From positions 1 through 64,000 of IMG/VR virus record IMGVR_UViG_2974656882_000001: DNA of 64,000 nt. The stretch is one strand, 5' to 3'. The notes below the pieces were generated by a model. It was given only the letters and a program-made list of their open reading frames with translations, had not been told where the DNA came from and did not search any database. Position 1 is the first letter of the stretch. Each line of letters begins with the position of its first letter. Positions 1 through 64,000 of the stretch are shown piece by piece. Origin of the DNA: a virus. Lineage: Duplodnaviria > Heunggongvirae > Uroviricota > Caudoviricetes > Straboviridae. A program made the position numbers and the translations under genes.

Positions 1-91
1 GTTATAATGGTTCTACCGGTTCACCGCTCTAAATTTAGCTGTTCCGTTGGACTAGAATAGCTGCTGCGCAGCCGGCGCTTCGCGCCGAAAT
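1..91. repeat. Inverted-repeat copy A. Begins with the PeSL-like element gTTATAATggttctacc, then a GC-rich hairpin (cggcgc-ttc-gcgccg). Truncated on the left by the window edge.
   Basis: Reverse complement of ~36141-36228 matches: first ~36 nt identical, a ~20-nt variable core, then ~30 nt identical. Confidence 0.8.
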
Positions 92-112
92 CTGAATATT
101 GTCGAGTATGAT

Positions 113-427
113 ATGAATATTGAAAGAGATGTAATAATCACTCCTGAAGGAGAAACATTTATTAATGTGTGGCCATTAAGTGCAATTCATTATAATGGTA
201 CTTGTAATGCTGAACTATCCGCTGAATTTATTCATAAAGCATTGAAATTTAAAGATGGTGAAGATATAATTTCATTTATAAATGATTTTGTTACTAATGG
301 ATTGAATAGTATTATTGGCTTGCCAAATACTCCTTCAACTATATATGATATTATGAATATTTTTGAAATGGCTTCTCGTGAGTGTGAAGCTAGATTTCCT
401 GAATTTAGACTGGTGTTAAATAAATGA
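113..427 (+). CDS. hypothetical protein (104 aa)
   Basis: ORF directly downstream of repeat A; stop overlaps next start (ATGA). Confidence 0.4.
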   Translation: MNIERDVIITPEGETFINVWPLSAIHYNGTCNAELSAEFIHKALKFKDGEDIISFINDFVTNGLNSIIGLPNTPSTIYDIMNIFEMASRECEARFPEFRLVLNK

Positions 428-741
428 GAGTATATAAATCCATTGAAGAGTTTGATGAAATTCAAGGTTGTCAAACAACATTATTTACTATAGGCGAAAT
501 TGATGAAAAGTTCCACCTTTCATGGATGCCTAATGTCCTTGAAGCCATCACATTGCCTCGCTATTCAGGATATTTTAATACATTTGACATGTGTCGTAAA
601 AATGCAGAAACCGTGCTCAATGCACGCTGCTCCAGCCAATCAGATATTAATACAGTCATACAGTTAATGAATGAATCTGTTCGCAAAGAATTGGAAATAA
701 ATCGTTTATTATTTCAATGTTTTAGGGAGATAGGCCTATGA
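424..741 (+). CDS. hypothetical protein (105 aa)
   Basis: ATGA-coupled ORF chain. Confidence 0.4.
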   Translation: MRVYKSIEEFDEIQGCQTTLFTIGEIDEKFHLSWMPNVLEAITLPRYSGYFNTFDMCRKNAETVLNARCSSQSDINTVIQLMNESVRKELEINRLLFQCFREIGL

Positions 742-935
742 ATATTTTTAATCAAATTCGTATTGCTAATGAGAATGCAGAAAATTTTTCTGAAGCTGCT
801 GCATTATGGTATCGGGTTGTTGTAGGTGTAGGTATATGCATTCCATTGTTGTTTATTGTTGGGTTCATTACCGGTGCATTGATGTTCAAGAATCCTCTAG
901 CTGCGGGTTCTGAGCTTGTCAACGCAATGTTCTAA
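738..935 (+). CDS. small hydrophobic protein (65 aa)
   Basis: ATGA-coupled; predicted TM segment (VVGVGICIPLLFIVGFITGALMF). Confidence 0.35.
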   Translation: MNIFNQIRIANENAENFSEAAALWYRVVVGVGICIPLLFIVGFITGALMFKNPLAAGSELVNAMF

Positions 936-977
936 TTAGTGTTACAACTTAGTTACCACTAAGCTTATATCAGGGAT

Positions 978-2207
978 ATGATAAAATGCTATCATATCCC
1001 ATTTGAGTCAATAAACCCTATCTTTGGAGATTATATGAATCTTGATTTTAGTCGAGACTTCACCGAAAGTGAAATTGAATATCTCAAATCTCTTTCACAA
1101 GAAGAACTCAATGCACTTGAAACACAATGTGAAAATTACATCACTTTATGTGATACAAATCAAATTAACCGAAAACTATTAATTAATAGCTTATATGGTG
1201 CACTCGGTAACATCTATTTTAGATTTTACGATCTTAGAAATGCTGAAGCTATTACAATCTTTGGGCAAATGGTTCTTCAATGGACTGAACGAAAGATTAA
1301 TGCATACTTAAACGAACTATGTGGAACTACAGATCATCCATATGTAATTTATGGTGACACAGATTCTCTTTACATTGAATTGAGTCCATTAATCGAAAAA
1401 GTTGGCATCGATAAATTCTCATCGACTGAAAAGCTTGTTGACTTTTTAGATGCAGTAGCTTCGAAGAAAATCGAACCAGTTATTAACAATGGGTTTAAAG
1501 AGATGTGTGAATATCTCAACAACTATGAACAATTGATGTTTATGGATCGTGAAGCTATTGCATGCCCACCACTTGGTTCTAATGGCATCGGCGGATTCTG
1601 GCGTGCCAAGAAACGATATGCACTTAATGTCTATGACATGGAAGGTACACGTTTCAAAGAGCCATACTTAAAAATTATGGGCATGGAAACTCAACAATCA
1701 TCAACGCCTAAAGCGGTCAAAGATGCATTGTTAGAAAGTATTCGTATTATGCTCCAAGAAGGTGAAAAACCATTGCAAGAGTATTTCAAGAAATTTGAAA
1801 ACGAATTCAGAAATCTTGATTATAAAGTAATTGCTGGCGTTCGTTCTGCAAATAACATTGCAAAATATGATGTGAATGGATTCCCGGGTCTTAAATGTCC
1901 AAGTCATGTTCGTGGTGTTCTTACATACCGACGTGCAATTAAGAAATACGATAACTTGCCAGATATCTCAGAAGGCGAAAAGGTAATGATCTTGCCTCTT
2001 AAACCAGGAAATCCATTTGGTGACAAGTGTATTGCATGGCCATCAGGTAATGAATTGCCAAAAGAAATTCGTGCAGATGTTCTGAAGCATATGGATGTCA
2101 TGGATTTATTTGGCAAAACATACAAAAAACCTCTTGAAGGTATGTGTGAATCTGCAGGTATGCAAGCTGAAAAACGTTCGTCATTGATGGATATGTTTGA
2201 TTTTTAA
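978..2207 (+). CDS. 43: DNA polymerase, C-terminal segment only (gp43B-like: family B motif B KxxxNSxYG and motif C YGDTDS, thumb)
   Basis: LINSLYGALGNIYFRFYDLRNAEAITIFGQ and YVIYGDTDSLYIEL align with T4 gp43 residues ~550-630. The ORF corresponds to T4 gp43 from ~residue 490, so the gene is split and the N-terminal half lies outside the window. Confidence 0.9.
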   Translation: MIKCYHIPFESINPIFGDYMNLDFSRDFTESEIEYLKSLSQEELNALETQCENYITLCDTNQINRKLLINSLYGALGNIYFRFYDLRNAEAITIFGQMVLQWTERKINAYLNELCGTTDHPYVIYGDTDSLYIELSPLIEKVGIDKFSSTEKLVDFLDAVASKKIEPVINNGFKEMCEYLNNYEQLMFMDREAIACPPLGSNGIGGFWRAKKRYALNVYDMEGTRFKEPYLKIMGMETQQSSTPKAVKDALLESIRIMLQEGEKPLQEYFKKFENEFRNLDYKVIAGVRSANNIAKYDVNGFPGLKCPSHVRGVLTYRRAIKKYDNLPDISEGEKVMILPLKPGNPFGDKCIAWPSGNELPKEIRADVLKHMDVMDLFGKTYKKPLEGMCESAGMQAEKRSSLMDMFDF

Positions 2208-2214
2208 TTATTAC

Positions 2215-2226
2215 GGCCTTCGGGCC
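2215..2226 (+). promoter_or_regulatory. UUCG-tetraloop RNA hairpin (ggcc-ttcg-ggcc) directly after 43B
   Basis: perfect stem with UUCG loop, the T4-type stable RNA hairpin class. Confidence 0.6.
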
Positions 2227-2238
2227 TTGGAGTATGAT

Positions 2239-2448
2239 ATGGCTATTTTAGATTGGCTTAACCCACCTGAATCAAAGGTAGAACTTCTTCCTGGTGCACA
2301 AGAGCTATGGAAATCAATTGTTGTTGCTGGTACTTCTAATGGCAAATTGTTCGGATCTTCTCCTGAAGAAAATGCAAAATATCTTGCAAGCTTGGCAACA
2401 GAGCTGGTTAAAGAATATTCAACTATCTTTAAGGGCTCTCTACAATGA
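2239..2448 (+). CDS. hypothetical protein (69 aa; start moved to the ATG after the hairpin, SD GGAG)
   Basis: the track ORF's upstream start lies inside the hairpin; internal ATG has an RBS. Confidence 0.4.
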   Translation: MAILDWLNPPESKVELLPGAQELWKSIVVAGTSNGKLFGSSPEENAKYLASLATELVKEYSTIFKGSLQ

Positions 2449-2744
2449 ATTCACTAATGTGTAACCATGACTTTGATTTTAACTCGCAATTATTGAGTTC
2501 TCCGCCTAAGGTTCGTTGCCGAAAATGTAGAATTACAGCTACACTTGATGATGCTACTGAATATAAAGCATTCAGTACACCTATGAGCCCTATAACAGAG
2601 CTAGAAAAGAAAGAATTTTGGAAGGCATGCGCACTAGCGTATCTACCAAATAGTACGATTATCAGCGGCCAAACCGGTATTACATCATCTGTTTCAGCAA
2701 TTGCAGATAATATGGTCGAACATTTTGTAAAACGTTTCGGATAA
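2445..2744 (+). CDS. hypothetical Cys-rich protein (99 aa)
   Basis: ATGA overlap; CxxH...CxxC pattern. Confidence 0.4.
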   Translation: MNSLMCNHDFDFNSQLLSSPPKVRCRKCRITATLDDATEYKAFSTPMSPITELEKKEFWKACALAYLPNSTIISGQTGITSSVSAIADNMVEHFVKRFG

Positions 2745-2747
2745 TTA

Positions 2748-2788
2748 CCACAAAAGGCTAAAGTTTTATTTTACTTTAGCCTTTTGTG
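2748..2788 (+). terminator. long perfect stem-loop (17-bp stem ccacaaaaggctaaagt / actttagccttttgtgg) fused to a downstream TATAAT: PeSL-type terminator/promoter cassette
   Basis: inverted repeat read directly; a TATAAT hexamer lies immediately 3' of the stem (~2793-2798). Confidence 0.6.
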
Positions 2789-2836
2789 GTGTTATAATAG
2801 CACTATCAAATAAATTATCCTTAATGAGGAAATCGA

Positions 2837-3145
2837 ATGAAAATTACTTATCAACCGCATGCTTTAGAAATTACTCTCATTAAAGGCGAAGAACGTGAAT
2901 CGGCTTCAGTAGCTATTCCATCATGGGCAACATGTGTAGCTGTTGATCGTAATGGTGTAATTAGTGTTTTTGATGAATATCCAAATCGTTGCAGCGAAGA
3001 CTGGGATAGCCTGCTCGGCTCAACATATGAAATTGTTGCAGAAGTCCAAGACGTTGTACGAAATTGGGAAAACACTTGTCATCCTATTGACCAATCATTT
3101 AATACTAAAACTGAATTAATTTTACTAGTGGGAGAAGAGCCATGA
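2837..3145 (+). CDS. hypothetical protein (102 aa)
   Basis: SD GAGGAAA 6 nt upstream. Confidence 0.45.
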   Translation: MKITYQPHALEITLIKGEERESASVAIPSWATCVAVDRNGVISVFDEYPNRCSEDWDSLLGSTYEIVAEVQDVVRNWENTCHPIDQSFNTKTELILLVGEEP

Positions 3146-3435
3146 GCTTACTCTTTGGAAGCGTCATAGCAATATTTTTATCTTTGTTCCCTATCGTGAT
3201 GGCTGCGTATTACAAGAGCTCTACTGCAATTATGGTAGCGGTAGTTGTCCTAAATTTATTAGGATTCTTTACAATGGGCGTTACAACTTTTATTGCATTT
3301 GTTGTTGCAGCAATCTCTATTGGCGTAATGAACACCATTAAATCTATTGCATTTGCGTTATTCTTACTTGCAGTAGTAGCAGTTGCCGGAGTTGCGGACC
3401 TTGCGCTTATTGCAAATATTGTTGGAGCAATTTAA
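3142..3435 (+). CDS. small polytopic inner-membrane protein (97 aa, ~4 TM); Imm-like by position (T4 imm lies between 43 and 42)
   Basis: hydrophobicity only; synteny argument. Confidence 0.4.
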   Translation: MSLLFGSVIAIFLSLFPIVMAAYYKSSTAIMVAVVVLNLLGFFTMGVTTFIAFVVAAISIGVMNTIKSIAFALFLLAVVAVAGVADLALIANIVGAI

Positions 3436-3788
3436 TGAAGAATTTATTTTTAATTCTAAGCATATCGTTTCTATCATCCGTTAATGCTGCAGTGCCAGGA
3501 TGTTATAAATGGGATACCAAATGTATAGAAAAAGAATATGCACGTCAACAAGCATTAGATGAAGAGATTCGTGACCATCGTCGCCTTATGCAACAACACA
3601 TCGATGTGGCTGTTGAATCTGAACGCCCTGTGATGGAACAACTACGAAACAAACCGCAAATTTCACCAGAAGTTATCGCAGTTCAGATTTGTCGCCAAAT
3701 GGCAATCGATGAGACTGTTTTCCGGTTTGGCTATCTTAATTCAAAACACTATCGTACATTATTAGATACATGCATGGGAGTCAAATAA
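3435..3788 (+). CDS. secreted/periplasmic protein with N-terminal signal peptide (117 aa)
   Basis: MKNLFLILSISFLSSVNA-AVPG signal-peptide-like N-terminus. Confidence 0.45.
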   Translation: MKNLFLILSISFLSSVNAAVPGCYKWDTKCIEKEYARQQALDEEIRDHRRLMQQHIDVAVESERPVMEQLRNKPQISPEVIAVQICRQMAIDETVFRFGYLNSKHYRTLLDTCMGVK

Positions 3789-3789
3789 A

Positions 3790-4242
3790 ATGACTGAAGC
3801 AGAAGTTTCAAAATTAAAACAGGTACATGAATTTGAAGTTAATCATTTGGCACATGCAAACATGGCTTGGCAACGTAAGTATGAAGAAGCCACCGAGCTT
3901 CCTAAATATGACATCAACAAGTTGCCTGAAGGCCGAATGCATATTGTACCTGAACGTATTGTTTGTGCTGCAAACCAGTACACAGATCACAATGGAAACA
4001 AAGTTGTAATTGCAGGTGTTCGCCATGCATGTTATGTGATGTATTCGTCATTTGTTGGACACAATAGCGGTGAAACAATTCTATATCGTGAAACAGAAGT
4101 ACAAGGCTTCTTAACAAATAAACATCGATTTGTCGATCGCCAAGAAGCTTGGAAAATTGCAGCAGAGCAACAACAAATTGTTTGTCGTGTAGGTGGTGAT
4201 ACATCTAAAGGCGGAACTCTTTATTCGGAGAACTTGTACTAA
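3790..4242 (+). CDS. hypothetical protein (150 aa)
   Basis: ORF in operon context. Confidence 0.45.
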   Translation: MTEAEVSKLKQVHEFEVNHLAHANMAWQRKYEEATELPKYDINKLPEGRMHIVPERIVCAANQYTDHNGNKVVIAGVRHACYVMYSSFVGHNSGETILYRETEVQGFLTNKHRFVDRQEAWKIAAEQQQIVCRVGGDTSKGGTLYSENLY

Positions 4243-4562
4243 TGGAAATCGATGAAGATTATATTGACGTTGATTTTATCAATGAGCAAATCAATGATAA
4301 ACATCACAAAATCCTTTCACTATGCATATCATTGAGTAAAAAGGGCATTGATGCATTCTATTCATATTCACCTCATGTAGATTGGGCTGATGTTAGAGTT
4401 TATACTAGTGGATGGACACAAGACAATGACCCTGATTTAATATTTAGCTTCTTGTGGTCTGACATCACTCGAGACGGGCCTGTAGATTCAGAAACTGTAA
4501 GCATAGTGATGTCCAAATTTGATAAATGTATTTTTGCATTAGAAGGTCTTTTAAATGATTGA
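4242..4562 (+). CDS. hypothetical protein (106 aa)
   Basis: ATGA-coupled. Confidence 0.4.
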   Translation: MEIDEDYIDVDFINEQINDKHHKILSLCISLSKKGIDAFYSYSPHVDWADVRVYTSGWTQDNDPDLIFSFLWSDITRDGPVDSETVSIVMSKFDKCIFALEGLLND

Positions 4563-4875
4563 TTTCAAAGAACTGCTGAAAAAGACACCGCGTTTCACTA
4601 ATGTTGAAGAAGTTGCACCTATTATTGAAGCAATGGAAACTCTCTTGGCACGAGATATCACGGAACGCCCAGACTCAGATTCATGGCAACGATCACATAG
4701 CGCTACTTCAATGACGGAATCAGCACTCAAGGAAATGTATGAATTCATTTCTAGAGAATATGTTGCGACGGGACGCACCCAAATGCAAGTTGGATTTGAG
4801 TCTGAACAAGAAATCGGACGTGATTGGTTCCCGGCTAAAATAACTTTTACCGTTAGCAGATCTATGCTAACCTAA
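4555..4875 (+). CDS. hypothetical protein (106 aa)
   Basis: overlapping start. Confidence 0.4.
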   Translation: MIDFKELLKKTPRFTNVEEVAPIIEAMETLLARDITERPDSDSWQRSHSATSMTESALKEMYEFISREYVATGRTQMQVGFESEQEIGRDWFPAKITFTVSRSMLT

Positions 4876-4918
4876 TAATGGTGATATAATAGGTCCATCA
4901 ACAAACAATGAGGTAATT

Positions 4919-5551
4919 ATGGATAACATCGATTTAGCATTAAAAGTAGTTGAAGATCAAAATGATGCATTAGATTATCTTCATACTGCTATCGCAGTAA
5001 ATGGCGACAAATATTCAAACATGATTGATATTCTAAAAGTAGTTGCAGCATCAAACTACCGACAACGCATCATGATTACTGGCGTAGGTAAAAATTCAAA
5101 TCTTGCAACTAAAGCGTCTGAAACATTTGCAAGCCTTGGCATCCCATCCATGTATTTGAACACATGTCATTATTCTCATGGCGATGCAGGATTTATCGGA
5201 CATGATGACGTAGTTATCCATGTTTCGCGTTCTGGTAAAACAGAAGAAATGCAATATATGGCACGTCATTTGAAGACTATTCGTCCTAATGTTCTTCAAA
5301 TCTTGTTGCACTGCAATAGCCAATTAACTGAAGAGCAAAAGGCGCCATTTGACATCGAATTTGGTATTCCAGGCATTGTCGAATGCGATGATAATCATCT
5401 TGCACCCACAACAAGTACAACAGTGCTATTGGTTTTATTAGATACTATTGGTGTAATTTTGTCTAAACATCTTAGATTCACACGTGAAAATTTTTATTCA
5501 TACCATCCAGGTGGTTCACTTGGAGCAATGCTCAAATCTGAATCAAAATAA
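4919..5551 (+). CDS. SIS-domain sugar-phosphate isomerase (KdsD/GutQ/GmhA-like; predicted arabinose-5-phosphate isomerase type)
   Basis: ITGVGKNSNLATKASETFASLGIPS ... HGDAGFIGHDDVVIHVSRSGKTEE = SIS fold signature; own promoter ...ggtgaTATAATagg upstream. Confidence 0.75.
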   Translation: MDNIDLALKVVEDQNDALDYLHTAIAVNGDKYSNMIDILKVVAASNYRQRIMITGVGKNSNLATKASETFASLGIPSMYLNTCHYSHGDAGFIGHDDVVIHVSRSGKTEEMQYMARHLKTIRPNVLQILLHCNSQLTEEQKAPFDIEFGIPGIVECDDNHLAPTTSTTVLLVLLDTIGVILSKHLRFTRENFYSYHPGGSLGAMLKSESK

Positions 5552-5591
5552 TTTACTTTACATAAGAACTATGATATAATTGTCATAGTTC
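5551..5591 (+). promoter_or_regulatory. early promoter ATTTAC-N18-TATAAT with the -10 inside a hairpin loop (gaactatga / tcatagttc): PeSL-like
   Basis: read directly; coordinates approximate. Confidence 0.55.
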
Positions 5592-5610
5592 TTTCTTAGG
5601 AATAAACAAT

Positions 5611-7284
5611 ATGAAAAAAGTCGTAATTTTAGGTGCAGGTCTTGCAACTCGCCTATATCCAATCACCCATCATATTCCTAAAGTCTTAGTGAATTATAAG
5701 CAACACACAATTTTGCATCATTTATATTCATTGTACACTAGACTTGGTGCTGAACAAATTATTGTGGCTGTTCATAGCAAGTTTGCTTCACAAGTTAAAG
5801 AATACGCAAAGTTGTTCGGACTTGACATTGTTGTCGAAACTGTCGATGAAGCATATGGTTCAGCTTATGCAATTTCTAGATTAGCAGATCATGTCAACGG
5901 TCACAACGTTGTTTTTAACTGGTGTGATGTCATCCCGGATTTTGATGCATTTCGATGGGATGCAAATGCAATCTATACCTTTGGTGATGAATGTCGATAT
6001 AGCTACAATGGCAAAACTTTGAAAGAACACATTGTTGGTACAGGTGGTAACGTTGTAGGCATATACCAATATCGTGATTTCTTTATTTCACGTATCAATG
6101 ACAAAGATGAAGCTAATGAGTTCTTCAAAGGGCGTGATTTTGTTGAATTAATTGACACGACAAATGAAGCGTTTTATCAAGATTATTTGCTTAATTTAGT
6201 TGACTTAGGGGACAAGCCTAAGCTTGAAATTGCACATCGTAATCGTGAACTTAATCGTGAATTCAACCAAGTGACTATGGCCTCAGGTGTTGTTTATAAA
6301 GCGGCAATCAATGAAAAAGGACGTCAATTGCAAAAAGAAGAACTTGCATGGTATGCAAAGGTTGATAGCCCTGCATTGCCAAAAATTCTTGATCGTCGTG
6401 AAACTGACAAAATAATGTCATTCAAAATGGAACGTATCATCGGCAAACCGATGTTTGAAGTGTATACGCCAGAATTATTGCCGAAAATTCTCGAGACTCT
6501 CAAATTTGATAAAATGCCAGAGTTTACATCTCGTGAACAGATCATCAATGATTATCAATATGAGGTCATTGACAAAGTCATGAGCCGTTGTGATGAAATT
6601 AAAGGAGTCATTAAATCATTTGGCGACATCGAATATGTCAATAATGTCAAAATCGGACGTTTAGAAACAATGTTGAAGCAAGCATTTGCACATTTAACAT
6701 ATGAAGCAAACGATAAAGATTATTATGTTATTCATGGCGACCCGAACTTCAGTAATATAATGCTTGATCAAAACGGTGATGTTCGTTTAATTGATCCACG
6801 TGGATATTTTGGCAAAACAAAAATCTATGGGCCGCGAATTTATGATGAAGCTAAAGTGCTTTATGCGCTGACGGGTTATGATAAATTTAATTCAGATCAT
6901 ATGTGGGGTGGATTAGCCATCAACGGTAATGCTGCAACGATCAATATCGAGCCATTAAGCGTAACATCTCTTCATAGTAAATATTTTAATGAATACCATC
7001 ATCTCTGGGTTGCAGTGATTTGGATTGCTCTTGCAGGATATTTCAAAAATAATCCATTGAAATCCGTTAGTGCATTCTACTACGGTATGTATTTGTTAAC
7101 GACTGCTCTTGATAAAATGGGACGTCGTTTGAAAGATGGATCAGTGGCTCATGATTCAGGATTAGTTCATGCAGTACTATCTACAAAAAATCCAGACAAA
7201 TGGCTATTAACTGATCTTGAAACAGGTGAAAAATATCGCCCTTCGAAATTTATTGGTGATATGCACTGGGAGAAAATTCAATGA
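5611..7284 (+). CDS. bifunctional sugar-1-phosphate nucleotidyltransferase (RmlA/GlmU/LicC-like N-terminus) fused to an APH/choline-kinase-like sugar kinase (C-terminus)
   Basis: N-terminus VVILGAGLATRLYPITHHIPKVLV (GxGTRL NTase motif); C-terminus HGDPNFSNIMLD...DVRLIDPRG (Brenner HxDxxxxN kinase motif plus DFG-like ID). Same architecture class as AmgK/MurU and LicA/LicC pairs. Confidence 0.75.
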   Translation: MKKVVILGAGLATRLYPITHHIPKVLVNYKQHTILHHLYSLYTRLGAEQIIVAVHSKFASQVKEYAKLFGLDIVVETVDEAYGSAYAISRLADHVNGHNVVFNWCDVIPDFDAFRWDANAIYTFGDECRYSYNGKTLKEHIVGTGGNVVGIYQYRDFFISRINDKDEANEFFKGRDFVELIDTTNEAFYQDYLLNLVDLGDKPKLEIAHRNRELNREFNQVTMASGVVYKAAINEKGRQLQKEELAWYAKVDSPALPKILDRRETDKIMSFKMERIIGKPMFEVYTPELLPKILETLKFDKMPEFTSREQIINDYQYEVIDKVMSRCDEIKGVIKSFGDIEYVNNVKIGRLETMLKQAFAHLTYEANDKDYYVIHGDPNFSNIMLDQNGDVRLIDPRGYFGKTKIYGPRIYDEAKVLYALTGYDKFNSDHMWGGLAINGNAATINIEPLSVTSLHSKYFNEYHHLWVAVIWIALAGYFKNNPLKSVSAFYYGMYLLTTALDKMGRRLKDGSVAHDSGLVHAVLSTKNPDKWLLTDLETGEKYRPSKFIGDMHWEKIQ

Positions 7285-7661
7285 TTCGTCCAAAACAATT
7301 TTGCTTTGATGTCGATAATACCATCACTCTTTGGGATGATAGTCGTGACTATGAAAATTTCAAACCTGATCTTGAAATGGTATCAATGATCAATGAGTTA
7401 TATGATCAAGGGCATCATATAACTCTATTCACAGCTCGAGGCATGACATCAGTAGGTTCAGATGCAATAAGCCGTGCTATTGTGCCTGCACTAGTTAAAA
7501 ATCTTGAAAAGATTAAATTGAAATATCATCAACTGCTCACACATAAACCAGTGTATGATTGGATCATTGATGATAAGGCGTTGAACCCTAAAGAATTCAA
7601 AGATGCTTTTCGTAACAATGAATTATTATCTAAACAACCATATGTCCCAGAGGTGAATTGA
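7281..7661 (+). CDS. HAD-superfamily phosphatase (KdsC-like small sugar-phosphate phosphatase)
   Basis: FCFDVDNTITLW = DxDxT motif I; ATGA-coupled to the flanking genes. Confidence 0.65.
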   Translation: MIRPKQFCFDVDNTITLWDDSRDYENFKPDLEMVSMINELYDQGHHITLFTARGMTSVGSDAISRAIVPALVKNLEKIKLKYHQLLTHKPVYDWIIDDKALNPKEFKDAFRNNELLSKQPYVPEVN

Positions 7662-8365
7662 TGACAAAGTATATTTTAGCTAGCACATTTGAAGAAGCAT
7701 TCAAACGCCTCAATTATCTAGTGATTACTGAACCTGAATTTGTCACGGATTCTCGTATCGGCAAATGTCGTGAAATCGGATCAATTCTTTTAGAGGTAGC
7801 ACTTCCGGATACTGGCGCAATTTTCAAAGATAAAAATATTAATCGTATCGATTATGGTTACGCAGAAAAATTCTGGGAATTCATGATCCAAGGTGGCACA
7901 GATGCGGAACAAGTGTTTAAGGACTATCCAAATGTCGCGAAATTTATTGCGAAACCGAAAACGGATGCTTTACCTGCAAATTTCAATACCTTCTATGGGC
8001 CACGAATTGTTTCACAGTTACCAGCCCTTATCAAAGAACTTAAAGAAAAACCGAACTCACGACGTGTAGTTTTTCAAATTCTTCAAGAACAAGATCAAGT
8101 GCTTTTAGATGCAGATGAATCGTTAGAATATCCATGTACAGATTCTGTTACCTTTTATATTCGTGAAGGACGTTTGTACATGCATACACATATGCGAAGC
8201 CAAAACTGTGCAGTAGTTATGCAGCTCGATTTTTATTTGATGCACCGATTCATGGAATATATCGCAAAAGAATGCAATGTTGAATTTGGCACTTATGCAC
8301 ATTCTATTGTTTCTGCTCATGTATTTGAACGTGATTTGGATTACGTTAAGAACTTTTTAGGATAA
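7661..8365 (+). CDS. 42: dCMP hydroxymethylase (thymidylate-synthase fold)
   Basis: NSRRVVFQIL...YPCTDSVTFYIREGRLYMHTHMRSQNCAVV aligns with T4 gp42 DSRRGIMIY...FMCTNTVQYLIRDKKINAVVNMRSNDVV (catalytic Cys region). The track start is a TTG; the true ATG is at 7661, overlapping the upstream stop. Confidence 0.8.
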   Translation: MTKYILASTFEEAFKRLNYLVITEPEFVTDSRIGKCREIGSILLEVALPDTGAIFKDKNINRIDYGYAEKFWEFMIQGGTDAEQVFKDYPNVAKFIAKPKTDALPANFNTFYGPRIVSQLPALIKELKEKPNSRRVVFQILQEQDQVLLDADESLEYPCTDSVTFYIREGRLYMHTHMRSQNCAVVMQLDFYLMHRFMEYIAKECNVEFGTYAHSIVSAHVFERDLDYVKNFLG

Positions 8366-8370
8366 ATGAT

Positions 8371-9315
8371 ATGGCTAGAATGATTGTACCAATTTTTTCG
8401 ATGCGATCATATGAAACTAGAAAGTATGCCGTTCTTAAAGACGGCAACTTCCAGTTGCATCTACATCGAGCTCAACCTGGTGACCTGATTGCCGTGCCAT
8501 TTAATATATCTGACATGGGTGATTTAACATATTTGTTTCCGGATTTTAAATTCGTTCAATTTCAGTATGGCTTTAATGCAGATGAAACTCGTCAATGGTT
8601 CTGGGATTGGAATCAATCTAATGTTGACGAAATAATGCGTGTATATAATTTAGATACACTTATAACCGACATTTCTGGATATAATGGCGTTCATAATTTT
8701 ATTTTTAATGCAAATATATCTAAAGTTTCTTCAATGCCACGTTTGTATATTGACAAATATTGGGACAAAGATTTAGAGACTGCTAAATCTGCAATACGAG
8801 TATTTGTTCTAAATCATTCTCAAAAGGATGAATTTGTCGCTAATGGCATTTCTGCAGATAAAATTGTTGTATCGCAAAAGGTTGTCAATCCTAGCGTTAT
8901 TGAGCGATATACTAAGCGCATTGATCATGATGAAATTCAGCCTCTAGGTTCTAATGTGGTATTTTTCCCGTTTAGAATTTCTGACCCATGTTACGATTTT
9001 ATGGGCGTTGCCAAGACATGTGCTGAAACTGGAAATATGTTAGTCATTACTGATCCTAACGATACCTTTATTGACAAAAAATCTATGCTCAAAAGGATGT
9101 ACCCAAATCTAGAGATCATGGAGTGCAAATTAGATAAAGTTTCATATTATATTGTACTTTCGCAGCATCCAACAATTATCTACAACGAAAATCCAGATAA
9201 TGTGTTTCATCCTGGCCTAGGCGAATTGATTTATTTCGATGCTAACATTATTAGTGATTATAATATACCATCAATTGATGATATTTTAATTACAGGTGAT
9301 GTATGGCAAAACTAA
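8371..9315 (+). CDS. putative DNA-sugar transferase (314 aa) occupying the beta-glucosyltransferase position after gene 42
   Basis: synteny only (T4 order 42, beta-gt); no strong motif recognised. Confidence 0.3.
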   Translation: MARMIVPIFSMRSYETRKYAVLKDGNFQLHLHRAQPGDLIAVPFNISDMGDLTYLFPDFKFVQFQYGFNADETRQWFWDWNQSNVDEIMRVYNLDTLITDISGYNGVHNFIFNANISKVSSMPRLYIDKYWDKDLETAKSAIRVFVLNHSQKDEFVANGISADKIVVSQKVVNPSVIERYTKRIDHDEIQPLGSNVVFFPFRISDPCYDFMGVAKTCAETGNMLVITDPNDTFIDKKSMLKRMYPNLEIMECKLDKVSYYIVLSQHPTIIYNENPDNVFHPGLGELIYFDANIISDYNIPSIDDILITGDVWQN

Positions 9316-9845
9316 TCTTAGTTGAAGGTCCTGATAACGCTGGCAAAACTACATTAATTTCAAATTTAGAACGATTTACTCCTGCAGTTTTGATGCCATT
9401 TCCTAAACGCACAAGTGAAGGTCGCTTCACTTGTGTAACTCGCAACGAAGTTGCAATATTTGAAACGATGTTAAGATACATCGATGACGACACAACGTAT
9501 ATTCTTGATCGTGGTGGTTTAAGTAATATTGTATATGAAGGTGTACTTCGTGGTAAACCAACTCAAATTTTCAAAGATGACTTCAAAAGATTCATCAAAC
9601 AAAATGATGTTTTAGTAGTTGGTCTTACTCGTAACAAACTTAATGACAACTTTGCAGATGATTTGATTTCAATTAGTGAAGAACAATTTAATGCGATTGT
9701 TGACGAGTTTGAAGATGTGTATAATGAATTTGGAATAACTCCTTATCGAATCCTTGACCATGATGTGTACAACAACATCAATGATATTGTTCCATTTGAA
9801 AAAGTAATGGAAGACTTAAAAATTGAAGAATTTATTGGACCTTAA
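9303..9845 (+). CDS. P-loop kinase-like protein (180 aa), possible (d)NMP or sugar kinase
   Basis: Walker A LVEGPDNAGKTTLISN at the N-terminus. Confidence 0.45.
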   Translation: MAKLILVEGPDNAGKTTLISNLERFTPAVLMPFPKRTSEGRFTCVTRNEVAIFETMLRYIDDDTTYILDRGGLSNIVYEGVLRGKPTQIFKDDFKRFIKQNDVLVVGLTRNKLNDNFADDLISISEEQFNAIVDEFEDVYNEFGITPYRILDHDVYNNINDIVPFEKVMEDLKIEEFIGP

Positions 9846-9846
9846 T

Positions 9847-10968
9847 ATGAAAATTTTATACTTACCTTGTCGTTCTGTGCCATTTAACATTAACCGTGTT
9901 GATGGTGGCCTTGAAGCAGTTCAATATAATTTTATTGTGAATTTATCTAAAGTTCATGATATCGATTATGTTGCATTTGGAGATGAAGAATTTGGTGATG
10001 TTAAAGTCAACACATTATCAATTGATAAACCTATTGGTGCCAAGTTTACTACTGCTCATGCATACAAAATCAAATATAAACTTCAGGAAATTACAGACTG
10101 GGACCAGTATGATGCCATTGTAATTATCGAAGGTAGCAAAATGGTACTTAACACCCTTGCAGAATTAGGACAGATTTCTAAAGTTCGAAATATTCTTGCA
10201 ACACCACTCGATCCATCAGTACGTGGAATTGTACAATGCTGGAACAACGCAGTAATGGTCCATAAATTAGGTGGTAAAAATATTGTCCCAACTCAAACCT
10301 TTAAAGACTTAGCTGCAAATGTTTATTCAAAAATGAATGAACGAATTGCTGCAGAAGTTATTGATTTTGATTACTGGCAAGCTAATGATATTATTGCGGA
10401 TGAATTTTATCCACCTATTCTTATTAGCGAACGCCCAACAGTTCTTGAATCTGAAGGACACATTGTTCAAGCCCAACGATTTGATAATACGTTTAGAAAA
10501 TCAAACGTTGCATTCGGTGCAATGGAATTATACGATGGCCCTAAGATTGCCTTTTGTCCTTCTAAATGGGCTCCGGGTAAGAAATGGCTCAAACAAGACC
10601 ATTGGGTAATTATTGATGCAAAACGTCAAGCTGTTCAAACTGAAATTTCGACAGCAAAACTTCTTGTTAATACTTGTCACAACACTGGCACAGTAGAGAA
10701 TGGCTCACTTGAGGCAATCTCACAAGGCACGCCAGTACTTCAACTAATTCAAAAAGGATACAACCATGCTACATTTGAGTACGACCCTAATACTGTTCGA
10801 GTTGAATTTGAAGAAGGCGCAAGCACTCAAGAACTAATCGAGTTATATGCCAAGGCATTAAATGATTTTGAAGATACATATGAGCAACGAGTTGCAAGAG
10901 CAGAATATCTTTATAAGAAATTTAATGAAGAAGCGTACTTTAAGCTCTGGGAAGCTGTTTTAAAATAA
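9847..10968 (+). CDS. GT-B fold glycosyltransferase (GT4-like); paralog of 11028-12146
   Basis: N-terminus MKILYLPC...GGLE; C-terminus TGTVENGSLEAISQGTPVL (E-X7-E-like GT-B motif); ~45% identity to the next ORF along the whole length; start moved to the internal ATG that matches the paralog. Confidence 0.55.
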   Translation: MKILYLPCRSVPFNINRVDGGLEAVQYNFIVNLSKVHDIDYVAFGDEEFGDVKVNTLSIDKPIGAKFTTAHAYKIKYKLQEITDWDQYDAIVIIEGSKMVLNTLAELGQISKVRNILATPLDPSVRGIVQCWNNAVMVHKLGGKNIVPTQTFKDLAANVYSKMNERIAAEVIDFDYWQANDIIADEFYPPILISERPTVLESEGHIVQAQRFDNTFRKSNVAFGAMELYDGPKIAFCPSKWAPGKKWLKQDHWVIIDAKRQAVQTEISTAKLLVNTCHNTGTVENGSLEAISQGTPVLQLIQKGYNHATFEYDPNTVRVEFEEGASTQELIELYAKALNDFEDTYEQRVARAEYLYKKFNEEAYFKLWEAVLK

Positions 10969-10978
10969 TTCTGAAAAT

Positions 10979-10994
10979 GGAGCCTTCGGGCTCC
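10979..10994 (+). promoter_or_regulatory. UUCG-tetraloop hairpin (ggagcc-ttcg-ggctcc)
   Basis: perfect 6-bp stem with UUCG loop between the paralogous GT genes. Confidence 0.6.
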
Positions 10995-11027
10995 ATAAAT
11001 ACTACTACACTTTCTTTGAGATGAAAC

Positions 11028-12146
11028 ATGAAAATCTTATACATTCCATGTCGATTTATTACTTTTAATGCCAACTATATTTCAGGTGGCCTTGAATCGG
11101 TCCAATTGAACTTTATCAAAACGATGAGCAAGAAGCATCAAATTGATTATATTGCATTTGGCGATGAAACATTTGGACCTTACAAAGTAAACCCAATCTC
11201 TATTGACTATCCGATTGTTGACAAATATACGGTAAAACATGGCAAAAAGATCATTGAAAAAATTGCAGAACTTGATTGCTCCCAATACGATGCTATCGTA
11301 ACTGTAGAGGCAGCAAAAGGTGTTATCAATGGTTTAATTAAACTAGGGCTTGGACCAAAGATTCGAAATTTATTGGCTACTCCACTTGACCCTACAATTC
11401 GCACACTTGTTTCTATTTGGCGCACTGCGGTATTCATTCACCAGAATGGCGGTAAAAATTTAGTTCCTACTCAAACCTTTAAAGATTTGACATCTAAAGT
11501 TTATTCAAAAATGAACAGACGTTTAGCGGTAGGTGCCATTGATTTTGATTATTGGGCTAAGAATGACATCATCTCTGATAATTTCTTTCCAGCTACGTTA
11601 ATCGAGAATCCGCCAGAAGTTTTGCCATCAAAGGGATATGTAGTACAAGCTCAACGGTATGACTTAAAATTTAGAAAGACAAATGTAGCATTAGAAGCAA
11701 TGAAACATTGTCCACATAAAATTATTGCATTCTTGCCAAGACAGTGGGCACCTCCAAAGAAATATCTTAAAGAGCCTTTTGTGCATATGGATATACCTCG
11801 TAAAGCAATCCAAGATACAATTAAAGAAGCACTAGTTCTTGTAAATACTTGTCATGATACCGGTACTATTGAACATGGCTCAATGGAAGCGATTGAAAAG
11901 GGTGTTCCAGTATTACAACTTATTCAACGAGGCTATAGTCATGCCACGTTAGAACATGATCCAACTACACAAGTTGTATGGATCGATGATGGTATGACAA
12001 CTGAGGAAATTATTGCAGCTTATTCTGATGCGTTAAATAATTTCACCGATACATTTGAACAACGAGTAAATCGTGCAAATGCATTATACGAACAATACCG
12101 CCCTGAACGTGTATTTGCACTATGGGAAAAGGCACTTCTGGAGTAA
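11028..12146 (+). CDS. GT-B fold glycosyltransferase, tandem paralog
   Basis: MKILYIPC...GGLE; TGTIEHGSMEAIEKGVPVL. Confidence 0.55.
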   Translation: MKILYIPCRFITFNANYISGGLESVQLNFIKTMSKKHQIDYIAFGDETFGPYKVNPISIDYPIVDKYTVKHGKKIIEKIAELDCSQYDAIVTVEAAKGVINGLIKLGLGPKIRNLLATPLDPTIRTLVSIWRTAVFIHQNGGKNLVPTQTFKDLTSKVYSKMNRRLAVGAIDFDYWAKNDIISDNFFPATLIENPPEVLPSKGYVVQAQRYDLKFRKTNVALEAMKHCPHKIIAFLPRQWAPPKKYLKEPFVHMDIPRKAIQDTIKEALVLVNTCHDTGTIEHGSMEAIEKGVPVLQLIQRGYSHATLEHDPTTQVVWIDDGMTTEEIIAAYSDALNNFTDTFEQRVNRANALYEQYRPERVFALWEKALLE

Positions 12147-12148
12147 AT

Positions 12149-12460
12149 ATGTCCACTAACGATGAAGATCTTAATACAGCTAATGACAGCAGAGGCCCAT
12201 CCGGAGCACTATACGAAAAGTCTTTAGGTATCATTAGAGAGGCAATGAAAGATGTCAAACAAGAAATCTTGATTAAGCTTGAAGACGGATCAGACCATAT
12301 TGTGTATATCCATGATATTACAATAAATGCTAATAGTGTTTCATATGATTTTTCTACGCCAAGCGAAGACAGAAAGGATGAATTAACAAAGCATGTAGAG
12401 TATATCATTCAATTGCAAATGGCTGACATTAAAAGTAAAAAGAAAATGTTTACATATTAA
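12149..12460 (+). CDS. hypothetical protein (103 aa)
   Basis: SD GGAG then ATG immediately after the GT stop. Confidence 0.4.
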   Translation: MSTNDEDLNTANDSRGPSGALYEKSLGIIREAMKDVKQEILIKLEDGSDHIVYIHDITINANSVSYDFSTPSEDRKDELTKHVEYIIQLQMADIKSKKKMFTY

Positions 12461-12465
12461 GCAAT

Positions 12466-12479
12466 GGTCCTTCGGGACC
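12466..12479 (+). promoter_or_regulatory. UUCG hairpin (ggtcc-ttcg-ggacc) followed by TGGTATATAAT (-10-like) upstream of gene 41
   Basis: read directly. Confidence 0.55.
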
Positions 12480-12520
12480 ATCTTGGTATATAATTATTCT
12501 AATTGAATAAGGGTGACTAT

Positions 12521-14017
12521 ATGATAGACGTTATTTTAGGCCAATTGATTTCTAATCAAGAATATTTTGGCAGAGTATGGCCATACCTCAAAGAAGACTA
12601 TTTTGAGAAAGGTCCTGCACGAATTCTTTATAATTCAATTAAGTCTCATGTTGACGCATACAATGGAATCCCATCAAAGGTCGCATTAGATTTAGTTGTA
12701 AACAACTCAAATTTAAATGAAGTTGATTTTAAAGGCGTGTCAACACTTTTAGGAAATCTTAAAACTGAACCTGAATCTGTAGATTGGCTTGTCCCAGAAA
12801 CTGAAAAATACGTGCAACGACGTGCAATGTACAATGCAACTGTAAAAATTGTACAAATTCAGACGAATGCAGATAAACCATTAAATCAACGAGACAAGCG
12901 TTTGCCTGATGTCGGTGCTATTCCGGATATCATGCGAGATGCATTATCAGTTTGTTTCGATTCTTCTATCGGGCATTCATGGATGGAAGACTATGAAGCT
13001 CGATGGTTGTCTTACCAAAATAAAACACGTAAAATCCCGTTTAAGCTCAATATGCTAAATAAAATTACAAAGGGTGGTGTAGAAATTGGCACATTGAATA
13101 TTATTTTAGCTGGTGTAAACGTTGGTAAATCTTTAGGATTGTGTTCGCTTACTGCAGACTATTTACAATCTGGTAAAAATGTTTTGTACATCTCAATGGA
13201 GATGGCAGAAGAAGTTGTGGCAAAGCGTATTGATGCAAACTTACTTGATGTCACAATGGATGACATTGACGATGGTAAAATCAGTTACCCTGAATACAAA
13301 TCTAAGATGGAACGTTGGAGAAAGGCAAATGTTCTTGGAGAGTTGTACATCAAACAATATCCTATTGGAGGTGCTCATGCATTAACATTCAAGGCGTTAT
13401 TAAACGAATTGAAGTTGAAGAAAGCCTTCAAGCCTGATATTATTGTTGTAGATTATCTTGGCATCTGTGCATCATCTCGAATTAAAGTGTTTAGTGAAAA
13501 CTCATACACACTTGTTAAAGCTATTGCAGAAGAACTTCGAGCACTGGCTGTTGAAGAACGAGTACCTATTTGGACCGCAGCTCAGACCACTCGTGGTGGC
13601 TGGGATAACTCTGATATCACTATGAGTGATATCGCAGAATCTGCCGGCCTAAGTCATACTGCCGACTTTATCTTGGCTGCGATCGAAACCGAAGATTTAG
13701 CTACCCAAGGCGTCCAGTTAATGAAACAAATTAAATCACGTTATGGGGATAAGTCAATATTCAATAAATTTAATTTGTGTGTCAAGAAAGGTAATCAACG
13801 CTGGTATGAAGAAGATGGTCCTAGTGCACCAGTTATTCCAGAATCTCAAATGACCGACGAGATAATTATCAAAGCATGTGTTGCCGCTAAAGAAACTATT
13901 CCTGTTACTGAAGAATCTATTCAATTGTCAAATATCGAAGAGATGAATAAAGTACATCGTATTTCAAGTGCATCTCGAGCGGAATTAGATGATCTTGCAG
14001 CAAAACTAACCTTTTAA
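12521..14017 (+). CDS. 41: replicative DNA helicase (DnaB-like primase-helicase)
   Basis: Near-colinear identity to T4 gp41 (e.g. GVNVGKSLGLCSLTADYLQSGKNVLYISMEMAEEV; IAEELRALAVEERVPIWTAAQ). Start set at MIDVILGQL to match T4 MVEIILSHL. Confidence 0.92.
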   Translation: MIDVILGQLISNQEYFGRVWPYLKEDYFEKGPARILYNSIKSHVDAYNGIPSKVALDLVVNNSNLNEVDFKGVSTLLGNLKTEPESVDWLVPETEKYVQRRAMYNATVKIVQIQTNADKPLNQRDKRLPDVGAIPDIMRDALSVCFDSSIGHSWMEDYEARWLSYQNKTRKIPFKLNMLNKITKGGVEIGTLNIILAGVNVGKSLGLCSLTADYLQSGKNVLYISMEMAEEVVAKRIDANLLDVTMDDIDDGKISYPEYKSKMERWRKANVLGELYIKQYPIGGAHALTFKALLNELKLKKAFKPDIIVVDYLGICASSRIKVFSENSYTLVKAIAEELRALAVEERVPIWTAAQTTRGGWDNSDITMSDIAESAGLSHTADFILAAIETEDLATQGVQLMKQIKSRYGDKSIFNKFNLCVKKGNQRWYEEDGPSAPVIPESQMTDEIIIKACVAAKETIPVTEESIQLSNIEEMNKVHRISSASRAELDDLAAKLTF

Positions 14018-14018
14018 T

Positions 14019-14046
14019 TTTACTTTATGGTAGAACTGTGATATAA
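14019..14046 (+). promoter_or_regulatory. PeSL hairpin promoter ggtagaac-tgtgaTATAATg-gttctacc (-10 inside the loop). The 3' arm plus -10 is identical to the first 17 nt of the window.
   Basis: read directly; coordinates approximate. Confidence 0.6.
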
Positions 14047-14073
14047 TGGTTCTACCTATTACGGAGAAATGAA

Positions 14074-14256
14074 ATGAGCAATAACGAAGATAAAAAATTG
14101 CGCAAGCTAGTCCAAAATATTCGTGACGCAATCCATGAAGCCGAAGCTTTTGCGGATAAACATGAATTAGATTTTTACATTCAGCCTGCATATGGCATGG
14201 GTGGTACGTATGACGGTGAAACCGGCGAATGGCGTCCAAGTTCGCAGAATTGTTAA
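14074..14256 (+). CDS. small hypothetical protein (60 aa); paralog of the next ORF
   Basis: shared ...E(R/H)LDF(Y/S)IQ(P/S)..G.GG... core. Confidence 0.35.
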   Translation: MSNNEDKKLRKLVQNIRDAIHEAEAFADKHELDFYIQPAYGMGGTYDGETGEWRPSSQNC

Positions 14257-14268
14257 GGAAGAAATACC

Positions 14269-14460
14269 ATGGCGATAACGGATAATGTACGTGCTCAACG
14301 CTACTTAAACGACTTAGTCTCAAGTATCCAAGAGCTTGTTGAAGAGGCTGAACGTCTTTCAATTGAAGAACGACTAGATTTTTCGATCCAGTCTCCAAAC
14401 GGCTTTGGAGTTATTGAACAAGTTTGGCACAACTCAAATTGGTCTAATTCAGAGGCTTAA
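14269..14460 (+). CDS. small hypothetical protein (63 aa), tandem paralog
   Basis: as above. Confidence 0.35.
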   Translation: MAITDNVRAQRYLNDLVSSIQELVEEAERLSIEERLDFSIQSPNGFGVIEQVWHNSNWSNSEA

Positions 14461-14461
14461 C

Positions 14462-14776
14462 ATGTATTATGATTTTTATGACACACCTAGTGATGATCGT
14501 GCAATATTTGCAAATAGTATTTTCAAATACATTTACCAAAAATACAACGGTAACTTCAAAAGTGTTGCTTTCCAAATTGAAGCAAAGCAAATGGACATGT
14601 ATTTGACCGAATACTGCAGAAACATTTATGAAGTCATTGACAACCAAATCCCTATGATGTCATGGGTAAACTACCTTGAAAATGGGTATGACGCAACAAT
14701 GTTTGATGAAGGTGAAATGACAGAAGAAAGGTGGTTAGATCGAATTTATACGGCATGTAAAAAATACTATAAATAA
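14462..14776 (+). CDS. hypothetical protein (104 aa; start at MYYDFYD)
   Basis: SD-like cagagg upstream; the track's upstream extension overlaps the previous gene. Confidence 0.4.
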   Translation: MYYDFYDTPSDDRAIFANSIFKYIYQKYNGNFKSVAFQIEAKQMDMYLTEYCRNIYEVIDNQIPMMSWVNYLENGYDATMFDEGEMTEERWLDRIYTACKKYYK

Positions 14777-14845
14777 TTTATTCATATCTATGGATAATAT
14801 GATATAATACAAGTAAATACCTTACACATTTTAACGAGTATCATT

Positions 14846-15382
14846 ATGAACTTTAAAACACTATACGAAGCTGCAGGAACTCAACTTACTGTAATTAAAA
14901 AGGATCGCGATTTCATGTACACTGAACCATCAGGCAACGAAATCGCAGTACATGTTGCAGCATATGCTTTACGCCCTGGTTATGCAGTAGGAAGCCATTT
15001 TAATCTTACCTTAATTATTGCACCAGCTAAAAATCAATTCGGCTTTGGCAAAACACTTAAAGACGCGGTAAATTTTGAGATTAAAGGCTGGTTAGCAACA
15101 CTTGATAAATCCAGCACAGGGTATCATCCTTTAAATGCTGCAATTGTTAATAAAATTTTGCATGGCGCACATGTTGCAATCTCGCCAAGCGACCGAAAGA
15201 AAGCCTATTTTATTTCTGAAGATGATTTAGAGCGCATTTCGGATAAAGCAAATGGCGACCCTAAAAAATTAAACATTAAAGATGAAACCAATATGAATGT
15301 GCGTGGTACAGTATCAGAAATGTTAAAAAATCCTAAAGTAGTATCAATTATTGAAAAAATGATTAGCGCTGCAGAAGATTAA
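14846..15382 (+). CDS. hypothetical protein (178 aa)
   Basis: own promoter (ggataatatgaTATAAT) upstream. Confidence 0.45.
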   Translation: MNFKTLYEAAGTQLTVIKKDRDFMYTEPSGNEIAVHVAAYALRPGYAVGSHFNLTLIIAPAKNQFGFGKTLKDAVNFEIKGWLATLDKSSTGYHPLNAAIVNKILHGAHVAISPSDRKKAYFISEDDLERISDKANGDPKKLNIKDETNMNVRGTVSEMLKNPKVVSIIEKMISAAED

Positions 15383-15410
15383 ATTGTAAAAAATGATGTA
15401 CATCTTAGGT

Positions 15411-15435
15411 TATTTTGTTTAAAATAAACCTAAGA
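15411..15435 (+). promoter_or_regulatory. stem-loop atcttaggtt / aacctaagat with 15-nt loop; no T-tract
   Basis: 10-bp perfect inverted repeat between genes; possible processing or stability element rather than a terminator. Confidence 0.4.
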
Positions 15436-15454
15436 TCACATAGAGGAAATTATT

Positions 15455-15631
15455 ATGAAAGCTAAAGACATTGAATCAGTTATTGAAGCAAGAAAATCAA
15501 TAAAACGAGTTGTTGCTTCTATTCGAGACGATTTGAATGCTAGTAAGACTGATGTCCAAATCTCGTTTGAACTTAATCAAATGCAACTTCGCATCAAACA
15601 ACTTATGAACAGTTTAGGTAAACTACAATGA
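15455..15631 (+). CDS. small hypothetical protein (58 aa)
   Basis: SD GAGGAAA; stop overlaps next ATG; below the 60-aa ORF-track cutoff. Confidence 0.3.
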   Translation: MKAKDIESVIEARKSIKRVVASIRDDLNASKTDVQISFELNQMQLRIKQLMNSLGKLQ

Positions 15632-16611
15632 TTCCTTTAATTATTGGCTCATATGCTTTAGCTAAGCAACTTGATTGGCTTAATATTCCACATAACCTTA
15701 ATCCTAAAGATATTGACATTATTTGTGCGACAAAGAAAGATGCAGATGATGTTATTCGATACCTCAAAGAGGACTCATCCGAGTGTAAGTTGGTATTCAA
15801 TGCTGCTTCACCAAAGTTCAAAACGTATACTCGAGCATACAAATGTGATGGCGTCATTTTTGAAATTACTCACGCAGAAACGGTCGATTGTACAACATAT
15901 GAACTTGCATTTCACGCAGCTGGAGATATACTGCCAACCGTTGTTGTCAATGGTATCAATTTTAAAGTTGCATCTATTGATATGTTGTATTCATTAAAGT
16001 GGTCTCATCGATTTCTTAAAGATAGTCCTCACTTTTTGAAGACTATGCGTACCATTCGTAATCTTCGTTCGCCTGCAGTAGGAGCAAACCCATGGGATAC
16101 TGGATGGATTGAACGACGAATAGCGGAAACATATAATTACGACCATGTCAAATTAAATGTCAAGAAAAATGAATTCTTTAATTCAAATTTCAATTATGTA
16201 TATGACCATGACTCTATTCATGAAGCAGTCAAGTTAATGGAAAAACCTGCATACACATATTATATGGCAACTGATGCAGAAGTTGAGTGTTCTAGAGAAA
16301 AATTCTTTGCATGTGAACAATATATTCGTTTACTCGGAGTTTTAGAAGAGACATATGTTTTGGCTTTAGAACGCTCTCAAATTCCTAATGATTTTAAGGT
16401 TGATCCATATAAAAGCTTCTTGATGGCATTAGAAAAGGTTTGTACATCTATTACTAGTGGTTGGTTTAGAGCTTTTGCATGGGAGAACTATGAAATAATT
16501 GTACGTATGTATGATGCAGCATATGTAGATAAGTTTAAATATGCATTAAGAACCGGCAAAATTGAGCCATACTCACCTAACATCGGAGAAACACATGAGA
16601 ACATTAGCTAG
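15628..16611 (+). CDS. putative Pol-beta-superfamily nucleotidyltransferase-like protein (327 aa)
   Basis: LIIGSYALAKQLDWLNIPHNLNPKDIDIIC resembles the hG[GS]...DhDh NTase signature, though the GS-to-DxD spacing is unusually long. Confidence 0.35.
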   Translation: MIPLIIGSYALAKQLDWLNIPHNLNPKDIDIICATKKDADDVIRYLKEDSSECKLVFNAASPKFKTYTRAYKCDGVIFEITHAETVDCTTYELAFHAAGDILPTVVVNGINFKVASIDMLYSLKWSHRFLKDSPHFLKTMRTIRNLRSPAVGANPWDTGWIERRIAETYNYDHVKLNVKKNEFFNSNFNYVYDHDSIHEAVKLMEKPAYTYYMATDAEVECSREKFFACEQYIRLLGVLEETYVLALERSQIPNDFKVDPYKSFLMALEKVCTSITSGWFRAFAWENYEIIVRMYDAAYVDKFKYALRTGKIEPYSPNIGETHENIS

Positions 16612-16750
16612 TTTACTTGCTTTTGCAATTTACATCACTGGTATTGTCCTTGCAAAAGGCTTCTGGTGGACTTTCGGTGCAATCGTATTACCGCCTATTT
16701 CATGGTACATTGCAATTGAACATTTTGTTCGCCACTTTAATTTGTTATAA
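16595..16750 (+). CDS. small membrane protein (51 aa)
   Basis: SD GGAGAAA; TM segment. Confidence 0.3.
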   Translation: MRTLASLLAFAIYITGIVLAKGFWWTFGAIVLPPISWYIAIEHFVRHFNLL

Positions 16751-16755
16751 AAATA

Positions 16756-16795
16756 AAAGGAAATCAGTTTACTCTGATTTCCTTTTGTGGTATAA
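16756..16795 (+). terminator. rho-independent-type hairpin (aaaaggaaatcag / ctgatttcctttt) abutting TGTGGTATAAT extended -10: PeSL cassette
   Basis: read directly. Confidence 0.6.
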
Positions 16796-16827
16796 TTATT
16801 CTACCAAAATCAATTGAGTAAATTATT

Positions 16828-17151
16828 ATGCAAAAATATATCCTTAAAAATGGCAAATACAGATTAACTACAATTAAATTTGGACGCACACTCCATGAAA
16901 AACTTTTAGACATTGAGCCAGGTAAATATCGCATTGCTATGTGTAATGTGGCTACTAATTTGGAAGTTGAACGCCAACACAATTGTATTATTTTTATTTT
17001 AGGAGAATTCAAATATTACTTTGATCTCGACGGTGAATTTTCAATGTTGCTCAAAGGCAACACTCGCCTAAATGAAAACTTTGATGAAAACAATAAGGTT
17101 GTAGAATATCTCATGGAATTTTTACAAACACCACAACTTGAACGCATTTGA
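16828..17151 (+). CDS. hypothetical protein (107 aa)
   Basis: ORF with promoter cassette upstream. Confidence 0.4.
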   Translation: MQKYILKNGKYRLTTIKFGRTLHEKLLDIEPGKYRIAMCNVATNLEVERQHNCIIFILGEFKYYFDLDGEFSMLLKGNTRLNENFDENNKVVEYLMEFLQTPQLERI

Positions 17152-17222
17152 CAATTTAAGTTTACATGTGCTATTATTTGTTTTATAATAGCACTATCAA
17201 ATAATTTATTGGAAGTATCAAA

Positions 17223-17540
17223 ATGGTTAATTTGTTTCCTGAACCGCAAAAGGTATTTTACCATGGTAGTTGTACTGCCGCAGGAATCAAATCAATGTTA
17301 CTTCCACCTGAAGCTTCAGGAACACTGTCAGAAAAAGGACGCAATAAAAATCTAGATCGAGTTTTCTTTACTGAAGATCTTGGACTCGCAAAGGTTTACG
17401 CAGGTAGAGCTGCGAATTCAATAGGCGGAGAACCTGTTTTATTCCGAGTAGTTGCGCCGGTTGACGTTGTTTGTATGAATGACACTAAAGGAGCTTCAGT
17501 TTATCATGCAGCTTGGGCATTTGTAGAGCAAATACAATGA
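17223..17540 (+). CDS. small protein with PARP-like (H-Y-E class) ADP-ribosyltransferase donor-site motifs (105 aa)
   Basis: VFYHGSCTAAGIKSMLLPPEASG...FFTEDLGLAKVYAGRA parallels the PARP1 [24 protein letters not shown]...YFADMVSKSANY segment (HGS, GI, aromatic-acidic, Tyr); too short for a full ART domain. Confidence 0.3.
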   Translation: MVNLFPEPQKVFYHGSCTAAGIKSMLLPPEASGTLSEKGRNKNLDRVFFTEDLGLAKVYAGRAANSIGGEPVLFRVVAPVDVVCMNDTKGASVYHAAWAFVEQIQ

Positions 17541-17653
17541 AAGAATTTTTCAAACGTGATGAGTACGGCAACATTGGTCCAGAGTGGTTCCGCTGGGTTG
17601 TAACAATTGCCGCATTCTCAACGATTCCATTTTTAATCATATTATTAAAGTGA
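17537..17653 (+). CDS. micro membrane protein (38 aa)
   Basis: ATGA overlap with upstream stop; hydrophobic C-terminal half. Confidence 0.25.
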   Translation: MKEFFKRDEYGNIGPEWFRWVVTIAAFSTIPFLIILLK

Positions 17654-17662
17654 GTAAATTAA

Positions 17663-18688
17663 ATGAGTTGGTTTAGTGATTTTTTATTTGGCAAAAATAC
17701 ACGTGAAACGATAGAGCCTGCTAAATCTATGTTGGATCCAGTAGATGACAAGTTTCCTTTGAACACCTGGGTCAAATTTGAACACATAGTAGAACAAACT
17801 GATGACCTTGTGGCTTTGCGCTTCAACAAACTATTTGCTCGATTTGAAAATTCAACGTATGAGTGGAAAGACAGAGTTTTTGGACGTGACACACGTGTTG
17901 AAGTCTTTGCGTGTTCGCCGATATCACAAATTGAATTATTTAGTCTACAAGATGAAACTGGATCGAAATTCAATTTAACACTCACCTTAGATCTATTAGG
18001 TAAAACTACAAACGGCGAACATCGCACAGTAGTCAGTGCAAGCATCAAACGTAAGTCCGGAAATAAATCTGAACATGCAGATGTTGACGGCATTAGACAC
18101 ATTTCATCTGTTGCAGAAGCTATTGTATTCATTGAACAATTGATACATGATGGCAAAATCGTTTTGACACCTACTCCTGTAGGTCGATATGAATCATATA
18201 GATTCGAGTTTGGTAAGCATTGGAAAAAGGATAACATCATTGTTACATGTTATCCACGTTCAATGACAATTCACACACTCAATGATGATGGCACAATAAA
18301 CGTTGATAACATAACTACTCGTTTGGTGTTTAACACAGAATCTTTTTATCGTGATGCAAATAATAAATTAAACGAAATCGGCGTTCGTGATGAAACATGG
18401 GTAGAAGTCGAATCGCCTGAATCTGAATGGCCTGAAGCGTTTATTGCGACTAAAGCAAAGGAAATATCTGAGCGATTCAAAGAATTATCAGAACATATGG
18501 ATCATGTATTTGCAATGCATAAACGTATTGCTGATGCGATGCAATCATATGAAGTAGGCTACATTGCTCCTATTAAATGCTTTGATAGCTATACAGCATT
18601 TTTGAATATAGCAAAAATGAAATCAGATTTTGAGGACTACGAAGTCGAAAATTACTTACGTAGTATCGGCAAATTTGAACGAGGATAA
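17663..18688 (+). CDS. hypothetical protein (341 aa)
   Basis: long ORF, no recognised motif. Confidence 0.5.
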   Translation: MSWFSDFLFGKNTRETIEPAKSMLDPVDDKFPLNTWVKFEHIVEQTDDLVALRFNKLFARFENSTYEWKDRVFGRDTRVEVFACSPISQIELFSLQDETGSKFNLTLTLDLLGKTTNGEHRTVVSASIKRKSGNKSEHADVDGIRHISSVAEAIVFIEQLIHDGKIVLTPTPVGRYESYRFEFGKHWKKDNIIVTCYPRSMTIHTLNDDGTINVDNITTRLVFNTESFYRDANNKLNEIGVRDETWVEVESPESEWPEAFIATKAKEISERFKELSEHMDHVFAMHKRIADAMQSYEVGYIAPIKCFDSYTAFLNIAKMKSDFEDYEVENYLRSIGKFERG

Positions 18689-18689
18689 T

Positions 18690-18860
18690 ATGAGCAATCG
18701 AGATGGACGTAAGGCTAAACGTAATGCCAAAAACAAATTTTCTACACCTAATAAAATTTGCCCGGTTTGTCAGAACACATTAGACAAATGCGCAGACCAT
18801 TCTGCGCCTGGTCATGCGCATCACCGATATTGCAAAACGTGCAAATACTCTAATTTTTGA
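18690..18860 (+). CDS. small zinc-ribbon protein (56 aa; CPVC...CKTC)
   Basis: SD GAGGATAA; two CxxC pairs. Confidence 0.35.
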   Translation: MSNRDGRKAKRNAKNKFSTPNKICPVCQNTLDKCADHSAPGHAHHRYCKTCKYSNF

Positions 18861-18921
18861 GTTTACTTTAGCAAATGTTAATGATATAATAGTTCTATAA
18901 CACAGATATGAGGAAGTTATA

Positions 18922-19431
18922 ATGGTATACACACATGTATTTACTCGAGAAAAATTGCAGCATTTAATTGGTGCAATTCAACAAATTTTGTTAAAGAAAG
19001 ATGAAATCCAATACTGCGTTAGACATGATGAAGTTTTCTTCATGGAATTAGGCAACAATGTATCATTTCGATCGACCGTTGCAGTTTGTAATAATTTTTT
19101 CTTAGATCTTCGTCAAGTTGAACTTGATCATGACGTTTTTTCTGTAAGTGATACTGTCTCTGTATATTACTGTTTACCTACTCTGGCAAAATACCTATGC
19201 ATTAAGTTTGCAAAGAAAACCGAATACGGTGTCAGATTAGAAGAGGCTGCATCATATCCTGTAGGCGGTGAACGTGAATTTGACTATGAACTGGCATCAA
19301 GTTGGCGCTATGATTCTGATCGTAAAACTCCAACATTCTGGTTAAACGAACGACGTTGGGAATTTCTTAAATTCGTTAAAGACGAATTAGAACAACTTCT
19401 CGAAACAAATGTTTTGGAGCAATTGAAATGA
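18922..19431 (+). CDS. hypothetical protein (169 aa)
   Basis: promoter gatataatagttctata upstream. Confidence 0.45.
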   Translation: MVYTHVFTREKLQHLIGAIQQILLKKDEIQYCVRHDEVFFMELGNNVSFRSTVAVCNNFFLDLRQVELDHDVFSVSDTVSVYYCLPTLAKYLCIKFAKKTEYGVRLEEAASYPVGGEREFDYELASSWRYDSDRKTPTFWLNERRWEFLKFVKDELEQLLETNVLEQLK

Positions 19432-19805
19432 CGCCTAGCCAATTATCTGTTTTACAAGAGACTCTACGTTTACTTAAAATTGCTCGGGATAATTTTGGCA
19501 ATATAGATGCATTATTAGATAAATTAACACATACTATAGCGATTGCTGGTGTATGTGCTACCGCAAAGTTAGATACTCTCAAATTCTACTGCGGAGTTGA
19601 CGTTAACTCAATCATCAGAAGTTGGCCGGCTCTCAATGGCAACCTCACTGCATATCCTATTGGAGGCCCAGAAGAATATAACCTCAATTACCGATTAGTC
19701 TGGAGCAATCCACGACGATTAGAATTTATTAACTATATGATTGAGCAATTAAGCGAAATTGAAACTCAGTCAAAACTGGAAATCCAAGGTGAACAAAATG
19801 TCTAA
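19428..19805 (+). CDS. hypothetical protein (125 aa)
   Basis: ATGA-coupled. Confidence 0.45.
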   Translation: MTPSQLSVLQETLRLLKIARDNFGNIDALLDKLTHTIAIAGVCATAKLDTLKFYCGVDVNSIIRSWPALNGNLTAYPIGGPEEYNLNYRLVWSNPRRLEFINYMIEQLSEIETQSKLEIQGEQNV

Positions 19806-20202
19806 CAAAGTTAATGAACTTGCATTTAAAATCATCGAATGGGAATCTTTTGCACAAGAATGCTTTATGGATTACTATTTGCACGATTGTGTGGATTGGG
19901 AAGATTGGAAAGATTGGCTAATCAAACAAGGACACATTGAACGAGCAAATGCAATTGGGTATCAAATTTACAATGAAAAGAATCGTTGTATTGATCAAGA
20001 ATTACTGTTTCGTGTATTTGGTAATGAACATATTGTCTATGAAGATGCCACAATGCCTGTAGTAGAGTATCGAGAAGATCCTGAGCTGTATATGGAACTA
20101 TGGCGTAAAGATGTATTCTTATGGGCTCAATACCTTGCATCAAACGATGAAGACTATGAACATGTAACCAATTGGATTAACAAATACTATGAAAACACCT
20201 AA
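19798..20202 (+). CDS. hypothetical protein (134 aa; start at MSNKVNEL)
   Basis: SD AAGGTGA upstream of internal ATG. Confidence 0.4.
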   Translation: MSNKVNELAFKIIEWESFAQECFMDYYLHDCVDWEDWKDWLIKQGHIERANAIGYQIYNEKNRCIDQELLFRVFGNEHIVYEDATMPVVEYREDPELYMELWRKDVFLWAQYLASNDEDYEHVTNWINKYYENT

Positions 20203-20512
20203 AATTGAAAATGTTGTAATTAAAATTGTACGTGCAACTGAAAGTTCAGGTAATATTCAATACTTTGTCCGTGCTACACGCACAGACGATGATCAATTAT
20301 TTGGCAATAACTTAGACTACCACTGTTTTCAAACAGCATATAATGGGCGTATTCGTGATGAAGAAGATTGCATTAATGACGCACTATTTTCTGCAATAAT
20401 GCTGCTTAAGTTCTTTGGGCACAAAGGCCCTGATTTACAGCTTATAGGCTTTACTGAAGAAAATATGAAAGTGGTAGAAGAAGCTAAACGCTTTTGGAGA
20501 GTTACTAAATGA
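20189..20512 (+). CDS. hypothetical protein (107 aa)
   Basis: overlapping chain. Confidence 0.4.
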   Translation: MKTPKIENVVIKIVRATESSGNIQYFVRATRTDDDQLFGNNLDYHCFQTAYNGRIRDEEDCINDALFSAIMLLKFFGHKGPDLQLIGFTEENMKVVEEAKRFWRVTK

Positions 20513-20802
20513 GCATTTACATCGTAACTGAAAAGGAAGAGCGTCACATTGAATTTAACGGACGTAATGGATGGGATTGCACTACTGTTGTAAATGATGT
20601 AAAAGTTTTTCTAATGGATTTGGATCAAATCCGCGAACTTTTATCATTTCATACTCATACTGCTGCAGAGTGTGAGGCACTTGTAGCAAACCTAGAAAAA
20701 AGCGGCGACTTGGCACACTCATATCTCCAATATGCTGATTCCGAATATTATACATCATATAATATACAACTCATAAATAATGAAATAAGGAGACTATTAT
20801 GA
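20509..20802 (+). CDS. hypothetical protein (97 aa)
   Basis: ATGA-coupled. Confidence 0.4.
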   Translation: MSIYIVTEKEERHIEFNGRNGWDCTTVVNDVKVFLMDLDQIRELLSFHTHTAAECEALVANLEKSGDLAHSYLQYADSEYYTSYNIQLINNEIRRLL

Positions 20803-21275
20803 GTATAGCAGGTGCAGCAAAAACAGTTGTCGATAGCGCTTATGCATTTCGTTTCATTAGATTAATCCAGAAGGATTTTAAGGATTGGAAGGCATTTGAA
20901 ACAGGCATTATTGATGAAAAAGGTAACGTAATTAAACGCCCTCAAACCGATGAAGAAAAGAGTTCGTATACACCATTTCACGGCGCAGTACGGGCTCTTA
21001 AACGTAATTTGTCAAGAGTTCCAGGTGCAACTACTTGGACGTCATTGACAAGTTCATTAGCAGCAATTGGATCTCGATTTGGATTAACTGAATCAGAGAT
21101 GCGGTTAATTGAATCTGAACTCAGTCCTCTTTTTGAAGATATGGTCGCAGGCGATGCAAATGGTGATCCTACCAGTATTGCTTCAGGTACTACTACTGGT
21201 GCCATAGTAAATGCAGGTCCTCAAACAATCGGCAAAAAGAAAAAGAGTTTAGCAGAAGTTTACTATGACAAATAG
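20799..21275 (+). CDS. hypothetical protein (158 aa) immediately upstream of primase
   Basis: ATGA-coupled. Confidence 0.45.
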   Translation: MSIAGAAKTVVDSAYAFRFIRLIQKDFKDWKAFETGIIDEKGNVIKRPQTDEEKSSYTPFHGAVRALKRNLSRVPGATTWTSLTSSLAAIGSRFGLTESEMRLIESELSPLFEDMVAGDANGDPTSIASGTTTGAIVNAGPQTIGKKKKSLAEVYYDK

Positions 21276-21321
21276 TATATAATGGAACCAATTGGTTCCA
21301 TTTGTTTTATGTGAGGAAAGT

Positions 21322-22350
21322 ATGAGTTCTTGGATCGATAATGAATACGCCATAAGAGTATTATCATATGAGCGAAATTACAAGTTAATTCATGGTATGC
21401 CTATACGTATAAATTGTTCATGTCCGATTTGTGGTGACTCTCAAAAAGATCGCCTCAAAGCTCGTTTTTGGTATTACCATCATCAAAATACTACATTTGT
21501 ACATTGCTTTAACTGTGATTACAGTTCTAGATTTGATCGTTTTTTGCAAGAAAAAGATGAAGAAGTGTATCGTGAATACATGATGGAAAAATTTAAAGAG
21601 AATGGTAACACAGTAGAACGATCTAAACCAGTCGAGGTTTCAGACAAACTTACAACTACATTTAATGTAATCGAAAAATTAAATTATTCTACAAGAATTG
21701 ACATGTTGCCTGAAAATCACCCTATTATCAAGTACGTATCTACACGTCGTATTCCTAAAGAAAAATGGCACAGATTATGGTTTACTGATAAATGGCAAGA
21801 GCTTTGTAACTCTATTAAGCCAGGTACATTCGAGAACCCAAAACAGGAATTCCGACTAGTGATACCAATCTTCAATAAGAAAGGTGAAATCGAATCATTC
21901 CAAGGACGTGCATTAAAGGCATCTAATATCAAATACATGACAATCAAAGCGCATGAACATGCGTCTAAAGTGTATGGCCAAGATACAATCGATGAATCTA
22001 AAGATTTTGTATTTGTAATGGAAGGGCCTATTGATAGCTTATTTCTGGAAAACGCTCTTGCAATTACTGGTGGTTCATTGAATTTAGACCAAGTGCCATA
22101 CCCAGAAAAACGTATTTGGGTCCTCGACAATGAATGCCGCCATCCCGATACCATTAAACGTATGAACAAACTTATTGAAGCAGGCGAACGCGTTTGTTTT
22201 TGGGATCAAGCTCCTTGGCAATCTAAAGATGTCAATGACATGGTCGCAAAAGATGGTGCACTGCCTGAGCAGATCCAGCAATACATTCTTGAAAACTCTG
22301 AATCTGGGCTCATGGCACAGATTCGTATGACACAATTCAGCAAAATATGA
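21322..22350 (+). CDS. 61: DNA primase
   Basis: MSSWIDNEYAIRVL...CPICGDSQKDRLKARFWYY...RLVIPIFNKKGEIESFQGRALK...EGPIDSLFLENALAITGG...RIWVLDNECRHPDTIKRMNKLIEAGERVCFWD aligns along the whole length with T4 gp61 (zinc ribbon plus TOPRIM). Confidence 0.92.
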   Translation: MSSWIDNEYAIRVLSYERNYKLIHGMPIRINCSCPICGDSQKDRLKARFWYYHHQNTTFVHCFNCDYSSRFDRFLQEKDEEVYREYMMEKFKENGNTVERSKPVEVSDKLTTTFNVIEKLNYSTRIDMLPENHPIIKYVSTRRIPKEKWHRLWFTDKWQELCNSIKPGTFENPKQEFRLVIPIFNKKGEIESFQGRALKASNIKYMTIKAHEHASKVYGQDTIDESKDFVFVMEGPIDSLFLENALAITGGSLNLDQVPYPEKRIWVLDNECRHPDTIKRMNKLIEAGERVCFWDQAPWQSKDVNDMVAKDGALPEQIQQYILENSESGLMAQIRMTQFSKI

Positions 22351-22357
22351 GGTAATT

Positions 22358-22834
22358 ATGGATATTCTAAGTTCATTTACACATTCAAAGGCAGCTATTG
22401 AGCAGATTTCTAAAAAGCTATTCAGCATGTTTGAAGAAAATGATTTGTATGGAATCATTTCTCGTTCAAAGTTGGCATATCTCGAAATCCAAGAGCATCA
22501 ACTTGACAAAAAGCTAGTGGTTATTGAGATCTATGAGCATAGTGCATTATACCCAGAAGTATCATTTGAAGCGCCTAGAAGTACTATACTTGCGTGTGAT
22601 GAAAGTGTAATCGAATTATGGCACAAGGCTTCATTAGCTATTATTGAAAGCGCCAATGCTGCGAAGGCTCTCAAGTTCTTAAAAGAGTTTCCGGAAAGTG
22701 ACCATGCACTAGTTCACATAATTATATCAAGTTATGAACGCCTTTCCAAGTTAGGCAAATCGGACAAAGACATAGCAGAGTCTTGTGCAAAACTGATGTC
22801 GCAATTAATTCAACAAAAATATTCATCAAAATAA
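22358..22834 (+). CDS. hypothetical protein (158 aa)
   Basis: SD then ATG 8 nt after the primase stop. Confidence 0.45.
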   Translation: MDILSSFTHSKAAIEQISKKLFSMFEENDLYGIISRSKLAYLEIQEHQLDKKLVVIEIYEHSALYPEVSFEAPRSTILACDESVIELWHKASLAIIESANAAKALKFLKEFPESDHALVHIIISSYERLSKLGKSDKDIAESCAKLMSQLIQQKYSSK

Positions 22835-22874
22835 GTTTACTTTTGATAAGACTATTGTTATAATAGTCTTATCA
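22835..22874 (+). promoter_or_regulatory. early promoter GTTTAC-N18-TATAAT with a PeSL hairpin gataagactat / atagtcttatc around the -10
   Basis: read directly; coordinates approximate. Confidence 0.6.
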
Positions 22875-22897
22875 AATAACCTAATGAGTAAAACATC

Positions 22898-23215
22898 ATG
22901 GCAAAACTTAAAATCACACAACGACAATACACAATCAAAGCTCCATCTATTCTTGATAAAGTTTTGCCATGGCGTTCTGCAGACATTGTTGAAGTTCTTT
23001 GTTTTGATAATACATTTGTATCTGAATCTACTGCATTATACGGTGAAGTCAATCGTGCAATTCTCTGGGGAATAGAGTTTTGTGATATTTCAGTAGTTGA
23101 ATCGATCAATAGTATTGATGCTGCTGCTAAGGCCTTTGGTAATTTATCTGGACCGCTAATTATCGAAACACAACGTAGTGATATTAAACGAGTATTAATG
23201 GTAGAAGTCTTATAA
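22898..23215 (+). CDS. hypothetical protein (105 aa)
   Basis: conserved leader aatgagtaaaacatcATG. Confidence 0.45.
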   Translation: MAKLKITQRQYTIKAPSILDKVLPWRSADIVEVLCFDNTFVSESTALYGEVNRAILWGIEFCDISVVESINSIDAAAKAFGNLSGPLIIETQRSDIKRVLMVEVL

Positions 23216-23275
23216 GGCTTCACCATTTATTGCATTTGAAAGTCTTGTACACTTAGTAATTTTGAGGAAAATGAA

Positions 23276-23692
23276 ATGTTAAATTCACGTCTACTTGAAG
23301 AAAAACTGCGTATCAAAGCTCGAACTATTCGTGTAGCACGCTTACAAGTAAAAGCACAAATCAGAGAACGCCAAAGCTTGCTGGAATTTGTTACTAATAT
23401 GCACTATGGGCGTATGGCTGAACGTGATTATTCTACAGCAAAAATTTTAGACCGTAAACGCATCAAAATCCAAAAACAAATTCAGTCTTTGGATAAAGTA
23501 GATTATCATTTGGCTCGTGAGCAAGTCAACTTCGGATTAGTCATTCAGCGAATTACAACATTCAACGGTCAATATGGGTCATCTAAGGTTTTTGCTGAAA
23601 AATGGTCTCAAGTTCTTTCAGCCGCTCTCGAGCAATTAACTGTTGAAATTCCTTATCGTTTTCGACATTACACATTTAACCAAGGCTGGTAA
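23276..23692 (+). CDS. hypothetical protein (138 aa), basic coiled-coil-like
   Basis: SD GAGGAAAA. Confidence 0.45.
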   Translation: MLNSRLLEEKLRIKARTIRVARLQVKAQIRERQSLLEFVTNMHYGRMAERDYSTAKILDRKRIKIQKQIQSLDKVDYHLAREQVNFGLVIQRITTFNGQYGSSKVFAEKWSQVLSAALEQLTVEIPYRFRHYTFNQGW

Positions 23693-23693
23693 T

Positions 23694-24011
23694 ATGAAAA
23701 AATTTTTAAATCGTAAATATGATATCTGTGCAGCTTTTGCATGGATATCGTTTGCCTTAACTGCTGCATTAGCTGAATTGCATTTATATGAAATGGTGTT
23801 ATTTTATGGCCTACTGGCAGTTATTTCATTTACTTGGATAGACCATTATCGTAAATCGGTAATGCAACCTATGGTATACGGCGCTTGCTCATTTGTTGTC
23901 ACTATGGTGTCTATGACGGTAATTGAGCAAACTATTGCTGCTGCAATCATGGCAGTTTCTTCACAGCTGGTTGTATTCTTTTTGGTGAAAACTTATGAAA
24001 ATATTAATTGA
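23694..24011 (+). CDS. membrane protein (106 aa, 3 TM)
   Basis: start right after upstream TAA; hydrophobic helices. Confidence 0.4.
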   Translation: MKKFLNRKYDICAAFAWISFALTAALAELHLYEMVLFYGLLAVISFTWIDHYRKSVMQPMVYGACSFVVTMVSMTVIEQTIAAAIMAVSSQLVVFFLVKTYENIN

Positions 24012-24330
24012 ATTTGCATCAGATGGAAGTACGATAACATTTACACCGGTAGACCTGGATGTCAAAGCTCTAAATAAGTGTTATTCAGACAATGGTGCAT
24101 ACTATGAATTCTCTGAATTCTCATTTCGTGTGCCAATCTTGGAACTAGCTGATCATCAAGATCGTATTTTAGATATAGGCTATTGGCCGCATTTTGATGG
24201 ATTTTCTAAAGTAATATTAATCGATGACATCAATAATGTGGAATTCGAATTCGAATATCCTGAAATCTTGTCATCCTCAACGAGTATATCAAAGACATAT
24301 GTTTACATTTCACTTAAAGGTGCTGCATGA
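23995..24330 (+). CDS. hypothetical protein (111 aa)
   Basis: overlapping chain. Confidence 0.4.
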   Translation: MKILIEFASDGSTITFTPVDLDVKALNKCYSDNGAYYEFSEFSFRVPILELADHQDRILDIGYWPHFDGFSKVILIDDINNVEFEFEYPEILSSSTSISKTYVYISLKGAA

Positions 24331-24980
24331 TGACTCCATTTGAAGTTAAAGAACAAGCAAATAAAGAGATTCAAGCTCGTGCTCGTACATTTATTGATTT
24401 GGCAATTGAAGCTATTGCTGAATTAACAAAACATGCTGAACTTGATGAGTACCCAGTGCCTCATTTTGTGCAGTCATACCGTGGTTTTCATCTTGATGTA
24501 ATTCCATTTGAAAATACATATTGGGTTGACAATCCTAACTATGTGCCAAACCAAACTAGTGAATTCTACCGTCGTCCAGAAAATATTGAAAAACAAGCAG
24601 GCTTCTCGCAAATCCAGAAATCTGACAAGGTCGTAAATTTACAATTAGTTGAAGTACAAGACTCTTGGGATGACTACAGAGGCGATCCTGAAACTTGGAA
24701 CATAAGCCTAATTCCAGAAGAGTTATTTTGGCACGGCACTAAAGAACAAATCTTGAAACTCTTTGAAGATCGATTTAAAGAACAGATTGATCGCCAAATT
24801 GAAAATGAGTTCCAAAGCAAATGGTCTCAGTTGTTCTACTACTTTACTCCAGAAGAATTGATCAAATCTGCAGAAGCAATGAAAGCTGTTCGTGAAGGCG
24901 ATCCTGAGCAACCTTGGAACTCTGTTGCGTTTGAGCGTTATTTAGACATGATGCGAGATAAATATGCTATTAACACCTAA
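24327..24980 (+). CDS. hypothetical protein (217 aa)
   Basis: ATGA-coupled. Confidence 0.45.
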   Translation: MMTPFEVKEQANKEIQARARTFIDLAIEAIAELTKHAELDEYPVPHFVQSYRGFHLDVIPFENTYWVDNPNYVPNQTSEFYRRPENIEKQAGFSQIQKSDKVVNLQLVEVQDSWDDYRGDPETWNISLIPEELFWHGTKEQILKLFEDRFKEQIDRQIENEFQSKWSQLFYYFTPEELIKSAEAMKAVREGDPEQPWNSVAFERYLDMMRDKYAINT

Positions 24981-25185
24981 TCAACTCGATACTGTACTAA
25001 TACAATGGTGCAAATTGTTTAATGTGTCATACACAAATATGCATGATGAAGCATTTTGTGTTCGGCACATAAACGGTGAATGGCTCTATCTTTGGTACAA
25101 CGATGATGAAAACTTAGCATCAGAATTTATCAAACAGTTAGAAAACTTATTAAATTTAAATGTTTTAGAAATTATCAAAGGCTGA
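24964..25185 (+). CDS. hypothetical protein (73 aa)
   Basis: overlapping chain. Confidence 0.35.
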   Translation: MLLTPNQLDTVLIQWCKLFNVSYTNMHDEAFCVRHINGEWLYLWYNDDENLASEFIKQLENLLNLNVLEIIKG

Positions 25186-25263
25186 TTTTAGTTACACGCT
25201 TTAAAAATTCTTTGTTATAATTACCTTATCAAATTTACTACCCAATCTTTTGGAGAAATACAC

Positions 25264-25782
25264 ATGGCACATTTCAATCAATGCTCGCAGTTAGTTGATG
25301 GTATCGATGCAGCTCGTCAAGTTGCAGAAGATTTACGGTTTAATGGCGAACAATATCTCGATTCAATGCTCGATATGCAAAAAGGTTTACAAACAAAATT
25401 GGCAATCGAAAAGCCAGAAATGAATTTGAATCCAAATGAAATCGATACTGCAGGTAAAACGGTTGATTGGCTTCGTACTCAATGGGATTGCATGAGCGAT
25501 GAATTCCGCGAATTGCTTACTTCTCTTGGTGGTATGTCAAATGGCGAAAAAGATGCATCAGGTGTTTGGAAAGCATGGAAAGCAAATAACCTTGAAAAAC
25601 GTGCAACTCTTATCAAAGATTTGAGTCCTGAAGATCAACTCGAAATCAAATTCGAATTAATTGATATGTGGCATTTCTTCTTGAATATGAACGTTGCACT
25701 TGGACTTCGCTCTGAAGAGATCTTCGAGTTGTATTACTTGAAAAACAAAGAAAACTTTGATCGCCAGAACAATGGCTATTAA
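25264..25782 (+). CDS. 56: dCTPase/dUTPase (MazG-like all-alpha NTP pyrophosphatase)
   Basis: MAHFNQCSQLVDGID...DEFRELLTSLGGMSNGEKDASGVWKAWKA...SPEDQLEIKFELIDMWHFFLNM...EEIFELYYLKNKENFDRQNNGY is near-identical in pattern to T4 gp56. Confidence 0.85.
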   Translation: MAHFNQCSQLVDGIDAARQVAEDLRFNGEQYLDSMLDMQKGLQTKLAIEKPEMNLNPNEIDTAGKTVDWLRTQWDCMSDEFRELLTSLGGMSNGEKDASGVWKAWKANNLEKRATLIKDLSPEDQLEIKFELIDMWHFFLNMNVALGLRSEEIFELYYLKNKENFDRQNNGY

Positions 25783-25999
25783 TCGTCTTTGTACTACGGA
25801 AGAATTCTTCCGTAGTCATTCTATTGATGAATGCAATAGAATAATCGAAGGTTCTAAACAATCTGGCCATAATTTCTACAGCCTAAAGGATAAAACATAT
25901 TGGCCAAAGAGCGCTGGTAGTAAAAACGATATATGCTGTATATCGCTATCGATGTTGGTCAAAGGTAAAAATGAAAATGGGAATTATGTTATTATGTAA
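25772..25999 (+). CDS. hypothetical protein (75 aa), overlaps the end of gene 56
   Basis: ATG 11 nt before the gene-56 stop. Confidence 0.3.
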   Translation: MAINRLCTTEEFFRSHSIDECNRIIEGSKQSGHNFYSLKDKTYWPKSAGSKNDICCISLSMLVKGKNENGNYVIM

Positions 26000-26009
26000 T
26001 ATTTCATCA

Positions 26010-26036
26010 AAAAGGTGCTCAATGAGCACCTTTTGT
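26010..26036 (+). terminator. rho-independent terminator (aaaggtgctc-aatg-agcaccttttgttg)
   Basis: GC stem plus T-tract, followed by GTTTAC-N18-TATAAT. Confidence 0.7.
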
Positions 26037-26096
26037 TGTTTACAACACATGTATATTGTAGTATAATTAAACCTATCATCCAATGAGTAAATCATT

Positions 26097-26516
26097 ATGA
26101 AATTCTATAAAGTAAATAGACGTGAAATTTATGGCAAACGAATCGGAAATTCATTAGCAGATGTACATCGTTCAAGCCCTATTTTCAAAGCAGAATATGT
26201 AAAAATAGATGATGAGCTCAATGTGTTTTCTATACATGGGCTGCCAATTTGGCGAGACCGTTTTTCATATCACCAAATGCTGCAATTACAGTTATGTCGT
26301 AAAGATTTAGAATTATTTGTTGAATGCGAAGACCCAGGCAAGAAACAGGTTTCTAATATCAAGTATCAAGTAGTTACTCGAGATTATGATGGCTGCTCAG
26401 TTGTTGAAACACATGATTCGGTTAAAGCTGCAACAGAACGTTGTGGCTATCTTAATGAGGTGTCTCCAGAGTACCATGAAGTACATGTTGAATTTGATTA
26501 TGAGTGGGAGAATTAA
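26097..26516 (+). CDS. hypothetical protein (139 aa)
   Basis: conserved leader ccaatgagtaaatcattATG. Confidence 0.45.
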   Translation: MKFYKVNRREIYGKRIGNSLADVHRSSPIFKAEYVKIDDELNVFSIHGLPIWRDRFSYHQMLQLQLCRKDLELFVECEDPGKKQVSNIKYQVVTRDYDGCSVVETHDSVKAATERCGYLNEVSPEYHEVHVEFDYEWEN

Positions 26517-26517
26517 A

Positions 26518-26997
26518 ATGAGCAAGATCAAAACCATGGCAGAATCTGACGCATTAGCACAAGTACTTTCTAGCGAAGAAGGTAGAACAATTTTTGATAC
26601 AGTTGTCCAATCAGAAATTAATGCAGAAATCATCCAAAAGATCGTAGATACACAACCAATTAACTCGGATGCCTTTGAAAAGGCATTTGGCCAACCAGTA
26701 GTTCTTTGTGTTGATGATGCACCTGAACCTCCAGATATTCATTTGCTGAAACGTTTAGTTTGTCATGTTCCAATCCCTGAACTGTTACCTAAACATTGGG
26801 AACCTAAAGGCGAATATTTAGAAGTATCATGTGGTAAAGATCACACGTATATGGAAAAAATTATTCCACGTTCGGAATTGAAATCTCACATCTCTAGCGG
26901 ATGGCGAATCACTCGCCTTACAAAGGTTAGCCGTGGACTTGTTTACAAGAAATGGTCTAATGCAATCCAGGCGATGGAGAATACTGATGCAGTTTAA
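26518..26997 (+). CDS. hypothetical protein (159 aa; start at MSKIKTMAESD)
   Basis: SD GGAGAA before the internal ATG; the track's longer version overlaps the upstream gene. Confidence 0.4.
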   Translation: MSKIKTMAESDALAQVLSSEEGRTIFDTVVQSEINAEIIQKIVDTQPINSDAFEKAFGQPVVLCVDDAPEPPDIHLLKRLVCHVPIPELLPKHWEPKGEYLEVSCGKDHTYMEKIIPRSELKSHISSGWRITRLTKVSRGLVYKKWSNAIQAMENTDAV

Positions 26998-27304
26998 ATT
27001 ATTCGGCAAAACATATAGAATATCGCGTGTAAATGAAGCTGAAACACAGATTGAAGAAAATTCATTAGATCTTCCAAGGGTTCCTAAATGCAATTGCAAT
27101 TTGCCAGATATTGAACCCGGGATGTATGTAAAGTTTTTAGTAAATCGTGATGCAGTCGGCATCAAAGCTGGTGATGTACGTAAAGTTGAAACTGTATGTG
27201 GCGATCTGATTATTACAGAAGGTGAACCAGACAAAGCATATGGCTGGCTGCCTAATTTTGGTATTCACAAATCATATTTGATGCCAATGAAAAAATGTGA
27301 ATAA
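26987..27304 (+). CDS. hypothetical protein (~105 aa)
   Basis: overlapping start. Confidence 0.35.
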   Translation: MQFKLFGKTYRISRVNEAETQIEENSLDLPRVPKCNCNLPDIEPGMYVKFLVNRDAVGIKAGDVRKVETVCGDLIITEGEPDKAYGWLPNFGIHKSYLMPMKKCE

Positions 27305-27308
27305 AGCA

Positions 27309-27345
27309 GTTTACTTCAACAAAAACAATTGATATAATAGTCTTA
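27309..27345 (+). promoter_or_regulatory. early promoter GTTTAC...GATATAAT plus conserved leader tagtcttatcaaatc
   Basis: read directly. Confidence 0.55.
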
Positions 27346-27384
27346 TCAAATCTAATAACGGATTTGATAATTGAGGAAATTACA

Positions 27385-27615
27385 ATGCAAATATTTTTAT
27401 CACACTTTGATGCTTCGCAATTTGTTTTAAATGGTAATCATTTAGTCAATGAAGCTAATGGCATCAGCATTCTTGTAATGCCTGAAGATAATTCATTTGC
27501 ATTGTATCAAAACAATGAGTTTGTAAAGGCCGAAAATGAATCTGGTCTTGAAGAACTCGTAAATCAAGTAATCAAATCATTTATTAAAACACGTCATTCA
27601 TTTGAATCTATCTAA
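27385..27615 (+). CDS. hypothetical protein (76 aa); leader contains the tcaaatc/gatttga stem-loop and SD GAGGAAA
   Basis: read directly. Confidence 0.4.
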   Translation: MQIFLSHFDASQFVLNGNHLVNEANGISILVMPEDNSFALYQNNEFVKAENESGLEELVNQVIKSFIKTRHSFESI

Positions 27616-27626
27616 GGAAGCTAATT

Positions 27627-27764
27627 ATGGCTAAGCAAAAAACTGCACAAGTTGAAATCCAAACTTCTAAAACTGGCAAACTTCGTGATCCACAAGGTTT
27701 AATGAAGCTTGCTTTAAAACTCGGACAAATTCGTTCTCGCCGTATTGCAGGTGAAGCTAAGTAA
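27627..27764 (+). CDS. small basic protein (45 aa)
   Basis: SD AAGGAAG 7 nt upstream; followed by terminator. Confidence 0.3.
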   Translation: MAKQKTAQVEIQTSKTGKLRDPQGLMKLALKLGQIRSRRIAGEAK

Positions 27765-27786
27765 ATAAAAGTTAAATGATATAAAT

Positions 27787-27808
27787 GGCACCGAATGGTG
27801 CCATTTTT
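27787..27808 (+). terminator. rho-independent terminator (ggcacc-gaat-ggtgcc-ttttt)
   Basis: read directly. Confidence 0.75.
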
Positions 27809-27818
27809 GTGAGGTAAT

Positions 27819-27953
27819 ATGACATATTTTGAAGTACGCAGAGCTCTAAACATAGAGCTTTCAAATCATTTTTCTGCTGAAGAATTAGCCGATGATAAAA
27901 TGAAACAAATCATCGAATTATTGGCAGTAGCCTTAGCGTACTCACTAAAGTAG
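27819..27953 (+). CDS. small protein (44 aa)
   Basis: SD GAGGTAA. Confidence 0.3.
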   Translation: MTYFEVRRALNIELSNHFSAEELADDKMKQIIELLAVALAYSLK

Positions 27954-27961
27954 AGGTAATT

Positions 27962-28459
27962 ATGAAATACGCTGGCATTGGATCTCGTAGAACGCCTATG
28001 GATGTTCTAGCCAAACTCAGAGAAGTTGCAAAACATTTAGAACTTGCAGGTCACGTTTGTCACACAGGCGGAGCTTTAGGCGCAGACAAAGCATTTATTG
28101 ATGGAGCTCCTGAAACAACTGTGCTTTGGTTGCCTTGGCAAGGCTACAATGGATATTATTCTAATACACCAGAATTACGTCAGAGACATATTGATTTTGC
28201 AGCCAAATATCATCCAAACTGGAAAGCTTGTAAATTCTCTGCTCGCAAAATGCATGGCAGAAATGCTCAAATTACACTCGGTGATAATCTTGATGAGCCA
28301 GCCGATTTTATTGTTTGTTGGACACCAGATGCAAAAATTGAAGGTGGTACTGGTATGGCTTTAAGAATTGCAATCGATTATGATATTCCAGTTTTCAATC
28401 TAGGTGCTAAACGTGGTGCAGATAAAGTAATTGAAGAGCTCTATAATTATATCTCATAA
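27962..28459 (+). CDS. DprA/Smf-like Rossmann-fold (SLOG-type) domain protein (165 aa)
   Basis: GIGSRRTP...VCHTGGALGADKAFIDGA matches the DprA pattern GSR...SGGAxGxDxxAHxGAL. Confidence 0.5.
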   Translation: MKYAGIGSRRTPMDVLAKLREVAKHLELAGHVCHTGGALGADKAFIDGAPETTVLWLPWQGYNGYYSNTPELRQRHIDFAAKYHPNWKACKFSARKMHGRNAQITLGDNLDEPADFIVCWTPDAKIEGGTGMALRIAIDYDIPVFNLGAKRGADKVIEELYNYIS

Positions 28460-28520
28460 AGGGTTTACTTTATACTAGAGATGTGGTATAATTGCTCTAT
28501 CATCTACCATGGAGTTTCTA

Positions 28521-28682
28521 ATGGTAAGACAATTTATTTCGTTTGTCATGACAGTAATGATTGTTATGATTCTGTTCATAACACCGGATCTTAAGTGCAC
28601 ATTAGCTGCAGCCGCAATATGCTTATCCGTATTTGTGGCTGTAAATATAATTTTAGATAAATCGGATTCAGTAAAATGGTAA
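28521..28682 (+). CDS. small membrane protein (53 aa)
   Basis: SD GGAG; 2 TM. Confidence 0.3.
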   Translation: MVRQFISFVMTVMIVMILFITPDLKCTLAAAAICLSVFVAVNIILDKSDSVKW

Positions 28683-28948
28683 TGTATGCTCTATCTGTGA
28701 CTATTGCATTTATGATATTTTCTGTAGCAGGAAATGTAATTGTGCACATTAAATATCAAAATGGGTTTGATCATTTTGATAGCTTTGACAAAAAGGTTTA
28801 TTGGGCTGTGCTTTTAATTGCATCATTCGCATGGATGGTTGCAGGCCCTATTGCAATAGTTGCTCTTGTAATTTATTTACTAAATAAGTTTACAACTCGA
28901 ATTTCCCATGGTATAATTAACCTTATCAACAAACGTAAACATAAGTGA
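28676..28948 (+). CDS. membrane protein (90 aa, 2-3 TM)
   Basis: overlapping start. Confidence 0.4.
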   Translation: MVMYALSVTIAFMIFSVAGNVIVHIKYQNGFDHFDSFDKKVYWAVLLIASFAWMVAGPIAIVALVIYLLNKFTTRISHGIINLINKRKHK

Positions 28949-29772
28949 GACAAAACATGAAATCTTTAAAAACTGCATTAGTAATCGCTTTAGCTGCCTC
29001 AACTATGATTGGTTGTTCAAAAGTAATGGATAGCGAAGTGGCTATTTCTGAAAATCGTTTCACTGGTGGAATCAGTGATAAGGTATTAACTCAAGGTCTT
29101 CATCAATTTGCAACACAGAAAATTATTCCCGTGTCAAAGCGAAATCTTGTTTTGCCAACAATCGTTGCAACTCCTATTGTTCAAGAAAAAATTGCAATGA
29201 AAAGCTTTCAAATGAAAGTAAACTATGGCATTGTACCTGAAAATGCTGCAATTGCATACAAAACTGAAAAAGCACAAAACATGACCACCAAAGATGGCGA
29301 CGTATATCTTCTTGGGTACTATGTTGAATATCTTGCAAAAGCAGCAATTAATGATGTTGTTTCACAATACCGAGCGTTAGAAGTCAATGACAATCGTTCT
29401 AAAATTGAAACTGAAATTCGCGATGCAATCAACAAAAAGCTTGATGCTTCAGGTAAATCGAAGTTTGTTCGAGTAAATGAAATTTCAGTAATTGATATTC
29501 AGCCGCCATCTCAAATTACTGAATCTTCTGCTGCAATCTTGAAATCTGAACAAGATCTCAAAACACGCAAAAACGAACTTGAAGTAGCGAAAGTTGAACA
29601 AGAAAAAATGAAAGTATTAGCTCAGCAAGCTGACGCTCAATATGTAAACTTGCTAAATGCACAAGCTCGAGTTACAGAAGCAGAAGCGTTGAAAATCGCT
29701 GCCTCTAAAGGTAATGTGTCTACAATCATCGTACCGCACAATTTTCAAAGTTTAGGTAATGTTTCTAAATAA
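28945..29772 (+). CDS. lipoprotein with SPFH/band-7 (prohibitin/HflC-like) domain and C-terminal coiled coil
   Basis: lipobox LAASTMIG-C; ...VRVNEISVIDIQPPSQI...EQDLKTRKNELEVAKVEQEKMKVLAQQADAQ typical of the SPFH C-terminal region. Confidence 0.5.
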   Translation: MRQNMKSLKTALVIALAASTMIGCSKVMDSEVAISENRFTGGISDKVLTQGLHQFATQKIIPVSKRNLVLPTIVATPIVQEKIAMKSFQMKVNYGIVPENAAIAYKTEKAQNMTTKDGDVYLLGYYVEYLAKAAINDVVSQYRALEVNDNRSKIETEIRDAINKKLDASGKSKFVRVNEISVIDIQPPSQITESSAAILKSEQDLKTRKNELEVAKVEQEKMKVLAQQADAQYVNLLNAQARVTEAEALKIAASKGNVSTIIVPHNFQSLGNVSK

Positions 29773-29784
29773 AACTATTTACAT

Positions 29785-29815
29785 GATAGAACTGTTATGA
29801 TATAATGGTTCTATC
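29785..29815 (+). promoter_or_regulatory. PeSL hairpin promoter ATTTAC-N18-TATAAT with gatagaac / gttctatc arms flanking the -10
   Basis: read directly. Confidence 0.6.
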
Positions 29816-29841
29816 AAATCAAACAACATAAGGATTTCACC

Positions 29842-30066
29842 ATGGATTTAGCTAATGTTATCGCAACTCGTCCTGAAGGTACTGTTGTAATCGCCGTTGT
29901 AGAATCTGAAGAAATGTATTCATACTTTGATGATGCAGGTAATATCTGGACACAAGACGATGAACAATGGGAATCTAACCATGGCTGGAGCCCTGAAGAT
30001 TCGATCGAATCACTGTCTGAAAATGATTTAGAAGTTAAAGTAATTTTTGATATTCGCGGAGAATAA
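29842..30066 (+). CDS. acidic hypothetical protein (74 aa)
   Basis: SD AAGGA. Confidence 0.4.
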   Translation: MDLANVIATRPEGTVVIAVVESEEMYSYFDDAGNIWTQDDEQWESNHGWSPEDSIESLSENDLEVKVIFDIRGE

Positions 30067-30067
30067 C

Positions 30068-30535
30068 ATGTCTTACAAAACATTCTCTCGCATAGTTTTA
30101 ATAAGCGCAATAGTTATATTTTTAGGCATAGCTGAATATAATTTCTGGCAAAATGGAGGCTATGCAAAATATGAAACACGGGTAACCGCTTCAGGAATAG
30201 TATCAGGCAAATATGAAACAGATTACGCCTGTGGATCAAAAGGACGATATACATGTTATGCTCGGTACTTAACAATCGATGGCGTAAATCAAGAAGTTGA
30301 TCTTGGTACATTTACTTCAGCATATAACGGCCAACATATAACGTTGACGAGAGAAGTGAGAGTAAACGATTCTGGGTGGAATGTATTGTGTATTGGCATA
30401 CACACTATTATGTGGGTATTAGCTGCATGTATACTCATACTAGTATTTGGGCAATTCATTTATTGGTCGGTAGAGTTATCAGATAAAATTTCATTAAAAA
30501 CTTTTTATCGAAACATTTGGATAGGTGGAAAATAA
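30068..30535 (+). CDS. N-terminally membrane-anchored protein (155 aa), second TM near the C-terminus
   Basis: start at MSYKTFSRIVLISAIVIFLGIA. Confidence 0.4.
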   Translation: MSYKTFSRIVLISAIVIFLGIAEYNFWQNGGYAKYETRVTASGIVSGKYETDYACGSKGRYTCYARYLTIDGVNQEVDLGTFTSAYNGQHITLTREVRVNDSGWNVLCIGIHTIMWVLAACILILVFGQFIYWSVELSDKISLKTFYRNIWIGGK

Positions 30536-30536
30536 T

Positions 30537-30878
30537 ATGAAGAAGAAATGTATTCTTTTAATTGATTCACTAAAAAACATACAAAACAACGTTAAAAGTG
30601 AACTTAAATTGCTCGATAGCAAAATTGCTAAAATTCATCGTACTATGTATAATGAACGTAAATGGAGAATTCGTAATAATAGACCGCTAGGTGCCAAAGA
30701 TAAAGCTCGTGAAAATGAGGTACAACAAGCTAAAGAATCGCTTGAACTTCTAGCAAGTACATTTAGACACCATATAAGAAGTTACGGTGATGCTATTTGT
30801 CGAATTCGTGAAGTTAAACGAGGTAACTCAAAGAAAAATGTTGATGACATTATCTTAAATCTGTTTACTTCGTTATAA
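30537..30878 (+). CDS. basic coiled-coil protein (113 aa)
   Basis: ATG right after upstream stop. Confidence 0.4.
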   Translation: MKKKCILLIDSLKNIQNNVKSELKLLDSKIAKIHRTMYNERKWRIRNNRPLGAKDKARENEVQQAKESLELLASTFRHHIRSYGDAICRIREVKRGNSKKNVDDIILNLFTSL

Positions 30879-30925
30879 AAGTATGGTATAATGGTCTTAT
30901 CAAATCTAATAATTGATTTGAAATT
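30864..30925 (+). promoter_or_regulatory. early promoter GTTTAC-N17-TATAAT (30864-30892) plus conserved structured leader atcaaatc-taataatt-gatttgaa (7-bp stem) just upstream of the SD
   Basis: same cassette, nearly identical, at ~31321-31380, ~32570-32628 and ~27334-27384. Confidence 0.65.
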
Positions 30926-30941
30926 AAATGAGTAAATTACT

Positions 30942-31286
30942 ATGAACATCTTAGATTTAATCGAATTCTTTCCTAAAGCTTCAACTATCCATACAGCATT
31001 TTGCAATGAGTTTGATATTGCTCCTCATGCTTTAGAAACTTTTAGCACTTACTATATTGAAAGCTTATCATTTAAAGATGGCTGCCCGATAATTCGTGCA
31101 TATACGATTTATTCTACCTGGTGCAATAGTGAAATGCGCACAGTTTATCATATCTTTGGATGGACGGTTTCGAAAAATCGTATAGAAATTGACGATGAGC
31201 CTTTAAATGCAAATCGTTTTACAGGATTTGACTTTGCTCTTTCATATTTGATGAATCGAGTTCAAGTTTCAGAATTAAAAAATTAA
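30942..31286 (+). CDS. hypothetical acidic protein (114 aa), member of a tandem paralog set
   Basis: shares ...I(E/T)IDDEP(L/F)... C-terminal block with 31381-31734. Confidence 0.45.
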   Translation: MNILDLIEFFPKASTIHTAFCNEFDIAPHALETFSTYYIESLSFKDGCPIIRAYTIYSTWCNSEMRTVYHIFGWTVSKNRIEIDDEPLNANRFTGFDFALSYLMNRVQVSELKN

Positions 31287-31296
31287 AATAAATTGC

Positions 31297-31327
31297 ACAA
31301 AAGGAGTATACATCATACTCCTTTTGT
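31297..31327 (+). terminator. hairpin acaaaaggagtat-acatc-atactccttttgt fused to GGTATAAT promoter
   Basis: read directly. Confidence 0.65.
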
Positions 31328-31380
31328 GGTATAATGGTCTTATCAAATCTAATAATTGATTTGAAATTGAGGAAATTATT

Positions 31381-31734
31381 ATGCTAAACATCCAATTACC
31401 TTCAGTTGAACAAATCGTAGATCAATTTCACATCGATTTCAATATCACCGATGGCAACTTCAATTACAAATCATCCTTTGTAACATCTGCAACTCCTAAC
31501 CGATTAACTGCTAATGGCTTTAATGATGGCTGGGAATTACGTATGCTAACTGTTTATTCAGTTTTTGATGCGGATATTGATGCAATTCAATATGTAATTT
31601 GGGGCTCTTCTGTTGACACAAGTACAATGGATATTACAATTGATGATGAACCATTTTTCGATCAATCATTCGATTCATTAGAGCAAGCATTACGTGCATT
31701 AAATTATGAAGTAAATGCATATAAAATTCACTAA
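31381..31734 (+). CDS. hypothetical acidic protein (117 aa), paralog
   Basis: MDITIDDEPFFDQSF versus RIEIDDEPLNANRF. Confidence 0.45.
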   Translation: MLNIQLPSVEQIVDQFHIDFNITDGNFNYKSSFVTSATPNRLTANGFNDGWELRMLTVYSVFDADIDAIQYVIWGSSVDTSTMDITIDDEPFFDQSFDSLEQALRALNYEVNAYKIH

Positions 31735-31802
31735 TTAGTTTACATGATAGAGCTGTTATGATATAATAGTTCTATCAAATCAATCACAATGAGTAAATTG
31801 TT

Positions 31803-32126
31803 ATGAACATCATATTTCCTTCACATATCGCAGTAGAAAACGCAATTGGCGCAGAGTTTTACGTAATTAGCTGCCCTAAGCTAAATCGTTTGTATTACAA
31901 AGGTGCCTTTGTTAATTCTGATTCAAATTGGGAAGTCCAAGGTTTCGCCTTATACAATTACTACGATGAAGACCTAGGTGAAACAATCTATATGTGCGTA
32001 GAATTCTCTTATGACACCGAAAATGAAGTTTTTGAATTTAAAGAATTCATTGAGCCAGGTGGTCATGATGATATTGATGAAGCCGAAGAATATTTACAAT
32101 CACTATATAATGTGAAATTAGTGTAA
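31803..32126 (+). CDS. hypothetical acidic protein (107 aa)
   Basis: own PeSL promoter and leader. Confidence 0.45.
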   Translation: MNIIFPSHIAVENAIGAEFYVISCPKLNRLYYKGAFVNSDSNWEVQGFALYNYYDEDLGETIYMCVEFSYDTENEVFEFKEFIEPGGHDDIDEAEEYLQSLYNVKLV

Positions 32127-32200
32127 AAGGCAATTTACATTGCGATAAGACTATGGTATAATAGTCTTATCAAATCAAACAACACATTGAGTAAATTAAT

Positions 32201-32536
32201 ATGCGTTCATTAAACAATTTCAAAAACACTGTTCCAAATTTTGTTAAGAATCACCTTGGCGCCATTGAATTGGTTCAAATTATGGAATTTCCGGACCATT
32301 TCCTTATTATGACGTTTGACGCTTTAGAAGAAGAGTACACTGTAACTTCAGTAAACAAACGTGAAAATGATGACCAATATGAATCTGAATTGTTCAATGG
32401 GTATTCTGAAAAAATAACTCTTGGCGAATACGAAGAAGAAGTCGAAGATGAAACGATTGATCTTGAAGTTATTACATCGTTTGAAGATTATGCAATATAT
32501 CGTTTTGCATTAGAACTCGGTATCGAAGGAATTTAA
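32201..32536 (+). CDS. hypothetical acidic protein (111 aa)
   Basis: own PeSL promoter and leader. Confidence 0.45.
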   Translation: MRSLNNFKNTVPNFVKNHLGAIELVQIMEFPDHFLIMTFDALEEEYTVTSVNKRENDDQYESELFNGYSEKITLGEYEEEVEDETIDLEVITSFEDYAIYRFALELGIEGI

Positions 32537-32628
32537 TTAAACTAATAAACTGTTTACATCTTGATAGGACTATAGTATAATAGTTCTATCAAATCTAATA
32601 ACAGATTTGAAATTTGAGGAAATTAAAA

Positions 32629-32835
32629 ATGAAAGCATCAATTACTAAAATCCCTGAAGGCACTACTGTTGTTTCACAACTTAACGGCGAATTTTACTTC
32701 TATAAACCTATTGAAGGTGAAATCGTTACACCTGAAGGACATCAAGCACCATGTTCAATGGTATGGTGCACTGATGAAAATGGAGGATGCTGGGAATACT
32801 CTTACCTTGACATTTCAAAAATCGAAATAAAATAA
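32629..32835 (+). CDS. hypothetical protein (68 aa)
   Basis: SD GAGGAAA. Confidence 0.35.
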   Translation: MKASITKIPEGTTVVSQLNGEFYFYKPIEGEIVTPEGHQAPCSMVWCTDENGGCWEYSYLDISKIEIK

Positions 32836-32836
32836 A

Positions 32837-32861
32837 ACAAAGGAGCTTTAAGCTCCTTTTG
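32837..32861 (+). terminator. terminator hairpin caaaggagcttt-aagctcctttt
   Basis: followed by a second AT-rich hairpin and GTGGTATAAT. Confidence 0.65.
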
Positions 32862-32951
32862 TGGCAAAAATAAAAAGAAAATTATTTACTTCTGCTTTTT
32901 ATTGTGGTATAATAGTTCTATCAACACGTTAAACTAATTGAGTAAAACATT

Positions 32952-33425
32952 ATGAATATTTTTCATTTTGACACAAATCCAGCTAAATCTGCACAATATC
33001 ATTGTGACAAACATGTTGTTAAAATGTGTGTCGAATATTGTCAAATTCTTTCTACTGTTTCTCGTTTAAACGGCTGTGATCAGGAAATTCTTTATAAAGC
33101 AACTCATAAAAATCACCCATGTGTTGTATGGACTATGCAATCTCGCCAAAACTACGAGTTCCTCCTTGATCTAGTTATCGAGTTATTTGGTGAATATACA
33201 TACCGCTATGGCAAAGTTCATGCTAGTTCACGAGTTATCCCTGCATTAATTGACAATATTTCAAAAATTCCATTAGGTGCAAATAAACTTACACCATTCG
33301 TCGCAGTAATGCCAGGTCGTATTCTTCATACTAATGTAATTAACGAGTACCGATCACTTTATAAAAATGAAAAAGCACACATGGCAAAATGGACCGGTCG
33401 TGGTATTCCATTCTTTATGAAATAA
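32952..33425 (+). CDS. hypothetical protein (157 aa)
   Basis: conserved leader ttgagtaaaacattATG. Confidence 0.45.
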   Translation: MNIFHFDTNPAKSAQYHCDKHVVKMCVEYCQILSTVSRLNGCDQEILYKATHKNHPCVVWTMQSRQNYEFLLDLVIELFGEYTYRYGKVHASSRVIPALIDNISKIPLGANKLTPFVAVMPGRILHTNVINEYRSLYKNEKAHMAKWTGRGIPFFMK

Positions 33426-33491
33426 AAACTATTTACATAGGTGCCATTATGTAGTATAATGGCACTAACAGAAATTAATGAGTAAAATATC

Positions 33492-33821
33492 ATGCCATTA
33501 CCAAATTTTATAGCACTTCGTAAATTCCTTGGTACTAATTATGATGAGCTGCACGCAACTCTCCTTGTAAAAGGCTTCATCAGAGACATTGATCAATCAT
33601 CAGGTGTTCTAGATCAAATTCTATTTAGAGGTAAATTTACTTGTTCTGAGGTGTTATCTTCACATAGGTTTCCGGTAAAAGTCCAATATCTTGCAATTGC
33701 TGCAGCTGTTGAAGAAATGGAAGCCAAAGGCATACAGTTACCAAAACATGGCATTGCATCTAAATGTACTACATGTTCAAAATGTAAATCCGAACGTGCT
33801 CTATTGGAGACGTATCAATGA
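33492..33821 (+). CDS. hypothetical Cys-containing protein (109 aa)
   Basis: C-terminal CTTCSKCKSE. Confidence 0.45.
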   Translation: MPLPNFIALRKFLGTNYDELHATLLVKGFIRDIDQSSGVLDQILFRGKFTCSEVLSSHRFPVKVQYLAIAAAVEEMEAKGIQLPKHGIASKCTTCSKCKSERALLETYQ

Positions 33822-34105
33822 AAGTTTATTTAGTCGTCGCACGCATTGATGATTATTATACAAGCATAACGCCAATGGGCATCCATAACACATATGATGA
33901 AGCTTTAGATAGTGCATATAACGCATTCAAAAATGTTCAATTTGCCGAAAACAATCGATATACAGGTTGGATTTTTGATTCTAATTTGATTTCAAAGGAC
34001 CAACAGCCTAAAGTAGTTCAATTACACGGCAAAAGGCATAATCAATGCGCATCGTATGAAGTTGACATTGCAATTATCGAATATGAATTAGGAGAAGCTC
34101 AATGA
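33818..34105 (+). CDS. hypothetical protein (95 aa)
   Basis: ATGA-coupled. Confidence 0.4.
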   Translation: MKVYLVVARIDDYYTSITPMGIHNTYDEALDSAYNAFKNVQFAENNRYTGWIFDSNLISKDQQPKVVQLHGKRHNQCASYEVDIAIIEYELGEAQ

Positions 34106-34308
34106 AATGGCACCCTTCGATTCCTCACACAATACGATGCGCATTTTTAGCAGCTATAGTTGCATTACTTTTGACGGCGATAATTGTGGTGCCACTGAAA
34201 GTTGTGGTACCACTCTTGCCTGAATCAGTACCCTTATCATTGTATTCGATAATTGTAGTGGTTGTATTGGCTTGTTTACTTTGTATTGACGAAAACTCGG
34301 AGTTATAA
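34102..34308 (+). CDS. small membrane protein (68 aa, 2 TM)
   Basis: ATGA-coupled; hydrophobic. Confidence 0.35.
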   Translation: MKWHPSIPHTIRCAFLAAIVALLLTAIIVVPLKVVVPLLPESVPLSLYSIIVVVVLACLLCIDENSEL

Positions 34309-34502
34309 TGTTTGTACTTACTCACAATGGCATTCAATATCAATACCATACACATGTTAGGCTTATTGCAAAATTAGGTGGTCTTAAAGCAATTGAAGCC
34401 AAATTACAGACACCTCTTATGTGTGGTGAACAGTATTATCTTAAGCATATTGTGTATATTGCTAATCAATTTAAGGATAAACTAAATGCAAACTTTAGCT
34501 GA
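34308..34502 (+). CDS. hypothetical protein (64 aa)
   Basis: overlapping chain. Confidence 0.3.
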   Translation: MFVLTHNGIQYQYHTHVRLIAKLGGLKAIEAKLQTPLMCGEQYYLKHIVYIANQFKDKLNANFS

Positions 34503-34929
34503 AATTAAGCAAGAGCTTGAACAAGAAAAGGCTGAACAATTTGGCAATCTTGAACAACGTGCAATTGAAAGCGATCCTCTCTGGCTTCTAGATGAAAATG
34601 GGGAGCCTATTCCAGAACGTGTAGAATCTACAGCTAAAATGATAATTCGAAGACAGATATGCCAAGTTTTGCGTAAACAAAAAAGTACAGCTGAAGAGCT
34701 CAAGTTTTATCGTGAATTCTTTAAGCAAACGATTTACGGTGTACCTGTTGAATTGCCTATCAACAATCAGTATTTGATTAATTTACAAAAATCTGATGCT
34801 TTGCGAATCTTGCTTAAAGAAGGATTTGTTAAAATGAAACGTAGACGCGGACGAACTATTTCACGAAGTCGTTTCAATTTTGGTTGGAAGCCTTGCGGTA
34901 CATATCAAACATACTTAGTCATCAGGTAA
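34486..34929 (+). CDS. hypothetical basic protein (147 aa)
   Basis: overlapping chain. Confidence 0.4.
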   Translation: MQTLAEIKQELEQEKAEQFGNLEQRAIESDPLWLLDENGEPIPERVESTAKMIIRRQICQVLRKQKSTAEELKFYREFFKQTIYGVPVELPINNQYLINLQKSDALRILLKEGFVKMKRRRGRTISRSRFNFGWKPCGTYQTYLVIR

Positions 34930-34935
34930 ACCAAA

Positions 34936-35154
34936 ATGAAAGCATTTAAACCTGAACGAATTATACTTGCAACCATTGCAGCGTTAATTTCATTATTTGG
35001 AGCATTTGGTGTTTTATCAATTGCTCATAAAATTTACACCACATTAGGCGCTCAATTTCCTGCAGATACTGCATTTGCAATTTACTGCATAAGCGCCTTT
35101 GTACTTAGTTGGATTGTTACACGTATTTTTGAAGATTATAAAGGTGATGATTGA
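34936..35154 (+). CDS. small membrane protein (72 aa, 2 TM)
   Basis: hydrophobic. Confidence 0.4.
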   Translation: MKAFKPERIILATIAALISLFGAFGVLSIAHKIYTTLGAQFPADTAFAIYCISAFVLSWIVTRIFEDYKGDD

Positions 35155-35251
35155 CATGCGTTTTTAAAGCTTTTTTTAATTTTATTTATATTCTTTGATG
35201 TAAAGCACAGATTAGTAATTGATCTATTAATAAATATTTACGGAGACGATT

Positions 35252-35443
35252 ATGTCACTAACATTAACTCAAGAGCAAGTAGATTTCTTAGCAATTAGTA
35301 TTGGAAATGCAAGAAGTTTGATGGATGCAGTACATGCGTATGACTCAGAAGAGTACCATGCACTAGGTGTTGCAAACAATATTCTTGATGGCTTTTCAGT
35401 TCAAGAGGCTAAAGAAGTCTATAAGGAACAATACAATGACTAA
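35252..35443 (+). CDS. hypothetical protein (63 aa)
   Basis: SD GGAGA. Confidence 0.35.
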   Translation: MSLTLTQEQVDFLAISIGNARSLMDAVHAYDSEEYHALGVANNILDGFSVQEAKEVYKEQYND

Positions 35444-35621
35444 ACAAAAAGGTGAAGTTACCGATAACTTCAAGAAAAATCCTAAAGCAACATTAAGTTT
35501 TGCTGCGATTGCTTTAGCAGGCGTAGCTGCAGTAGTTGGCGTTTTGACTGGATCCGTTGAACCAGAACAAGCGATGACATTAGTAACTAAATTACTTAAT
35601 GCGTTGATGCTAGGTGTTTAA
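35436..35621 (+). CDS. small membrane protein (61 aa)
   Basis: SD AAGGAA before the internal ATG. Confidence 0.3.
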   Translation: MTKQKGEVTDNFKKNPKATLSFAAIALAGVAAVVGVLTGSVEPEQAMTLVTKLLNALMLGV

Positions 35622-35640
35622 CACATAACCCGAGGTAATC

Positions 35641-36084
35641 ATGATTAAACAATATGTAAATTACGATTTGCTTGATGCTTTTGAGCATAATGACTTTGAT
35701 GCAATAGTACATGGCTGCAACTGTTTTCATACGATGGGTGCAGGTATTGCTGGTGCTATTGCAAAAAGATTTCCTGTAGCTGTTGAAGCAGACAAGAAAA
35801 CTGAGTATGGCGATTGGAGCAAGCTCGGCGATGTGAGCATCGCCACAACTGTTAATGGTGACATCATTAATGCATATACTCAATATCGTCCTGGTAAATG
35901 CCCAACACATCAGCTATATGAAAATATACGTGCAGCATTCACGTTAATTAATAGCAAATATGCTGGCAAATCTTTAGGAATTCCTAAAATCGGAGCAGGT
36001 ATTGCAGGTGGAAATTGGCAAGAAATTGCTGAGATCATCAATGACGTGACGCCAGATGTCAAAATTTATGTATTATACATATAA
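35641..36084 (+). CDS. macro-domain protein (ADP-ribose binding / hydrolase fold), 147 aa
   Basis: AIVHGCNCFHTMGAGIAGAI and IGAGIAGG are the two glycine-rich macro-domain motifs (compare IVNAAN...GGGVxxAI and GxGxxG). Confidence 0.7.
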   Translation: MIKQYVNYDLLDAFEHNDFDAIVHGCNCFHTMGAGIAGAIAKRFPVAVEADKKTEYGDWSKLGDVSIATTVNGDIINAYTQYRPGKCPTHQLYENIRAAFTLINSKYAGKSLGIPKIGAGIAGGNWQEIAEIINDVTPDVKIYVLYI

Positions 36085-36086
36085 CA

Positions 36087-36114
36087 AAAGGAGCCAAATG
36101 GCTCCTTTATTTTT
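36087..36114 (+). terminator. rho-independent terminator aaaggagcc-aaat-ggctccttta-ttttt (bidirectional-capable)
   Basis: near-identical terminators at 42541-42566 and 55817-55844. Confidence 0.8.
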
Positions 36115-36140
36115 CTCTCAAGATACATCAAACAAATCTA

Positions 36141-36228
36141 ATTTCGGCGCGAAGCGCCGGCTGCGCAGCTATACTTCTCCGACCAAATAGATAAATTTAG
36201 AGCGGTGAACCGGTAGAACCATTATAAC
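36141..36228. repeat. Inverted-repeat copy B (reverse complement of window positions 1-91)
   Basis: On the - strand it reads gTTATAATggttctaccggttcaccgctctaaattt...tagctgcgcagccggcgcttcgcgccgaaat; the central ~20 nt diverged and there is a 3-nt indel relative to copy A. Confidence 0.8.
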
Positions 36229-36247
36229 ATACAAATTTCATAAAGCA
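36221..36247 (-). promoter_or_regulatory. putative MotA-dependent middle promoter on the - strand: MotA box TGCTTTA, ~14 nt, then TATAAT (the -10 of repeat copy B), firing leftwards into the repeat
   Basis: - strand reads acTTGCTTTAtgaaatttgtatgtTATAATgg; the spacing is 1-2 nt longer than the canonical 12+/-1. Confidence 0.4.
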
Positions 36248-36360
36248 AGTGGATTATGCAAAATTAATCTATTTATATGATCATTTTTTAATCTCATAGA
36301 TGTTTACTTTGGCAACAATATTTGATACTATAGTTCTATCAAATAAATGAGCAAATTGTT

Positions 36361-36459
36361 ATGATTTACGTACTATTTGTCATTTTAGTACTTTTTATTA
36401 TTTTAGCATATCGATTCATTAATTATCGAGTTAAAAATAAATTTGGAGCCTTTAAATGA
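36361..36459 (+). CDS. micro-ORF encoding a 32-aa hydrophobic peptide, ATGA-coupled to the next gene
   Basis: preceded by GTTTAC...tactat...ttctatcaaataaatgagcaaattgttATG early-promoter/leader cassette. Confidence 0.25.
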   Translation: MIYVLFVILVLFIILAYRFINYRVKNKFGAFK

Positions 36460-37424
36460 TTTCATCACTTAAAATTGCTGAATGTTATGTAAACAAAGCA
36501 AAAAATGCAAAGGCTCGCGGTATTAAATTTGACATGTCATTAATTGCTTTTGCGAATATCAAATGCCAAGAAGTTTGTGCATATTCTGGGCTACCTTTTG
36601 ATGATTCGCTAAATGGCTCTCTTTCTTTAGAACGTATTGATAATTCTATTGGCTATATCGACGGCAATGTAATTCCGGTACGTCGTGAATTCAACACATT
36701 ACGTGGTAATCTTACTCTTGATACTATACACGCTCGTATTGAACAGTTGAATTCAATTGTAATTTCTAAAGAAGCTAAAATTGTGCACCATCAAACAGCT
36801 ATGGCATCAGAATTTACATTAGCTGGTCTGAAAGAGATTACATCTAGTTCACCTAAAGTATTTAACAAGCCTAAGCTCAACATTAAGCATTTGCCACGTT
36901 GGAAAAAGTATGTAGATACTTTAGCAAATACACAACGTGCACTAGAATCACGTATGGCATTAATTGCTGAAACTGAACTATTAATTATAGGCAAGAAAGG
37001 TACACCGCCAGGCAAAAATAAATTAAAGAATTTGCGCAAATTGCTAAATACTCATACTACTAAGGCTGATGCGTTAAAACTTGCTATCGATGGAGCAGAA
37101 AAGGCATTAGAAAAGTTTTATAAAAACTGTTGCAAGACTAGTGATGGGCAACCGTTGAATATTCAACTGCCAAAGATAGTAGTTGAAAAGCCATCCAACA
37201 CCTCATTTCATGTAGCCCAGATCGAACTTCTACGTCGAGAGATTAAAGAACATTCTACTGCAATTCTAAATTTAAAAACTATCATTGCTCCAGCGCTAAT
37301 TAAATTCAGAGACCTATCCGATGCAAATAAAGAACGTATTCGTTTAGGATTACCTATCAACACTACAACCTACGCTTTGCTAAAACATAAAGTAGGTTAT
37401 AATTGTCTTATTTACAAGATTTGA
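36456..37424 (+). CDS. protein with degenerate HNH-endonuclease-like N-terminal motif (322 aa), likely catalytically inactive
   Basis: CAYSGLPF...SLERIDNSIGYIDGNVIPVRREFNTLRGN follows the CxYCG...DHIxP..GG...NLxxlCxxCNxxKGN spacing, but His/Cys are replaced (DH to ER, C..CN to R..FN). Confidence 0.4.
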   Translation: MISSLKIAECYVNKAKNAKARGIKFDMSLIAFANIKCQEVCAYSGLPFDDSLNGSLSLERIDNSIGYIDGNVIPVRREFNTLRGNLTLDTIHARIEQLNSIVISKEAKIVHHQTAMASEFTLAGLKEITSSSPKVFNKPKLNIKHLPRWKKYVDTLANTQRALESRMALIAETELLIIGKKGTPPGKNKLKNLRKLLNTHTTKADALKLAIDGAEKALEKFYKNCCKTSDGQPLNIQLPKIVVEKPSNTSFHVAQIELLRREIKEHSTAILNLKTIIAPALIKFRDLSDANKERIRLGLPINTTTYALLKHKVGYNCLIYKI

Positions 37425-37434
37425 GGAACCTGCT

Positions 37435-37800
37435 ATGGAAATCATGTTTTTACTATTTCTTCTGGTAGGCGTAGGTATTACATTGCTTCACTACGCCAAT
37501 GAATCTCAGGCAAATAAAGCAAAATTTAACAATTTGTGGGCGGAGTATGATGCATTAATTCATGTAAATCAGGCGATATCTAAAGAACATCAACTCGTTG
37601 CAAAAGAACTTAAGCTCATCAAGGCGGAATACTTGCGCCTGAAGAATTCTAAACCTCAACCGTCCAATACTGAAATTACACACAATTTTACAAAATCTGA
37701 ATTACAGCGTATTCGTTTTTCTGTGCACCCAGATAAGCACCAAGGCAAAACTGCGCAGTTATTCATCAAAGTCAATGATATGTTGGAGAAAATGAAGTGA
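37435..37800 (+). CDS. membrane-anchored J-domain-like protein (121 aa)
   Basis: N-terminal TM (MEIMFLLFLLVGVGITLL), coiled coil, C-terminal ...ELQRIRFSVHPDKHQGKTAQLFIKVNDMLEKM with an HPD tripeptide in DnaJ helix II/III context. Confidence 0.5.
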   Translation: MEIMFLLFLLVGVGITLLHYANESQANKAKFNNLWAEYDALIHVNQAISKEHQLVAKELKLIKAEYLRLKNSKPQPSNTEITHNFTKSELQRIRFSVHPDKHQGKTAQLFIKVNDMLEKMK

Positions 37801-38096
37801 TTGCAGGATATACTATTTTTTACAAAGACAAAGATGGGTTTGAATTGCCTTTAACTGAATTAGGTGTTTTCAAAATCTATCCTAATGAACGAATTGCGAA
37901 AACTGCGATGCAAGAACTTGCAGACAGTATTACAAATATTCTACATCCTATTAAAACATTTAAGGCAAAACGAACGGCATTTTTAGGAATCAAAGTAGTG
38001 GAAGAAGTTGAAGCGCCAAAATTGCCTGAATACGCACGTGATGAATTGACTCGACAATTGAAAACTATGTTTGTAAAACAAGTGAAAGTAGCTTAA
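37797..38096 (+). CDS. hypothetical protein (99 aa)
   Basis: overlapping start. Confidence 0.4.
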   Translation: MIAGYTIFYKDKDGFELPLTELGVFKIYPNERIAKTAMQELADSITNILHPIKTFKAKRTAFLGIKVVEEVEAPKLPEYARDELTRQLKTMFVKQVKVA

Positions 38097-38121
38097 TGCT
38101 TTCAAGTTAATGTAATATAAT
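38097..38121 (+). promoter_or_regulatory. putative middle promoter for dda: MotA-box-like TGCTTTC(A), 12 nt, then TATAAT
   Basis: read directly: aaTGCTTTCaagttaatgtaaTATAATtt. Confidence 0.5.
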
Positions 38122-38147
38122 TTTTAAAAGTTTTTAGGTCAAATATT

Positions 38148-39509
38148 ATGAATGATTTGAAATTGGAAGATTTAAATGAAGGCCAACGTGCTGCATTTGA
38201 TGCGGTCATGAATGTCATTTCATCCAAATCTATGATGGCGACATCTTCACATGATGATGGTCCTTTACCGCACATCACAATCAATGGCCCTGCTGGTACA
38301 GGTAAAACTACATTAACCAAGTTCCTTATTAGTCATTTAATTGCAAAAGGCGAAAAGGGTGTAATGCTTGCAGCTCCTACTCACCAAGCAAAGAAAGTAC
38401 TATCAAACCTTTCAGGTATGGATGCTTCAACTATTCATTCATTGTTAAAAATTAACCCTACTACATATGAAGATTCTACAGTCTTCCAGCAGTCAGATAC
38501 ACCAGACCTATCGGAGTGTCGAGTGTTAATTTGCGATGAAGTCTCAATGTATGATCGCGAATTATTTCGGATTTTGATGGCATCTATTCCGCCATGGTGC
38601 ACTGTCATTGGATTAGGCGATATTGCTCAGATTCGCCCAGTAGCTCCAAATAGCAATGTGCCCGAATTGTCAGCGTTCTTCTTCAATGACAAGTTTCAAC
38701 AAGTTTCATTGACTGAAGTTATGCGTTCTAATGCACCGATCATTGAAGTAGCAACTGAAATTCGTCAAGGTGGTTGGATTCGTGAAAATATCCGAGACGG
38801 CAATGGTGTTCATTCAATGGTTAGACAAGGCGGCGGATCAGTAGCTGCGTTTTTAACAAAGTACTTTGAAATCGTCAAAGATCCTGATGACCTATTCGAT
38901 AATCGAATGTTAGCGTTTACAAACAAATCGGTAAATGATTTGAATAACATCATTCGTAAAAAGTTATATCAAACCACTGAGCCATATATCGTTAATGAAG
39001 TTCTTGTTATGCAAGAGCCACTAATTCGAAGTCACACATTCGAAGGCAAGACTTTTTCTGAAATCATTTTCAACAACGGTGAATTAGTCAGAATTGTTAA
39101 TTGTCGACGCAAAGATGTCAACTTGTTTATTAAAGGTTTTAAAGGTTCTGATTCTATCAATGTATGGGAACTTGAAATACGTGGTGTAGATTCTGTTGCA
39201 AGTGATGTGATACGTGTTATCCATGACGAACAAGAAATGAATAAATTCCAATACTTTATGTCGAAATCTGCAGGCGAATTTAAAAATGCACGTGATCGTC
39301 GTCCAAACTGGAAAGGGTGGTGGGATTTACGTAGTCAGTTCCATAAAGTCAAACCTTTGCCATGTGGCACTATTCACAAATCTCAAGGTTCTACTTTAGA
39401 TAACGTATTTTTATTTACGCCGTGTATTCATCGTGCTGATCCTGCATTAGCTCAGCAATTATTATATGTTGGAGCAACACGTGCTAAAAACAATGTGTAT
39501 TTTGTTTAA
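38148..39509 (+). CDS. dda: SF1B DNA helicase Dda
   Basis: LEDLNEGQRAAFDAVMNVI...HITINGPAGTGKTTLTKFLI...LAAPTHQAKKVLSNLSGMDASTIHSLLKINPTTYED...CRVLICDEVSMYD...GTIHKSQGSTLDNVFLFTP...LYVGATRA aligns along the whole length with T4 Dda. Confidence 0.92.
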   Translation: MNDLKLEDLNEGQRAAFDAVMNVISSKSMMATSSHDDGPLPHITINGPAGTGKTTLTKFLISHLIAKGEKGVMLAAPTHQAKKVLSNLSGMDASTIHSLLKINPTTYEDSTVFQQSDTPDLSECRVLICDEVSMYDRELFRILMASIPPWCTVIGLGDIAQIRPVAPNSNVPELSAFFFNDKFQQVSLTEVMRSNAPIIEVATEIRQGGWIRENIRDGNGVHSMVRQGGGSVAAFLTKYFEIVKDPDDLFDNRMLAFTNKSVNDLNNIIRKKLYQTTEPYIVNEVLVMQEPLIRSHTFEGKTFSEIIFNNGELVRIVNCRRKDVNLFIKGFKGSDSINVWELEIRGVDSVASDVIRVIHDEQEMNKFQYFMSKSAGEFKNARDRRPNWKGWWDLRSQFHKVKPLPCGTIHKSQGSTLDNVFLFTPCIHRADPALAQQLLYVGATRAKNNVYFV

Positions 39510-39566
39510 TGGTTTACTTTAGGATAGGCTTATGTTATAATAGGCCTATCAACCGGGAGTTATGAA

Positions 39567-39815
39567 ATGAACCTACCATATGAAGCATTAGTCAGAATAA
39601 TGGATCTTATTCGATGGGTAATCGATAATGGGCGTGATCAAAACGATTTTACACGAAATGTATTTTATGCATATCAGCCGTTTTATAATCTTGGCGCGAC
39701 GCTAGCATTTTGTGAGGACCAAGCTACTGTAACAATTCCATTTGCATTAGCGATGGATATTAACTCAGTAGTTCTCGCACATTCATTAGCATGGGAAACA
39801 TACAATGACAATTGA
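39567..39815 (+). CDS. hypothetical protein (82 aa)
   Basis: PeSL promoter gttataataggcctatc upstream. Confidence 0.4.
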   Translation: MNLPYEALVRIMDLIRWVIDNGRDQNDFTRNVFYAYQPFYNLGATLAFCEDQATVTIPFALAMDINSVVLAHSLAWETYNDN

Positions 39816-40125
39816 TGTAGTTTATATTAAGCCGAGCATCGCAATGCAATTACATGACATCGCTGATGAATTAGAACAATTTTTCATTGGGCAATTTGGT
39901 ATAAAGAAGTATCAAAGCAGCATGTATATTAGCATGGGAATTCGTGTCCATGATTGGATTGAACGTTTCAAACAATCAATGACAGAACGTGTTTCAGACA
40001 TTAGTGTAATTAATGTTCTTATTAGTGAACCAATAGATGTTGTAATTACAACTCGACAGCTCCATGAATTGGCTGATCTTATTAAACGGCGTGCAATTAT
40101 AGTGGAGAAACTAACAAATGTCTAA
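39805..40125 (+). CDS. hypothetical protein (106 aa)
   Basis: overlapping chain. Confidence 0.4.
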   Translation: MTIDVVYIKPSIAMQLHDIADELEQFFIGQFGIKKYQSSMYISMGIRVHDWIERFKQSMTERVSDISVINVLISEPIDVVITTRQLHELADLIKRRAIIVEKLTNV

Positions 40126-40468
40126 AACCATTAATATTCCAGTAGAACAAGCTAAAATTTTAACAGATTTGCTTAGACAAATTAATGTCGATTCGTTTGT
40201 GTCTGTATACAATCGTATGACAAAGGAAGAAAGAGCCGCTTTGACTGGGCGGTATATGGAAGTTCTTACTCAACCGTCGTTATCCTTTACGATCAAAAAT
40301 ATTTGCAACACATTTGATAATGAAGGCTTATCAACAGTCTCTTGGCTAAACGATTTATGTGAATATATTAGTGATGCTGCAATATCGGTGATCAAAATCG
40401 ATTTATACACATTAAGGCTTACTAAACAACTTTTAGAAGATTGGAGAACTATCAATGGCGAAGTATAA
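40118..40468 (+). CDS. hypothetical protein (116 aa)
   Basis: overlapping chain. Confidence 0.4.
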   Translation: MSKTINIPVEQAKILTDLLRQINVDSFVSVYNRMTKEERAALTGRYMEVLTQPSLSFTIKNICNTFDNEGLSTVSWLNDLCEYISDAAISVIKIDLYTLRLTKQLLEDWRTINGEV

Positions 40469-41114
40469 TGACTTTATTATTGACTTGGAAACTTTAGGCA
40501 ACAAACCTGATTGTATTGTTGTAGATTTATCAGTCTTGGTTTTCGACCCAGATCCTACTGTGGTACAATCATTAGACGAACTTATTGCAAATGGGCGCCG
40601 GTTTAAATTAAACCTTCAATCTCAAAAGGGGATCAGAAGTACTACTCCTTCAACTGTTAAGTGGTGGTCTGAACAATCTCCTGAGGCTAAGAAAAACTTA
40701 TTAGCTTCACCTGAAGATTTAACAGTAGAAGAAGCAATTACACAAGTTTTAGATTTTCTTAAAAGGAGTAACATCAATCAATGGAAATCTCAAGGCTGGT
40801 GTCGTGGAATGTCATTTGACTTCCCAATTTTTGTTGATATGATTCGCCAAGCATTTAAAACTAATGACACCGATAAACTCGAACCAATCAAGTTTCATTG
40901 TCAACGTGATATTCGAACTGCAATTGAGGCATATTCTCTTGTTCGTGGAATGACTAAGACTCCTCTTCGCAAAGGAGTTCTTGATGGATTCGTGCACCAT
41001 GACTCAATCCATGATTGCGCAAAGGATGTAATTATGCTTAAGACTGCGCAGCGTTATGCCCTTCAATTAGAAGATATGCCAGAAAAGGACGATGTAGATC
41101 CACAAACAACTTAA
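40455..41114 (+). CDS. dexA: 3'-5' exonuclease A (DEDDh family)
   Basis: FIIDLETLG (Exo I), KSQGWCRGMSFDFPIFVDMIR, HHDSIHDCAKD (Exo III H-x4-D); colinear with T4 DexA. Confidence 0.85.
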   Translation: MAKYNDFIIDLETLGNKPDCIVVDLSVLVFDPDPTVVQSLDELIANGRRFKLNLQSQKGIRSTTPSTVKWWSEQSPEAKKNLLASPEDLTVEEAITQVLDFLKRSNINQWKSQGWCRGMSFDFPIFVDMIRQAFKTNDTDKLEPIKFHCQRDIRTAIEAYSLVRGMTKTPLRKGVLDGFVHHDSIHDCAKDVIMLKTAQRYALQLEDMPEKDDVDPQTT

Positions 41115-41204
41115 TTTTTTTTTTTTTGGCCTAGATGTTTACATCTAGGCCATTTGATGTTATAATAGTCATATCAAATCATTAATCAAATTGAGGAAAT
41201 TATC

Positions 41205-41447
41205 ATGTCAAACAAAGCTCTTATCGCAAAAATCAACAAAATGCCTAAACCTACAAACACAACTGCAATCTCTCGTGCAGAGTTTGACGCAATCCTCACA
41301 AATCCTGAATTGACTGTAGTTGAAAAGCATTTTCACAATCATCTTGAAACTAATGTGGTTCTTTTCGTTATCAAAGACAATGAAATCGATTATGTTGCGG
41401 TAATGGAAGTTACTTCTGAAGGTACTCGAATTTACAAAGAGGTATAA
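41205..41447 (+). CDS. hypothetical protein (80 aa)
   Basis: PeSL promoter, leader and SD GAGGAAA. Confidence 0.4.
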   Translation: MSNKALIAKINKMPKPTNTTAISRAEFDAILTNPELTVVEKHFHNHLETNVVLFVIKDNEIDYVAVMEVTSEGTRIYKEV

Positions 41448-41449
41448 AA

Positions 41450-41941
41450 ATGAAAGGTTTCGAAAAGAACGTGTATTATCGTTTAATTAATGCAGCAGGT
41501 CTTCGTATGGAAGACATCGATTCAACTTTGCATTATGAACCATTGGCAAATTGGATTAATGATGAAGGCGGTGTAATGAAAGTCTTAGATGTTTCAGAGA
41601 CAGGTAATGCACTAACTATTCGAGTTGGACAGACCACCGAGCCGTACTATATTCATTCATCTTGCTTGAAATACTTTGTGCCATTAGAACCTGTAGCTGT
41701 TGAATCTGCAATTATTCCGCCTGTTAAACCTGCAAAGTCAGAAGTTGTAGATAATATTATTCAGTTTCCACGTAAAGGCACTCTCATGATTGGTGATCCA
41801 CCTACATCATGGGATCATTTGCGTCCACATATAACAAATGAAAAGAATCATGCGATAAAGGCCACTCAACCTCATGATTATAATCTGCCACTGCCAACTT
41901 ATAGTGCCACCATAGGAATGCATCCACGTATCTGTGCATAA
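41450..41941 (+). CDS. hypothetical protein (163 aa)
   Basis: ATG 3 nt after upstream stop. Confidence 0.4.
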   Translation: MKGFEKNVYYRLINAAGLRMEDIDSTLHYEPLANWINDEGGVMKVLDVSETGNALTIRVGQTTEPYYIHSSCLKYFVPLEPVAVESAIIPPVKPAKSEVVDNIIQFPRKGTLMIGDPPTSWDHLRPHITNEKNHAIKATQPHDYNLPLPTYSATIGMHPRICA

Positions 41942-41974
41942 AGCTATAAATACTTTCTTTAAAGAGAAAGTATT

Positions 41975-42538
41975 ATGGACGTTAAACCATTTTTTGATGC
42001 TGCTCGTGAACTTGCGGGCGGCAGACTCACCCAAGCACAAGTTGATGAATTAAACAAAGTTGTTAATCGCCTAGTACCAGATGATGTAGATATTTCTGAT
42101 CTTGGTGTAGATTTGATTCGCCAATTTGAAGGCTTGAGAACTAGAGCTTATCAAGATAGTGTAGGCATCTGGACTATTGGCTATGGCACAATTAGATACC
42201 CTAATGGTGTTGCAGTTAAGGCTGGAGATGTTTGCACAGAAGAACAGGCAAAGTCATATATGAAACATGATCTTCAAAAATTTGTTAAAGCGGTCAATAA
42301 ACTTGTAACTGTACCACTCAAACAAACTCAGTTTGATGCACTTGTATCATTAGTATACAATATTGGCGAAGGTGCATTTGCTGGCTCTACATTATTGAAG
42401 AAATTGAATTCTAAAGATTATGCTGGCGCTGCTGCACAGTTTTTAGTGTGGAACAAAGGACGAGTCAAAGGTAAATTGGAAGTTATTCCTGGGCTCACTA
42501 ATCGCCGCAAGAAAGAGAAAGCGTATTTTGAACAATAA
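41975..42538 (+). CDS. GH24 lysozyme (T4 e / P22 gp19-type muramidase) with ~40-aa N-terminal extension
   Basis: LIRQFEGLRTRAYQDSVGIWTIGYG contains the catalytic Glu...Asp...Thr triad context of T4 lysozyme ([25 protein letters not shown]). Confidence 0.75.
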   Translation: MDVKPFFDAARELAGGRLTQAQVDELNKVVNRLVPDDVDISDLGVDLIRQFEGLRTRAYQDSVGIWTIGYGTIRYPNGVAVKAGDVCTEEQAKSYMKHDLQKFVKAVNKLVTVPLKQTQFDALVSLVYNIGEGAFAGSTLLKKLNSKDYAGAAAQFLVWNKGRVKGKLEVIPGLTNRRKKEKAYFEQ

Positions 42539-42540
42539 TT

Positions 42541-42566
42541 AAAAGGAGCCATGGCTCCTTTTGCTT
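42541..42566 (+). terminator. rho-independent terminator aaaaggagcc-atg-gctccttttgctttttg
   Basis: followed by TGCTTTT, 12 nt, then TATAAT (imperfect MotA-type promoter) upstream of gene 39. Confidence 0.75.
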
Positions 42567-42615
42567 TTTGAGAATTGTTTTATAATTTCTCATATCCTAA
42601 TTATTTGGAGTAGTA

Positions 42616-44436
42616 ATGAGCAACACTGAAATTAAAATGTTATCTGACCGTGAACATGTATTAAAGCGTCCTGGCATGTACGTTGGTTCAGTTACAAATG
42701 AACCACATGAACGATTTCTGTTTGGTAAGTTTCAAACAGTAAAATATGTGCCAGGTCTTGTTAAAATTATTGATGAGATTATTGATAACTCATTGGATGA
42801 AGCCATTAGAACTAATTTTGAATTTGCAAATAAAATCGAAGTCAATATTGATGGCAATACAATTTCAGTCAAAGATAATGGTCGTGGCATTCCACAAGGC
42901 ATGGTCATTACTCCAGAAGGAACAGAATTGCCTGGTCCGGTAGCATGTTGGACAAGAACTAAAGCCGGTGGTAACTTTGGCGAAGATGCTGAACGTAAAA
43001 CTGCAGGCATGAATGGTGTCGGGTCTTCACTTACAAATATTTTCTCAAAGGAATTTGTTGGTGAAACATGCGATGGCACAAATACAATCAAAGTTTCATG
43101 TAAAGACAACATGGAAAGCATTGATTGGAAAGTAAAACGTGGAGGTAAACAAGGCACTGCAGTAACATTTGTGCCTGATTTCAGTTTACTTGATTGTGAT
43201 GGTATTGATGAAACTATCAACAATATTGTTGAAGACCGATTACAAATTTTAGCCGTTATTTATCCTGAAATTCAGTTCAAATTTAATAGTGCACGAGTTA
43301 TTGGTAACTTCAAAAAATATGCAAAAATGTATGATGAAAGTGCAATTATCATGGAAACTGATAATGTTCAATTAGCACTTGGACGATCTGATGATGGCTT
43401 TAGACACTTATCATTTGTGAATGCGATTCATACCAAAGTTGGTGGTTCTCATATTGATTATGTTATTGATGAACTATCAAATGAATTGATTCCACAAATT
43501 AAACGTCGCCATAAAGTTGAAGTTAATAAAGCACGAATCAAAGAATGCTTGACTATGTTATTATTCATTAAGAATATGTCAAATATGCGTTTTGATTCTC
43601 AAACTAAAGAACGACTAACGTCTCCATGGGGTGAAGTCAAAGCTCATATTGATATTGACATTAAAAAATTAGCTCGCATGTTTATTGCAAACGAAGATGT
43701 CTTAATGCCGATAATTGAAGCAGTTCTTGCAAAACTCTTGGCTGCAGAAAAGGCTGCTAATACCCGAGCTAATAAAAAGGCTGCTCGTGCAAAAGTTGCA
43801 AAACACATCAAGGCTAACGCCTATGGTAACGAGCAAAAAGAAACAACTTTATTTTTAACAGAAGGTGATTCTGCGATTGGTTATTTAATTTCAACTCGTG
43901 ATCGTGAACTTCATGGCGGTTATCCATTACGTGGTAAAGTAATGAATACATGGGGGATGACACCAGCAGAAATGCTCAAGAACAAAGAAATTTTCGATAT
44001 CTGTGCAATCACCGGTCTAACTATTGGTGAACCAGCAGAAAATCTAAATTATCGAAATATTGCAATTATGACAGATGCCGATGTTGATGGTACCGGCTCG
44101 ATCTATCCATCATTATTAGCATTCTTTAGTAATTGGCCTGAACTTTTTGAACAAGGGCGAATCAAGTTTGTCAAAACTCCGGTTGCAATTTGTCAGAAAG
44201 GCAAAGACCAAAAATGGTATTACACAATTGATGAATATGAAGCAGATAAGCCGAATCTCAAAGGCTACGGCTTCCGATACATCAAGGGATTAGGCTCCCT
44301 AGAAATGGATGAGTATGAACGTGTAATCAATGATCCCCATTTTGATGTAGTGAAACTTCCTGAAAATTGGAAAGAACAGTTTGAAATGCTCATGGGTAAT
44401 GATGCTCAACTTCGTAAAAACTGGATGTCAGCGTAA
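42616..44436 (+). CDS. 39: DNA topoisomerase II large subunit, ATPase (GyrB-like); gene 39 and 60 equivalents fused
   Basis: IKMLSDREHVLKRPGMYVGS...PGLVKIIDEIIDNSLDEA...GRGIPQ...MNGVGSSLTNIFS colinear with T4 gp39; a single 606-aa ORF covers the T4 39+60 span. Confidence 0.92.
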   Translation: MSNTEIKMLSDREHVLKRPGMYVGSVTNEPHERFLFGKFQTVKYVPGLVKIIDEIIDNSLDEAIRTNFEFANKIEVNIDGNTISVKDNGRGIPQGMVITPEGTELPGPVACWTRTKAGGNFGEDAERKTAGMNGVGSSLTNIFSKEFVGETCDGTNTIKVSCKDNMESIDWKVKRGGKQGTAVTFVPDFSLLDCDGIDETINNIVEDRLQILAVIYPEIQFKFNSARVIGNFKKYAKMYDESAIIMETDNVQLALGRSDDGFRHLSFVNAIHTKVGGSHIDYVIDELSNELIPQIKRRHKVEVNKARIKECLTMLLFIKNMSNMRFDSQTKERLTSPWGEVKAHIDIDIKKLARMFIANEDVLMPIIEAVLAKLLAAEKAANTRANKKAARAKVAKHIKANAYGNEQKETTLFLTEGDSAIGYLISTRDRELHGGYPLRGKVMNTWGMTPAEMLKNKEIFDICAITGLTIGEPAENLNYRNIAIMTDADVDGTGSIYPSLLAFFSNWPELFEQGRIKFVKTPVAICQKGKDQKWYYTIDEYEADKPNLKGYGFRYIKGLGSLEMDEYERVINDPHFDVVKLPENWKEQFEMLMGNDAQLRKNWMSA

Positions 44437-44458
44437 GCTGACTCCTTTGGAGAATAAT

Positions 44459-44818
44459 ATGATGAAAATGAAGAAACCTGTAGAATTAAATGCTACTATC
44501 TACAACCGCTTAGTCAAAGTGTTTAATGATGCAGCAAATGGCTTTAATCGCTGGGGAAATTATGATGCAGGCCTAAAGCACCATCGTTCTCGAATTATCG
44601 AATTACGCAAACAATTTCCAACATATCAAGAAATGAAAGATGCTGGCGTAAAATTTGTCGATGCATCGAAATACTTGAATGATGCAAATGAAGAAGTTAG
44701 TTGTATGGCATGGGAAGGTAATGCTTCAGAAGCAAAAGTTATTTACTTCATTGATTTTTGTCGTGGATCGGATCAACCGATTTCATTAAAAATTTATGGT
44801 ACTCCTGCACAACTTTAA
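44459..44818 (+). CDS. hypothetical protein (119 aa; start after SD GGAGAATAAT)
   Basis: the track's longer ORF begins inside gene 39. Confidence 0.4.
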   Translation: MMKMKKPVELNATIYNRLVKVFNDAANGFNRWGNYDAGLKHHRSRIIELRKQFPTYQEMKDAGVKFVDASKYLNDANEEVSCMAWEGNASEAKVIYFIDFCRGSDQPISLKIYGTPAQL

Positions 44819-44863
44819 GCAAATCTTAAAGGAAAATTACCCATCTAGTTATTGGAGAAAACA

Positions 44864-45058
44864 ATGAAAATCGTAATTGAAGTCGTAGCAACAAACATGG
44901 ATTCTGGGCACATTGCAGTACACCAAGAAACAGTCGATATTGAAATTGAGTCAGAACAAATTAAATCATTCTATATTGATAAGTTAACAAATTCAGAGCT
45001 CCTTTGCCCGAAAAAGGTAGGCCCTATTTTAATTACTCGCACCATCACAATTCTTTAA
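44864..45058 (+). CDS. hypothetical protein (64 aa)
   Basis: SD GGAGAAAACA. Confidence 0.3.
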   Translation: MKIVIEVVATNMDSGHIAVHQETVDIEIESEQIKSFYIDKLTNSELLCPKKVGPILITRTITIL

Positions 45059-45082
45059 TCCCAAAATTAATTGGAGAAATAT

Positions 45083-46105
45083 ATGTCATTCATTAAATAT
45101 TCTAGCCTTGAAAATCACACCAACGATAAGTTCATTCAGAAATGTTTTGAAGCTGTAGCAAATGGCGAAGGAACCGTCAACACGGAATTTGTTGCTCGAG
45201 AAAAAATTCATGGCACAAACTTCTCAGTAATTATCACACCTGATTCGATTCAAGCTGCAAAACGTTCAGGTCCTATTGCAATTACTGAAAAATTCTTTGG
45301 ATATGAAGACCTAATGGCTGAGCTGGATGACATCTTTAAAGAAATTCAACAAGATCTTGTCAAAAACGTGCCTTCATTTAAATCAATTCAAATTTTTGGT
45401 GAATACGCAGGTGGTGGAATCCAGAAAGAAGTTGATTATGGTCCTAAATCGTTTTATGTATTTGACATCTTCATGGATGCTCCGGATTCTGGATTCTCTC
45501 ATGGCTGGTGGTCAGATGTCAATGTTCAAGCATTCTGTGATTATCGTGGTTTAAAAATTGCTCCTCTAGTTGCCCGTGGAACACTTGAGCAATTACTTAA
45601 ATTGCCAGTAGAATTTGATTCTATTGTCCCATCATTAACTTGGGAAAATATGTATAGCGTTCATGCACAACCTGCTCCTAAAGATAATGTTGCAGAAGGA
45701 CTAGTAATTAAGCCTAATAGCCCTATGTTCTTGCCTAATGGTTCTCGTCTTGCGATTAAATATAAGACGGATAAATTTAAAGAAAAGGGTAAAGGCAAAG
45801 CTCCTAAAATTCCTGTGCCATTGAGTGATGCCGATAAAGAGTTATTAAACAAGTTATCAGAGTTCTCGACTATTGCTCGGATTTCAAATGTAGCATCTCA
45901 TATCGGTGAACTGACTCCTAAAATGTTTGGTAAACTTTTAGGTATGACAATGCATGATTTATTGACTGAAGCCGAACGTGAAGGCATTAGCCCTAAATCT
46001 GCTGAAGCGCCATCTAAAGTTAAAAATGAATTGCAGAAAATTGTTCAAGTCGATGTTCGTGAATTCTGGACATCATACGACTTTCCGGTTGTAAATGTAG
46101 ATTAA
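45083..46105 (+). CDS. rnlB: RNA ligase 2 (Rnl2)
   Basis: MSFIKYSSLENHTNDKFIQK...VAREKIHGTNFSVII matches T4 Rnl2 MFKKYSSLENHYNSKFIEK...VAREKIHGTNFSLII (KxHGxN adenylation motif I). Confidence 0.88.
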   Translation: MSFIKYSSLENHTNDKFIQKCFEAVANGEGTVNTEFVAREKIHGTNFSVIITPDSIQAAKRSGPIAITEKFFGYEDLMAELDDIFKEIQQDLVKNVPSFKSIQIFGEYAGGGIQKEVDYGPKSFYVFDIFMDAPDSGFSHGWWSDVNVQAFCDYRGLKIAPLVARGTLEQLLKLPVEFDSIVPSLTWENMYSVHAQPAPKDNVAEGLVIKPNSPMFLPNGSRLAIKYKTDKFKEKGKGKAPKIPVPLSDADKELLNKLSEFSTIARISNVASHIGELTPKMFGKLLGMTMHDLLTEAEREGISPKSAEAPSKVKNELQKIVQVDVREFWTSYDFPVVNVD

Positions 46106-46180
46106 AATAATTAGCCCAGATAGTTTACATTATCTGGGCTTTTTGATATTATAGTCTTATCATCTAATGAGTACATTGAA

Positions 46181-46558
46181 ATGAGTAAATTTAATCTTGT
46201 AACTGGACTAGAAAATATGATCGCACAAGTGGAAGTGATGCCACAAGATACCGTGTTCCGTATGGATTTATACAAAACATGTGTGATTGGCAAAACTGTC
46301 GGTTGGTCTAAAGATGCCTGGGGTGATATAAATGAATCTGCGACTATTCGAAAATTATTTGGCATAAAGAAATCTGATGCAATCTGGAAATTATTTTCTG
46401 GTGGAGCAGAAGTTAATTATGTCGATCGAACTTGGAAGGTTATTCGCCTTTTCACGGATGCAATTGGTGAAGTTGTCTCACGTGATGTATGGCTAAAACT
46501 AGCAAAATCTACTTTAGAAGAGGTCAAAAATGAAAAACAAACGAAATCCAATAGCTAA
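46181..46558 (+). CDS. hypothetical protein (125 aa)
   Basis: PeSL promoter and aatgagtacattgaaATG leader. Confidence 0.4.
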   Translation: MSKFNLVTGLENMIAQVEVMPQDTVFRMDLYKTCVIGKTVGWSKDAWGDINESATIRKLFGIKKSDAIWKLFSGGAEVNYVDRTWKVIRLFTDAIGEVVSRDVWLKLAKSTLEEVKNEKQTKSNS

Positions 46559-46631
46559 GGCTGTTAGAACACCTGCGTTCAAAATGCAGGTTGTCAAAGA
46601 CCGTACTAAGTATGATCGAAAGGATAAATTT

Positions 46632-46660
46632 AAAAAGGACCTACGGGTCCTTTAATTTTT
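46632..46660 (+). terminator. rho-independent terminator aaaaaggacc-tac-gggtcctttaattttt
   Basis: followed by GTTTAC-N18-TATAAT. Confidence 0.7.
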
Positions 46661-46748
46661 GTATATTATTTTCTTGGACTGTTTACTTTAGTAGCATTTG
46701 TTGGTATAATAATCATATCAAATCGAATATCATGATGAGGAAATTGAA

Positions 46749-46949
46749 ATGAAAATCGATATTATTAAATTACGTACTGCAATTGATCATCACCACCATG
46801 CACAAGAACGATTCTTTGATGAACACCAAGCTGCAGTTGACCGCAATTTAAATTTAGAAATGGCTGCACGTATTGATGCGGAAGTTCACACGGATGAAGA
46901 TATTCGTCGTTCAGTCGAATTATTGAAACAATATGAACATGTACTTTAA
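46749..46949 (+). CDS. small His-rich protein (66 aa) in the rIIA.1 position
   Basis: position directly upstream of rIIA. Confidence 0.35.
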   Translation: MKIDIIKLRTAIDHHHHAQERFFDEHQAAVDRNLNLEMAARIDAEVHTDEDIRRSVELLKQYEHVL

Positions 46950-46968
46950 TTTATAGGCGAAAACTGAA

Positions 46969-49176
46969 ATGAAATTCAATGAACAACATGAAACAATTCT
47001 TGGTAATAGCTCTGATGCACACACATTTACTATTAGCACATCGGCAAAAGCCTTTCAAATTTTGTCAAGTGGCATTTATAAAAATAAAATTCGTGCAGTA
47101 GTTCGTGAAGTAATTTGCAACGCATTAGATGCGCATCGCTTAATCAATTCATCTGAAAAATTCATCATTAAAGCTCCAACTGAACTTGATCCAAGATTTG
47201 TGGTACGAGATTTTGGTCCCGGGTTAAGTCATGACGACATGATTACAATTTATACCCAATACTTTAAGTCTCTCAAAACTGAAGATGGTAATCAGATTGG
47301 CGGGTTCGGTTTAGGTGCTAAGTCTCCATTCTCCTATACAGACACATTTAATGTAACATCATATCATGAAGGAATAGTTCGAATTTATACGGCGGCTCTA
47401 TCAAATGGCGAGCCTCAACTAATGAAAGTTTTCGAAGGCCCATTTGAAGATGGCGATCGAAATGGTATTGAAGTCACGGTTCCAGTTAAATTAGACGATA
47501 TTGGCATTTGGCAGATTGAACTTCGATACATATTGACGCCATTTGATCCAGCGACATTTGAAATTCGAGGCACTTCATTAGATATTAAACATTTGTGTGA
47601 CTATGAAACATATACACAATACCCTGAAATGTTTCTGACTTCATCAAATCAATACACAAATCCGCCAGGTGTATATGCGATTTGTGGCAATATCGTTTAT
47701 CCACTAGACGGCACACCTGGCATGAAATGCTCATGGCTTCGCGCTACTGCATCTGTTGTTTATGTACATTTTGACATTAATGAATTGATGCCACAACCTT
47801 CACGTGAACAATTGCAGATGGATGAGTTCACTGTCAAAAATATTTGTGCAAAGGTCAACAAGCTTAATAATGACCTGATGGAAAAAGACTTAAATGATTT
47901 GCGCAAAATTCAATATGCTCGTCCATTGGTTCGTGCATTAAACAAATTGCCTTCAGCAAAGTTCCAAGCAATTGAACGTGACAAAATTGAATTTTTAGAT
48001 GGCATGGATACCGATAAACTTTACTCTTCGGTAAAAGTGGTAAATTCATTAAAATTAACAAACATGTTAAGCCGTGCACGAGTATACACAGTAGACCCAT
48101 ATACGCCAAAAATTAAAAAAGTTGTTGACAATATTTCTGTTTGGCGCCGTTTCAAAGTATCAGAAGTCCGTCTTTCTGAATTGGTCGAATATTCTCGTCC
48201 AGAAATAACTTTTCTAGTAGATGAAGGGCTTACCATTAAGAAACTTAAAGATACTATTAGAGCCATTGCAATGTCGTCTGATGCAAAATATCCTAAAACA
48301 TCCACTGAAATTATTGTAGTTCGTAAGGATATTCCAGGCGAAATAGAGCTTATCGATGTGTTTAAAGACATCTATGAAGGTGATACGGTGCAGGTCTTGA
48401 CTACTTCTGAGCTTGAGCCTATTCGTAAAGAATTGGAAGAAAATGCTAAAGCCAACAGTCCTAAGACGCCACGAGAAAAACGCCCAGCTTCGCCGAATGC
48501 GTCACTTGTTAAATTTGATCATGCCACTAAACGTTATAAGACTGAAGATTTGTACTTGACCTCTACTGAAATTGCTGAACTATCCGGACTGTGCATAGGT
48601 AGTTATAACAACGATCCTACATCGTTGAGTGCAGAATTTAAGTTTGTAGATGGCGTGGATCTTCATCGAATCAAGACACTGGCAAAAACGTTTGCAGTAA
48701 GTGAGTATTATATTGTTCGCCCTGCAATCTATAAACGAGTCCTAGCAAATAAAAATTTGAGATGCATGATTGAATTTATTTTTGCTAATGTCACAAAACT
48801 AGTTGATAATTTTAATGTAGATGAATATTGTTATGTTTCTACAGGTGTCAAGATTCACGATAACCTACTTAGTAATAAAAAACTACATAAGATTTATGGA
48901 TCCATAGGAGGTGCATATACTCCAGAATTCATTGAATTCAACAATACCATTCAACTTGCTCGGAACATTCGAGTTAATTATGAAACTCCGGCACAAAGTG
49001 AATTTATCAAATCTCTTAACTCATACCATAATAACATGGATGCAGCAAAAGAAGTATTTGAGAAATTTAGAGAAGACCTTGTTAAGAAACACCCAATGGT
49101 CAGTTATATTTTGAAAACTTCATATGGCATTGGCGATGATATCGCAGATGACATCATCAAAACATTAGGAGTATAA
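46969..49176 (+). CDS. rIIA: rIIA (membrane-associated GHKL-ATPase-like lysis-inhibition / exclusion protein)
   Basis: ETILGNSSDAHTFTISTSAKAFQILSSGIYKNKIRAVVREVICNALDAH...FIIKAP..LDPRFVVRDFGPG...GGFGLGAKSPFSYTDTF..TSYH colinear with the T4 rIIA N-terminus. Confidence 0.92.
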   Translation: MKFNEQHETILGNSSDAHTFTISTSAKAFQILSSGIYKNKIRAVVREVICNALDAHRLINSSEKFIIKAPTELDPRFVVRDFGPGLSHDDMITIYTQYFKSLKTEDGNQIGGFGLGAKSPFSYTDTFNVTSYHEGIVRIYTAALSNGEPQLMKVFEGPFEDGDRNGIEVTVPVKLDDIGIWQIELRYILTPFDPATFEIRGTSLDIKHLCDYETYTQYPEMFLTSSNQYTNPPGVYAICGNIVYPLDGTPGMKCSWLRATASVVYVHFDINELMPQPSREQLQMDEFTVKNICAKVNKLNNDLMEKDLNDLRKIQYARPLVRALNKLPSAKFQAIERDKIEFLDGMDTDKLYSSVKVVNSLKLTNMLSRARVYTVDPYTPKIKKVVDNISVWRRFKVSEVRLSELVEYSRPEITFLVDEGLTIKKLKDTIRAIAMSSDAKYPKTSTEIIVVRKDIPGEIELIDVFKDIYEGDTVQVLTTSELEPIRKELEENAKANSPKTPREKRPASPNASLVKFDHATKRYKTEDLYLTSTEIAELSGLCIGSYNNDPTSLSAEFKFVDGVDLHRIKTLAKTFAVSEYYIVRPAIYKRVLANKNLRCMIEFIFANVTKLVDNFNVDEYCYVSTGVKIHDNLLSNKKLHKIYGSIGGAYTPEFIEFNNTIQLARNIRVNYETPAQSEFIKSLNSYHNNMDAAKEVFEKFREDLVKKHPMVSYILKTSYGIGDDIADDIIKTLGV

Positions 49177-49282
49177 CATGATGCCGGTATCATTCATAGT
49201 GGTATCAGCAGTAGTCGCAATAACATTAATTCTTGCAATCGTCATACTTTATGTATGGTGGTTGTATGAATTTAAATAAGCT

Positions 49283-49312
49283 GTTTACTGCTTCACAAAA
49301 TTTGTTTATAAT
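49283..49312 (+). promoter_or_regulatory. rIIB promoter with overlapping early (GTTTAC-N18-TATAAT) and middle (MotA box TGCTTCA, 11 nt, TATAAT) determinants
   Basis: ctGTTTACTGCTTCAcaaaatttgttTATAATgg. Confidence 0.65.
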
Positions 49313-49340
49313 GGTTTTATCTTCTTAAAAGGAAAGTCTC

Positions 49341-50627
49341 ATGTCTAAATTATCTAAAGAGCAAATTTCATCATTATTGATTGGACGTGCATCAGGCGTT
49401 ACACAACGTGCTATTGCAGAAAGTTTAAATTGTTCTATTGATACGGTTCGTCGTATTCAAAATGCAAATATTGAACAACTTTCATTATTCACACGAGTTC
49501 CTGGCACTAAGTCAATTTTTAAATTGACTGATGAATCTGCACAACTTTATATTAAAGATGAATTTTGTGCATTTGAATTAGAAATCACTGGTGACAAAAA
49601 AGACGGTGTCATTTATGCAAATGACATTTATGTTGGTAAATTGCTCGATGACGAGCAAGAAATTGATGATGAAACATTTGACAATTGGTCATTCTTTGAA
49701 AATGATGTAGGTGTCATGAAACATATCCGAGTCGGCAAAGTAATTATTACAGGTGCACCTCAACATCATAGCGAAGAGGAATTGGAGGAAATCGGAGTAG
49801 AAATCAAGAAACGGCAACATAAAGAAAAATTCGCTGAAGGGCAAAAATTTATTCTCAAACAAGCTCTTCAACAAAAGTCAGAAACAGTAAAATCTATTGA
49901 TGGAAAAATTACATCAACCGAACCTGAATCTGCAACATGGACCGCATCTTCAAAATTTATTTCAATTGTCAAAGGACGTAAAACGTTTAATGTCGATTCA
50001 TCTCATCCTAAATTTAAAGATGCATTACAGCTATTAATCAATGGCGATGTAGAACAAGCAATCGATATGATTAATACTGAACGTGCAGTGTCTAAATACA
50101 CTAAAGGCAACGTAGAAATTAGTAACGGGCAATTGTTTTACAAAGGTATCGAAATTCGTTCCGGATTGACATCTCGCATTATTTCCTCTATGGAAGCTGG
50201 CGAAGATTTTGAGTTTTATTTACCGTTCCTTGAAAATCTTATGCTCAATCCATCTGAACGTGCAGTTAAACGTTTATTTGACTTCTTACAGGCAAATGAT
50301 ATTGAAATTACAGCAGACGGCCATTTCATTGCATGGAAAAAGGTCGGTCCAGGCTTTTTCGACATCTATTCACACACTATGGACAATAGCCCAGGCAAAA
50401 TGGTAGAAATGCCTCGAAATATGGTCAATGAAGATGATGAACAAACTTGTTCAAACGGCCTTCATGTTTGTTCTAAATCATATCTAAGCCAGTATGCTTC
50501 ATGCTCTAGTAACCGAGTGGTTCGAGTTAAAGTGCATCCACGAGATGTAGTATCAATCCCGGTTGATTACAACAATGCTAAAATGCGCACATGCAAATAC
50601 CTTGTTATTGGCGAAGCTAAACTCTAA
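49341..50627 (+). CDS. rIIB: rIIB
   Basis: C-terminal 250 aa nearly colinear with T4 rIIB (SGLTSRIISSMEAGEDFEFYLPFLENL...ANDIEIT.DGHF.AWK...DNSPGK.V.MPR..VN.DD.QTCS.GLHVCSKSY...RVV.VKVHPRDVVSIP.DYN.AKMRTC.Y). Confidence 0.92.
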   Translation: MSKLSKEQISSLLIGRASGVTQRAIAESLNCSIDTVRRIQNANIEQLSLFTRVPGTKSIFKLTDESAQLYIKDEFCAFELEITGDKKDGVIYANDIYVGKLLDDEQEIDDETFDNWSFFENDVGVMKHIRVGKVIITGAPQHHSEEELEEIGVEIKKRQHKEKFAEGQKFILKQALQQKSETVKSIDGKITSTEPESATWTASSKFISIVKGRKTFNVDSSHPKFKDALQLLINGDVEQAIDMINTERAVSKYTKGNVEISNGQLFYKGIEIRSGLTSRIISSMEAGEDFEFYLPFLENLMLNPSERAVKRLFDFLQANDIEITADGHFIAWKKVGPGFFDIYSHTMDNSPGKMVEMPRNMVNEDDEQTCSNGLHVCSKSYLSQYASCSSNRVVRVKVHPRDVVSIPVDYNNAKMRTCKYLVIGEAKL

Positions 50628-50638
50628 TTTCCAACATA

Positions 50639-50656
50639 GGGCCTTCGGGCCCTTTT
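50639..50656 (+). terminator. UUCG hairpin gggcc-ttcg-ggccc plus tttt
   Basis: read directly. Confidence 0.7.
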
Positions 50657-50666
50657 GAGGCGTTGT

Positions 50667-51269
50667 ATGAAAGATAATAAAACATTTGTACGGTTGACAA
50701 ATATTCCGCCACGATTAATGTCAATCAGAGACCTATCTGCTGAATCTAGAGAAAAGGTTCATGATACCGTAAGTTATGCAATGAGTCAAAATTCCGAAAC
50801 TGATATAAAACAAGTCACAGAACGCTGTGTCATTGCTATATTGGCAGAGCAGTATGTCGCAGAATGGTTAAATGGCCATGTTATGCACGGTGAAGAAGAC
50901 TTAGAAGACCCATGGACATATGCATTCGATGTTTTGGCTGGTCCTGAATATTACGGGATGCGTATAGAAGTTAAGACTCATCAATCTGCGTCAAAATACA
51001 TATCGGTAAACACAGGACATGTAGGACCATTTAAAGGTAACACAGGCATAAACCTGAGACCATTTATAGAGCAACCACAAGCCGATCTAATTATCATATT
51101 TGACACCGAGAGACAACCATCAGGATGGTTAATAAAACCATATATGCTTAGCGATAAGGATTCCTTAGTGTATCCTGGAATCATTGTCAAGTCTAAATTT
51201 GAAGGGTATTACATTAATCAATATGTCAACACAGTAACTAAAAATAAATTGAATATTTTTTATTTTTAG
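50667..51269 (+). CDS. putative PD-(D/E)xK nuclease (200 aa) in the denB (endonuclease IV) position
   Basis: ...AFDVLAG-x9-RIEVKT = D...E-x-K core; synteny rIIB, denB, ndd. The track start is a TTG; the ATG is at 50667. Confidence 0.4.
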   Translation: MKDNKTFVRLTNIPPRLMSIRDLSAESREKVHDTVSYAMSQNSETDIKQVTERCVIAILAEQYVAEWLNGHVMHGEEDLEDPWTYAFDVLAGPEYYGMRIEVKTHQSASKYISVNTGHVGPFKGNTGINLRPFIEQPQADLIIIFDTERQPSGWLIKPYMLSDKDSLVYPGIIVKSKFEGYYINQYVNTVTKNKLNIFYF

Positions 51270-51330
51270 TATTTACAATTTAAATCTTATGTAGTATAAT
51301 TGCAATATCAAACCTAAACTGGAAATTGAA

Positions 51331-51789
51331 ATGAACAAATCACTTATGATGTTAAAGGACCTTCGTCTTGTTAAAGGCCAATTTATTGCACGATTGACTG
51401 CTAAAGGTGCATTGTATGAGCCACATACAACTGAACCGCCAGTATCTGATCTTAACAAAGCTGGGTTCTATTTCTTTGTTCACACTAATCGCCAAGAAGT
51501 ATATGCTCGATTCTATGTTGGTCGTCAACGTACATCATCCGGACTTCGAAATATTGTTTCGCAAATTCGCTTACGACGTTCAAAGACTGGCGATACTTTA
51601 ATGGATTCATTTTCATCATTTGACATCTATTATGTTAGCTTGGATAAAATGAAAGCTATTACAAATGGCTTTGGTAAAGGTAAACTTGCGTTAGCTTTAA
51701 CACGACAACATTCTGAAGGATTCCAAAATCTAGAAGAAATGAATCGTATGCTTAATGACAACTTTAAATTCCGTGCACAGAAGTATTAA
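51331..51789 (+). CDS. ndd: nucleoid disruption protein Ndd
   Basis: KAGFYFFVHTNRQEVYARFYVGRQRTSSGLRNIVSQIRLRRS...TNGFGKGKLALALTRQHSEGFQNLEEMNRMLNDNFKF is near-colinear with T4 Ndd. Confidence 0.82.
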   Translation: MNKSLMMLKDLRLVKGQFIARLTAKGALYEPHTTEPPVSDLNKAGFYFFVHTNRQEVYARFYVGRQRTSSGLRNIVSQIRLRRSKTGDTLMDSFSSFDIYYVSLDKMKAITNGFGKGKLALALTRQHSEGFQNLEEMNRMLNDNFKFRAQKY

Positions 51790-51931
51790 ATGAAATCTGC
51801 AATAGTTTTGTTGGCAATTGCGATTTCGTTATTCGATCTTGCAACAAATGGACCAGTAGATAATAAGTTTTTATACCAGATATGGTAGCCTTATTCTCTG
51901 GAACAATATGGTTTTTACTCGGAGGCTCAAA

Positions 51932-52090
51932 ATGAGCACAAATCAATTCATTGCTTTATTTTTAATGTTTCTTTATTCGATTGTGCGATCTTTGATGCCG
52001 CCTATGGATTTTGCTGATCCTGGGTATCTATTTGGACTAGCTATTGTGTCGTATATCACATACGTAATTTGCTTTAAGCTGGTCAAATAG
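51932..52090 (+). CDS. small membrane protein (52 aa); ac-like by position
   Basis: hydrophobic; lies between ndd and 52 where T4 ac/stp lie. Confidence 0.3.
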   Translation: MSTNQFIALFLMFLYSIVRSLMPPMDFADPGYLFGLAIVSYITYVICFKLVK

Positions 52091-52093
52091 CAT
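52070..52093 (+). promoter_or_regulatory. putative middle promoter: MotA box TGCTTTA, 11 nt, then TAGCAT
   Basis: aatTTGCTTTAagctggtcaaaTAGCATac. Confidence 0.4.
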
Positions 52094-52111
52094 ACTTTTA
52101 ATTTAAAATTC

Positions 52112-52145
52112 TAACTGGTTAAGTTTCATGCTTAACCAGTTTTGT
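52112..52145 (+). terminator. terminator: 11-bp perfect stem aactggttaag / cttaaccagtt plus tttg, followed by the gene-52 promoter tgtgtTTATAAT
   Basis: read directly. Confidence 0.7.
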
Positions 52146-52179
52146 GTTTATAATAGACAAAAATACAGAGGAACCATTT

Positions 52180-53523
52180 ATGCAAAATATCGAACGCGAA
52201 CTATCAGATATTATTGATGTAGAAGCAAAAGCTTATGCAATGTACACTGTTGAAAACCGTGCAATTCCTAACATGATTGACGGATTCAAACCTGTACAAC
52301 GATTCATGATTTATCGTGCAATTCAGCTGTCAAAAGGCAATAAAGATAAAATGCACAAATTAGCTTCAGTTGCAGGTGGTGTAGCTGATGCCGGGTATCA
52401 TCATGGTGAAAACTCAGCTCAAGAAGCTGGTGCACTAATGGCCAACACGTGGAATAACAACTTCCCGTTCTTAGATGGGCAAGGTAACTTTGGATCTCGT
52501 CTCGTTCAAGAGGCTGCAGCATCTCGTTATATTTTCTGTCGTATATCGGAAAATTTCAATAAGGTCTTTAAAGATATTGAAATTGCTCCAGAACATGAAG
52601 ATAAAGAGCATATGCCTCCGAAGTTCTATTTGCCAGTTATCCCTACTGTGTTGCTAAATGGTGTCCGCGGTATTGCAACAGGCTACTCTACATCTATTTT
52701 GCCACATAGTTTTGAATCAGTTGTACATTGCACAAAGAAAGCGCTTGAAGGCAACCTTACGATTGAGCCTCAAGTTGCATTCCCGGAGTTCAACGGTGAA
52801 GTTCGTTACATTGAGCCTGGCAAATATGAATTGCATGGTGTTTATGAAATTACTTCAAAAACACAAATGTACATTTCTGAGATCCCGTACTCTTGGGATC
52901 GTGCAAAATATGTAGAAAAGGTATTAGATCCTCTAGAAGATGCAGGACTCATTTCATACGATGACGACTGCTCAAAGAAAGGTTTTGGATTTAAAGTCAA
53001 GTTCCGCAAAGACTACAAACTTCCAGAATCCGAAGATGCACTAGATGAAAAGATCAAACGTGATTTCAAACTTGTCGAACGTGTTTCTCAAAACATCGTA
53101 GTCATTGACGAAAATGGCAAGCTTAATGACAAATTTGAAACTGCCGCTCCGTTAATTGAGCATTTTGTTAAAGTTCGTTTAAAATTTGTAGAAAAACGAA
53201 TTGAATACATGAAACAACGTGCTGAACAAACGTTCAAATTGGCTATTGCTAAGGCGCTTTTCATCAAAGAGGTTAATGCAGGCAATATTTCAATTAAAGG
53301 TAAAACACGAAGTGAACTCAAATCTGAGTTATCGAAAACTTCAGTGTTTGAAGGATTTGAAGATCAATTAGTATCAATGAACATCTATCATATGACAGAT
53401 GATGAAGTAGAAAATCTTAAAGCCAAGGCTCATGAAGCTAAAGCAGATCTAGACTATTGGCAAACCACTACAGCTAAAGCAGAATACGCTAAAGATTTAG
53501 AAGAGCTTTCTACTCTTAAATGA
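52180..53523 (+). CDS. 52: DNA topoisomerase II medium subunit (GyrA-like DNA-cleavage subunit)
   Basis: MQNIERELSDIIDVEAKAYAMYTVENRAIPNMIDGFKPVQRFMIYRA...GNFGSR...IPTVLLNGV.GIATGY colinear with T4 gp52. The track start is a GTG; the ATG with SD AGAGGA is at 52180. Confidence 0.92.
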   Translation: MQNIERELSDIIDVEAKAYAMYTVENRAIPNMIDGFKPVQRFMIYRAIQLSKGNKDKMHKLASVAGGVADAGYHHGENSAQEAGALMANTWNNNFPFLDGQGNFGSRLVQEAAASRYIFCRISENFNKVFKDIEIAPEHEDKEHMPPKFYLPVIPTVLLNGVRGIATGYSTSILPHSFESVVHCTKKALEGNLTIEPQVAFPEFNGEVRYIEPGKYELHGVYEITSKTQMYISEIPYSWDRAKYVEKVLDPLEDAGLISYDDDCSKKGFGFKVKFRKDYKLPESEDALDEKIKRDFKLVERVSQNIVVIDENGKLNDKFETAAPLIEHFVKVRLKFVEKRIEYMKQRAEQTFKLAIAKALFIKEVNAGNISIKGKTRSELKSELSKTSVFEGFEDQLVSMNIYHMTDDEVENLKAKAHEAKADLDYWQTTTAKAEYAKDLEELSTLK

Positions 53524-53525
53524 TT

Positions 53526-53552
53526 AAAAAGGGACCAAATGGTCCCTTTTGC
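53526..53552 (+). terminator. rho-independent terminator aaaagggacc-aaat-ggtcccttttg
   Basis: followed by GTTTAC...TATTAT promoter for motA. Confidence 0.75.
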
Positions 53553-53612
53553 TGTTTACATTGTTAGTTAATTTTGTTATTATAGTCTTATCAACTAATT
53601 GGAACAAAATAA

Positions 53613-54230
53613 ATGGATAAATTGTTTTATATGGCTCAAGCGGCCAAACAATTGAATCTTGACAAAACACCAGGTGATCAAGCCTTAAATTGTTTATTGA
53701 AACTATATGGTACTCAATATCATTCTAAAGATGAAATAGGTGAACACCTGGATGAATTGATTGAATTCAATCTTGTCGATGAATCTAACGAGATGTACAT
53801 CATTTCTATTTTTGGTGATGAACTTGTTGAAAATGCAATGAAGTTATTTGTTGAAGCCGAACGCCCGGACTTACTTGTCAAACGCACAGGCTCAAACAAA
53901 CGTGAAATCACTGAAGACATGGAATCGTGCCGAGATCATGCAGTAGAGTATATTAAAGGCAAAATTGAAATAAAAGATGTCAGTGTTAGTCGTAGTAATA
54001 TTTTCTTATTCTTTGAAAAACGATGCAAAGGCATTGGATGTATTGAAATCAAAAATAAACCGGAAATTCGCGTTTGTATTCGTAAGCCATCGCAAGAAAC
54101 TATTGACTTATTTGCATCAATCGGTATGTCATATCGCTCTACACCTGCACAAACATACTTCGATATGCCACGTACAATCGAAAATATCGAAATCTTAATT
54201 GACACTATTGTAAACTATTTTAACTCTTAA
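53613..54230 (+). CDS. motA: MotA middle-transcription activator
   Basis: VKRTGSNKREITEDME...VSVSRSNIFLFFEKRCKGIGCIEIKN...RVCIRK...DLFASIGMSYRSTPAQTYFDMPRTIENIEILIDTIVNYF parallels T4 MotA (KKRATRKAREITSDME...VEIYRSNYLAILEKRTNGIRNFEINN...FTDIGMSCKIAKNGNVYLDIKRSAENIEAVITVASEL). Confidence 0.8.
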   Translation: MDKLFYMAQAAKQLNLDKTPGDQALNCLLKLYGTQYHSKDEIGEHLDELIEFNLVDESNEMYIISIFGDELVENAMKLFVEAERPDLLVKRTGSNKREITEDMESCRDHAVEYIKGKIEIKDVSVSRSNIFLFFEKRCKGIGCIEIKNKPEIRVCIRKPSQETIDLFASIGMSYRSTPAQTYFDMPRTIENIEILIDTIVNYFNS

Positions 54231-54241
54231 GGGACTCTATC

Positions 54242-54517
54242 ATGGTATTTGAAACTCTCGCTGAGATCGCTGCTGTTGTATCAATTCTTATCAAATTTGG
54301 GCACGATGACATTATTGAAGATAAAAACTTATTCATTGCATTTTTGAATGAACTTGGCATTACTATTAACGGCAAAAAGGTTACCGCTGGCAACCTTTTT
54401 AATTTGACACAAGATATCACGAATCGTCAAAAAGAACAACTTATCGCAGAATTTAATATTGGTCATGCTCCAATTTATAAAAAATTAGCAATGTATACAA
54501 ACACTGCTAAATTTTAA
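54242..54517 (+). CDS. asiA: AsiA anti-sigma70 / MotA co-activator
   Basis: VSILIKFGHDDIIEDKNLFIAFLNELGITINGKKV...KEQLIAEFN.G....YKKLAMYTN versus T4 AsiA ASILIKFSREDIVENRANFIAFLNEIGVTHEGRKL...KKTLIDEFNEG...YRYLEMYTN. Confidence 0.82.
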   Translation: MVFETLAEIAAVVSILIKFGHDDIIEDKNLFIAFLNELGITINGKKVTAGNLFNLTQDITNRQKEQLIAEFNIGHAPIYKKLAMYTNTAKF

Positions 54518-55240
54518 TTATCTAGCACGTCCTATTGCTCTAGCGGCTTGGTTACATATTGAATCAAGTCGCTTTTGGGCAATTCGAGGTCGTTCGTACC
54601 AATACATTGCCACCGACCCAGAATAGATGTTATCTAAGTTAAAGTACGGACAACTGTACATATATGCAACACCTTTGACATCTTCTGTAGTCGGCAAATA
54701 GTTAAATTCTGAATCAGATGAAAATGATTGCCCAGAAAGATGAGCTATATATTCATTTGATGTTTTGTCAACTGGATATCCACCGGTATTTTTAGGATCA
54801 ACTGAAGGAGGAATTTTGCCTTCATACACTTCTAGATCTACAAAATAATTTAAGTTTTTAGGGCGGAAAACATATACGCCAGAAAAATCTGCATTTGATG
54901 CTACATGCAGGCTTTGAAGTTGTTCCTGAATTGTTGCATTAAATCGCTTATTTCGTTCGGCTTGGAGTGCTTGTGCATAATTTTCAAACGATGCATCCAC
55001 ATATAGTTTTCCTATGGCATCACTCTTTACCCAAATCATGACCATAATAAAGACTGCAAATAATGCTGCTACTCTTGAAGCTAACACTTTGCCAGTAGCT
55101 CCATCTTTGAATAAGATGTCTAAAAGGCCAAAGATAAAATCAAATATAGGCAATATGTTTCTACGTGATTCACGATTTTCAGGTGTAAGTGTGCCATCTT
55201 CTACTTGGGTAGAGGGTTGTTGGGCTTTGTTAGTGTTCAT
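54518..55240 (-). CDS. t: holin T
   Basis: ILPIFDFIFGLLDILFKDGATGKVLASRVAAL...FRPKNLNYFVDLEVYEGK...GGYPVDKT.NEYIAHL...AYMYSCPYFNLDNIYSGSVAMYWY...RLDSICNQAARAIGRA is colinear with the T4 t product. Confidence 0.88.
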   Translation of the reverse strand: MNTNKAQQPSTQVEDGTLTPENRESRRNILPIFDFIFGLLDILFKDGATGKVLASRVAALFAVFIMVMIWVKSDAIGKLYVDASFENYAQALQAERNKRFNATIQEQLQSLHVASNADFSGVYVFRPKNLNYFVDLEVYEGKIPPSVDPKNTGGYPVDKTSNEYIAHLSGQSFSSDSEFNYLPTTEDVKGVAYMYSCPYFNLDNIYSGSVAMYWYERPRIAQKRLDSICNQAARAIGRAR

Positions 55241-55267
55241 GGTTATAGGTTTAGGTTTTAATAGGAA

Positions 55268-55279
55268 TATTTATAAATA
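55268..55279. promoter_or_regulatory. palindromic late-promoter element TATTTATAAATA giving TATAAATA on both strands: late promoter for t (-) and for ORF 55303 (+)
   Basis: T4 late promoter consensus TATAAATA; the 12-mer is its own reverse complement and sits ~25 nt upstream of each divergent start. Confidence 0.65.
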
Positions 55280-55302
55280 ATTCCGATTTAAAGGAGAAAT
55301 CA

Positions 55303-55818
55303 ATGAAATTTGAAGATGTTAAAGTAGGCCAAGTTGTTAAATGGGGCGACAACTATAAAGGCCAGGACTACACATGTGTCGTAGCGTTTAAAAATATAAC
55401 TACTGGCAAAGTGTTGATATATAGAATTTTAGATGATCGCAATATGTACCCACAATATAGATATTTTGGATTTCCTATAGAAGTTGCAGCATCCGAATTA
55501 ATGCCAAGAGAATCTTGGCAACCGAGTAGGCCTTTAGATGCTTTCAAATTCATAGTAAATAATAAAGATGAAAAGGCAACATATGAATCATTAGGATTCA
55601 TATTTGACAATTGGCATCTTGAGCCTGCACCAACAAGTTTCCCGTTTTACTATAGCCAAAATGCAAACTCGGGCAAACACTTATACACAAAGGAAGAGTA
55701 CGATGATATACTTTTGCCACAATACAAACTTGAAAATTCACAAATGGTGCTAGACGATAATTACACCGTAATAAAATATGGAGCGTCATTATTAAAAATG
55801 ATAGATGTAGAAAAATAA
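55303..55818 (+). CDS. hypothetical late protein (171 aa)
   Basis: SD AAGGAGAAA; late promoter upstream; between t and the tail-fibre operon but on the opposite strand (so not a gp38 equivalent). Confidence 0.45.
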   Translation: MKFEDVKVGQVVKWGDNYKGQDYTCVVAFKNITTGKVLIYRILDDRNMYPQYRYFGFPIEVAASELMPRESWQPSRPLDAFKFIVNNKDEKATYESLGFIFDNWHLEPAPTSFPFYYSQNANSGKHLYTKEEYDDILLPQYKLENSQMVLDDNYTVIKYGASLLKMIDVEK

Positions 55819-55844
55819 AAATGGGAGCCATATGGCTCCCATTT
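55817..55844. terminator. bidirectional rho-independent terminator aaaatgggagcc-atat-ggctcccatttt between convergent ORF 55303 (+) and the tail-fibre operon (-)
   Basis: symmetric A-tract / stem / T-tract. Confidence 0.8.
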
Positions 55845-55854
55845 TGCTGTTTAA

Positions 55855-58800
55855 TTATACCAAATCCCAAATTTGGATTGTTACCATCGCAGAGTCAAGT
55901 GGTGTATCTGGTTGGTCTGTGTCACATGTAGTAAAGTTAAACTGAGACGGGGACGCCATCATACCTGATGTAACAACTGGTTGCCCGTCGCTCATCCAAG
56001 AGAATGCAGTATTGTTATTGTCAAAATACGTGCGTTGCGATGAACCGCTTAAGGTAAATGTAGGCTCGGTTGGTGTGGTGTCTAATTTTAGTAAATAAGA
56101 CGTTCTGCCTCCATCCGTATTTGTTTTTAGCACGGTTGATACAGTACCTTCAAATAAACAGCCATATGCAGAATATGTAACGCCAATCCATTTCAAAGTC
56201 ACAGTCCCAGTGCCGGTAAGCCCATGATTAGGAACATTTAATGTTGCATCAATTGAGCTATCATTTTGTGCAATAGCCGTAATAGTACCGCTAAATATAG
56301 GCTGTGTCGATCCAAATACAAAATGCATTATACTTCCTAGCTTTATTGTATTACGTAAAGACCTTGTTTCTCCATATGATGCAACAAATCGTACAGTGTT
56401 AGCATTAATTACAACAACTTGACAATCTCTATAATTGAACGTTGAGCCTCTCCATGCTGCAACAAGTTTAGCAGTCTTTTGTGCAGTAACTTCAATAGTT
56501 TTAGCTTTATCTGCATTTGTTGCATTATCGGCTTGTGCGGCTGCAGGAACTTTGCCTGTAACTTTTGAACCATCGACGTTAGATGCAGTCAATGTAACGT
56601 TTTGTTGTCCGTCAAATGATACTGCATTTGTTGTGATGCCACCAGTAATTTGGAAAGATCGCGGTGTTTTCAACCGTACTGCATAGGCAGATGCACCAGT
56701 TTCAGCAACATTAACATTTTGAACAAATGCTGTAGTGGCAATTGTTGTGTTGTTGGTTGCAGTAGCCTGTGTAGCAACGCTTAAAGGAATATTAACATTA
56801 CCTGATCCATCAAAACTCACAGAACCTGATGCACCAGAACCAGTGATACCAATTGCTCGAGCAGTTTGTAGTGTAGTTGCAGTAGATGCATTACCATTGA
56901 GCGAACCAGTAAGTGTTCCGCTAATAGTACCGTTGAATGTACCGGTGAATGTACCGCTGAATCCACCCGCAGACTGCACTACGCCAGCAGTTGTAACCCA
57001 GAGCAAATCTGTAAATGTATTAGAAGGATCTACAGATGTCGCGTTAGAGCGTTTAACTACGAATCCTGTGTTAGAACCGACTCCGACAAATCCAGCACCA
57101 CCAGCCTTTTTAACTAATGCAAGATCGTTGTTGTTGCCAACGTTGATCATTGTATTGTCGCTTAATGTTTGGATACTCCCATTAGTAGACAATACACCAG
57201 CAGTAGAAATAGATGCAACGTTTGCGTTGTTGTCACTTCGTTGGAAAATCCATCCACGTTTTTCAACACCAGTAGTGGCACAAGTTAAATATACTGCCCA
57301 TGACGCATTGTCTAGATCACCATGTTTACCAGTTCCTGCATTACCGGTACCAGCGAAAGTAATGCCGTAATTTGGTTTACCAGATTGAGCACCAGCATAT
57401 AAACTTAAACCCGCTAAAACTGTATTAGAAGTATTAGAAATGCCAAGACCAGTACTAGCAGAAATTAGGCCACCATCAACCCTTCCATTAAATGCATGAG
57501 AAGCTGCAATATATGACAACGCTCCATTTCCTATAGCAGTAGTTCCGCCAGAAGACATAATTCTTGCATCATAATCTATATTACTAGCGCCTGAATGGAA
57601 ATCAATATACACTTGAGATGCAGTACCAATTGTACCTAATTCTGTTTGATTACCTAAATGTGTAGCACCACTATTTCGTAAAGTAGATGTATAAACTACA
57701 CCACTTGAATCCATACGTAGAACCGGAGTCGGTCCATATTTGATGATGTATTCTGCAATAGAATCCGTGTCATTCAACCGATGAAGCCATGTGCCACCAG
57801 TGTGAGTAGGAGGTATCATGCTTAGTTTTGTGTATTCTGTATTTTTTGCAGGTGTCGCTACAGAATTTTTAAACGTAATTGCGCCAAACACTTCAGGGTC
57901 GAGTGAATCTAATGTGTTGTACACATATGCGTCGACTGCACCATCTGGTTTAGCTCCTACTGCGGCAGATTGAAAATCCTGCACCCAAGAGGTTTGGTAG
58001 CCCGTAGTAACAACCAATGAAGCGTATAAGTACCCAGAAGTATGTACATATATGTCGTAATCGTTAGATGTGCCGACTTTGACAAAACATGCACTAGGGC
58101 CAGCATTAGGTAGCCATCCGCCATTAGATAACAAGTTATTTTTCTGTTCTATATTAACAGTCATGGTGATAGTAGCTGGGTTGCTATTACCTGACTTAAG
58201 TGTAATAATAGTTGTTCCGGCTTGTTGTGGGTTGTATGCATTAAACCCGGTGCCACCAATGATTTTTAATGACATCGTGCGTCCAGACTGCCCTAACGTT
58301 GCACGTCCTAGTTTTCTCCATCCGCTAGTACCATCACTTGCAAGCATGCTAGAAGATGCATCAATATTTCTTGAAAAATCAGCAATACCGTCAAGATAAA
58401 CCGGTCCATTTGTATTAGAAATTGTTCGTCCTAATTTGAATAAAAATGCTTCAGTCGATGCGCTATCTAAAGATCCTGTAGCTATGTACATTCCAGAATC
58501 AGCCCAATTTGGTCCTGGGCGATATACGCCGATAGATGTAACTGTTCTGTATCCTGAAGACGATTGTACATTACCTCCAAGGAAAGGCACAAAGCCATAT
58601 GTTGTAGCAACATTGGTGTCGTTTACTTTAAATGGGATATTGTTACCTGTACCTATAGTAGCCAAAGTGGCGTATGCTGTACCGTCTCCAGACACTAAAC
58701 CATCTTTAGAAAAAATCCCGAATGCACGTGTCGCTACGCCGTATTGATTATTTACTTCTAAATTTCTTACTCGTATTCCACCTGCGTTTGAATTATTTAC

Positions 58801-59997
58801 TGAAGGCCCTAAAAAGCTAATCGGTACGGTGACATCATTACTAATGCTAGGAGTAGTAATACCTTGAGTAACGACTAAACGTCCTGAAATGGTATCTCCA
58901 CTTCTATTAACTTTAGTGTCTTGAAGGGCTTTGCCTTGAGCAGCAGTTAACGCTTCTGTGACAGATGTAGAAGTTAATGTATTGTTTAATTTAACTAAAC
59001 CAGCTTGGCCTGTAGTTGCAGAATTAATTGTTAATGCAGTAGAAACATTTGCCGTGCCATCAAATGCTAAAGAGCCTGTAGCATCACCGGTAAAAGTGAA
59101 TGTACGTTTTGTGCGCAAAGACTCTGTCATGTTAACACCTTCAAGAGGCAGTGCAACTTGAACACTGTACGGAGTCAATGAATCTTCGATAGTGAGATAA
59201 ATCGGATCTGCGGGATTGCTATAAAGAGTAGTGTTATTTGCGGTTAAATAAATTTTTTCAATCGATATATTGTAATATGTCCAAGATGATGTAGGGATGC
59301 TAGCATCTCCGCTTGTACCGCCTAAAATTATTACATTGTGGTCTGCCGCTTGCCCGTATCTCACGTGTTCAAATGGCGCCTTTGATCCAGTAGACACAGC
59401 TTGATACGAGTGCCAAGTTGGCCCAGAATAATTATATCCTGTAAGGTTCACACTCCATGGTCCTTGAGAAGAGAGGCCAGAAGAATAGTCAAAACCTTGA
59501 ATAATAATTTTCATCATTGTTGATGCATTACGAGCAGCCTTAGGTAAATGGATAATAAGTGCACCATTTGCTGTGCCAGCGGCTCGGATAGTAGCAACAT
59601 CACGAATAATACGAGAATCTCCTGATGTTGTCAACACATTTTCTTTATAAAGTTTAGTTGAATCTTCAATAGTAATATCTCGTGTACCATCAAAAACCAC
59701 ATCATTAATTTTTCTTCCCGTAAGGAGTCTTGACGCAGTTGCAGCATTACCATTTAGGGCGCCATTGAATTGCGCAGCTGTGACTGCATTACCGCCTGTA
59801 ACATTGATGGGGCCTGTTACAGTACCGCCTTTACCAAAGCCAAGTTCTACTACATTTGCACCATTCTTTGAAAATATTGTACGATCAACTAAGTTTACCG
59901 CTATTTCGCCTTCATCCAATAAAGACGCTGCAGGCACTGCACCGGCAGTGCTCGATCTTAGATGTTTAATTCTGTTAATATTTGGATCTAATGCCAT
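55855..59997 (-). CDS. 37: long-tail-fibre distal subunit (gp37-type), 1380 aa
   Basis: operon order 34-35-36-37 on the - strand; Gly/Thr/Ser-rich beta-fibre repeats; no separate gp38 adhesin gene follows. Confidence 0.8.
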   Translation of the reverse strand: MALDPNINRIKHLRSSTAGAVPAASLLDEGEIAVNLVDRTIFSKNGANVVELGFGKGGTVTGPINVTGGNAVTAAQFNGALNGNAATASRLLTGRKINDVVFDGTRDITIEDSTKLYKENVLTTSGDSRIIRDVATIRAAGTANGALIIHLPKAARNASTMMKIIIQGFDYSSGLSSQGPWSVNLTGYNYSGPTWHSYQAVSTGSKAPFEHVRYGQAADHNVIILGGTSGDASIPTSSWTYYNISIEKIYLTANNTTLYSNPADPIYLTIEDSLTPYSVQVALPLEGVNMTESLRTKRTFTFTGDATGSLAFDGTANVSTALTINSATTGQAGLVKLNNTLTSTSVTEALTAAQGKALQDTKVNRSGDTISGRLVVTQGITTPSISNDVTVPISFLGPSVNNSNAGGIRVRNLEVNNQYGVATRAFGIFSKDGLVSGDGTAYATLATIGTGNNIPFKVNDTNVATTYGFVPFLGGNVQSSSGYRTVTSIGVYRPGPNWADSGMYIATGSLDSASTEAFLFKLGRTISNTNGPVYLDGIADFSRNIDASSSMLASDGTSGWRKLGRATLGQSGRTMSLKIIGGTGFNAYNPQQAGTTIITLKSGNSNPATITMTVNIEQKNNLLSNGGWLPNAGPSACFVKVGTSNDYDIYVHTSGYLYASLVVTTGYQTSWVQDFQSAAVGAKPDGAVDAYVYNTLDSLDPEVFGAITFKNSVATPAKNTEYTKLSMIPPTHTGGTWLHRLNDTDSIAEYIIKYGPTPVLRMDSSGVVYTSTLRNSGATHLGNQTELGTIGTASQVYIDFHSGASNIDYDARIMSSGGTTAIGNGALSYIAASHAFNGRVDGGLISASTGLGISNTSNTVLAGLSLYAGAQSGKPNYGITFAGTGNAGTGKHGDLDNASWAVYLTCATTGVEKRGWIFQRSDNNANVASISTAGVLSTNGSIQTLSDNTMINVGNNNDLALVKKAGGAGFVGVGSNTGFVVKRSNATSVDPSNTFTDLLWVTTAGVVQSAGGFSGTFTGTFNGTISGTLTGSLNGNASTATTLQTARAIGITGSGASGSVSFDGSGNVNIPLSVATQATATNNTTIATTAFVQNVNVAETGASAYAVRLKTPRSFQITGGITTNAVSFDGQQNVTLTASNVDGSKVTGKVPAAAQADNATNADKAKTIEVTAQKTAKLVAAWRGSTFNYRDCQVVVINANTVRFVASYGETRSLRNTIKLGSIMHFVFGSTQPIFSGTITAIAQNDSSIDATLNVPNHGLTGTGTVTLKWIGVTYSAYGCLFEGTVSTVLKTNTDGGRTSYLLKLDTTPTEPTFTLSGSSQRTYFDNNNTAFSWMSDGQPVVTSGMMASPSQFNFTTCDTDQPDTPLDSAMVTIQIWDLV

Positions 59998-60009
59998 CTG
60001 ATAATTTCC

Positions 60010-60714
60010 TTAAAATGTTCCGTAATCTAGAATTATACCTCGCTGAACCACTTGTCCTAATTGAGGCACTTGTGCCGGCGCAGTAGCAACATTTTGCGAT
60101 ATAATGTTTGGTGCAGTCAATACACCTGTCATTGTATCCCCAGATCGTAAAACTCTATTATTTGCGTTATTTGTAACGGTATTTATTAAATTGTCAACGT
60201 AGTCTTTGCGTGTAGCATGTGACGCTATAGTAGGATTTAAGTCAATGTTAACCGCGTTGAATGTACCTGTACCATCAGTGTTAATAGACGCCACGTTCCT
60301 TGACTGTGTTCTAAAAATCCATCCGCCATTAGCAGCAACATTATAAACGGCCCAGTTACCAACAACAGAACCATGACGCCCTAATGATGCGTCTAGCGTA
60401 CTACCAACAAAAAAACCATATGTTGGCATAGCGCCATTTGCAATGCCGCCATAGAGATTAATAGACGTCAAGTTACCAGTTGTGCCGCCACCTGCACGCA
60501 AAACAATATTCTGGTTAAATACAACTTGTGCGTTATATGTGCCGCCTTGCGCCTTAGAAACAAAGTCATTGTCAATAGCTTGTGGTTTGTCATTTTCTGA
60601 ATATACTTTGTATGTTTTATATAGAAGTGTATCACCTGTTGGATACAGCGGGAAATTTCCCTGGGTCCAAACGAGTGTTCCACCAATCGTTGTACCTGCT
60701 TTTAAATCTGCCAT
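60010..60714 (-). CDS. 36: long-tail-fibre small distal subunit (knee)
   Basis: MADLKAGTTIGG...WTQGNFPLYPTGDTLLYKTYKVYSE.DKPQAIDNDFVSKAQGGTY...TRKDYVD..INTVT.NANNRVLRSGDTMTG.LTAPN is colinear with T4 gp36. Confidence 0.88.
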   Translation of the reverse strand: MADLKAGTTIGGTLVWTQGNFPLYPTGDTLLYKTYKVYSENDKPQAIDNDFVSKAQGGTYNAQVVFNQNIVLRAGGGTTGNLTSINLYGGIANGAMPTYGFFVGSTLDASLGRHGSVVGNWAVYNVAANGGWIFRTQSRNVASINTDGTGTFNAVNIDLNPTIASHATRKDYVDNLINTVTNNANNRVLRSGDTMTGVLTAPNIISQNVATAPAQVPQLGQVVQRGIILDYGTF

Positions 60715-60733
60715 AGTATGTCCTCTTATTTTA

Positions 60734-60741
60734 ATATTTAT
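60734..60741 (-). promoter_or_regulatory. late promoter TATAAATA (on the - strand) upstream of gene 36, preceded by terminator aaaaggccc-taaa-gggcctttt (60746-60768)
   Basis: - strand reads gcgTATAAATAttaaaataagaggacatactATG. Confidence 0.65.
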
Positions 60742-60769
60742 ACGCTAAAAGGCCCTAAAGGGCCTTTTA

Positions 60770-61903
60770 TTATGGTGCAGGCGGTGGCCCACTAGAATCT
60801 CCTTCATATATTCCTACTACTGGCACTATATTTGTGAGAGCGCTTACTCTAATATCCATATCCATTAATCGTACGCCAGTTTGTTTTTCAACAAATTCAC
60901 CGGCTTTAATACCATTAACACCAATCATAGCGTTAGTACTTTGTTTGCTTCCATCTCGTGTAACCTCAGAAAGTACTACATTTCTGACCATAGATGTACC
61001 AGATAGAGTATCATTTCTAGGATACCTTGAAACAACAATAGTGAAGCCGTCTGCACCGGCAGGAACAGTTGAATACACTGTTTTGTTGGCCCAATTTACA
61101 CTCGAAGATTCTATTGACGCAGAAGCATCAAGCAACGTAGAACCCTTTAACCATCGTATGTCCATACGAGTTTTCATGCCAGCTGATTGCATCTGTGATG
61201 AATGAACTAAGTCAGCCTGTAATATAACTACTGAGCCTACTTTCAGTCCATAATCAGAAAGCTTATTGTATGTATTAGCAGTAGGGAACCTTTTGTATTC
61301 ATACCCAGTTGTTGCGGCATATGTCTGCTGATCATACACTATACGTGTAGGAAATCCAAGAGCTCCAATATCTGCAAATGTATCGTAAACCGTGGTATAA
61401 TTTGCATAGCCTTTGTCGATCCCATCAGTCGAGATCATAACTTCGCCTACGATTTTCTTTAAGGATGGACTATAAAAGCCTACATATCCGGCGGAATAGT
61501 TGTTGCAAAGAAATTGCCCAGGCCAATTAACTGAGCCTGCAGCAGAAAACCAAGCATCAATCGCAGGTGACGATCTTAAATTTCTACCAGAAAATATTAC
61601 GATAATCTTATGAGTTGTAGCGTTCATATATTGTATGAACGTATTGTTAAGTGTGGAGTCCGTAGTTGTCAACTCAAACGCTTTAACTTCGCCTGTGTCT
61701 TCAGGATTATTCATACCACGAAGATTTAATCCATTCGAAGTAGCCCCTTCAATATTTTTCCCGTTACGTTTAAGATATGGTGCACCAGAATAATTAGTAG
61801 CGCCGCCAACTTCAAATTTATATGTGACCGCATCCGCTTCAGAAAAGACGTCAGATTCTACTGCGTCTTTTCTGAATGCTGCCATAAAGGTAGCAGTTGC
61901 CAT
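60770..61903 (-). CDS. 35: long-tail-fibre hinge connector (gp35-type), 377 aa
   Basis: position and size between 34 and 36; SD AAGGAGA. Confidence 0.65.
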   Translation of the reverse strand: MATATFMAAFRKDAVESDVFSEADAVTYKFEVGGATNYSGAPYLKRNGKNIEGATSNGLNLRGMNNPEDTGEVKAFELTTTDSTLNNTFIQYMNATTHKIIVIFSGRNLRSSPAIDAWFSAAGSVNWPGQFLCNNYSAGYVGFYSPSLKKIVGEVMISTDGIDKGYANYTTVYDTFADIGALGFPTRIVYDQQTYAATTGYEYKRFPTANTYNKLSDYGLKVGSVVILQADLVHSSQMQSAGMKTRMDIRWLKGSTLLDASASIESSSVNWANKTVYSTVPAGADGFTIVVSRYPRNDTLSGTSMVRNVVLSEVTRDGSKQSTNAMIGVNGIKAGEFVEKQTGVRLMDMDIRVSALTNIVPVVGIYEGDSSGPPPAP

Positions 61904-61912
61904 ATTATCTCC

Positions 61913-64000
61913 TTATTCTATCCAATCAAAGCGAACAGTTTTTGTCTCTGGATTCGCATAGATTCTTAAATTGCCAATTTGTATCCAATCTCTGATGCGC
62001 ATAGAATCAAAGACTGAACCATTGTTACTCATAGCACCAATATCTTGTGGTAACGGCGGATGATTGTTTGTAAACATTCTACCCCAGCCATCCCAGCGAT
62101 TTGTTGCAGGATTCCATTGACGGGACCACATAGTTCCTGCAATATGTCCAGGAAGATTTGCTTTATCTGCTGGCGGACGTGGCGCCCAAATTTGATATGT
62201 ACCTGAGCCATTAGACGCAGATGATCCAAATTGAGACAACGTACCAGGTCCGTTGAATTCATCATACTTATCATACCATGGTAGTGTAGCACCAGTTTCT
62301 TCATTTTTGGCATAGACACCTACAAGATACGGGCGCATAGTATTATAAATTGCAGGATCAGTAATATCGATTGTCCATGTACCAAAGTTGTTAGAATTAG
62401 GTACAGCATTAGGCGTAGCCAAAGACTGTGGAATTGTAGCAGTAATAGGCTGGCTGACGTTTAATCTACCAGTCATAGTGTCACCAGACTTCTTGACATA
62501 TAATGGATCTAAAATCCCTGCACGATTTTTTGTTGTCATTACAGTATATACTGTGCCTGAATCCAAAGCTCGGATAAATGCAGCATCAGTTGCAATCAAG
62601 TCTAGACCGCGTGTAGTAGTACCTACTTTAGTTTGTCCTGAGACTGCCGTCAACGCATCAAATCCAGCAATTCGGAATCCGACAGAGTCTGTACTTACGA
62701 TACCTGAAACATTTAGTGTGTTGTTTATTGTCGTCGCACCAACTACATTTAAAGTATTGTTGAATTTAATTGCACCAGAATGATGAATTTCATATGCAAC
62801 AATATCGATAGGAGCAGATTGAGCGGTAAGGTACTTATAGCCAAATTTAAGTGTAGATGACCCAACGCCATTAATGTTACCATCATGTATCGCAAATGTC
62901 CAAGCTCGAGGAGCTACAGCACCAGAGACCATACGCAGCTTGCCATTGTCTGTGTTAAGTGATTCACCTGAAGTTTTGCCTACTTCTAACATTTCACGTA
63001 CGTCAACACGATCATTAAACAATGTAGGGCTAGTGAATGTTAAACTTCCTTCAACAGTCTGATTAATATCTCTACGGATGAACTGAGTAGAGTCAATTCC
63101 ATCTAATTTATCGGAATCTACAGCCTTAGCTTTCAACGGCATGTAATTCACAAGAGTTTTATTCAACTCATATGGTGAAATCGCATATCCGGTCTTAGCA
63201 TAAGTTTCAATATCTGCTGTTGATCCAACAGTATCATTTCCTACAAATGTAATCGAACCGCTAGAGATTTTTACCGGACCACGCAAAGAAGCTGAAGCCT
63301 CCCAAGACGTCTCGACTTGTATTACTTGCTTTAAGTTTACTGGACATACAGCGGTAGTGCCAGAAGTTCCAGCTATAGTCTCTGCAGTATTAGCAATTCT
63401 AATAATACCTTCTGCAGCAGTTGTAGCCTTTTTAGCATGTAACTTTTTAGGAGTAACAACAGTGTTGTCATCAGTGCCGGCATTAACTTCAGTTTGAGTA
63501 GCTAATCGTGTTGTACCACGTTGTGTTTCAGTAGGTGCAACAATATCAAATGTTGTTGTAGTCCAAAGGTTGCCGGCCTGTGTCAAACCAGATGCGGCAA
63601 CTACCGCAGTACGTGAAGGTGTAGACAAATATGCTTTAATTTTATCCGGTCCAGAGATTAGTCCTGCTGTGCCAGCATTAAACTCAGTTTGAGTTGCAAG
63701 TTTAGCAATACCAGTCAAAGCTTCTGTAGCTTTACGATCATTTAATGTTTTTGGCGTAACATATTTAAAATAATCGGTGCCGGCATTAACTTCGGTTTGA
63801 TTCGCAACCTGGGTAAAACCGATTCTACCATCTGTAGCAGTTTTTGTGTGCAATGTTTCTGGAGTAACAGCTAATGGGTACTTCGCTACTGATGCAGCAC
63901 CAGAAATAACTTCAGCAGAATTTGCTAAGTACACTGTACCTAAAGCCATTTCTGTAGAATAAAATTCTCTTAATGTTTTTGGAGTTACAATGTTCACATA
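61913..64000 (-). CDS. 34: long-tail-fibre proximal subunit, C-terminal ~695 aa only (N-terminus beyond the window end)
   Basis: first gene of the 34-37 operon order; open at the window edge; repetitive fibre-shaft sequence. Confidence 0.75.
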   Translation of the reverse strand, partial: YVNIVTPKTLREFYSTEMALGTVYLANSAEVISGAASVAKYPLAVTPETLHTKTATDGRIGFTQVANQTEVNAGTDYFKYVTPKTLNDRKATEALTGIAKLATQTEFNAGTAGLISGPDKIKAYLSTPSRTAVVAASGLTQAGNLWTTTTFDIVAPTETQRGTTRLATQTEVNAGTDDNTVVTPKKLHAKKATTAAEGIIRIANTAETIAGTSGTTAVCPVNLKQVIQVETSWEASASLRGPVKISSGSITFVGNDTVGSTADIETYAKTGYAISPYELNKTLVNYMPLKAKAVDSDKLDGIDSTQFIRRDINQTVEGSLTFTSPTLFNDRVDVREMLEVGKTSGESLNTDNGKLRMVSGAVAPRAWTFAIHDGNINGVGSSTLKFGYKYLTAQSAPIDIVAYEIHHSGAIKFNNTLNVVGATTINNTLNVSGIVSTDSVGFRIAGFDALTAVSGQTKVGTTTRGLDLIATDAAFIRALDSGTVYTVMTTKNRAGILDPLYVKKSGDTMTGRLNVSQPITATIPQSLATPNAVPNSNNFGTWTIDITDPAIYNTMRPYLVGVYAKNEETGATLPWYDKYDEFNGPGTLSQFGSSASNGSGTYQIWAPRPPADKANLPGHIAGTMWSRQWNPATNRWDGWGRMFTNNHPPLPQDIGAMSNNGSVFDSMRIRDWIQIGNLRIYANPETKTVRFDWIE

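Follow-up and report, generated by a model that had tools for sequence, protein, structure and literature searches.

Extent and anatomy of the inverted repeat

A repeat of ~90 bp opens the window and recurs in inverted orientation at 36.14–36.23 kb, which raises the question of whether the two copies are a functional pair bracketing the early region or parts of something larger. The window is the whole stretch of DNA analyzed, that is, bases 1–64000 (64,000 nt) of the T4-like Acinetobacter phage AbTZA1 (MK278860), whose record is circular. A repeat search paired the arms in two segments, one of 64 nt with 88% complementarity (1–64 and 36165–36228) and one of 29 nt with 100% complementarity (63–91 and 36141–36169). 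Reading both strands confirmed that the inverted repeat is real: the first 37 nt of the two arms (GTTATAATGGTTCTACCGGTTCACCGCTCTAAATTTA) are identical and precede a diverged core of ~25 nt and 29 identical nt with a GC hairpin. The original prediction suspected that the copy at the window start (A) was cut by the window edge, and joining the end of the record to its start indeed carried the homology with the second copy (B) 19 nt further upstream. The full repeat measures ~110 nt with 86% identity (genome 168205–168223 plus 1–91 versus 36247–36141).

Copy A lies on the plus strand, and its upstream terminator hairpin and TGCTTTA box (~168176–168209) fall outside the window, at the end of the circular record. 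The extended −10 (TGT-TATAAT) occupies positions 1–8, with TATAAT at 3–8 and the TG spanning the junction (genome 168223/window 1). It is followed by a conserved discriminator and initial transcribed block (GGTTCTACCGGTTCACCGCTCTAAATTTA, 9–37; predicted start near base 15) that is identical in B and nearly identical in three more copies (C, D, and E) described below. Copy A is the odd one out in the variable core (38–59), where it reads GCTGTTCCGTTGGACTAGAATA; TCTATTTGGTCGGAGAAG is common to B, C, D, and E. The next block (60–91) contains the palindrome GCTGCTGCGCAGC, the GC hairpin CGGCGC(73–78)-TTC-GCGCCG(82–87), and AAAT. An AT-rich block of low duplex stability (92–136) completes the copy and overlaps the start of an ORF (113–427); its least stable 30-bp window begins at ~107 and ranks at the 99th genome percentile.

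Copy B is on the minus strand. A MotA-like TGCTTTA box (36241–36247) stands 14 nt upstream of an extended −10 (TGT-TATAAT, 36221–36229; TATAAT at 36226–36221), and the predicted start is near 36214. The untranslated transcribed module (36141–36220) is composed of the conserved block (36220–36192), the core (36191–36171), a AGCTGCGCAG motif (36170–36161), and the GC hairpin CGGCGC(36159–36154)-TTC-GCGCCG(36150–36145). Next come an AT-rich spacer (36109–36140) with a conserved TTTGATGTATCT box, a TGATGTATCTGATA-type motif common to several genera, and an intrinsic terminator (AAAGGAGCC-AAAT-GGCTCCTTT, 36087–36108) that operates on both strands. On the plus strand this terminator closes the tk.4 transcription unit, and it would stop a copy-B RNA at ~130 nt. 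Since copy B has no ORF in the module and points against the flanking genes tk.4-macro (35641–36084) and srd (36456–37424), a non-coding RNA of ~130 nt is a plausible product.

These features bear out the −10 element anticipated for each copy, the MotA-like box before B, and the bidirectional terminator beside it; copy A has a TGCTTTA box too, 14 nt before TATAAT. The GC hairpin, by contrast, had been taken for the transcript end, but without a U-run behind it, it is not a terminator; this "long form" of the 3′ block is also limited to A and B. The proposed middle-mode promoter fared in between: the box is present, but its distance from the −10 (14 nt versus 12±1 in T4) makes middle-mode status uncertain. 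The window also encodes, on the plus strand, MotA (53613–54230; PF09158, E=5.6e-12) and AsiA (54242–54517; PF09010, E=8.8e-19), the middle-mode transcription factors that a MotA-box promoter would need.

A family of five modules at conserved sites

The whole-genome search that had been recommended recovered five copies of the module in total, at 0 (A), 36.2 (B), 65.9 (D), 97.8 (C), and 136.1 kb (E), with C, D, and E outside the window. The core GGTTCACCGC has exactly five exact matches in the genome, one per copy. As A and B are two of five dispersed copies, their bracketing of the early region is incidental. The gaps between copies (36.2, 29.7, 31.9, 38.3, and 32.1 kb) are more even than expected from uniform and promoter-site nulls (P ~2e-4, computed post hoc with the pattern already seen). 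For Lazarusvirus fHyAci03 the value against the uniform null is P 1.6e-5, which is not independent evidence because its sites are syntenic with those of AbTZA1.

The same five sites and orientations are found in fHyAci03 and in Lazarusvirus Kimel. Acj9 has diverged versions at the same sites, with no clear copy at site A and hence a 69-kb gap, and the B and E sites keep their position and orientation from Acj9 to T4. Module sites and orientations are thus fixed across at least three genera. Furthermore, in PhT2 the module is 99% conserved versus 89% for its flanks. Within each genome the diagnostic bases are uniform in all five copies (CTCTAAATTTA in AbTZA1 versus CTCTAATTATA in fHyAci03), a pattern that shows gene conversion (concerted evolution).

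Each module combines a terminator-type hairpin with a MotA-like 3′ arm, a perfect extended −10 (TGT-TATAAT), a conserved untranslated segment of ~50 nt, and an AT-rich, easily melted block. Upstream of the −10, most copies have an inverted repeat (TAAAGCA-N(4-6)-TGCTTTA) and then a T-rich run. The sequence TGCTTTA occurs in A, B, and C and in all but one of the five fHyAci03 copies; E has a degenerate form (TGCTATC), and in D a −35-like TTTACA takes the place of the box. Box and −10 stand 14 bp apart throughout the copies, versus 11–13 bp in the other TGCTTnA promoters of these genomes. The first 50 transcribed nt are not AT-rich (~44% G+C), and in A and B the strong GC hairpin stands between the promoter and the AT-rich block. 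With nearest-neighbor duplex stability serving as a purely computational proxy for unwinding, all ten modules of AbTZA1 and fHyAci03 (five each) contain a 30-bp window in the 98th–100th genome percentile of instability (99th–100th for the AbTZA1 modules), located between +58 and +136. This level is attained by only 17.5% of the other promoter-like sites (n = 57) and by 20% of random positions.

Gene context separates the copies. B and E are orphans that lack an ORF and a downstream gene, face against their neighbors, and stop at terminators; A and C have ORFs directly downstream, and downstream of D, rnh has a promoter of its own. The arrangement of B, E, and D suggests that gene expression is not what maintains the modules. 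Core late genes (25, 34, and 2/3) adjoin C, D, and E, respectively, and these copies lie <2 kb from the three local minima in cumulative GC skew, where transcription also diverges; A and B lie away from such minima. A like split is described for T4, with oriE, oriF, and oriG on one side and oriA and oriC on the other (PMC3016281).

Correspondence with the replication origins of phage T4

Copy C is directly downstream of gene 25, the exact site where the T4 record annotates oriF, or ori(uvsY). Copy D, located between rnh and gene 34, has the direction of T4 oriG, leading away from gene 34, but oriG itself lies ~2 kb inside that gene and outside the rnh/34 gap. Two close, unannotated paralogs of the oriF/PuvsY promoter plus its initial ~20 transcribed nt (TATAATGAATCTAAGTCC-ATCCA from the −10) exist in T4, both antisense. 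The one upstream of srd (−10 at 11,885) matches the site and orientation of B, and the one in the gap between genes 3 and 2 (−10 at 75,988) matches E. Through these paralogs the family contains an experimentally proven origin, which makes its copies probable candidates for replication start sites. Copy A has no T4 counterpart. T4 oriA (16.8 kb) and oriE (79.4 kb) are 4.9 kb and 3.4 kb from the counterparts of B and E, respectively, and their annotated primer directions are opposite.

We tentatively propose, with somewhat less than even confidence, that the five modules are R-loop-type (transcription-primed) replication origins of the T4 oriF/oriG kind. RNA polymerase would start at the module promoter, and the short untranslated transcript would stay hybridized in or beside the easily unwound block. 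Processing of the hybrid to a 3′-OH would then prime leading-strand synthesis, and the displaced strand would give access to the helicase-primase. Early replication of the 168-kb genome would be divided among five evenly spaced origins, and both copy homogenization and occasional A/B inversion would be by-products of the intense recombination that T4-like phages undergo at these sites. In weighing this proposal, we counted in its favor the restriction to five copies, their even spacing, the match of site C with oriF, the oriG-like direction of copy D, the T4 paralogs, the low-stability blocks, the orphan status of B and E, the skew minima at C, D, and E, the conservation of modules over flanks, and the motA and asiA genes. 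Against it we counted the 14-nt spacing, an extended −10 that could act without MotA, the lack of AT-richness in the first 50 transcribed nt, the A/B hairpin, the Acj9 gap, and the offset and direction of oriA and oriE.

A minimal oriF or oriG origin consists of a promoter and a downstream unwinding element (PMC3016281), a layout that the modules reproduce. T4 origins are said to share no sequence motif, and R-loop formation at oriF is independent of specific sequence (PMC3016281), so the T4 model leaves the conserved 50-nt segment unexplained. It is possible, if somewhat doubtful, that an ancient family of transcription-primed origins, uniform within each genome, exists in T4-like phages, with oriF and two unrecognized antisense promoter units as its T4 members. 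The five modules would then be the complete set of such origins in AbTZA1, and the loosely mapped oriA and oriE could in truth reflect initiation at the two antisense T4 units. Furthermore, the transcribed sequence, which varies between genera but not within a genome, would provide specificity, whether for R-loop formation or for an origin-recognition factor. Such a family would be at odds with the prevailing view that T4 origins have no shared motif.

Alternative explanations for the modules

The modules might instead be non-coding regulatory transcription units, acting as RNA or through the act of transcription, an explanation that we consider rather unlikely. The conserved segment of A, C, and D could serve as a 5′ leader that protects or regulates the mRNAs begun there, and B and E might yield stand-alone RNAs of ~125–135 nt that act in trans or insulate their neighbors by convergent transcription. 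The ORFs that follow A and C agree with the first role, and the ORF-less promoter-to-terminator layout of B and E, conserved in position and orientation, agrees with the second. Most variants also have a C-rich arm and then a complementary G-rich arm (CCGCUC/GGUCGG, CCACC/GGUGG, CCCUCCC/GGCGGGG), and the stem of the GC hairpin is retained between genera with a different loop (TTC versus TGT). However, the RNA folding suggested by the original prediction revealed no conserved fold: RNAalifold gave 0 consensus pairs over 11 diverse copies, and single-sequence folds were no better than shuffled ones (z −0.2 to −1.9). Rfam returned nothing at gathering thresholds and only chance-level matches to the terminator at E<=10, and the phage genome contains no antisense targets of at least 11 nt. 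An RNA role also leaves unexplained the even spacing, the extreme low-stability block, and the coincidence of site C with T4 oriF.

The modules also resemble PeSL and PmSL elements, composite cassettes of T4-like phages reportedly described by Arbiol in 2010 and by Comeau in 2014. As ordinary promoter-terminator cassettes of this type, an improbable reading, they would be regulatory punctuation kept alike by gene conversion, with recombination (shuffling and inversion) as the main consequence and no function of its own for the transcribed segment. Their upstream half (stem-loop, Mot box, and −10) fits the PmSL description (PMC4122927), in that a stem-loop immediately precedes an early or Mot-box promoter, and PeSL-like early promoters (families D1–D4) abound in the window. 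The genome-specific diagnostic bases show gene conversion, and the inversion in Lazarusvirus DLP2 discussed below arose by A–B recombination. PeSLs, however, occur in large numbers, are concentrated in hyperplastic regions, and end in the SD and ATG of the gene downstream (PMC4122927). In place of an SD/start-codon 3′ end and many copies, the modules have 50–130 nt of conserved untranslated sequence after the promoter and number only five; all five bear a conserved untranslated stretch (50–90 nt), and three are located in conserved core or late-gene regions. Two of the five are wrongly oriented orphans, T4 and the Acinetobacter phages agree in sites and orientations, and conservation is higher in the module than in the genes beside it.

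The original prediction that the pair could invert the segment between its copies is borne out by DLP2, where precisely the A-to-B segment is inverted. The 31-kb inversion in this phage was published without a link to repeats (PMC10051250). We mapped its ends to A and B and the crossover to the shared hairpin block, a homologous stretch of ~38 nt as general recombination predicts; A–B recombination thus inverted the segment. Among the assembled genomes compared, one of ~50 (DLP2) is inverted; 49 of the 52 module-bearing records are collinear across copy B, and KARL-1 has the normal order, its record merely being cut at copy B. Of the picture that would have contradicted the prediction, namely dispersed copies of an ordinary cassette free of inversion polymorphism, half applies: the copies are indeed dispersed, but they are not an ordinary cassette, and isolates do differ by an inversion.

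It is nonetheless very improbable that a programmed switch uses A and B as its recombination sites to flip a 31–36-kb block of replication genes: a natural isolate does carry the opposite orientation, with breakpoints in the repeats and a GC hairpin or palindrome in the crossover block, but nearly all records are collinear, KARL-1 included, the crossover homology is plain, three further copies cannot belong to a switch, and inversion leaves gene content and module arrangement symmetrical, hence no obvious expression change.

Comparison with known systems

Inversion between inverted repeats is known from the G segment of phage Mu and the C segment of P1 (Gin/Cin) and from herpesvirus-type isomerization through homologous recombination. 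As in those systems, a repeat-flanked segment occurs in both orientations among isolates, with breakpoints inside the repeats. The A–B segment differs in its size (31–36 kb) and its essential replication genes, in being inverted in one of ~50 sequenced relatives, and in a crossover within plain homology. Like PeSL/PmSL cassettes, the module is repeated in the genome and is a substrate for homologous recombination that rearranges it; it differs in having sites fixed across genera, even spacing, and antisense orphans.

For the proposed origins, the T4 review names ColE1 RNA II as a transcript-primed origin (PMC3016281). The proposed likeness is a promoter-proximal untranslated transcript that would serve as primer via a persistent RNA–DNA hybrid, and transcript folding (C-rich/G-rich arms) could compete with hybrid formation. 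The modules differ from ColE1 in sequence and structure, in having several copies per genome, and in that no antisense regulator of the RNA I type was identified for them. From T4 oriF and oriG they differ in the 14-nt spacing (versus 12±1), in the GC hairpin before the AT-rich block of A and B, and in the ~50-nt transcribed sequence common to all modules, whereas no common motif is reported for T4 origins. The modules share with oriF and oriG a promoter −10, preceded in A, B, and C by a MotA-like box, with an easily unwound block within ~100 bp, and some members are likewise predicted to give untranslated or antisense transcripts.

An inverted repeat belonging to a five-copy module

Reading both strands bore out the original prediction of an inverted repeat at 1–91 and ~36141–36228, and the sequences match the description given. 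A repeat search returned the arms 1–64/36165–36228 at 88% and 63–91/36141–36169 at 100%. The opening 3 kb of the window match bases 1–3000 of Acinetobacter phage AbTZA1 (MK278860; Straboviridae, Twarogvirinae, Hadassahvirus) at 100% identity, so the window corresponds to bases 1–64000 of that record, which is circular (168,223 bp). When the left flank was extended and the two copies (A and B) were aligned with BLAST over the whole genome, pieced together from the window and three further stretches, their homology reached 19 nt past base 1 into the end of the circular record, giving a repeat of ~110 nt with 86% identity. The TGCTTTA reported before copy B is present, and copy A has one too, 14 nt before TATAAT. 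The two copies are not a sole pair: the whole-genome BLAST gives three more, for a total of five modules with −10 elements at 3 (A, + strand), 36226 (B, −), 65907 (D, +), 97820 (C, +) and 136099 (E, −).

Each module combines a conserved promoter with an untranslated leader. The core GGTTCACCGC occurs at these five sites only in the whole genome, once per module, and all copies have in common TGTTATAATGGTTCTAC(C)GGTTCACCGCTCTAAATTTATCTATTTGGTCGGAGAAG, copy A having the deviant core. The full GCTGCGCAGCC plus CGGCGC-TTC-GCGCCG block is found in A and B only, which is why these two stood out in the window; D keeps part of the block and E a remnant, and a different continuation is common to C and E. 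Upstream, most copies carry a TAAAGCA-N-TGCTTTA inverted repeat and then a T-rich run, together a hairpin of the terminator type with the MotA-like box as its descending arm. The spacing of this box in the modules is 14 nt, against 12 ± 1 nt in T4; both MotA and AsiA are encoded within the window. The first 50 transcribed nucleotides are not AT-rich. In all modules scored (10/10, five from AbTZA1 and five from fHyAci03), a 30-bp stretch at +58 to +136 is extremely unstable as a duplex (98th–100th genome percentile); comparable instability is seen at only 17.5% of other promoter-like sites.

The AT-rich block of nine of ten copies also contains a mini-ORF of two to three codons (ATG ATA TAG, ATG ATT TAG, ATG ATA TGA and similar), as at 104–115 and 36112–36126. 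Such ATG-NNN-stop units recall the lambda bar minigenes. They overlap with the TAGATGTAT/TGATGTATCTGATA motif that recurs there; we judged them a by-product of TAGATGTAT, and they may be incidental.

Gene context and spacing of the copies

Neighboring genes were named through the better-annotated relative fHyAci03. Copy A lies inside an insertion that splits the DNA polymerase gene 43 into 43A (genome 165973–167481) and 43B (~978–2207 of the window). Copy C directly follows gene 25, and gene 34 and rnh flank copy D. Copy B, bordered by srd and a tk.4-like macro-domain gene, and copy E, between genes 2 and 3, both run against their two neighbors. Neither B nor E has an ORF, and each reaches a hairpin terminator after ~125–135 nt; a coding role for B was rejected, as its only ORFs (21–44 amino acids) either begin within the promoter or are encoded on the opposite strand. 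The gaps between copies are 36.2, 29.7, 31.9, 38.3 and 32.1 kb. This evenness has a P of ~2e-4 for five random points or for five of 62 promoter-like sites, and of 1.6e-5 in fHyAci03 under a uniform null, the statistic being post hoc.

The gene 43 insert consists of module A and three small ORFs (113–427, 424–741 and 738–935) that matched no Pfam family and were assigned no function. Some related records annotate 43A and 43B as a 'join' across the insert. A group I intron or spliced polymerase gene was discarded, as no intron was matched in the window and the two halves are separated in phage DLP2. In DLP2, the two are on opposite strands and separated by 30 kb, which speaks for polypeptides that are produced independently and shows that the split polymerase works from distant genes.

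A second promoter of the MotA type (TGCTTCA, 12 nt, TACAAT) lies between module D and rnh at AbTZA1 65994–66025, so module D is not needed for rnh expression. At the D site of phage Acj9, only the second −10 (TGTTATAAT) was seen. Just 5′ of srd, a 32-amino acid hydrophobic ORF (MIYVLFVILVLFIILAYRF...; 36361–36459, +), preceded by an early-type promoter at ~36302–36354, may encode an unannotated small membrane protein. Elsewhere in the window, direct repeats at 9844–9935/11025–11116 and 10270–10417/11448–11595 (71–72% identity, 1.18 kb apart) point to two paralogous genes in tandem. AbTZA1 92059–93765, at the position of the baseplate hub/tail-length gene 29, is annotated 'Lead, cadmium, zinc and mercury transporting ATPase', almost certainly a mis-annotation.

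Conservation and homogenization

The element is present in 52 phage records (13 close AbTZA1 relatives and 39 Lazarusvirus-like phages) at about five places each. In fHyAci03 and Kimel, the five copies have the sites and orientations of AbTZA1. Sequence comparison with PhT2 (99% identity in the module versus 89% in the surrounding 3 kb) shows that the module is more conserved than its surroundings. Copies are also homogenized within each genome, CTCTAAATTTA being found in 5/5 AbTZA1 copies and CTCTAATTATA in 5/5 fHyAci03 copies. More distantly related Acinetobacter phages have diverged versions. In Acj9, the B site is occupied in antisense orientation, the E site by an antisense tandem pair and the C site by another tandem pair, and the D site is occupied too; these copies form two sequence subtypes, identical between sites of the same genome. 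No copy for the A site turned up in Acj9, either within the split gene 43 or elsewhere in 1–86.5 kb. Putative Acj61, Ac42 and 133 contigs have recognizable module relatives after gene 25.

An exact scan for the 16-mer core in IMG/VR, metagenomes and 185,579 bacterial genomes had phage Kimel as its sole true match. The 49 metagenome and 35 bacterial-genome matches lack the flanking module and are thus chance matches. None of them is in Acinetobacter, and we rejected a host-derived or wider mobile element.

Module copies as breakpoints of the DLP2 inversion

The original prediction also proposed that the inverted pair could mediate recombinational inversion, and natural isolates support this. 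A 1.6-kb region around copy B, compared across records, is collinear in 49 of them; in DLP2 and KARL-1, collinearity ends precisely at the module. The KARL-1 record has a normal gene order and is merely cut at copy B, which dismisses it as a second inversion. In DLP2, the block from the gene 43 insert ORFs and 43B through the macro-domain gene is on the opposite strand and ends in module copies at 17,056 and 48,037. Both copies retain their own upstream flank and core and have the downstream flank of the other copy, which places the crossover within the shared ~38-nt block GCTGCTGCGCAGCCGGCGCTGTGCGCCGAAATTAGATG, GC hairpin included. The DLP2 genome was assembled with SPAdes from 2 × 150 Illumina reads, and a PCR or long-read check is not mentioned (PMC10051250). 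Core differences are only ~38 nt from flank differences, a distance that single reads would span, and we judge mis-assembly unlikely. Recombination between A and B gives a mechanistic account of a 31-kb inversion that had been published for this Acinetobacter phage, a candidate for therapy, but left unexplained.

The AbTZA1 record starts inside module A (window position 1), and that of KARL-1 has both of its ends inside module B. The assembly of such phages seems prone to breaks at the module repeat, so other records could hide orientation errors or real isomers.

Counterparts in phage T4

Copy C occupies the position of a T4 replication origin, and copy D lies ~2 kb from that of another. In the T4 record, oriF lies in the gap between gene 25 and uvsY, the exact site of copy C, and oriG lies inside gene 34 and fires away from it, as does copy D. 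T4 itself (NC_000866) has two close antisense paralogs of the oriF promoter together with the initial ~20 transcribed bases (from the −10 onward, TATAATGAATCTAAGTCC-ATCCA). Both are unannotated MotA-box promoter units on the + strand, one in the srd–modA gap (−10 at 11,885) and one in the gap between genes 3 and 2 (−10 at 75,988). They are the exact counterparts of modules B and E in site and orientation, and the arrangement is therefore older than the divergence of the subfamilies to which T4 and the Acinetobacter phages belong. The 58 middle promoters identified in T4 (PMC2988021, Table 1) include neither unit. The 3/2 spacer is 96–100% conserved across 504 Tequatrovirus records and was annotated with at most a ribosome-binding site in those inspected. 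Because the T4 oriF promoter belongs to the same family, the family contains an experimentally proven origin.

A possible role in replication

We regard the five-copy family with its anatomy, its conservation and within-genome homogenization, the DLP2 breakpoints and the T4 paralogs as established. We tentatively infer that the modules are transcription-primed replication origins, a possibility we hold short of confidence. At T4 oriF and oriG, whose minimal origin is a promoter with an unwinding element downstream, the transcript forms an R-loop that primes leading-strand synthesis (PMC3016281). Furthermore, oriE, oriF and oriG are near switches in transcription strand and nucleotide skew, and oriA and oriC are not (PMC3016281); in AbTZA1, cumulative GC skew has three local minima, and copies C, D and E are within 2 kb of them, unlike A and B. 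Against an origin role, no motif is reported to be common to the T4 origins, nor a specific sequence to be required for R-loops to form (PMC3016281), and T4 oriA and oriE are annotated 3–5 kb from the paralogs and in the opposite direction. The 14-nt MotA-box spacing, the first 50 nt that are not AT-rich, Acj9 without copy A and the post hoc nature of the spacing statistic weaken it further.

The main rival, which we consider unlikely, is a role as non-coding RNA, leader or transcriptional insulator. The orphan transcription units B and E would suit such a role, and by eye most variants have a C-rich arm and, after it, a complementary G-rich one, a pattern without statistical support. No tRNA, tmRNA or Rfam family was matched, and the folds predicted for the module are no better than those of shuffled sequence. 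A conserved RNA structure, including a put-like antiterminator, was rejected after RNAalifold on 11 diverse copies returned no consensus pair and the hairpin predicted in AbTZA1 was not preserved in fHyAci03. So was a trans-acting antisense RNA with phage targets, as no complementarity of at least 11 nt exists in the phage genome outside the modules. Less probable still is a promoter cassette shaped by gene conversion only; homogenization fits this explanation, which leaves the orphans, fixed sites and spacing unexplained. A programmed inversion switch is very improbable, 49 records being collinear across copy B.

Mechanistic understanding of T4 origins is limited to oriF and oriG. A review of T4 replication leaves open what governs R-loop formation and whether other origins use R-loops (PMC3016281). 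A fixed-site module family that includes the oriF position and the T4 paralogs makes these questions directly testable.

Comparison with known cassettes and origins

In the library searched, no paper describes this family, the T4 paralogs or a connection between the family and the DLP2 inversion. Ordinary cassettes of the PeSL/PmSL type abound in the window (repeat families D1–D4, 2764–53606): a PeSL-like early promoter cassette, GTTTAC...TATAATGGTTCTATCAAATC, has at least 11 copies, densest at 27–33 kb, in many cases with an inverted repeat surrounding the −10. The upstream half of the module fits the composite terminator–promoter cassettes known as PeSL and PmSL (PMC4122927). Unlike these, the five-copy family has a long conserved untranslated segment, includes two orphan members in wrong-way orientation (B and E), and occupies fixed, evenly spaced sites, core late-gene regions included. 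The family has the architecture of a T4-type origin or of a PmSL-type cassette, with a shared conserved transcribed element, fixed copy number and even spacing added.

What the first reader, a model, noticed from the sequence alone, without database searches (positions are those of the whole stretch)
4919..12146. DNA hypermodification module: predicted NDP-pentose synthesis pathway, dCMP hydroxymethylase and three glycosyltransferases where T4 has beta-gt/uvsX/40
Between 43B and 41 the canonical T4 genes (imm, 42, beta-gt, uvsX, 40) are replaced by a compact module. It holds a SIS-domain sugar-phosphate isomerase, an NTP-transferase/APH-kinase fusion and a HAD phosphatase. Together these give the enzyme logic ketose-5-P, aldose-5-P, free sugar, sugar-1-P, NDP-sugar, i.e. 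a self-contained nucleotide-sugar pathway of the D-arabinose type. These are followed by dCMP hydroxymethylase, a protein in the beta-gt slot, a P-loop kinase and two tandem, ~45% identical GT-B glycosyltransferases. This implies hmC DNA decorated with a phage-synthesised sugar, possibly in several iterative steps (three transferases). It is reminiscent of arabinosyl-hmC in RB69-type phages but carries its own donor-synthesis genes and a duplicated transferase. Such modifications determine resistance to restriction and CRISPR systems.
Basis: partly seen in the sequence, partly recalled or inferred. Interest (0 to 1): 0.75.

Follow-up and report, generated by a model that had tools for sequence, protein, structure and literature searches.

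The report
Known phage arabinosyl-5-hydroxycytosine DNA modification cluster

Summary
The window is Acinetobacter phage AbTZA1 (100% identity). The eight ORFs at 4919-12146 are real. They are colinear, gene for gene, with DLP3 gp83-gp76 (71-92% aa identity) and Maestro 084-077 (88-99.8%). DLP3 DNA was shown by LC-MS/NMR to carry tri-arabinofuranosyl-5-hydroxycytosine, and Maestro is reported to carry arabinosylated 5hoC.

Four points are wrong:
- The thymidylate-synthase homolog (7661-8365) carries L143E, D169N and N177D. This is the published signature of flavin-dependent 5-hydroxy-dCMP synthases, whereas T4 gp42 keeps D169. The sugar therefore sits on 5hoC through an ether bond, not on hmC.
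- The published route is Ara5P, then Ara-1,5-P2, then Ara1P, then UDP-Araf. There is no free sugar.
- Gene 40 is not replaced; it lies at 12149-12460.
- RB69 carries the same donor-synthesis genes. The tandem transferases are 56% identical, not about 45%.

Still open:
- AbTZA1 DNA itself has not been analysed.
- The P-loop kinase has no assigned role.
- The first transferase is a mosaic patch relative to Maestro.
- No uvsX is detectable.

Verdict: already known, low interest.

The parts
4919..5551 (+). SIS-only arabinose-5-phosphate isomerase (Ru5P to Ara5P); ortholog of DLP3 gp83 and RB69 gp55
   Evidence: Pfam SIS 6e-6. PHROG 5670 'arabinose 5-phosphate isomerase' 3e-101. NCBIfam KpsF/GutQ 1.6e-29, below the curated cutoff. 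80% identical to DLP3 gp83, 99.5% to Maestro 084, 56% to RB69 p055.
5552..5610 (+). 59-nt spacer with a 13-bp hairpin and a promoter-like TTTACT-17-TATAAT
   Evidence: RNA fold -16.1 kcal/mol. Promoter-like site at 5552-5580, but the number of promoter-like sites in the region is not above shuffled expectation. Maestro annotates a terminator at the equivalent place.
5611..7284 (+). Bifunctional enzyme: N-terminal sugar-1-P nucleotidyltransferase and C-terminal APH/choline-kinase-like kinase. AfhE-like: Ara5P to Ara-1,5-P2, then Ara1P to UDP-Araf
   Evidence: Pfam NTP_transferase 7e-9 (residues 3-100) and APH 0.006 (350-395). GAGLATRL at the N-terminus and HGDPNFSN at residue 375. 74% identical to DLP3 gp82; 59% and 51% to RB69 p053 and p052. 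The closest PDB match by sequence covers only the NTase domain (LicC 1jyk, 7.8e-5). Function is taken from HY126 AfhE as reported in PMC13326640.
7281..7661 (+). Small HAD-family phosphatase (AfhF-like: Ara-1,5-P2 to Ara1P)
   Evidence: DVDNT motif at residue 10. NCBIfam EcbF-BcbF capsule phosphatase 9e-11. PDB 9iqw 5e-45 and 1xpj 1e-9. 82% identical to DLP3 gp81, 60% to RB69 p051.
7661..8365 (+). Thymidylate-synthase-family 5-hydroxy-dCMP synthase, not a dCMP hydroxymethylase
   Evidence: In E. coli ThyA numbering it has C146, L143E, D169N and N177D, identical to DLP3 gp80 and RB69 gp48. T4 gp42 has D169. 87% identical to DLP3 gp80, 71% to RB69 gp48, 22% to T4 gp42. PDB 9iqu/9iqc/9ir2 at 1.6e-109. 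All 20 full-length relatives fetched from viral contigs carry E143/N169/D177.
8371..9315 (+). GT1: GT-B fold glycosyltransferase in the beta-gt slot; predicted first (alpha) arabinosyltransferase acting on 5hoC
   Evidence: No Pfam, NCBIfam or PDB sequence hit. AF2 model pLDDT 94.7, pTM 0.91. Foldseek against the PDB finds MshA 3c4q (2.7e-7, TM 0.62) and UDP-GlcNAc 2-epimerases. 71% identical to DLP3 gp79, 48% and 46% to RB69 p047 and p046. Unrelated in sequence to GT2.
9303..9845 (+). P-loop thymidylate-kinase-like nucleotide kinase; role not established
   Evidence: Pfam AAA_28 1.2e-4. PHROG 761 'thymidylate kinase' 2e-30. GPDNAGKT motif. 73% identical to DLP3 gp78, 43% to RB69 p045. Present in every full-length related locus.
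9847..10968 (+). GT2: gp3-type GT4-like glycosyltransferase (beta-arabinosyltransferase 2/3); ortholog of DLP3 gp77
   Evidence: 92% identical to DLP3 gp77. 43% to RB69 gp3. PDB 9iqz/9ir0 'Glycosyltransferase subfamily 4-like' 1.8e-95. PHROG 8302 2e-179.
10969..11027 (+). 59-nt spacer with an 8-bp GC-rich hairpin closed by a UUCG loop
   Evidence: GGAGCCTTCGGGCTCC, -15.5 kcal/mol.
11028..12146 (+). GT3: paralog of GT2 (56% identical); ortholog of DLP3 gp76 (beta-arabinosyltransferase 2/3)
   Evidence: 84% identical to DLP3 gp76 and 56% to GT2. 41% to RB69 gp3. PDB 9iqz 7.4e-88.
25264..25782 (+). gp56-like dCTPase/dUTPase, an accessory gene outside the finding; would deplete dCTP so that C is fully replaced
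   Evidence: PHROG 173 nucleoside triphosphate pyrophosphohydrolase 1.8e-36. Pfam dUTPase_2 3e-5. Role inferred from DLP3_051 and RB69p028 in PMC13326640.

Best explanation
The module is the arabinosyl-5-hydroxycytosine DNA hypermodification cluster of T4-like phages.

Sugar branch. The SIS isomerase converts host ribulose-5-P to D-arabinose-5-P. The kinase domain of the 557-aa fusion protein phosphorylates C1 to give arabinofuranose-1,5-bisphosphate. The small HAD phosphatase removes the 5-phosphate. The nucleotidyltransferase domain of the same fusion protein then makes UDP-arabinofuranose.

Base branch. The thymidylate-synthase homolog, a flavin- and O2-dependent enzyme rather than a folate one-carbon transferase, hydroxylates dCMP to 5-hydroxy-dCMP. 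This is phosphorylated by the gp1-type dNMP kinase encoded elsewhere in the genome, and possibly by the P-loop kinase in the module. It is then incorporated at replication while a gp56-like dCTPase removes dCTP.

Transfer. GT1 attaches the first alpha-arabinofuranose to the 5-OH through an ether-type O-glycosidic bond. The gp3-type paralogs GT2 and GT3 together extend it with beta-linked arabinofuranoses. The predicted product is the same trisaccharide as in DLP3: beta-D-Araf-(1-5)-beta-D-Araf-(1-3)-alpha-D-Araf-5hodC.

Shown here: orthology, synteny, catalytic motifs, the D169N signature and the GT-B fold of GT1. Shown in the literature for orthologs: the chemistry, 5hodCMP synthesis, and the need for gp76 plus gp77 for the third arabinose. 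Inferred: that AbTZA1 DNA carries the same product, the assignment of GT1 to the first step, and the role of the P-loop kinase.
For: - Identity and synteny. The window is 100% identical to AbTZA1. The module is 95.5% identical in nucleotides to Maestro and about 78% to DLP1/2/3. It is colinear gene for gene with DLP3 gp83-gp76 and Maestro 084-077, with protein identities of 71-92% and 88-99.8%.
- TS signature. L143E, D169N, N177D and C146 are shared with DLP3 gp80 and RB69 gp48 and differ from T4 gp42. The signature is present in all 20 full-length relatives.
- Solved structures of close homologs exist for the TS homolog (9iqu/9iqc/9ir2, 1e-109), the HAD enzyme (9iqw, 5e-45) and the gp3-type transferase (9iqz/9ir0, 1e-95 and 7e-88).
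- The GT1 model has a GT-B fold.
- Catalytic motifs are intact in the kinase, HAD and P-loop proteins.
- A separate, ordinary td thymidylate synthase and frd lie elsewhere in the genome, so this TS homolog is not the phage's dTMP synthase.
- A dCTPase-like gene and a DenB-like gene lie in the window.
- Literature. DLP3 DNA contains mono-, di- and tri-Araf-5hodC by MS/MS and NMR. gp80 and gp48 make 5hodC in vivo with 18O from O2. gp76 plus gp77 with UDP-Araf add the third arabinose. HY126 AfhE and AfhF define the sugar steps. Maestro is listed among phages containing arabinosylated 5hodC (PMC13326640).
Against: - No chemical data exist for AbTZA1 itself.
- GT1 is only 71% identical to DLP3 gp79 and 88% to Maestro 080. 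It lies in a mosaic patch where nucleotide identity to Maestro falls to 77%, so its acceptor or linkage specificity could differ.
- In the published in-vitro work, no single DLP3 transferase arabinosylated 5hoC-DNA. The first step, and whether it occurs on DNA or on the nucleotide, is therefore unproven (PMC13326640 section 26).
- The two primary papers on Maestro and HY126 (Mahler 2025; He 2026) are not in the library. I rely on how PMC13326640 reports them.
- The role of the P-loop kinase is unassigned.
Confidence: 0.9

Rival explanations
1. The TS homolog is a T4 gp42-type dCMP hydroxymethylase, and the sugar chain is attached to 5-hydroxymethylcytosine (arabinosyl-hmC). The donor is made through free arabinose: Ara5P, then arabinose, then Ara1P, then NDP-Ara.
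For: The protein belongs to the thymidylate-synthase family and keeps the catalytic Cys, N177D and an acidic residue at position 143, as gp42 does. It sits in the gene-42 slot. Several GenBank records annotate it as dCMP hydroxymethylase. RB69 was originally reported as ara-hmC (PMC6024577).
Against: It has D169N, whereas T4 gp42 keeps D169, and this position is the published discriminator. It is 22% identical to gp42 but 87% and 71% identical to enzymes shown to make 5hodC with oxygen from O2 (PMC13326640). The RB69 assignment has been corrected to 5hoC (PMC13326640; PMC13390438). PMC13326640 reports that the HY126 ortholog of the kinase phosphorylates Ara5P, not free arabinose.
Confidence: 0.04
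2. The pathway is the 5hoC-arabinose one, but AbTZA1 makes a different glycan from DLP3. For example, it stops at two arabinoses because GT2 and GT3 are partly redundant, or the divergent GT1 allele gives a different first linkage.
For: GT1 is the least conserved protein of the module: 71% identical to DLP3 and 88% to Maestro, against 99% or more for most of its neighbours. A mosaic patch lies at 8519-9118. DLP3 DNA itself contains a mixture of mono-, di- and tri-arabinosyl forms (PMC13326640).
Against: GT2 and GT3 are 92% and 84% identical to DLP3 gp77 and gp76, which together add the third arabinose in vitro (PMC13326640). Both paralogs are kept intact in all five Acinetobacter-phage-type loci examined.
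Confidence: 0.12
3. The sugar genes are an auxiliary metabolic cassette that acts on the host surface (capsule, Kdo or LPS precursors) rather than on DNA, as annotations such as 'capsular polysaccharide biosynthesis protein' and 'capsule biosynthesis phosphatase' suggest.
For: The nearest bacterial families are KpsF/GutQ, the EcbF-BcbF capsule phosphatase and sugar-1-P nucleotidyltransferases. The RefSeq product names say the same.
Against: All these matches fall far below the curated family cutoffs. The genes are translationally packed with the TS homolog and the DNA transferases, and they co-occur with them in all 20 full-length related phage loci. Orthologs are shown or inferred to feed DNA arabinosylation (PMC13326640).
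Confidence: 0.01

Closest known systems
Acinetobacter phage DLP3 cluster gp76-gp83 (Lee et al., NAR 2026, PMC13326640): tri-arabinofuranosyl-5-hydroxycytosine
   Same: It has the same eight genes in the same order and orientation between the DNA polymerase and gp40/gp41. Identities are 71-92% aa. It shares the TS signature and the tandem gp3-type transferase pair.
   Different: It belongs to a different genus (Lazarusvirus, against Hadassahvirus for AbTZA1), with about 78% nucleotide identity. GT1 is the most diverged protein, at 71%. AbTZA1 DNA has not been analysed chemically.
Acinetobacter phage Maestro (same genus, Hadassahvirus), listed in PMC13326640, citing Mahler et al. 2025, as containing arabinosylated 5hodC
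   Same: The module is 95.5% identical in nucleotides. Six of the eight proteins are 98.7-99.8% identical.
   Different: A patch covering GT1 and the P-loop kinase (8519-9718) falls to 77-83% nucleotide identity, giving 88% and 94% aa identity. I could not read the primary paper.
Escherichia phage RB69 gp45-gp55 plus gp3: di-arabinosyl-5hoC, first reported as ara-hmC (PMC6024577) and later corrected (PMC13326640)
   Same: It has homologs of the isomerase, NT/kinase, HAD, TS, GT1 and P-loop kinase at 43-71% identity, in the same order next to gene 43. Its gp3 is homologous to GT2 and GT3 at 43% and 41%.
   Different: RB69 has one gp3-type transferase, located near rIIA, rather than a tandem pair in the cluster. 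It keeps uvsX between the kinase and gene 40, and it has an extra U32-peptidase-like gene (p050) that is absent here. Its DNA carries two arabinoses rather than three.
Phage T4 glucosyl-hmC system (gp42, alpha-gt, beta-gt)
   Same: The genomic slot is the same, between genes 43 and 41. The logic is the same: a TS-family enzyme makes a C5-oxygenated dCMP, dCTP is depleted, and GT-B transferases add sugar.
   Different: The enzyme here is a hydroxylase with D169N rather than a hydroxymethylase. The sugar is arabinofuranose from a phage-made donor, not host UDP-glucose. No alpha-gt or beta-gt homolog is present.

Membership tests
Phage arabinosyl-5-hydroxycytosine cluster (DLP3 gp76-83, RB69 gp45-55, HY126 Afh) | TS-family 5hodCMP synthase with D169N plus N177D and L143E (E. 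coli ThyA numbering) and the catalytic Cys146 | tested here: met
   The alignment with E. coli ThyA, T4 gp42, DLP3 gp80 and RB69 gp48 shows E143, C146, N169 and D177. PDB 9iqu/9iqc match at 1e-109.
Phage arabinosyl-5-hydroxycytosine cluster | Arabinose-5-phosphate isomerase (SIS domain) in the cluster | tested here: met
   PHROG 5670 at 3e-101. 80% identical to DLP3 gp83 and 56% to RB69 p055.
Phage arabinosyl-5-hydroxycytosine cluster | Bifunctional NTase/kinase (AfhE-like) plus small HAD phosphatase (AfhF-like) | tested here: met
   74% and 82% identical to DLP3 gp82 and gp81. Motifs GAGLATRL, HGDPNFSN and DVDNT are present. PDB 9iqw matches at 5e-45. Enzyme activity was not tested.
Phage arabinosyl-5-hydroxycytosine cluster | GT-B transferase directly downstream of the TS homolog (first arabinosyltransferase) | tested here: met
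   AF2 model pLDDT 94.7. Foldseek hits MshA 3c4q and other GT-B proteins. 71% identical to DLP3 gp79.
Phage arabinosyl-5-hydroxycytosine cluster | gp3-type (GT4-like) extending arabinosyltransferase(s) | tested here: met
   There are two copies. They are 92% and 84% identical to DLP3 gp77 and gp76, and 43% and 41% to RB69 gp3. PDB 9iqz matches both.
Phage arabinosyl-5-hydroxycytosine cluster | Virion DNA in which dC is replaced by arabinosylated 5hodC | not testable with these tools
   This needs LC-MS/MS and NMR of AbTZA1 DNA. It is known only for DLP3, RB69 and, by citation, Maestro (PMC13326640).
T4-type glucosyl-hmC system | dCMP hydroxymethylase that keeps Asp at ThyA position 169 (T4 D179) | tested here: not met
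   The window protein has Asn at position 169 and is 22% identical to gp42 over 147 residues.
T4-type glucosyl-hmC system | alpha-gt or beta-gt homolog | tested here: not met
   tblastn with T4 beta-gt finds nothing in the 64-kb window at E<=0.01. alpha-gt was not searched directly.
KdsD/GutQ arabinose-5-phosphate isomerase (NCBIfam equivalogs) | Full-length SIS plus tandem CBS architecture scoring above the curated cutoff | tested here: not met
   The protein is 210 aa and SIS-only. It scores 92 bits against a cutoff of 505 for KdsD, and 103 against 204 for KpsF. It works like an API but is not an equivalog.
   There is only a weak NTase-domain resemblance to LicC 1jyk (7.8e-5, residues 3-93). 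No NCBIfam choline family was hit. PMC13326640 reports that the HY126 ortholog acts on arabinose phosphates.

The most novel reading that the evidence does not exclude
The AbTZA1 lineage carries a recombinant allele of the first transferase and the adjacent P-loop kinase: 77-83% nucleotide identity to Maestro inside a module that is otherwise 99% identical. This allele may change the first linkage or the acceptor, so that closely related Hadassahviruses display chemically different DNA glycans. That would be a diversification hotspot driven by modification-dependent host defences. Separately, the conserved P-loop kinase may be a dedicated 5hodCMP kinase or another undescribed step of the pathway.
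Probability: 0.12. Interest if true: 0.45.

Novelty: already known. Interest (0 to 1): 0.15.

Why it matters
Arabosylated 5-hydroxycytosine DNA blocks many type II restriction enzymes. According to the papers cited, it also changes sensitivity to CRISPR-Cas, DNA glycosylases and type IV systems such as GmrSD/BrxU. AbTZA1-like phages are candidates for therapy against A. baumannii, so knowing that their DNA is almost certainly tri-arabinosylated 5hoC matters for three practical reasons: host-range prediction, phage engineering (Cas cleavage, cloning, sequencing) and immunological considerations.

For the scan itself, the useful lesson concerns annotation. A 'dCMP hydroxymethylase' or 'thymidylate synthase' label in such clusters should be checked at ThyA position 169. 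Database product names here, such as 'phosphoheptose isomerase', 'capsular polysaccharide biosynthesis protein' and 'DNA alpha-glucosyltransferase', are misleading.

Tried and rejected
- Pfam and NCBIfam give no hit for any of the three transferases. A PDB sequence search for GT1 gives only noise. GT1 therefore needed a structure prediction.
- The promoter and terminator scan is not above shuffled expectation: 41 promoter-like sites against 38.2 expected, and 2 terminator-like sites against 4.7. There is no T4 late-promoter TATAAATA in 4300-12700, and the single MotA-box-like match lies inside a gene. No statement about timing of expression is made.
- The primary papers of Mahler et al. 2025 and He et al. 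2026 are not held. Their results are used only as reported by PMC13326640.
- The search for uvsX gave nothing significant: tblastn with T4 and RB69 UvsX at E up to 10, over the window plus 100 kb of the rest of the genome, and Pfam/PHROG scans of mid-size hypothetical proteins.
- The eight small ORFs between 43B and the isomerase (2239-4875) have no Pfam domain, and six of them scanned against PHROGs match at most unknown-function families. They are not assigned to the module. No imm homolog was found.
- The capsule or LPS auxiliary-gene reading and the choline-pathway reading were considered and rejected (see rival explanations and membership test).
- One short metagenomic contig (L029, 52% TS identity) did not give a clean motif read-out with my regular expression. 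It was left out of the 20/20 count.

Full report
**Identity of the sequence.** A megablast of 4919-12146 against GenBank phages finds Acinetobacter phage AbTZA1 (MK278860 / NC_049445) at 100% identity, at the same coordinates. The window is therefore the first 64 kb of that genome. The same 7.2 kb is 99.1% identical in AB-Navy71 and 95.5% in Maestro and Morttis. It is about 78% identical in the Lazarusvirus group, which includes DLP1, DLP2 and DLP3. In all, 71 records match, 57 from Acinetobacter phages and 11 from Escherichia phages.

**The observation.** The eight ORFs exist as described and coincide with RefSeq genes gp013-gp020.
- Pfam finds a SIS domain in the first ORF.
- It finds NTP_transferase (residues 3-100) and a weak APH kinase match (350-395) in the 557-aa protein.
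- It finds Thymidylat_synt in the fourth ORF and a weak P-loop match in the sixth.
- It finds nothing for the three putative transferases or the 126-aa protein.
- PHROGs and NCBIfam add 'arabinose 5-phosphate isomerase' (3e-101), an HAD/capsule-phosphatase family for the 126-aa protein, and a thymidylate-kinase-like family. They also place the two tandem ORFs in a single family of unknown function.
- Catalytic motifs are intact: GAGLATRL and HGDPNFSN in the fusion protein, DVDNT in the HAD protein, and GPDNAGKT in the kinase.
- NT/kinase, HAD, TS, GT1, NK and GT2 overlap or are separated by at most 5 nt. Two 59-nt spacers with stable hairpins set off the isomerase and the last transferase.

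**Errors in the description of the surroundings.**
- Gene 40 is present at 12149-12460 (Pfam Phage_head_chap 3.6e-22; 46% identical to T4 gp40).
- The gene-42 position still holds a TS-family gene.
- The tandem paralogs are 56% identical, not about 45%.
- T4 beta-gt, imm and UvsX do lack homologs in the window.
- The polymerase is split, with 43A at record 165973-167481 and 43B at 1035-2207.

**What the module is.** It is colinear, gene for gene, with DLP3 gp83 to gp76 and with Maestro 084 to 077. Identities to DLP3 are:

| Protein | Identity to DLP3 |
|---|---|
| Isomerase | 80% |
| NT/kinase | 74% |
| HAD | 82% |
| TS homolog | 87% |
| GT1 | 71% |
| P-loop kinase | 73% |
| GT2 | 92% |
| GT3 | 84% |

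Identities to Maestro are 88-99.8%, and to the RB69 homologs 43-71%.

Lee et al. (NAR 2026, PMC13326640) analysed DLP3 and RB69 virion DNA by LC-MS/MS and NMR. They found that dC is completely replaced by arabinosylated 5-hydroxy-2'-deoxycytidine. In DLP3 the chain reaches beta-D-Araf-(1-5)-beta-D-Araf-(1-3)-alpha-D-Araf linked by an ether oxygen directly to C5. In RB69 it reaches the disaccharide. They showed three further things:
- DLP3 gp80 and RB69 gp48, the TS homologs, make 5hodC in E. coli. Its oxygen comes from O2, and the enzymes bind a flavin.
- gp76 and gp77 together, with UDP-Araf, add the third arabinose to RB69 DNA.
- From He et al. 2026 they report the sugar steps in phage HY126. 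The bifunctional AfhE phosphorylates Ara5P to Ara-1,5-bisphosphate, the HAD enzyme AfhF removes the 5-phosphate, and AfhE then makes UDP-arabinose.

They list Maestro among phages containing arabinosylated 5hodC, citing Mahler et al. 2025.

**Test of the key point: hydroxymethyl or hydroxyl?** The paper states that D169N (E. coli ThyA numbering) predicts 5hodCMP synthases, while N177D and L143D/E are shared with hydroxymethylases. I aligned the window protein with E. coli ThyA, T4 gp42, Maestro 081, DLP3 gp80 and RB69 gp48.
- The window protein has E143, C146, N169 and D177, identical to the two tested hydroxylases.
- T4 gp42 has D143, C146, D169 and D177.
- It is 22% identical to gp42 over 147 residues, against 87% and 71% to the hydroxylases.
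- Its best PDB matches are three 2020s entries, 9iqu, 9iqc and 9ir2 (E about 1e-109), far above MilA and the classical thymidylate synthases.
- In 20 full-length relatives fetched from IMG/VR, all carry E143/N169/D177.
- A conventional td gene and frd lie elsewhere in the AbTZA1 genome.

The 'dCMP hydroxymethylase' reading therefore fails a defining test, and the hydroxylase reading passes it.

**The transferases.**
- GT1 has no detectable sequence similarity to anything annotated. It is also unrelated in sequence to GT2.
- I collected 86 homologs of GT1, all from T4-like phages or metagenomes, aligned 42 of them and predicted the structure. The model has mean pLDDT 94.7 and pTM 0.91, with two Rossmann-like halves.
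- Foldseek against the PDB returns the retaining GT4 enzyme MshA (3c4q, 2.7e-7, TM 0.62), UDP-GlcNAc 2-epimerases and other GT-B proteins. This matches what Lee et al. report for DLP3 gp79 and RB69 gp46:47.
- GT2 and GT3 are 43% and 41% identical to RB69 gp3. Both match a solved 'glycosyltransferase subfamily 4-like' structure, 9iqz/9ir0, at 1.8e-95 and 7.4e-88.

**Comparative picture.** Across 21 IMG/VR loci plus DLP3, Maestro and RB69, the block NT/kinase, HAD, TS, GT1 and P-loop kinase is present in every full-length locus. The tandem gp3-type pair occurs only in the Acinetobacter-phage-type loci (L010, L011, L025, DLP3, Maestro). Those loci lack uvsX at this position, while all the others have uvsX there and no gp3-type gene within 8 kb. 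The published pattern is one transferase with one arabinose in Thanatos, two in RB69 and three in DLP3. This fits a prediction of tri-arabinosylation for AbTZA1.

RB69 has the same three donor-synthesis genes.

**Mechanism, and what is shown or inferred.**
- Shown here: orthology, synteny, motifs, the D169N signature and the GT-B fold.
- Shown in the literature for orthologs: the product structure, 5hodCMP synthesis, the requirement for UDP-Araf with gp76 plus gp77 for the third sugar, and the order Ara5P, Ara-1,5-P2, Ara1P, UDP-Araf.
- Inferred: that AbTZA1 DNA carries the same trisaccharide, and that GT1 performs the first, alpha-linked transfer. No single DLP3 transferase worked on 5hoC-DNA in vitro.
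- Also inferred: the gp56-like pyrophosphohydrolase at 25264-25782 and the gp1 dNMP kinase outside the window complete the nucleotide branch.
- Open: the P-loop kinase has no assigned function. Lee et al.'s table shows a nucleotide kinase next to the TS homolog and a transferase also in Rhizobium phage RL38J1, which uses hexoses. This argues for a nucleotide-related rather than an arabinose-related role, but that is inference.

**Comparison and novelty.** The locus is a member of a published, experimentally characterised system. A phage of the same genus is reported to have the modification. A phage of the sister genus with the same eight genes has a full chemical structure. I rate it 'already known'.

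What is not in the literature I could read:
- direct chemistry for AbTZA1;
- the role of the P-loop kinase;
- the mosaic patch I found, where identity to Maestro is about 99% across the module but falls to 77% at 8519-9118 (GT1) and 83% at 9419-9718 (kinase), with a local GC dip.

**Verdict.** Interest is low (0.15), because specialists already know this system.

Noticed in passing
window 8519-9718 (GT1 and P-loop kinase), compared with L003 (Maestro): Nucleotide identity to Maestro is about 99% across the module. It drops to 77% at 8519-9118, 83% at 9419-9718 and 90% at 10019-10318, and GC dips to 0.33. This looks like a recombinant patch centred on the first arabinosyltransferase.
   Followed up: partly
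whole window 1-64000, plus AbTZA1 record 64000-113900 (L009) and 118300-168223 (L008): tblastn finds no UvsX (RecA-like recombinase) homolog even at E<=10. Pfam and PHROG scans of mid-size hypothetical proteins find none either. Only record 113,901-118,299 was not examined. In related non-Acinetobacter loci, uvsX sits exactly where GT2 and GT3 sit here.
   Followed up: partly
window 1035-2207 and AbTZA1 record 165973-167481: The DNA polymerase gene 43 is split into 43A and 43B. Five small ORFs lie between the parts, at record 167542-168166 and window 113-935. Maestro annotates its polymerase as a two-piece join.
   Followed up: no
window 5564-5593, 10977-10996 and 12464-12481: Stable intercistronic hairpins lie in the three roughly 60-nt spacers. 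Two are closed by UUCG tetraloops (GGAGCCTTCGGGCTCC and GGTCCTTCGGGACC). One has a TATAAT sequence in its loop. They resemble T4-type mRNA-stabilising or processing stem-loops.
   Followed up: no
window 2239-4875: Eight small ORFs (69-150 aa) lie between 43B and the isomerase. None has a Pfam domain, and six of them scanned against PHROGs match at most unknown-function families. They are conserved in DLP3 and Maestro and occupy the position of T4 imm and imm.1.
   Followed up: partly
window 15628-16611: A 327-aa protein is made of two recently defined domains of unknown function, DUF7277 and DUF7275 (Pfam 6.6e-13 and 4.8e-70). It lies just downstream of the helicase gene.
   Followed up: no
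loci L014, L017-L021, L024, L027, L030 (IMG/VR relatives): Several related clusters have the NT/kinase, HAD, TS, GT1 and kinase genes but no isomerase within 8 kb, and the P-loop kinase lies upstream of the TS gene instead of downstream. These phages may rely on a host KdsD/GutQ or encode the isomerase elsewhere.
   Followed up: no
window 7281-7661, 5611-7284 and 9847-10968 (database annotations): Product names in public records are misleading for this module. Examples are 'phosphoheptose isomerase' for the HAD phosphatase, 'capsular polysaccharide biosynthesis protein' or 'UDP-glucose dehydrogenase' for the NT/kinase, and 'DNA alpha-glucosyltransferase' for GT2 and GT3.
   Followed up: yes
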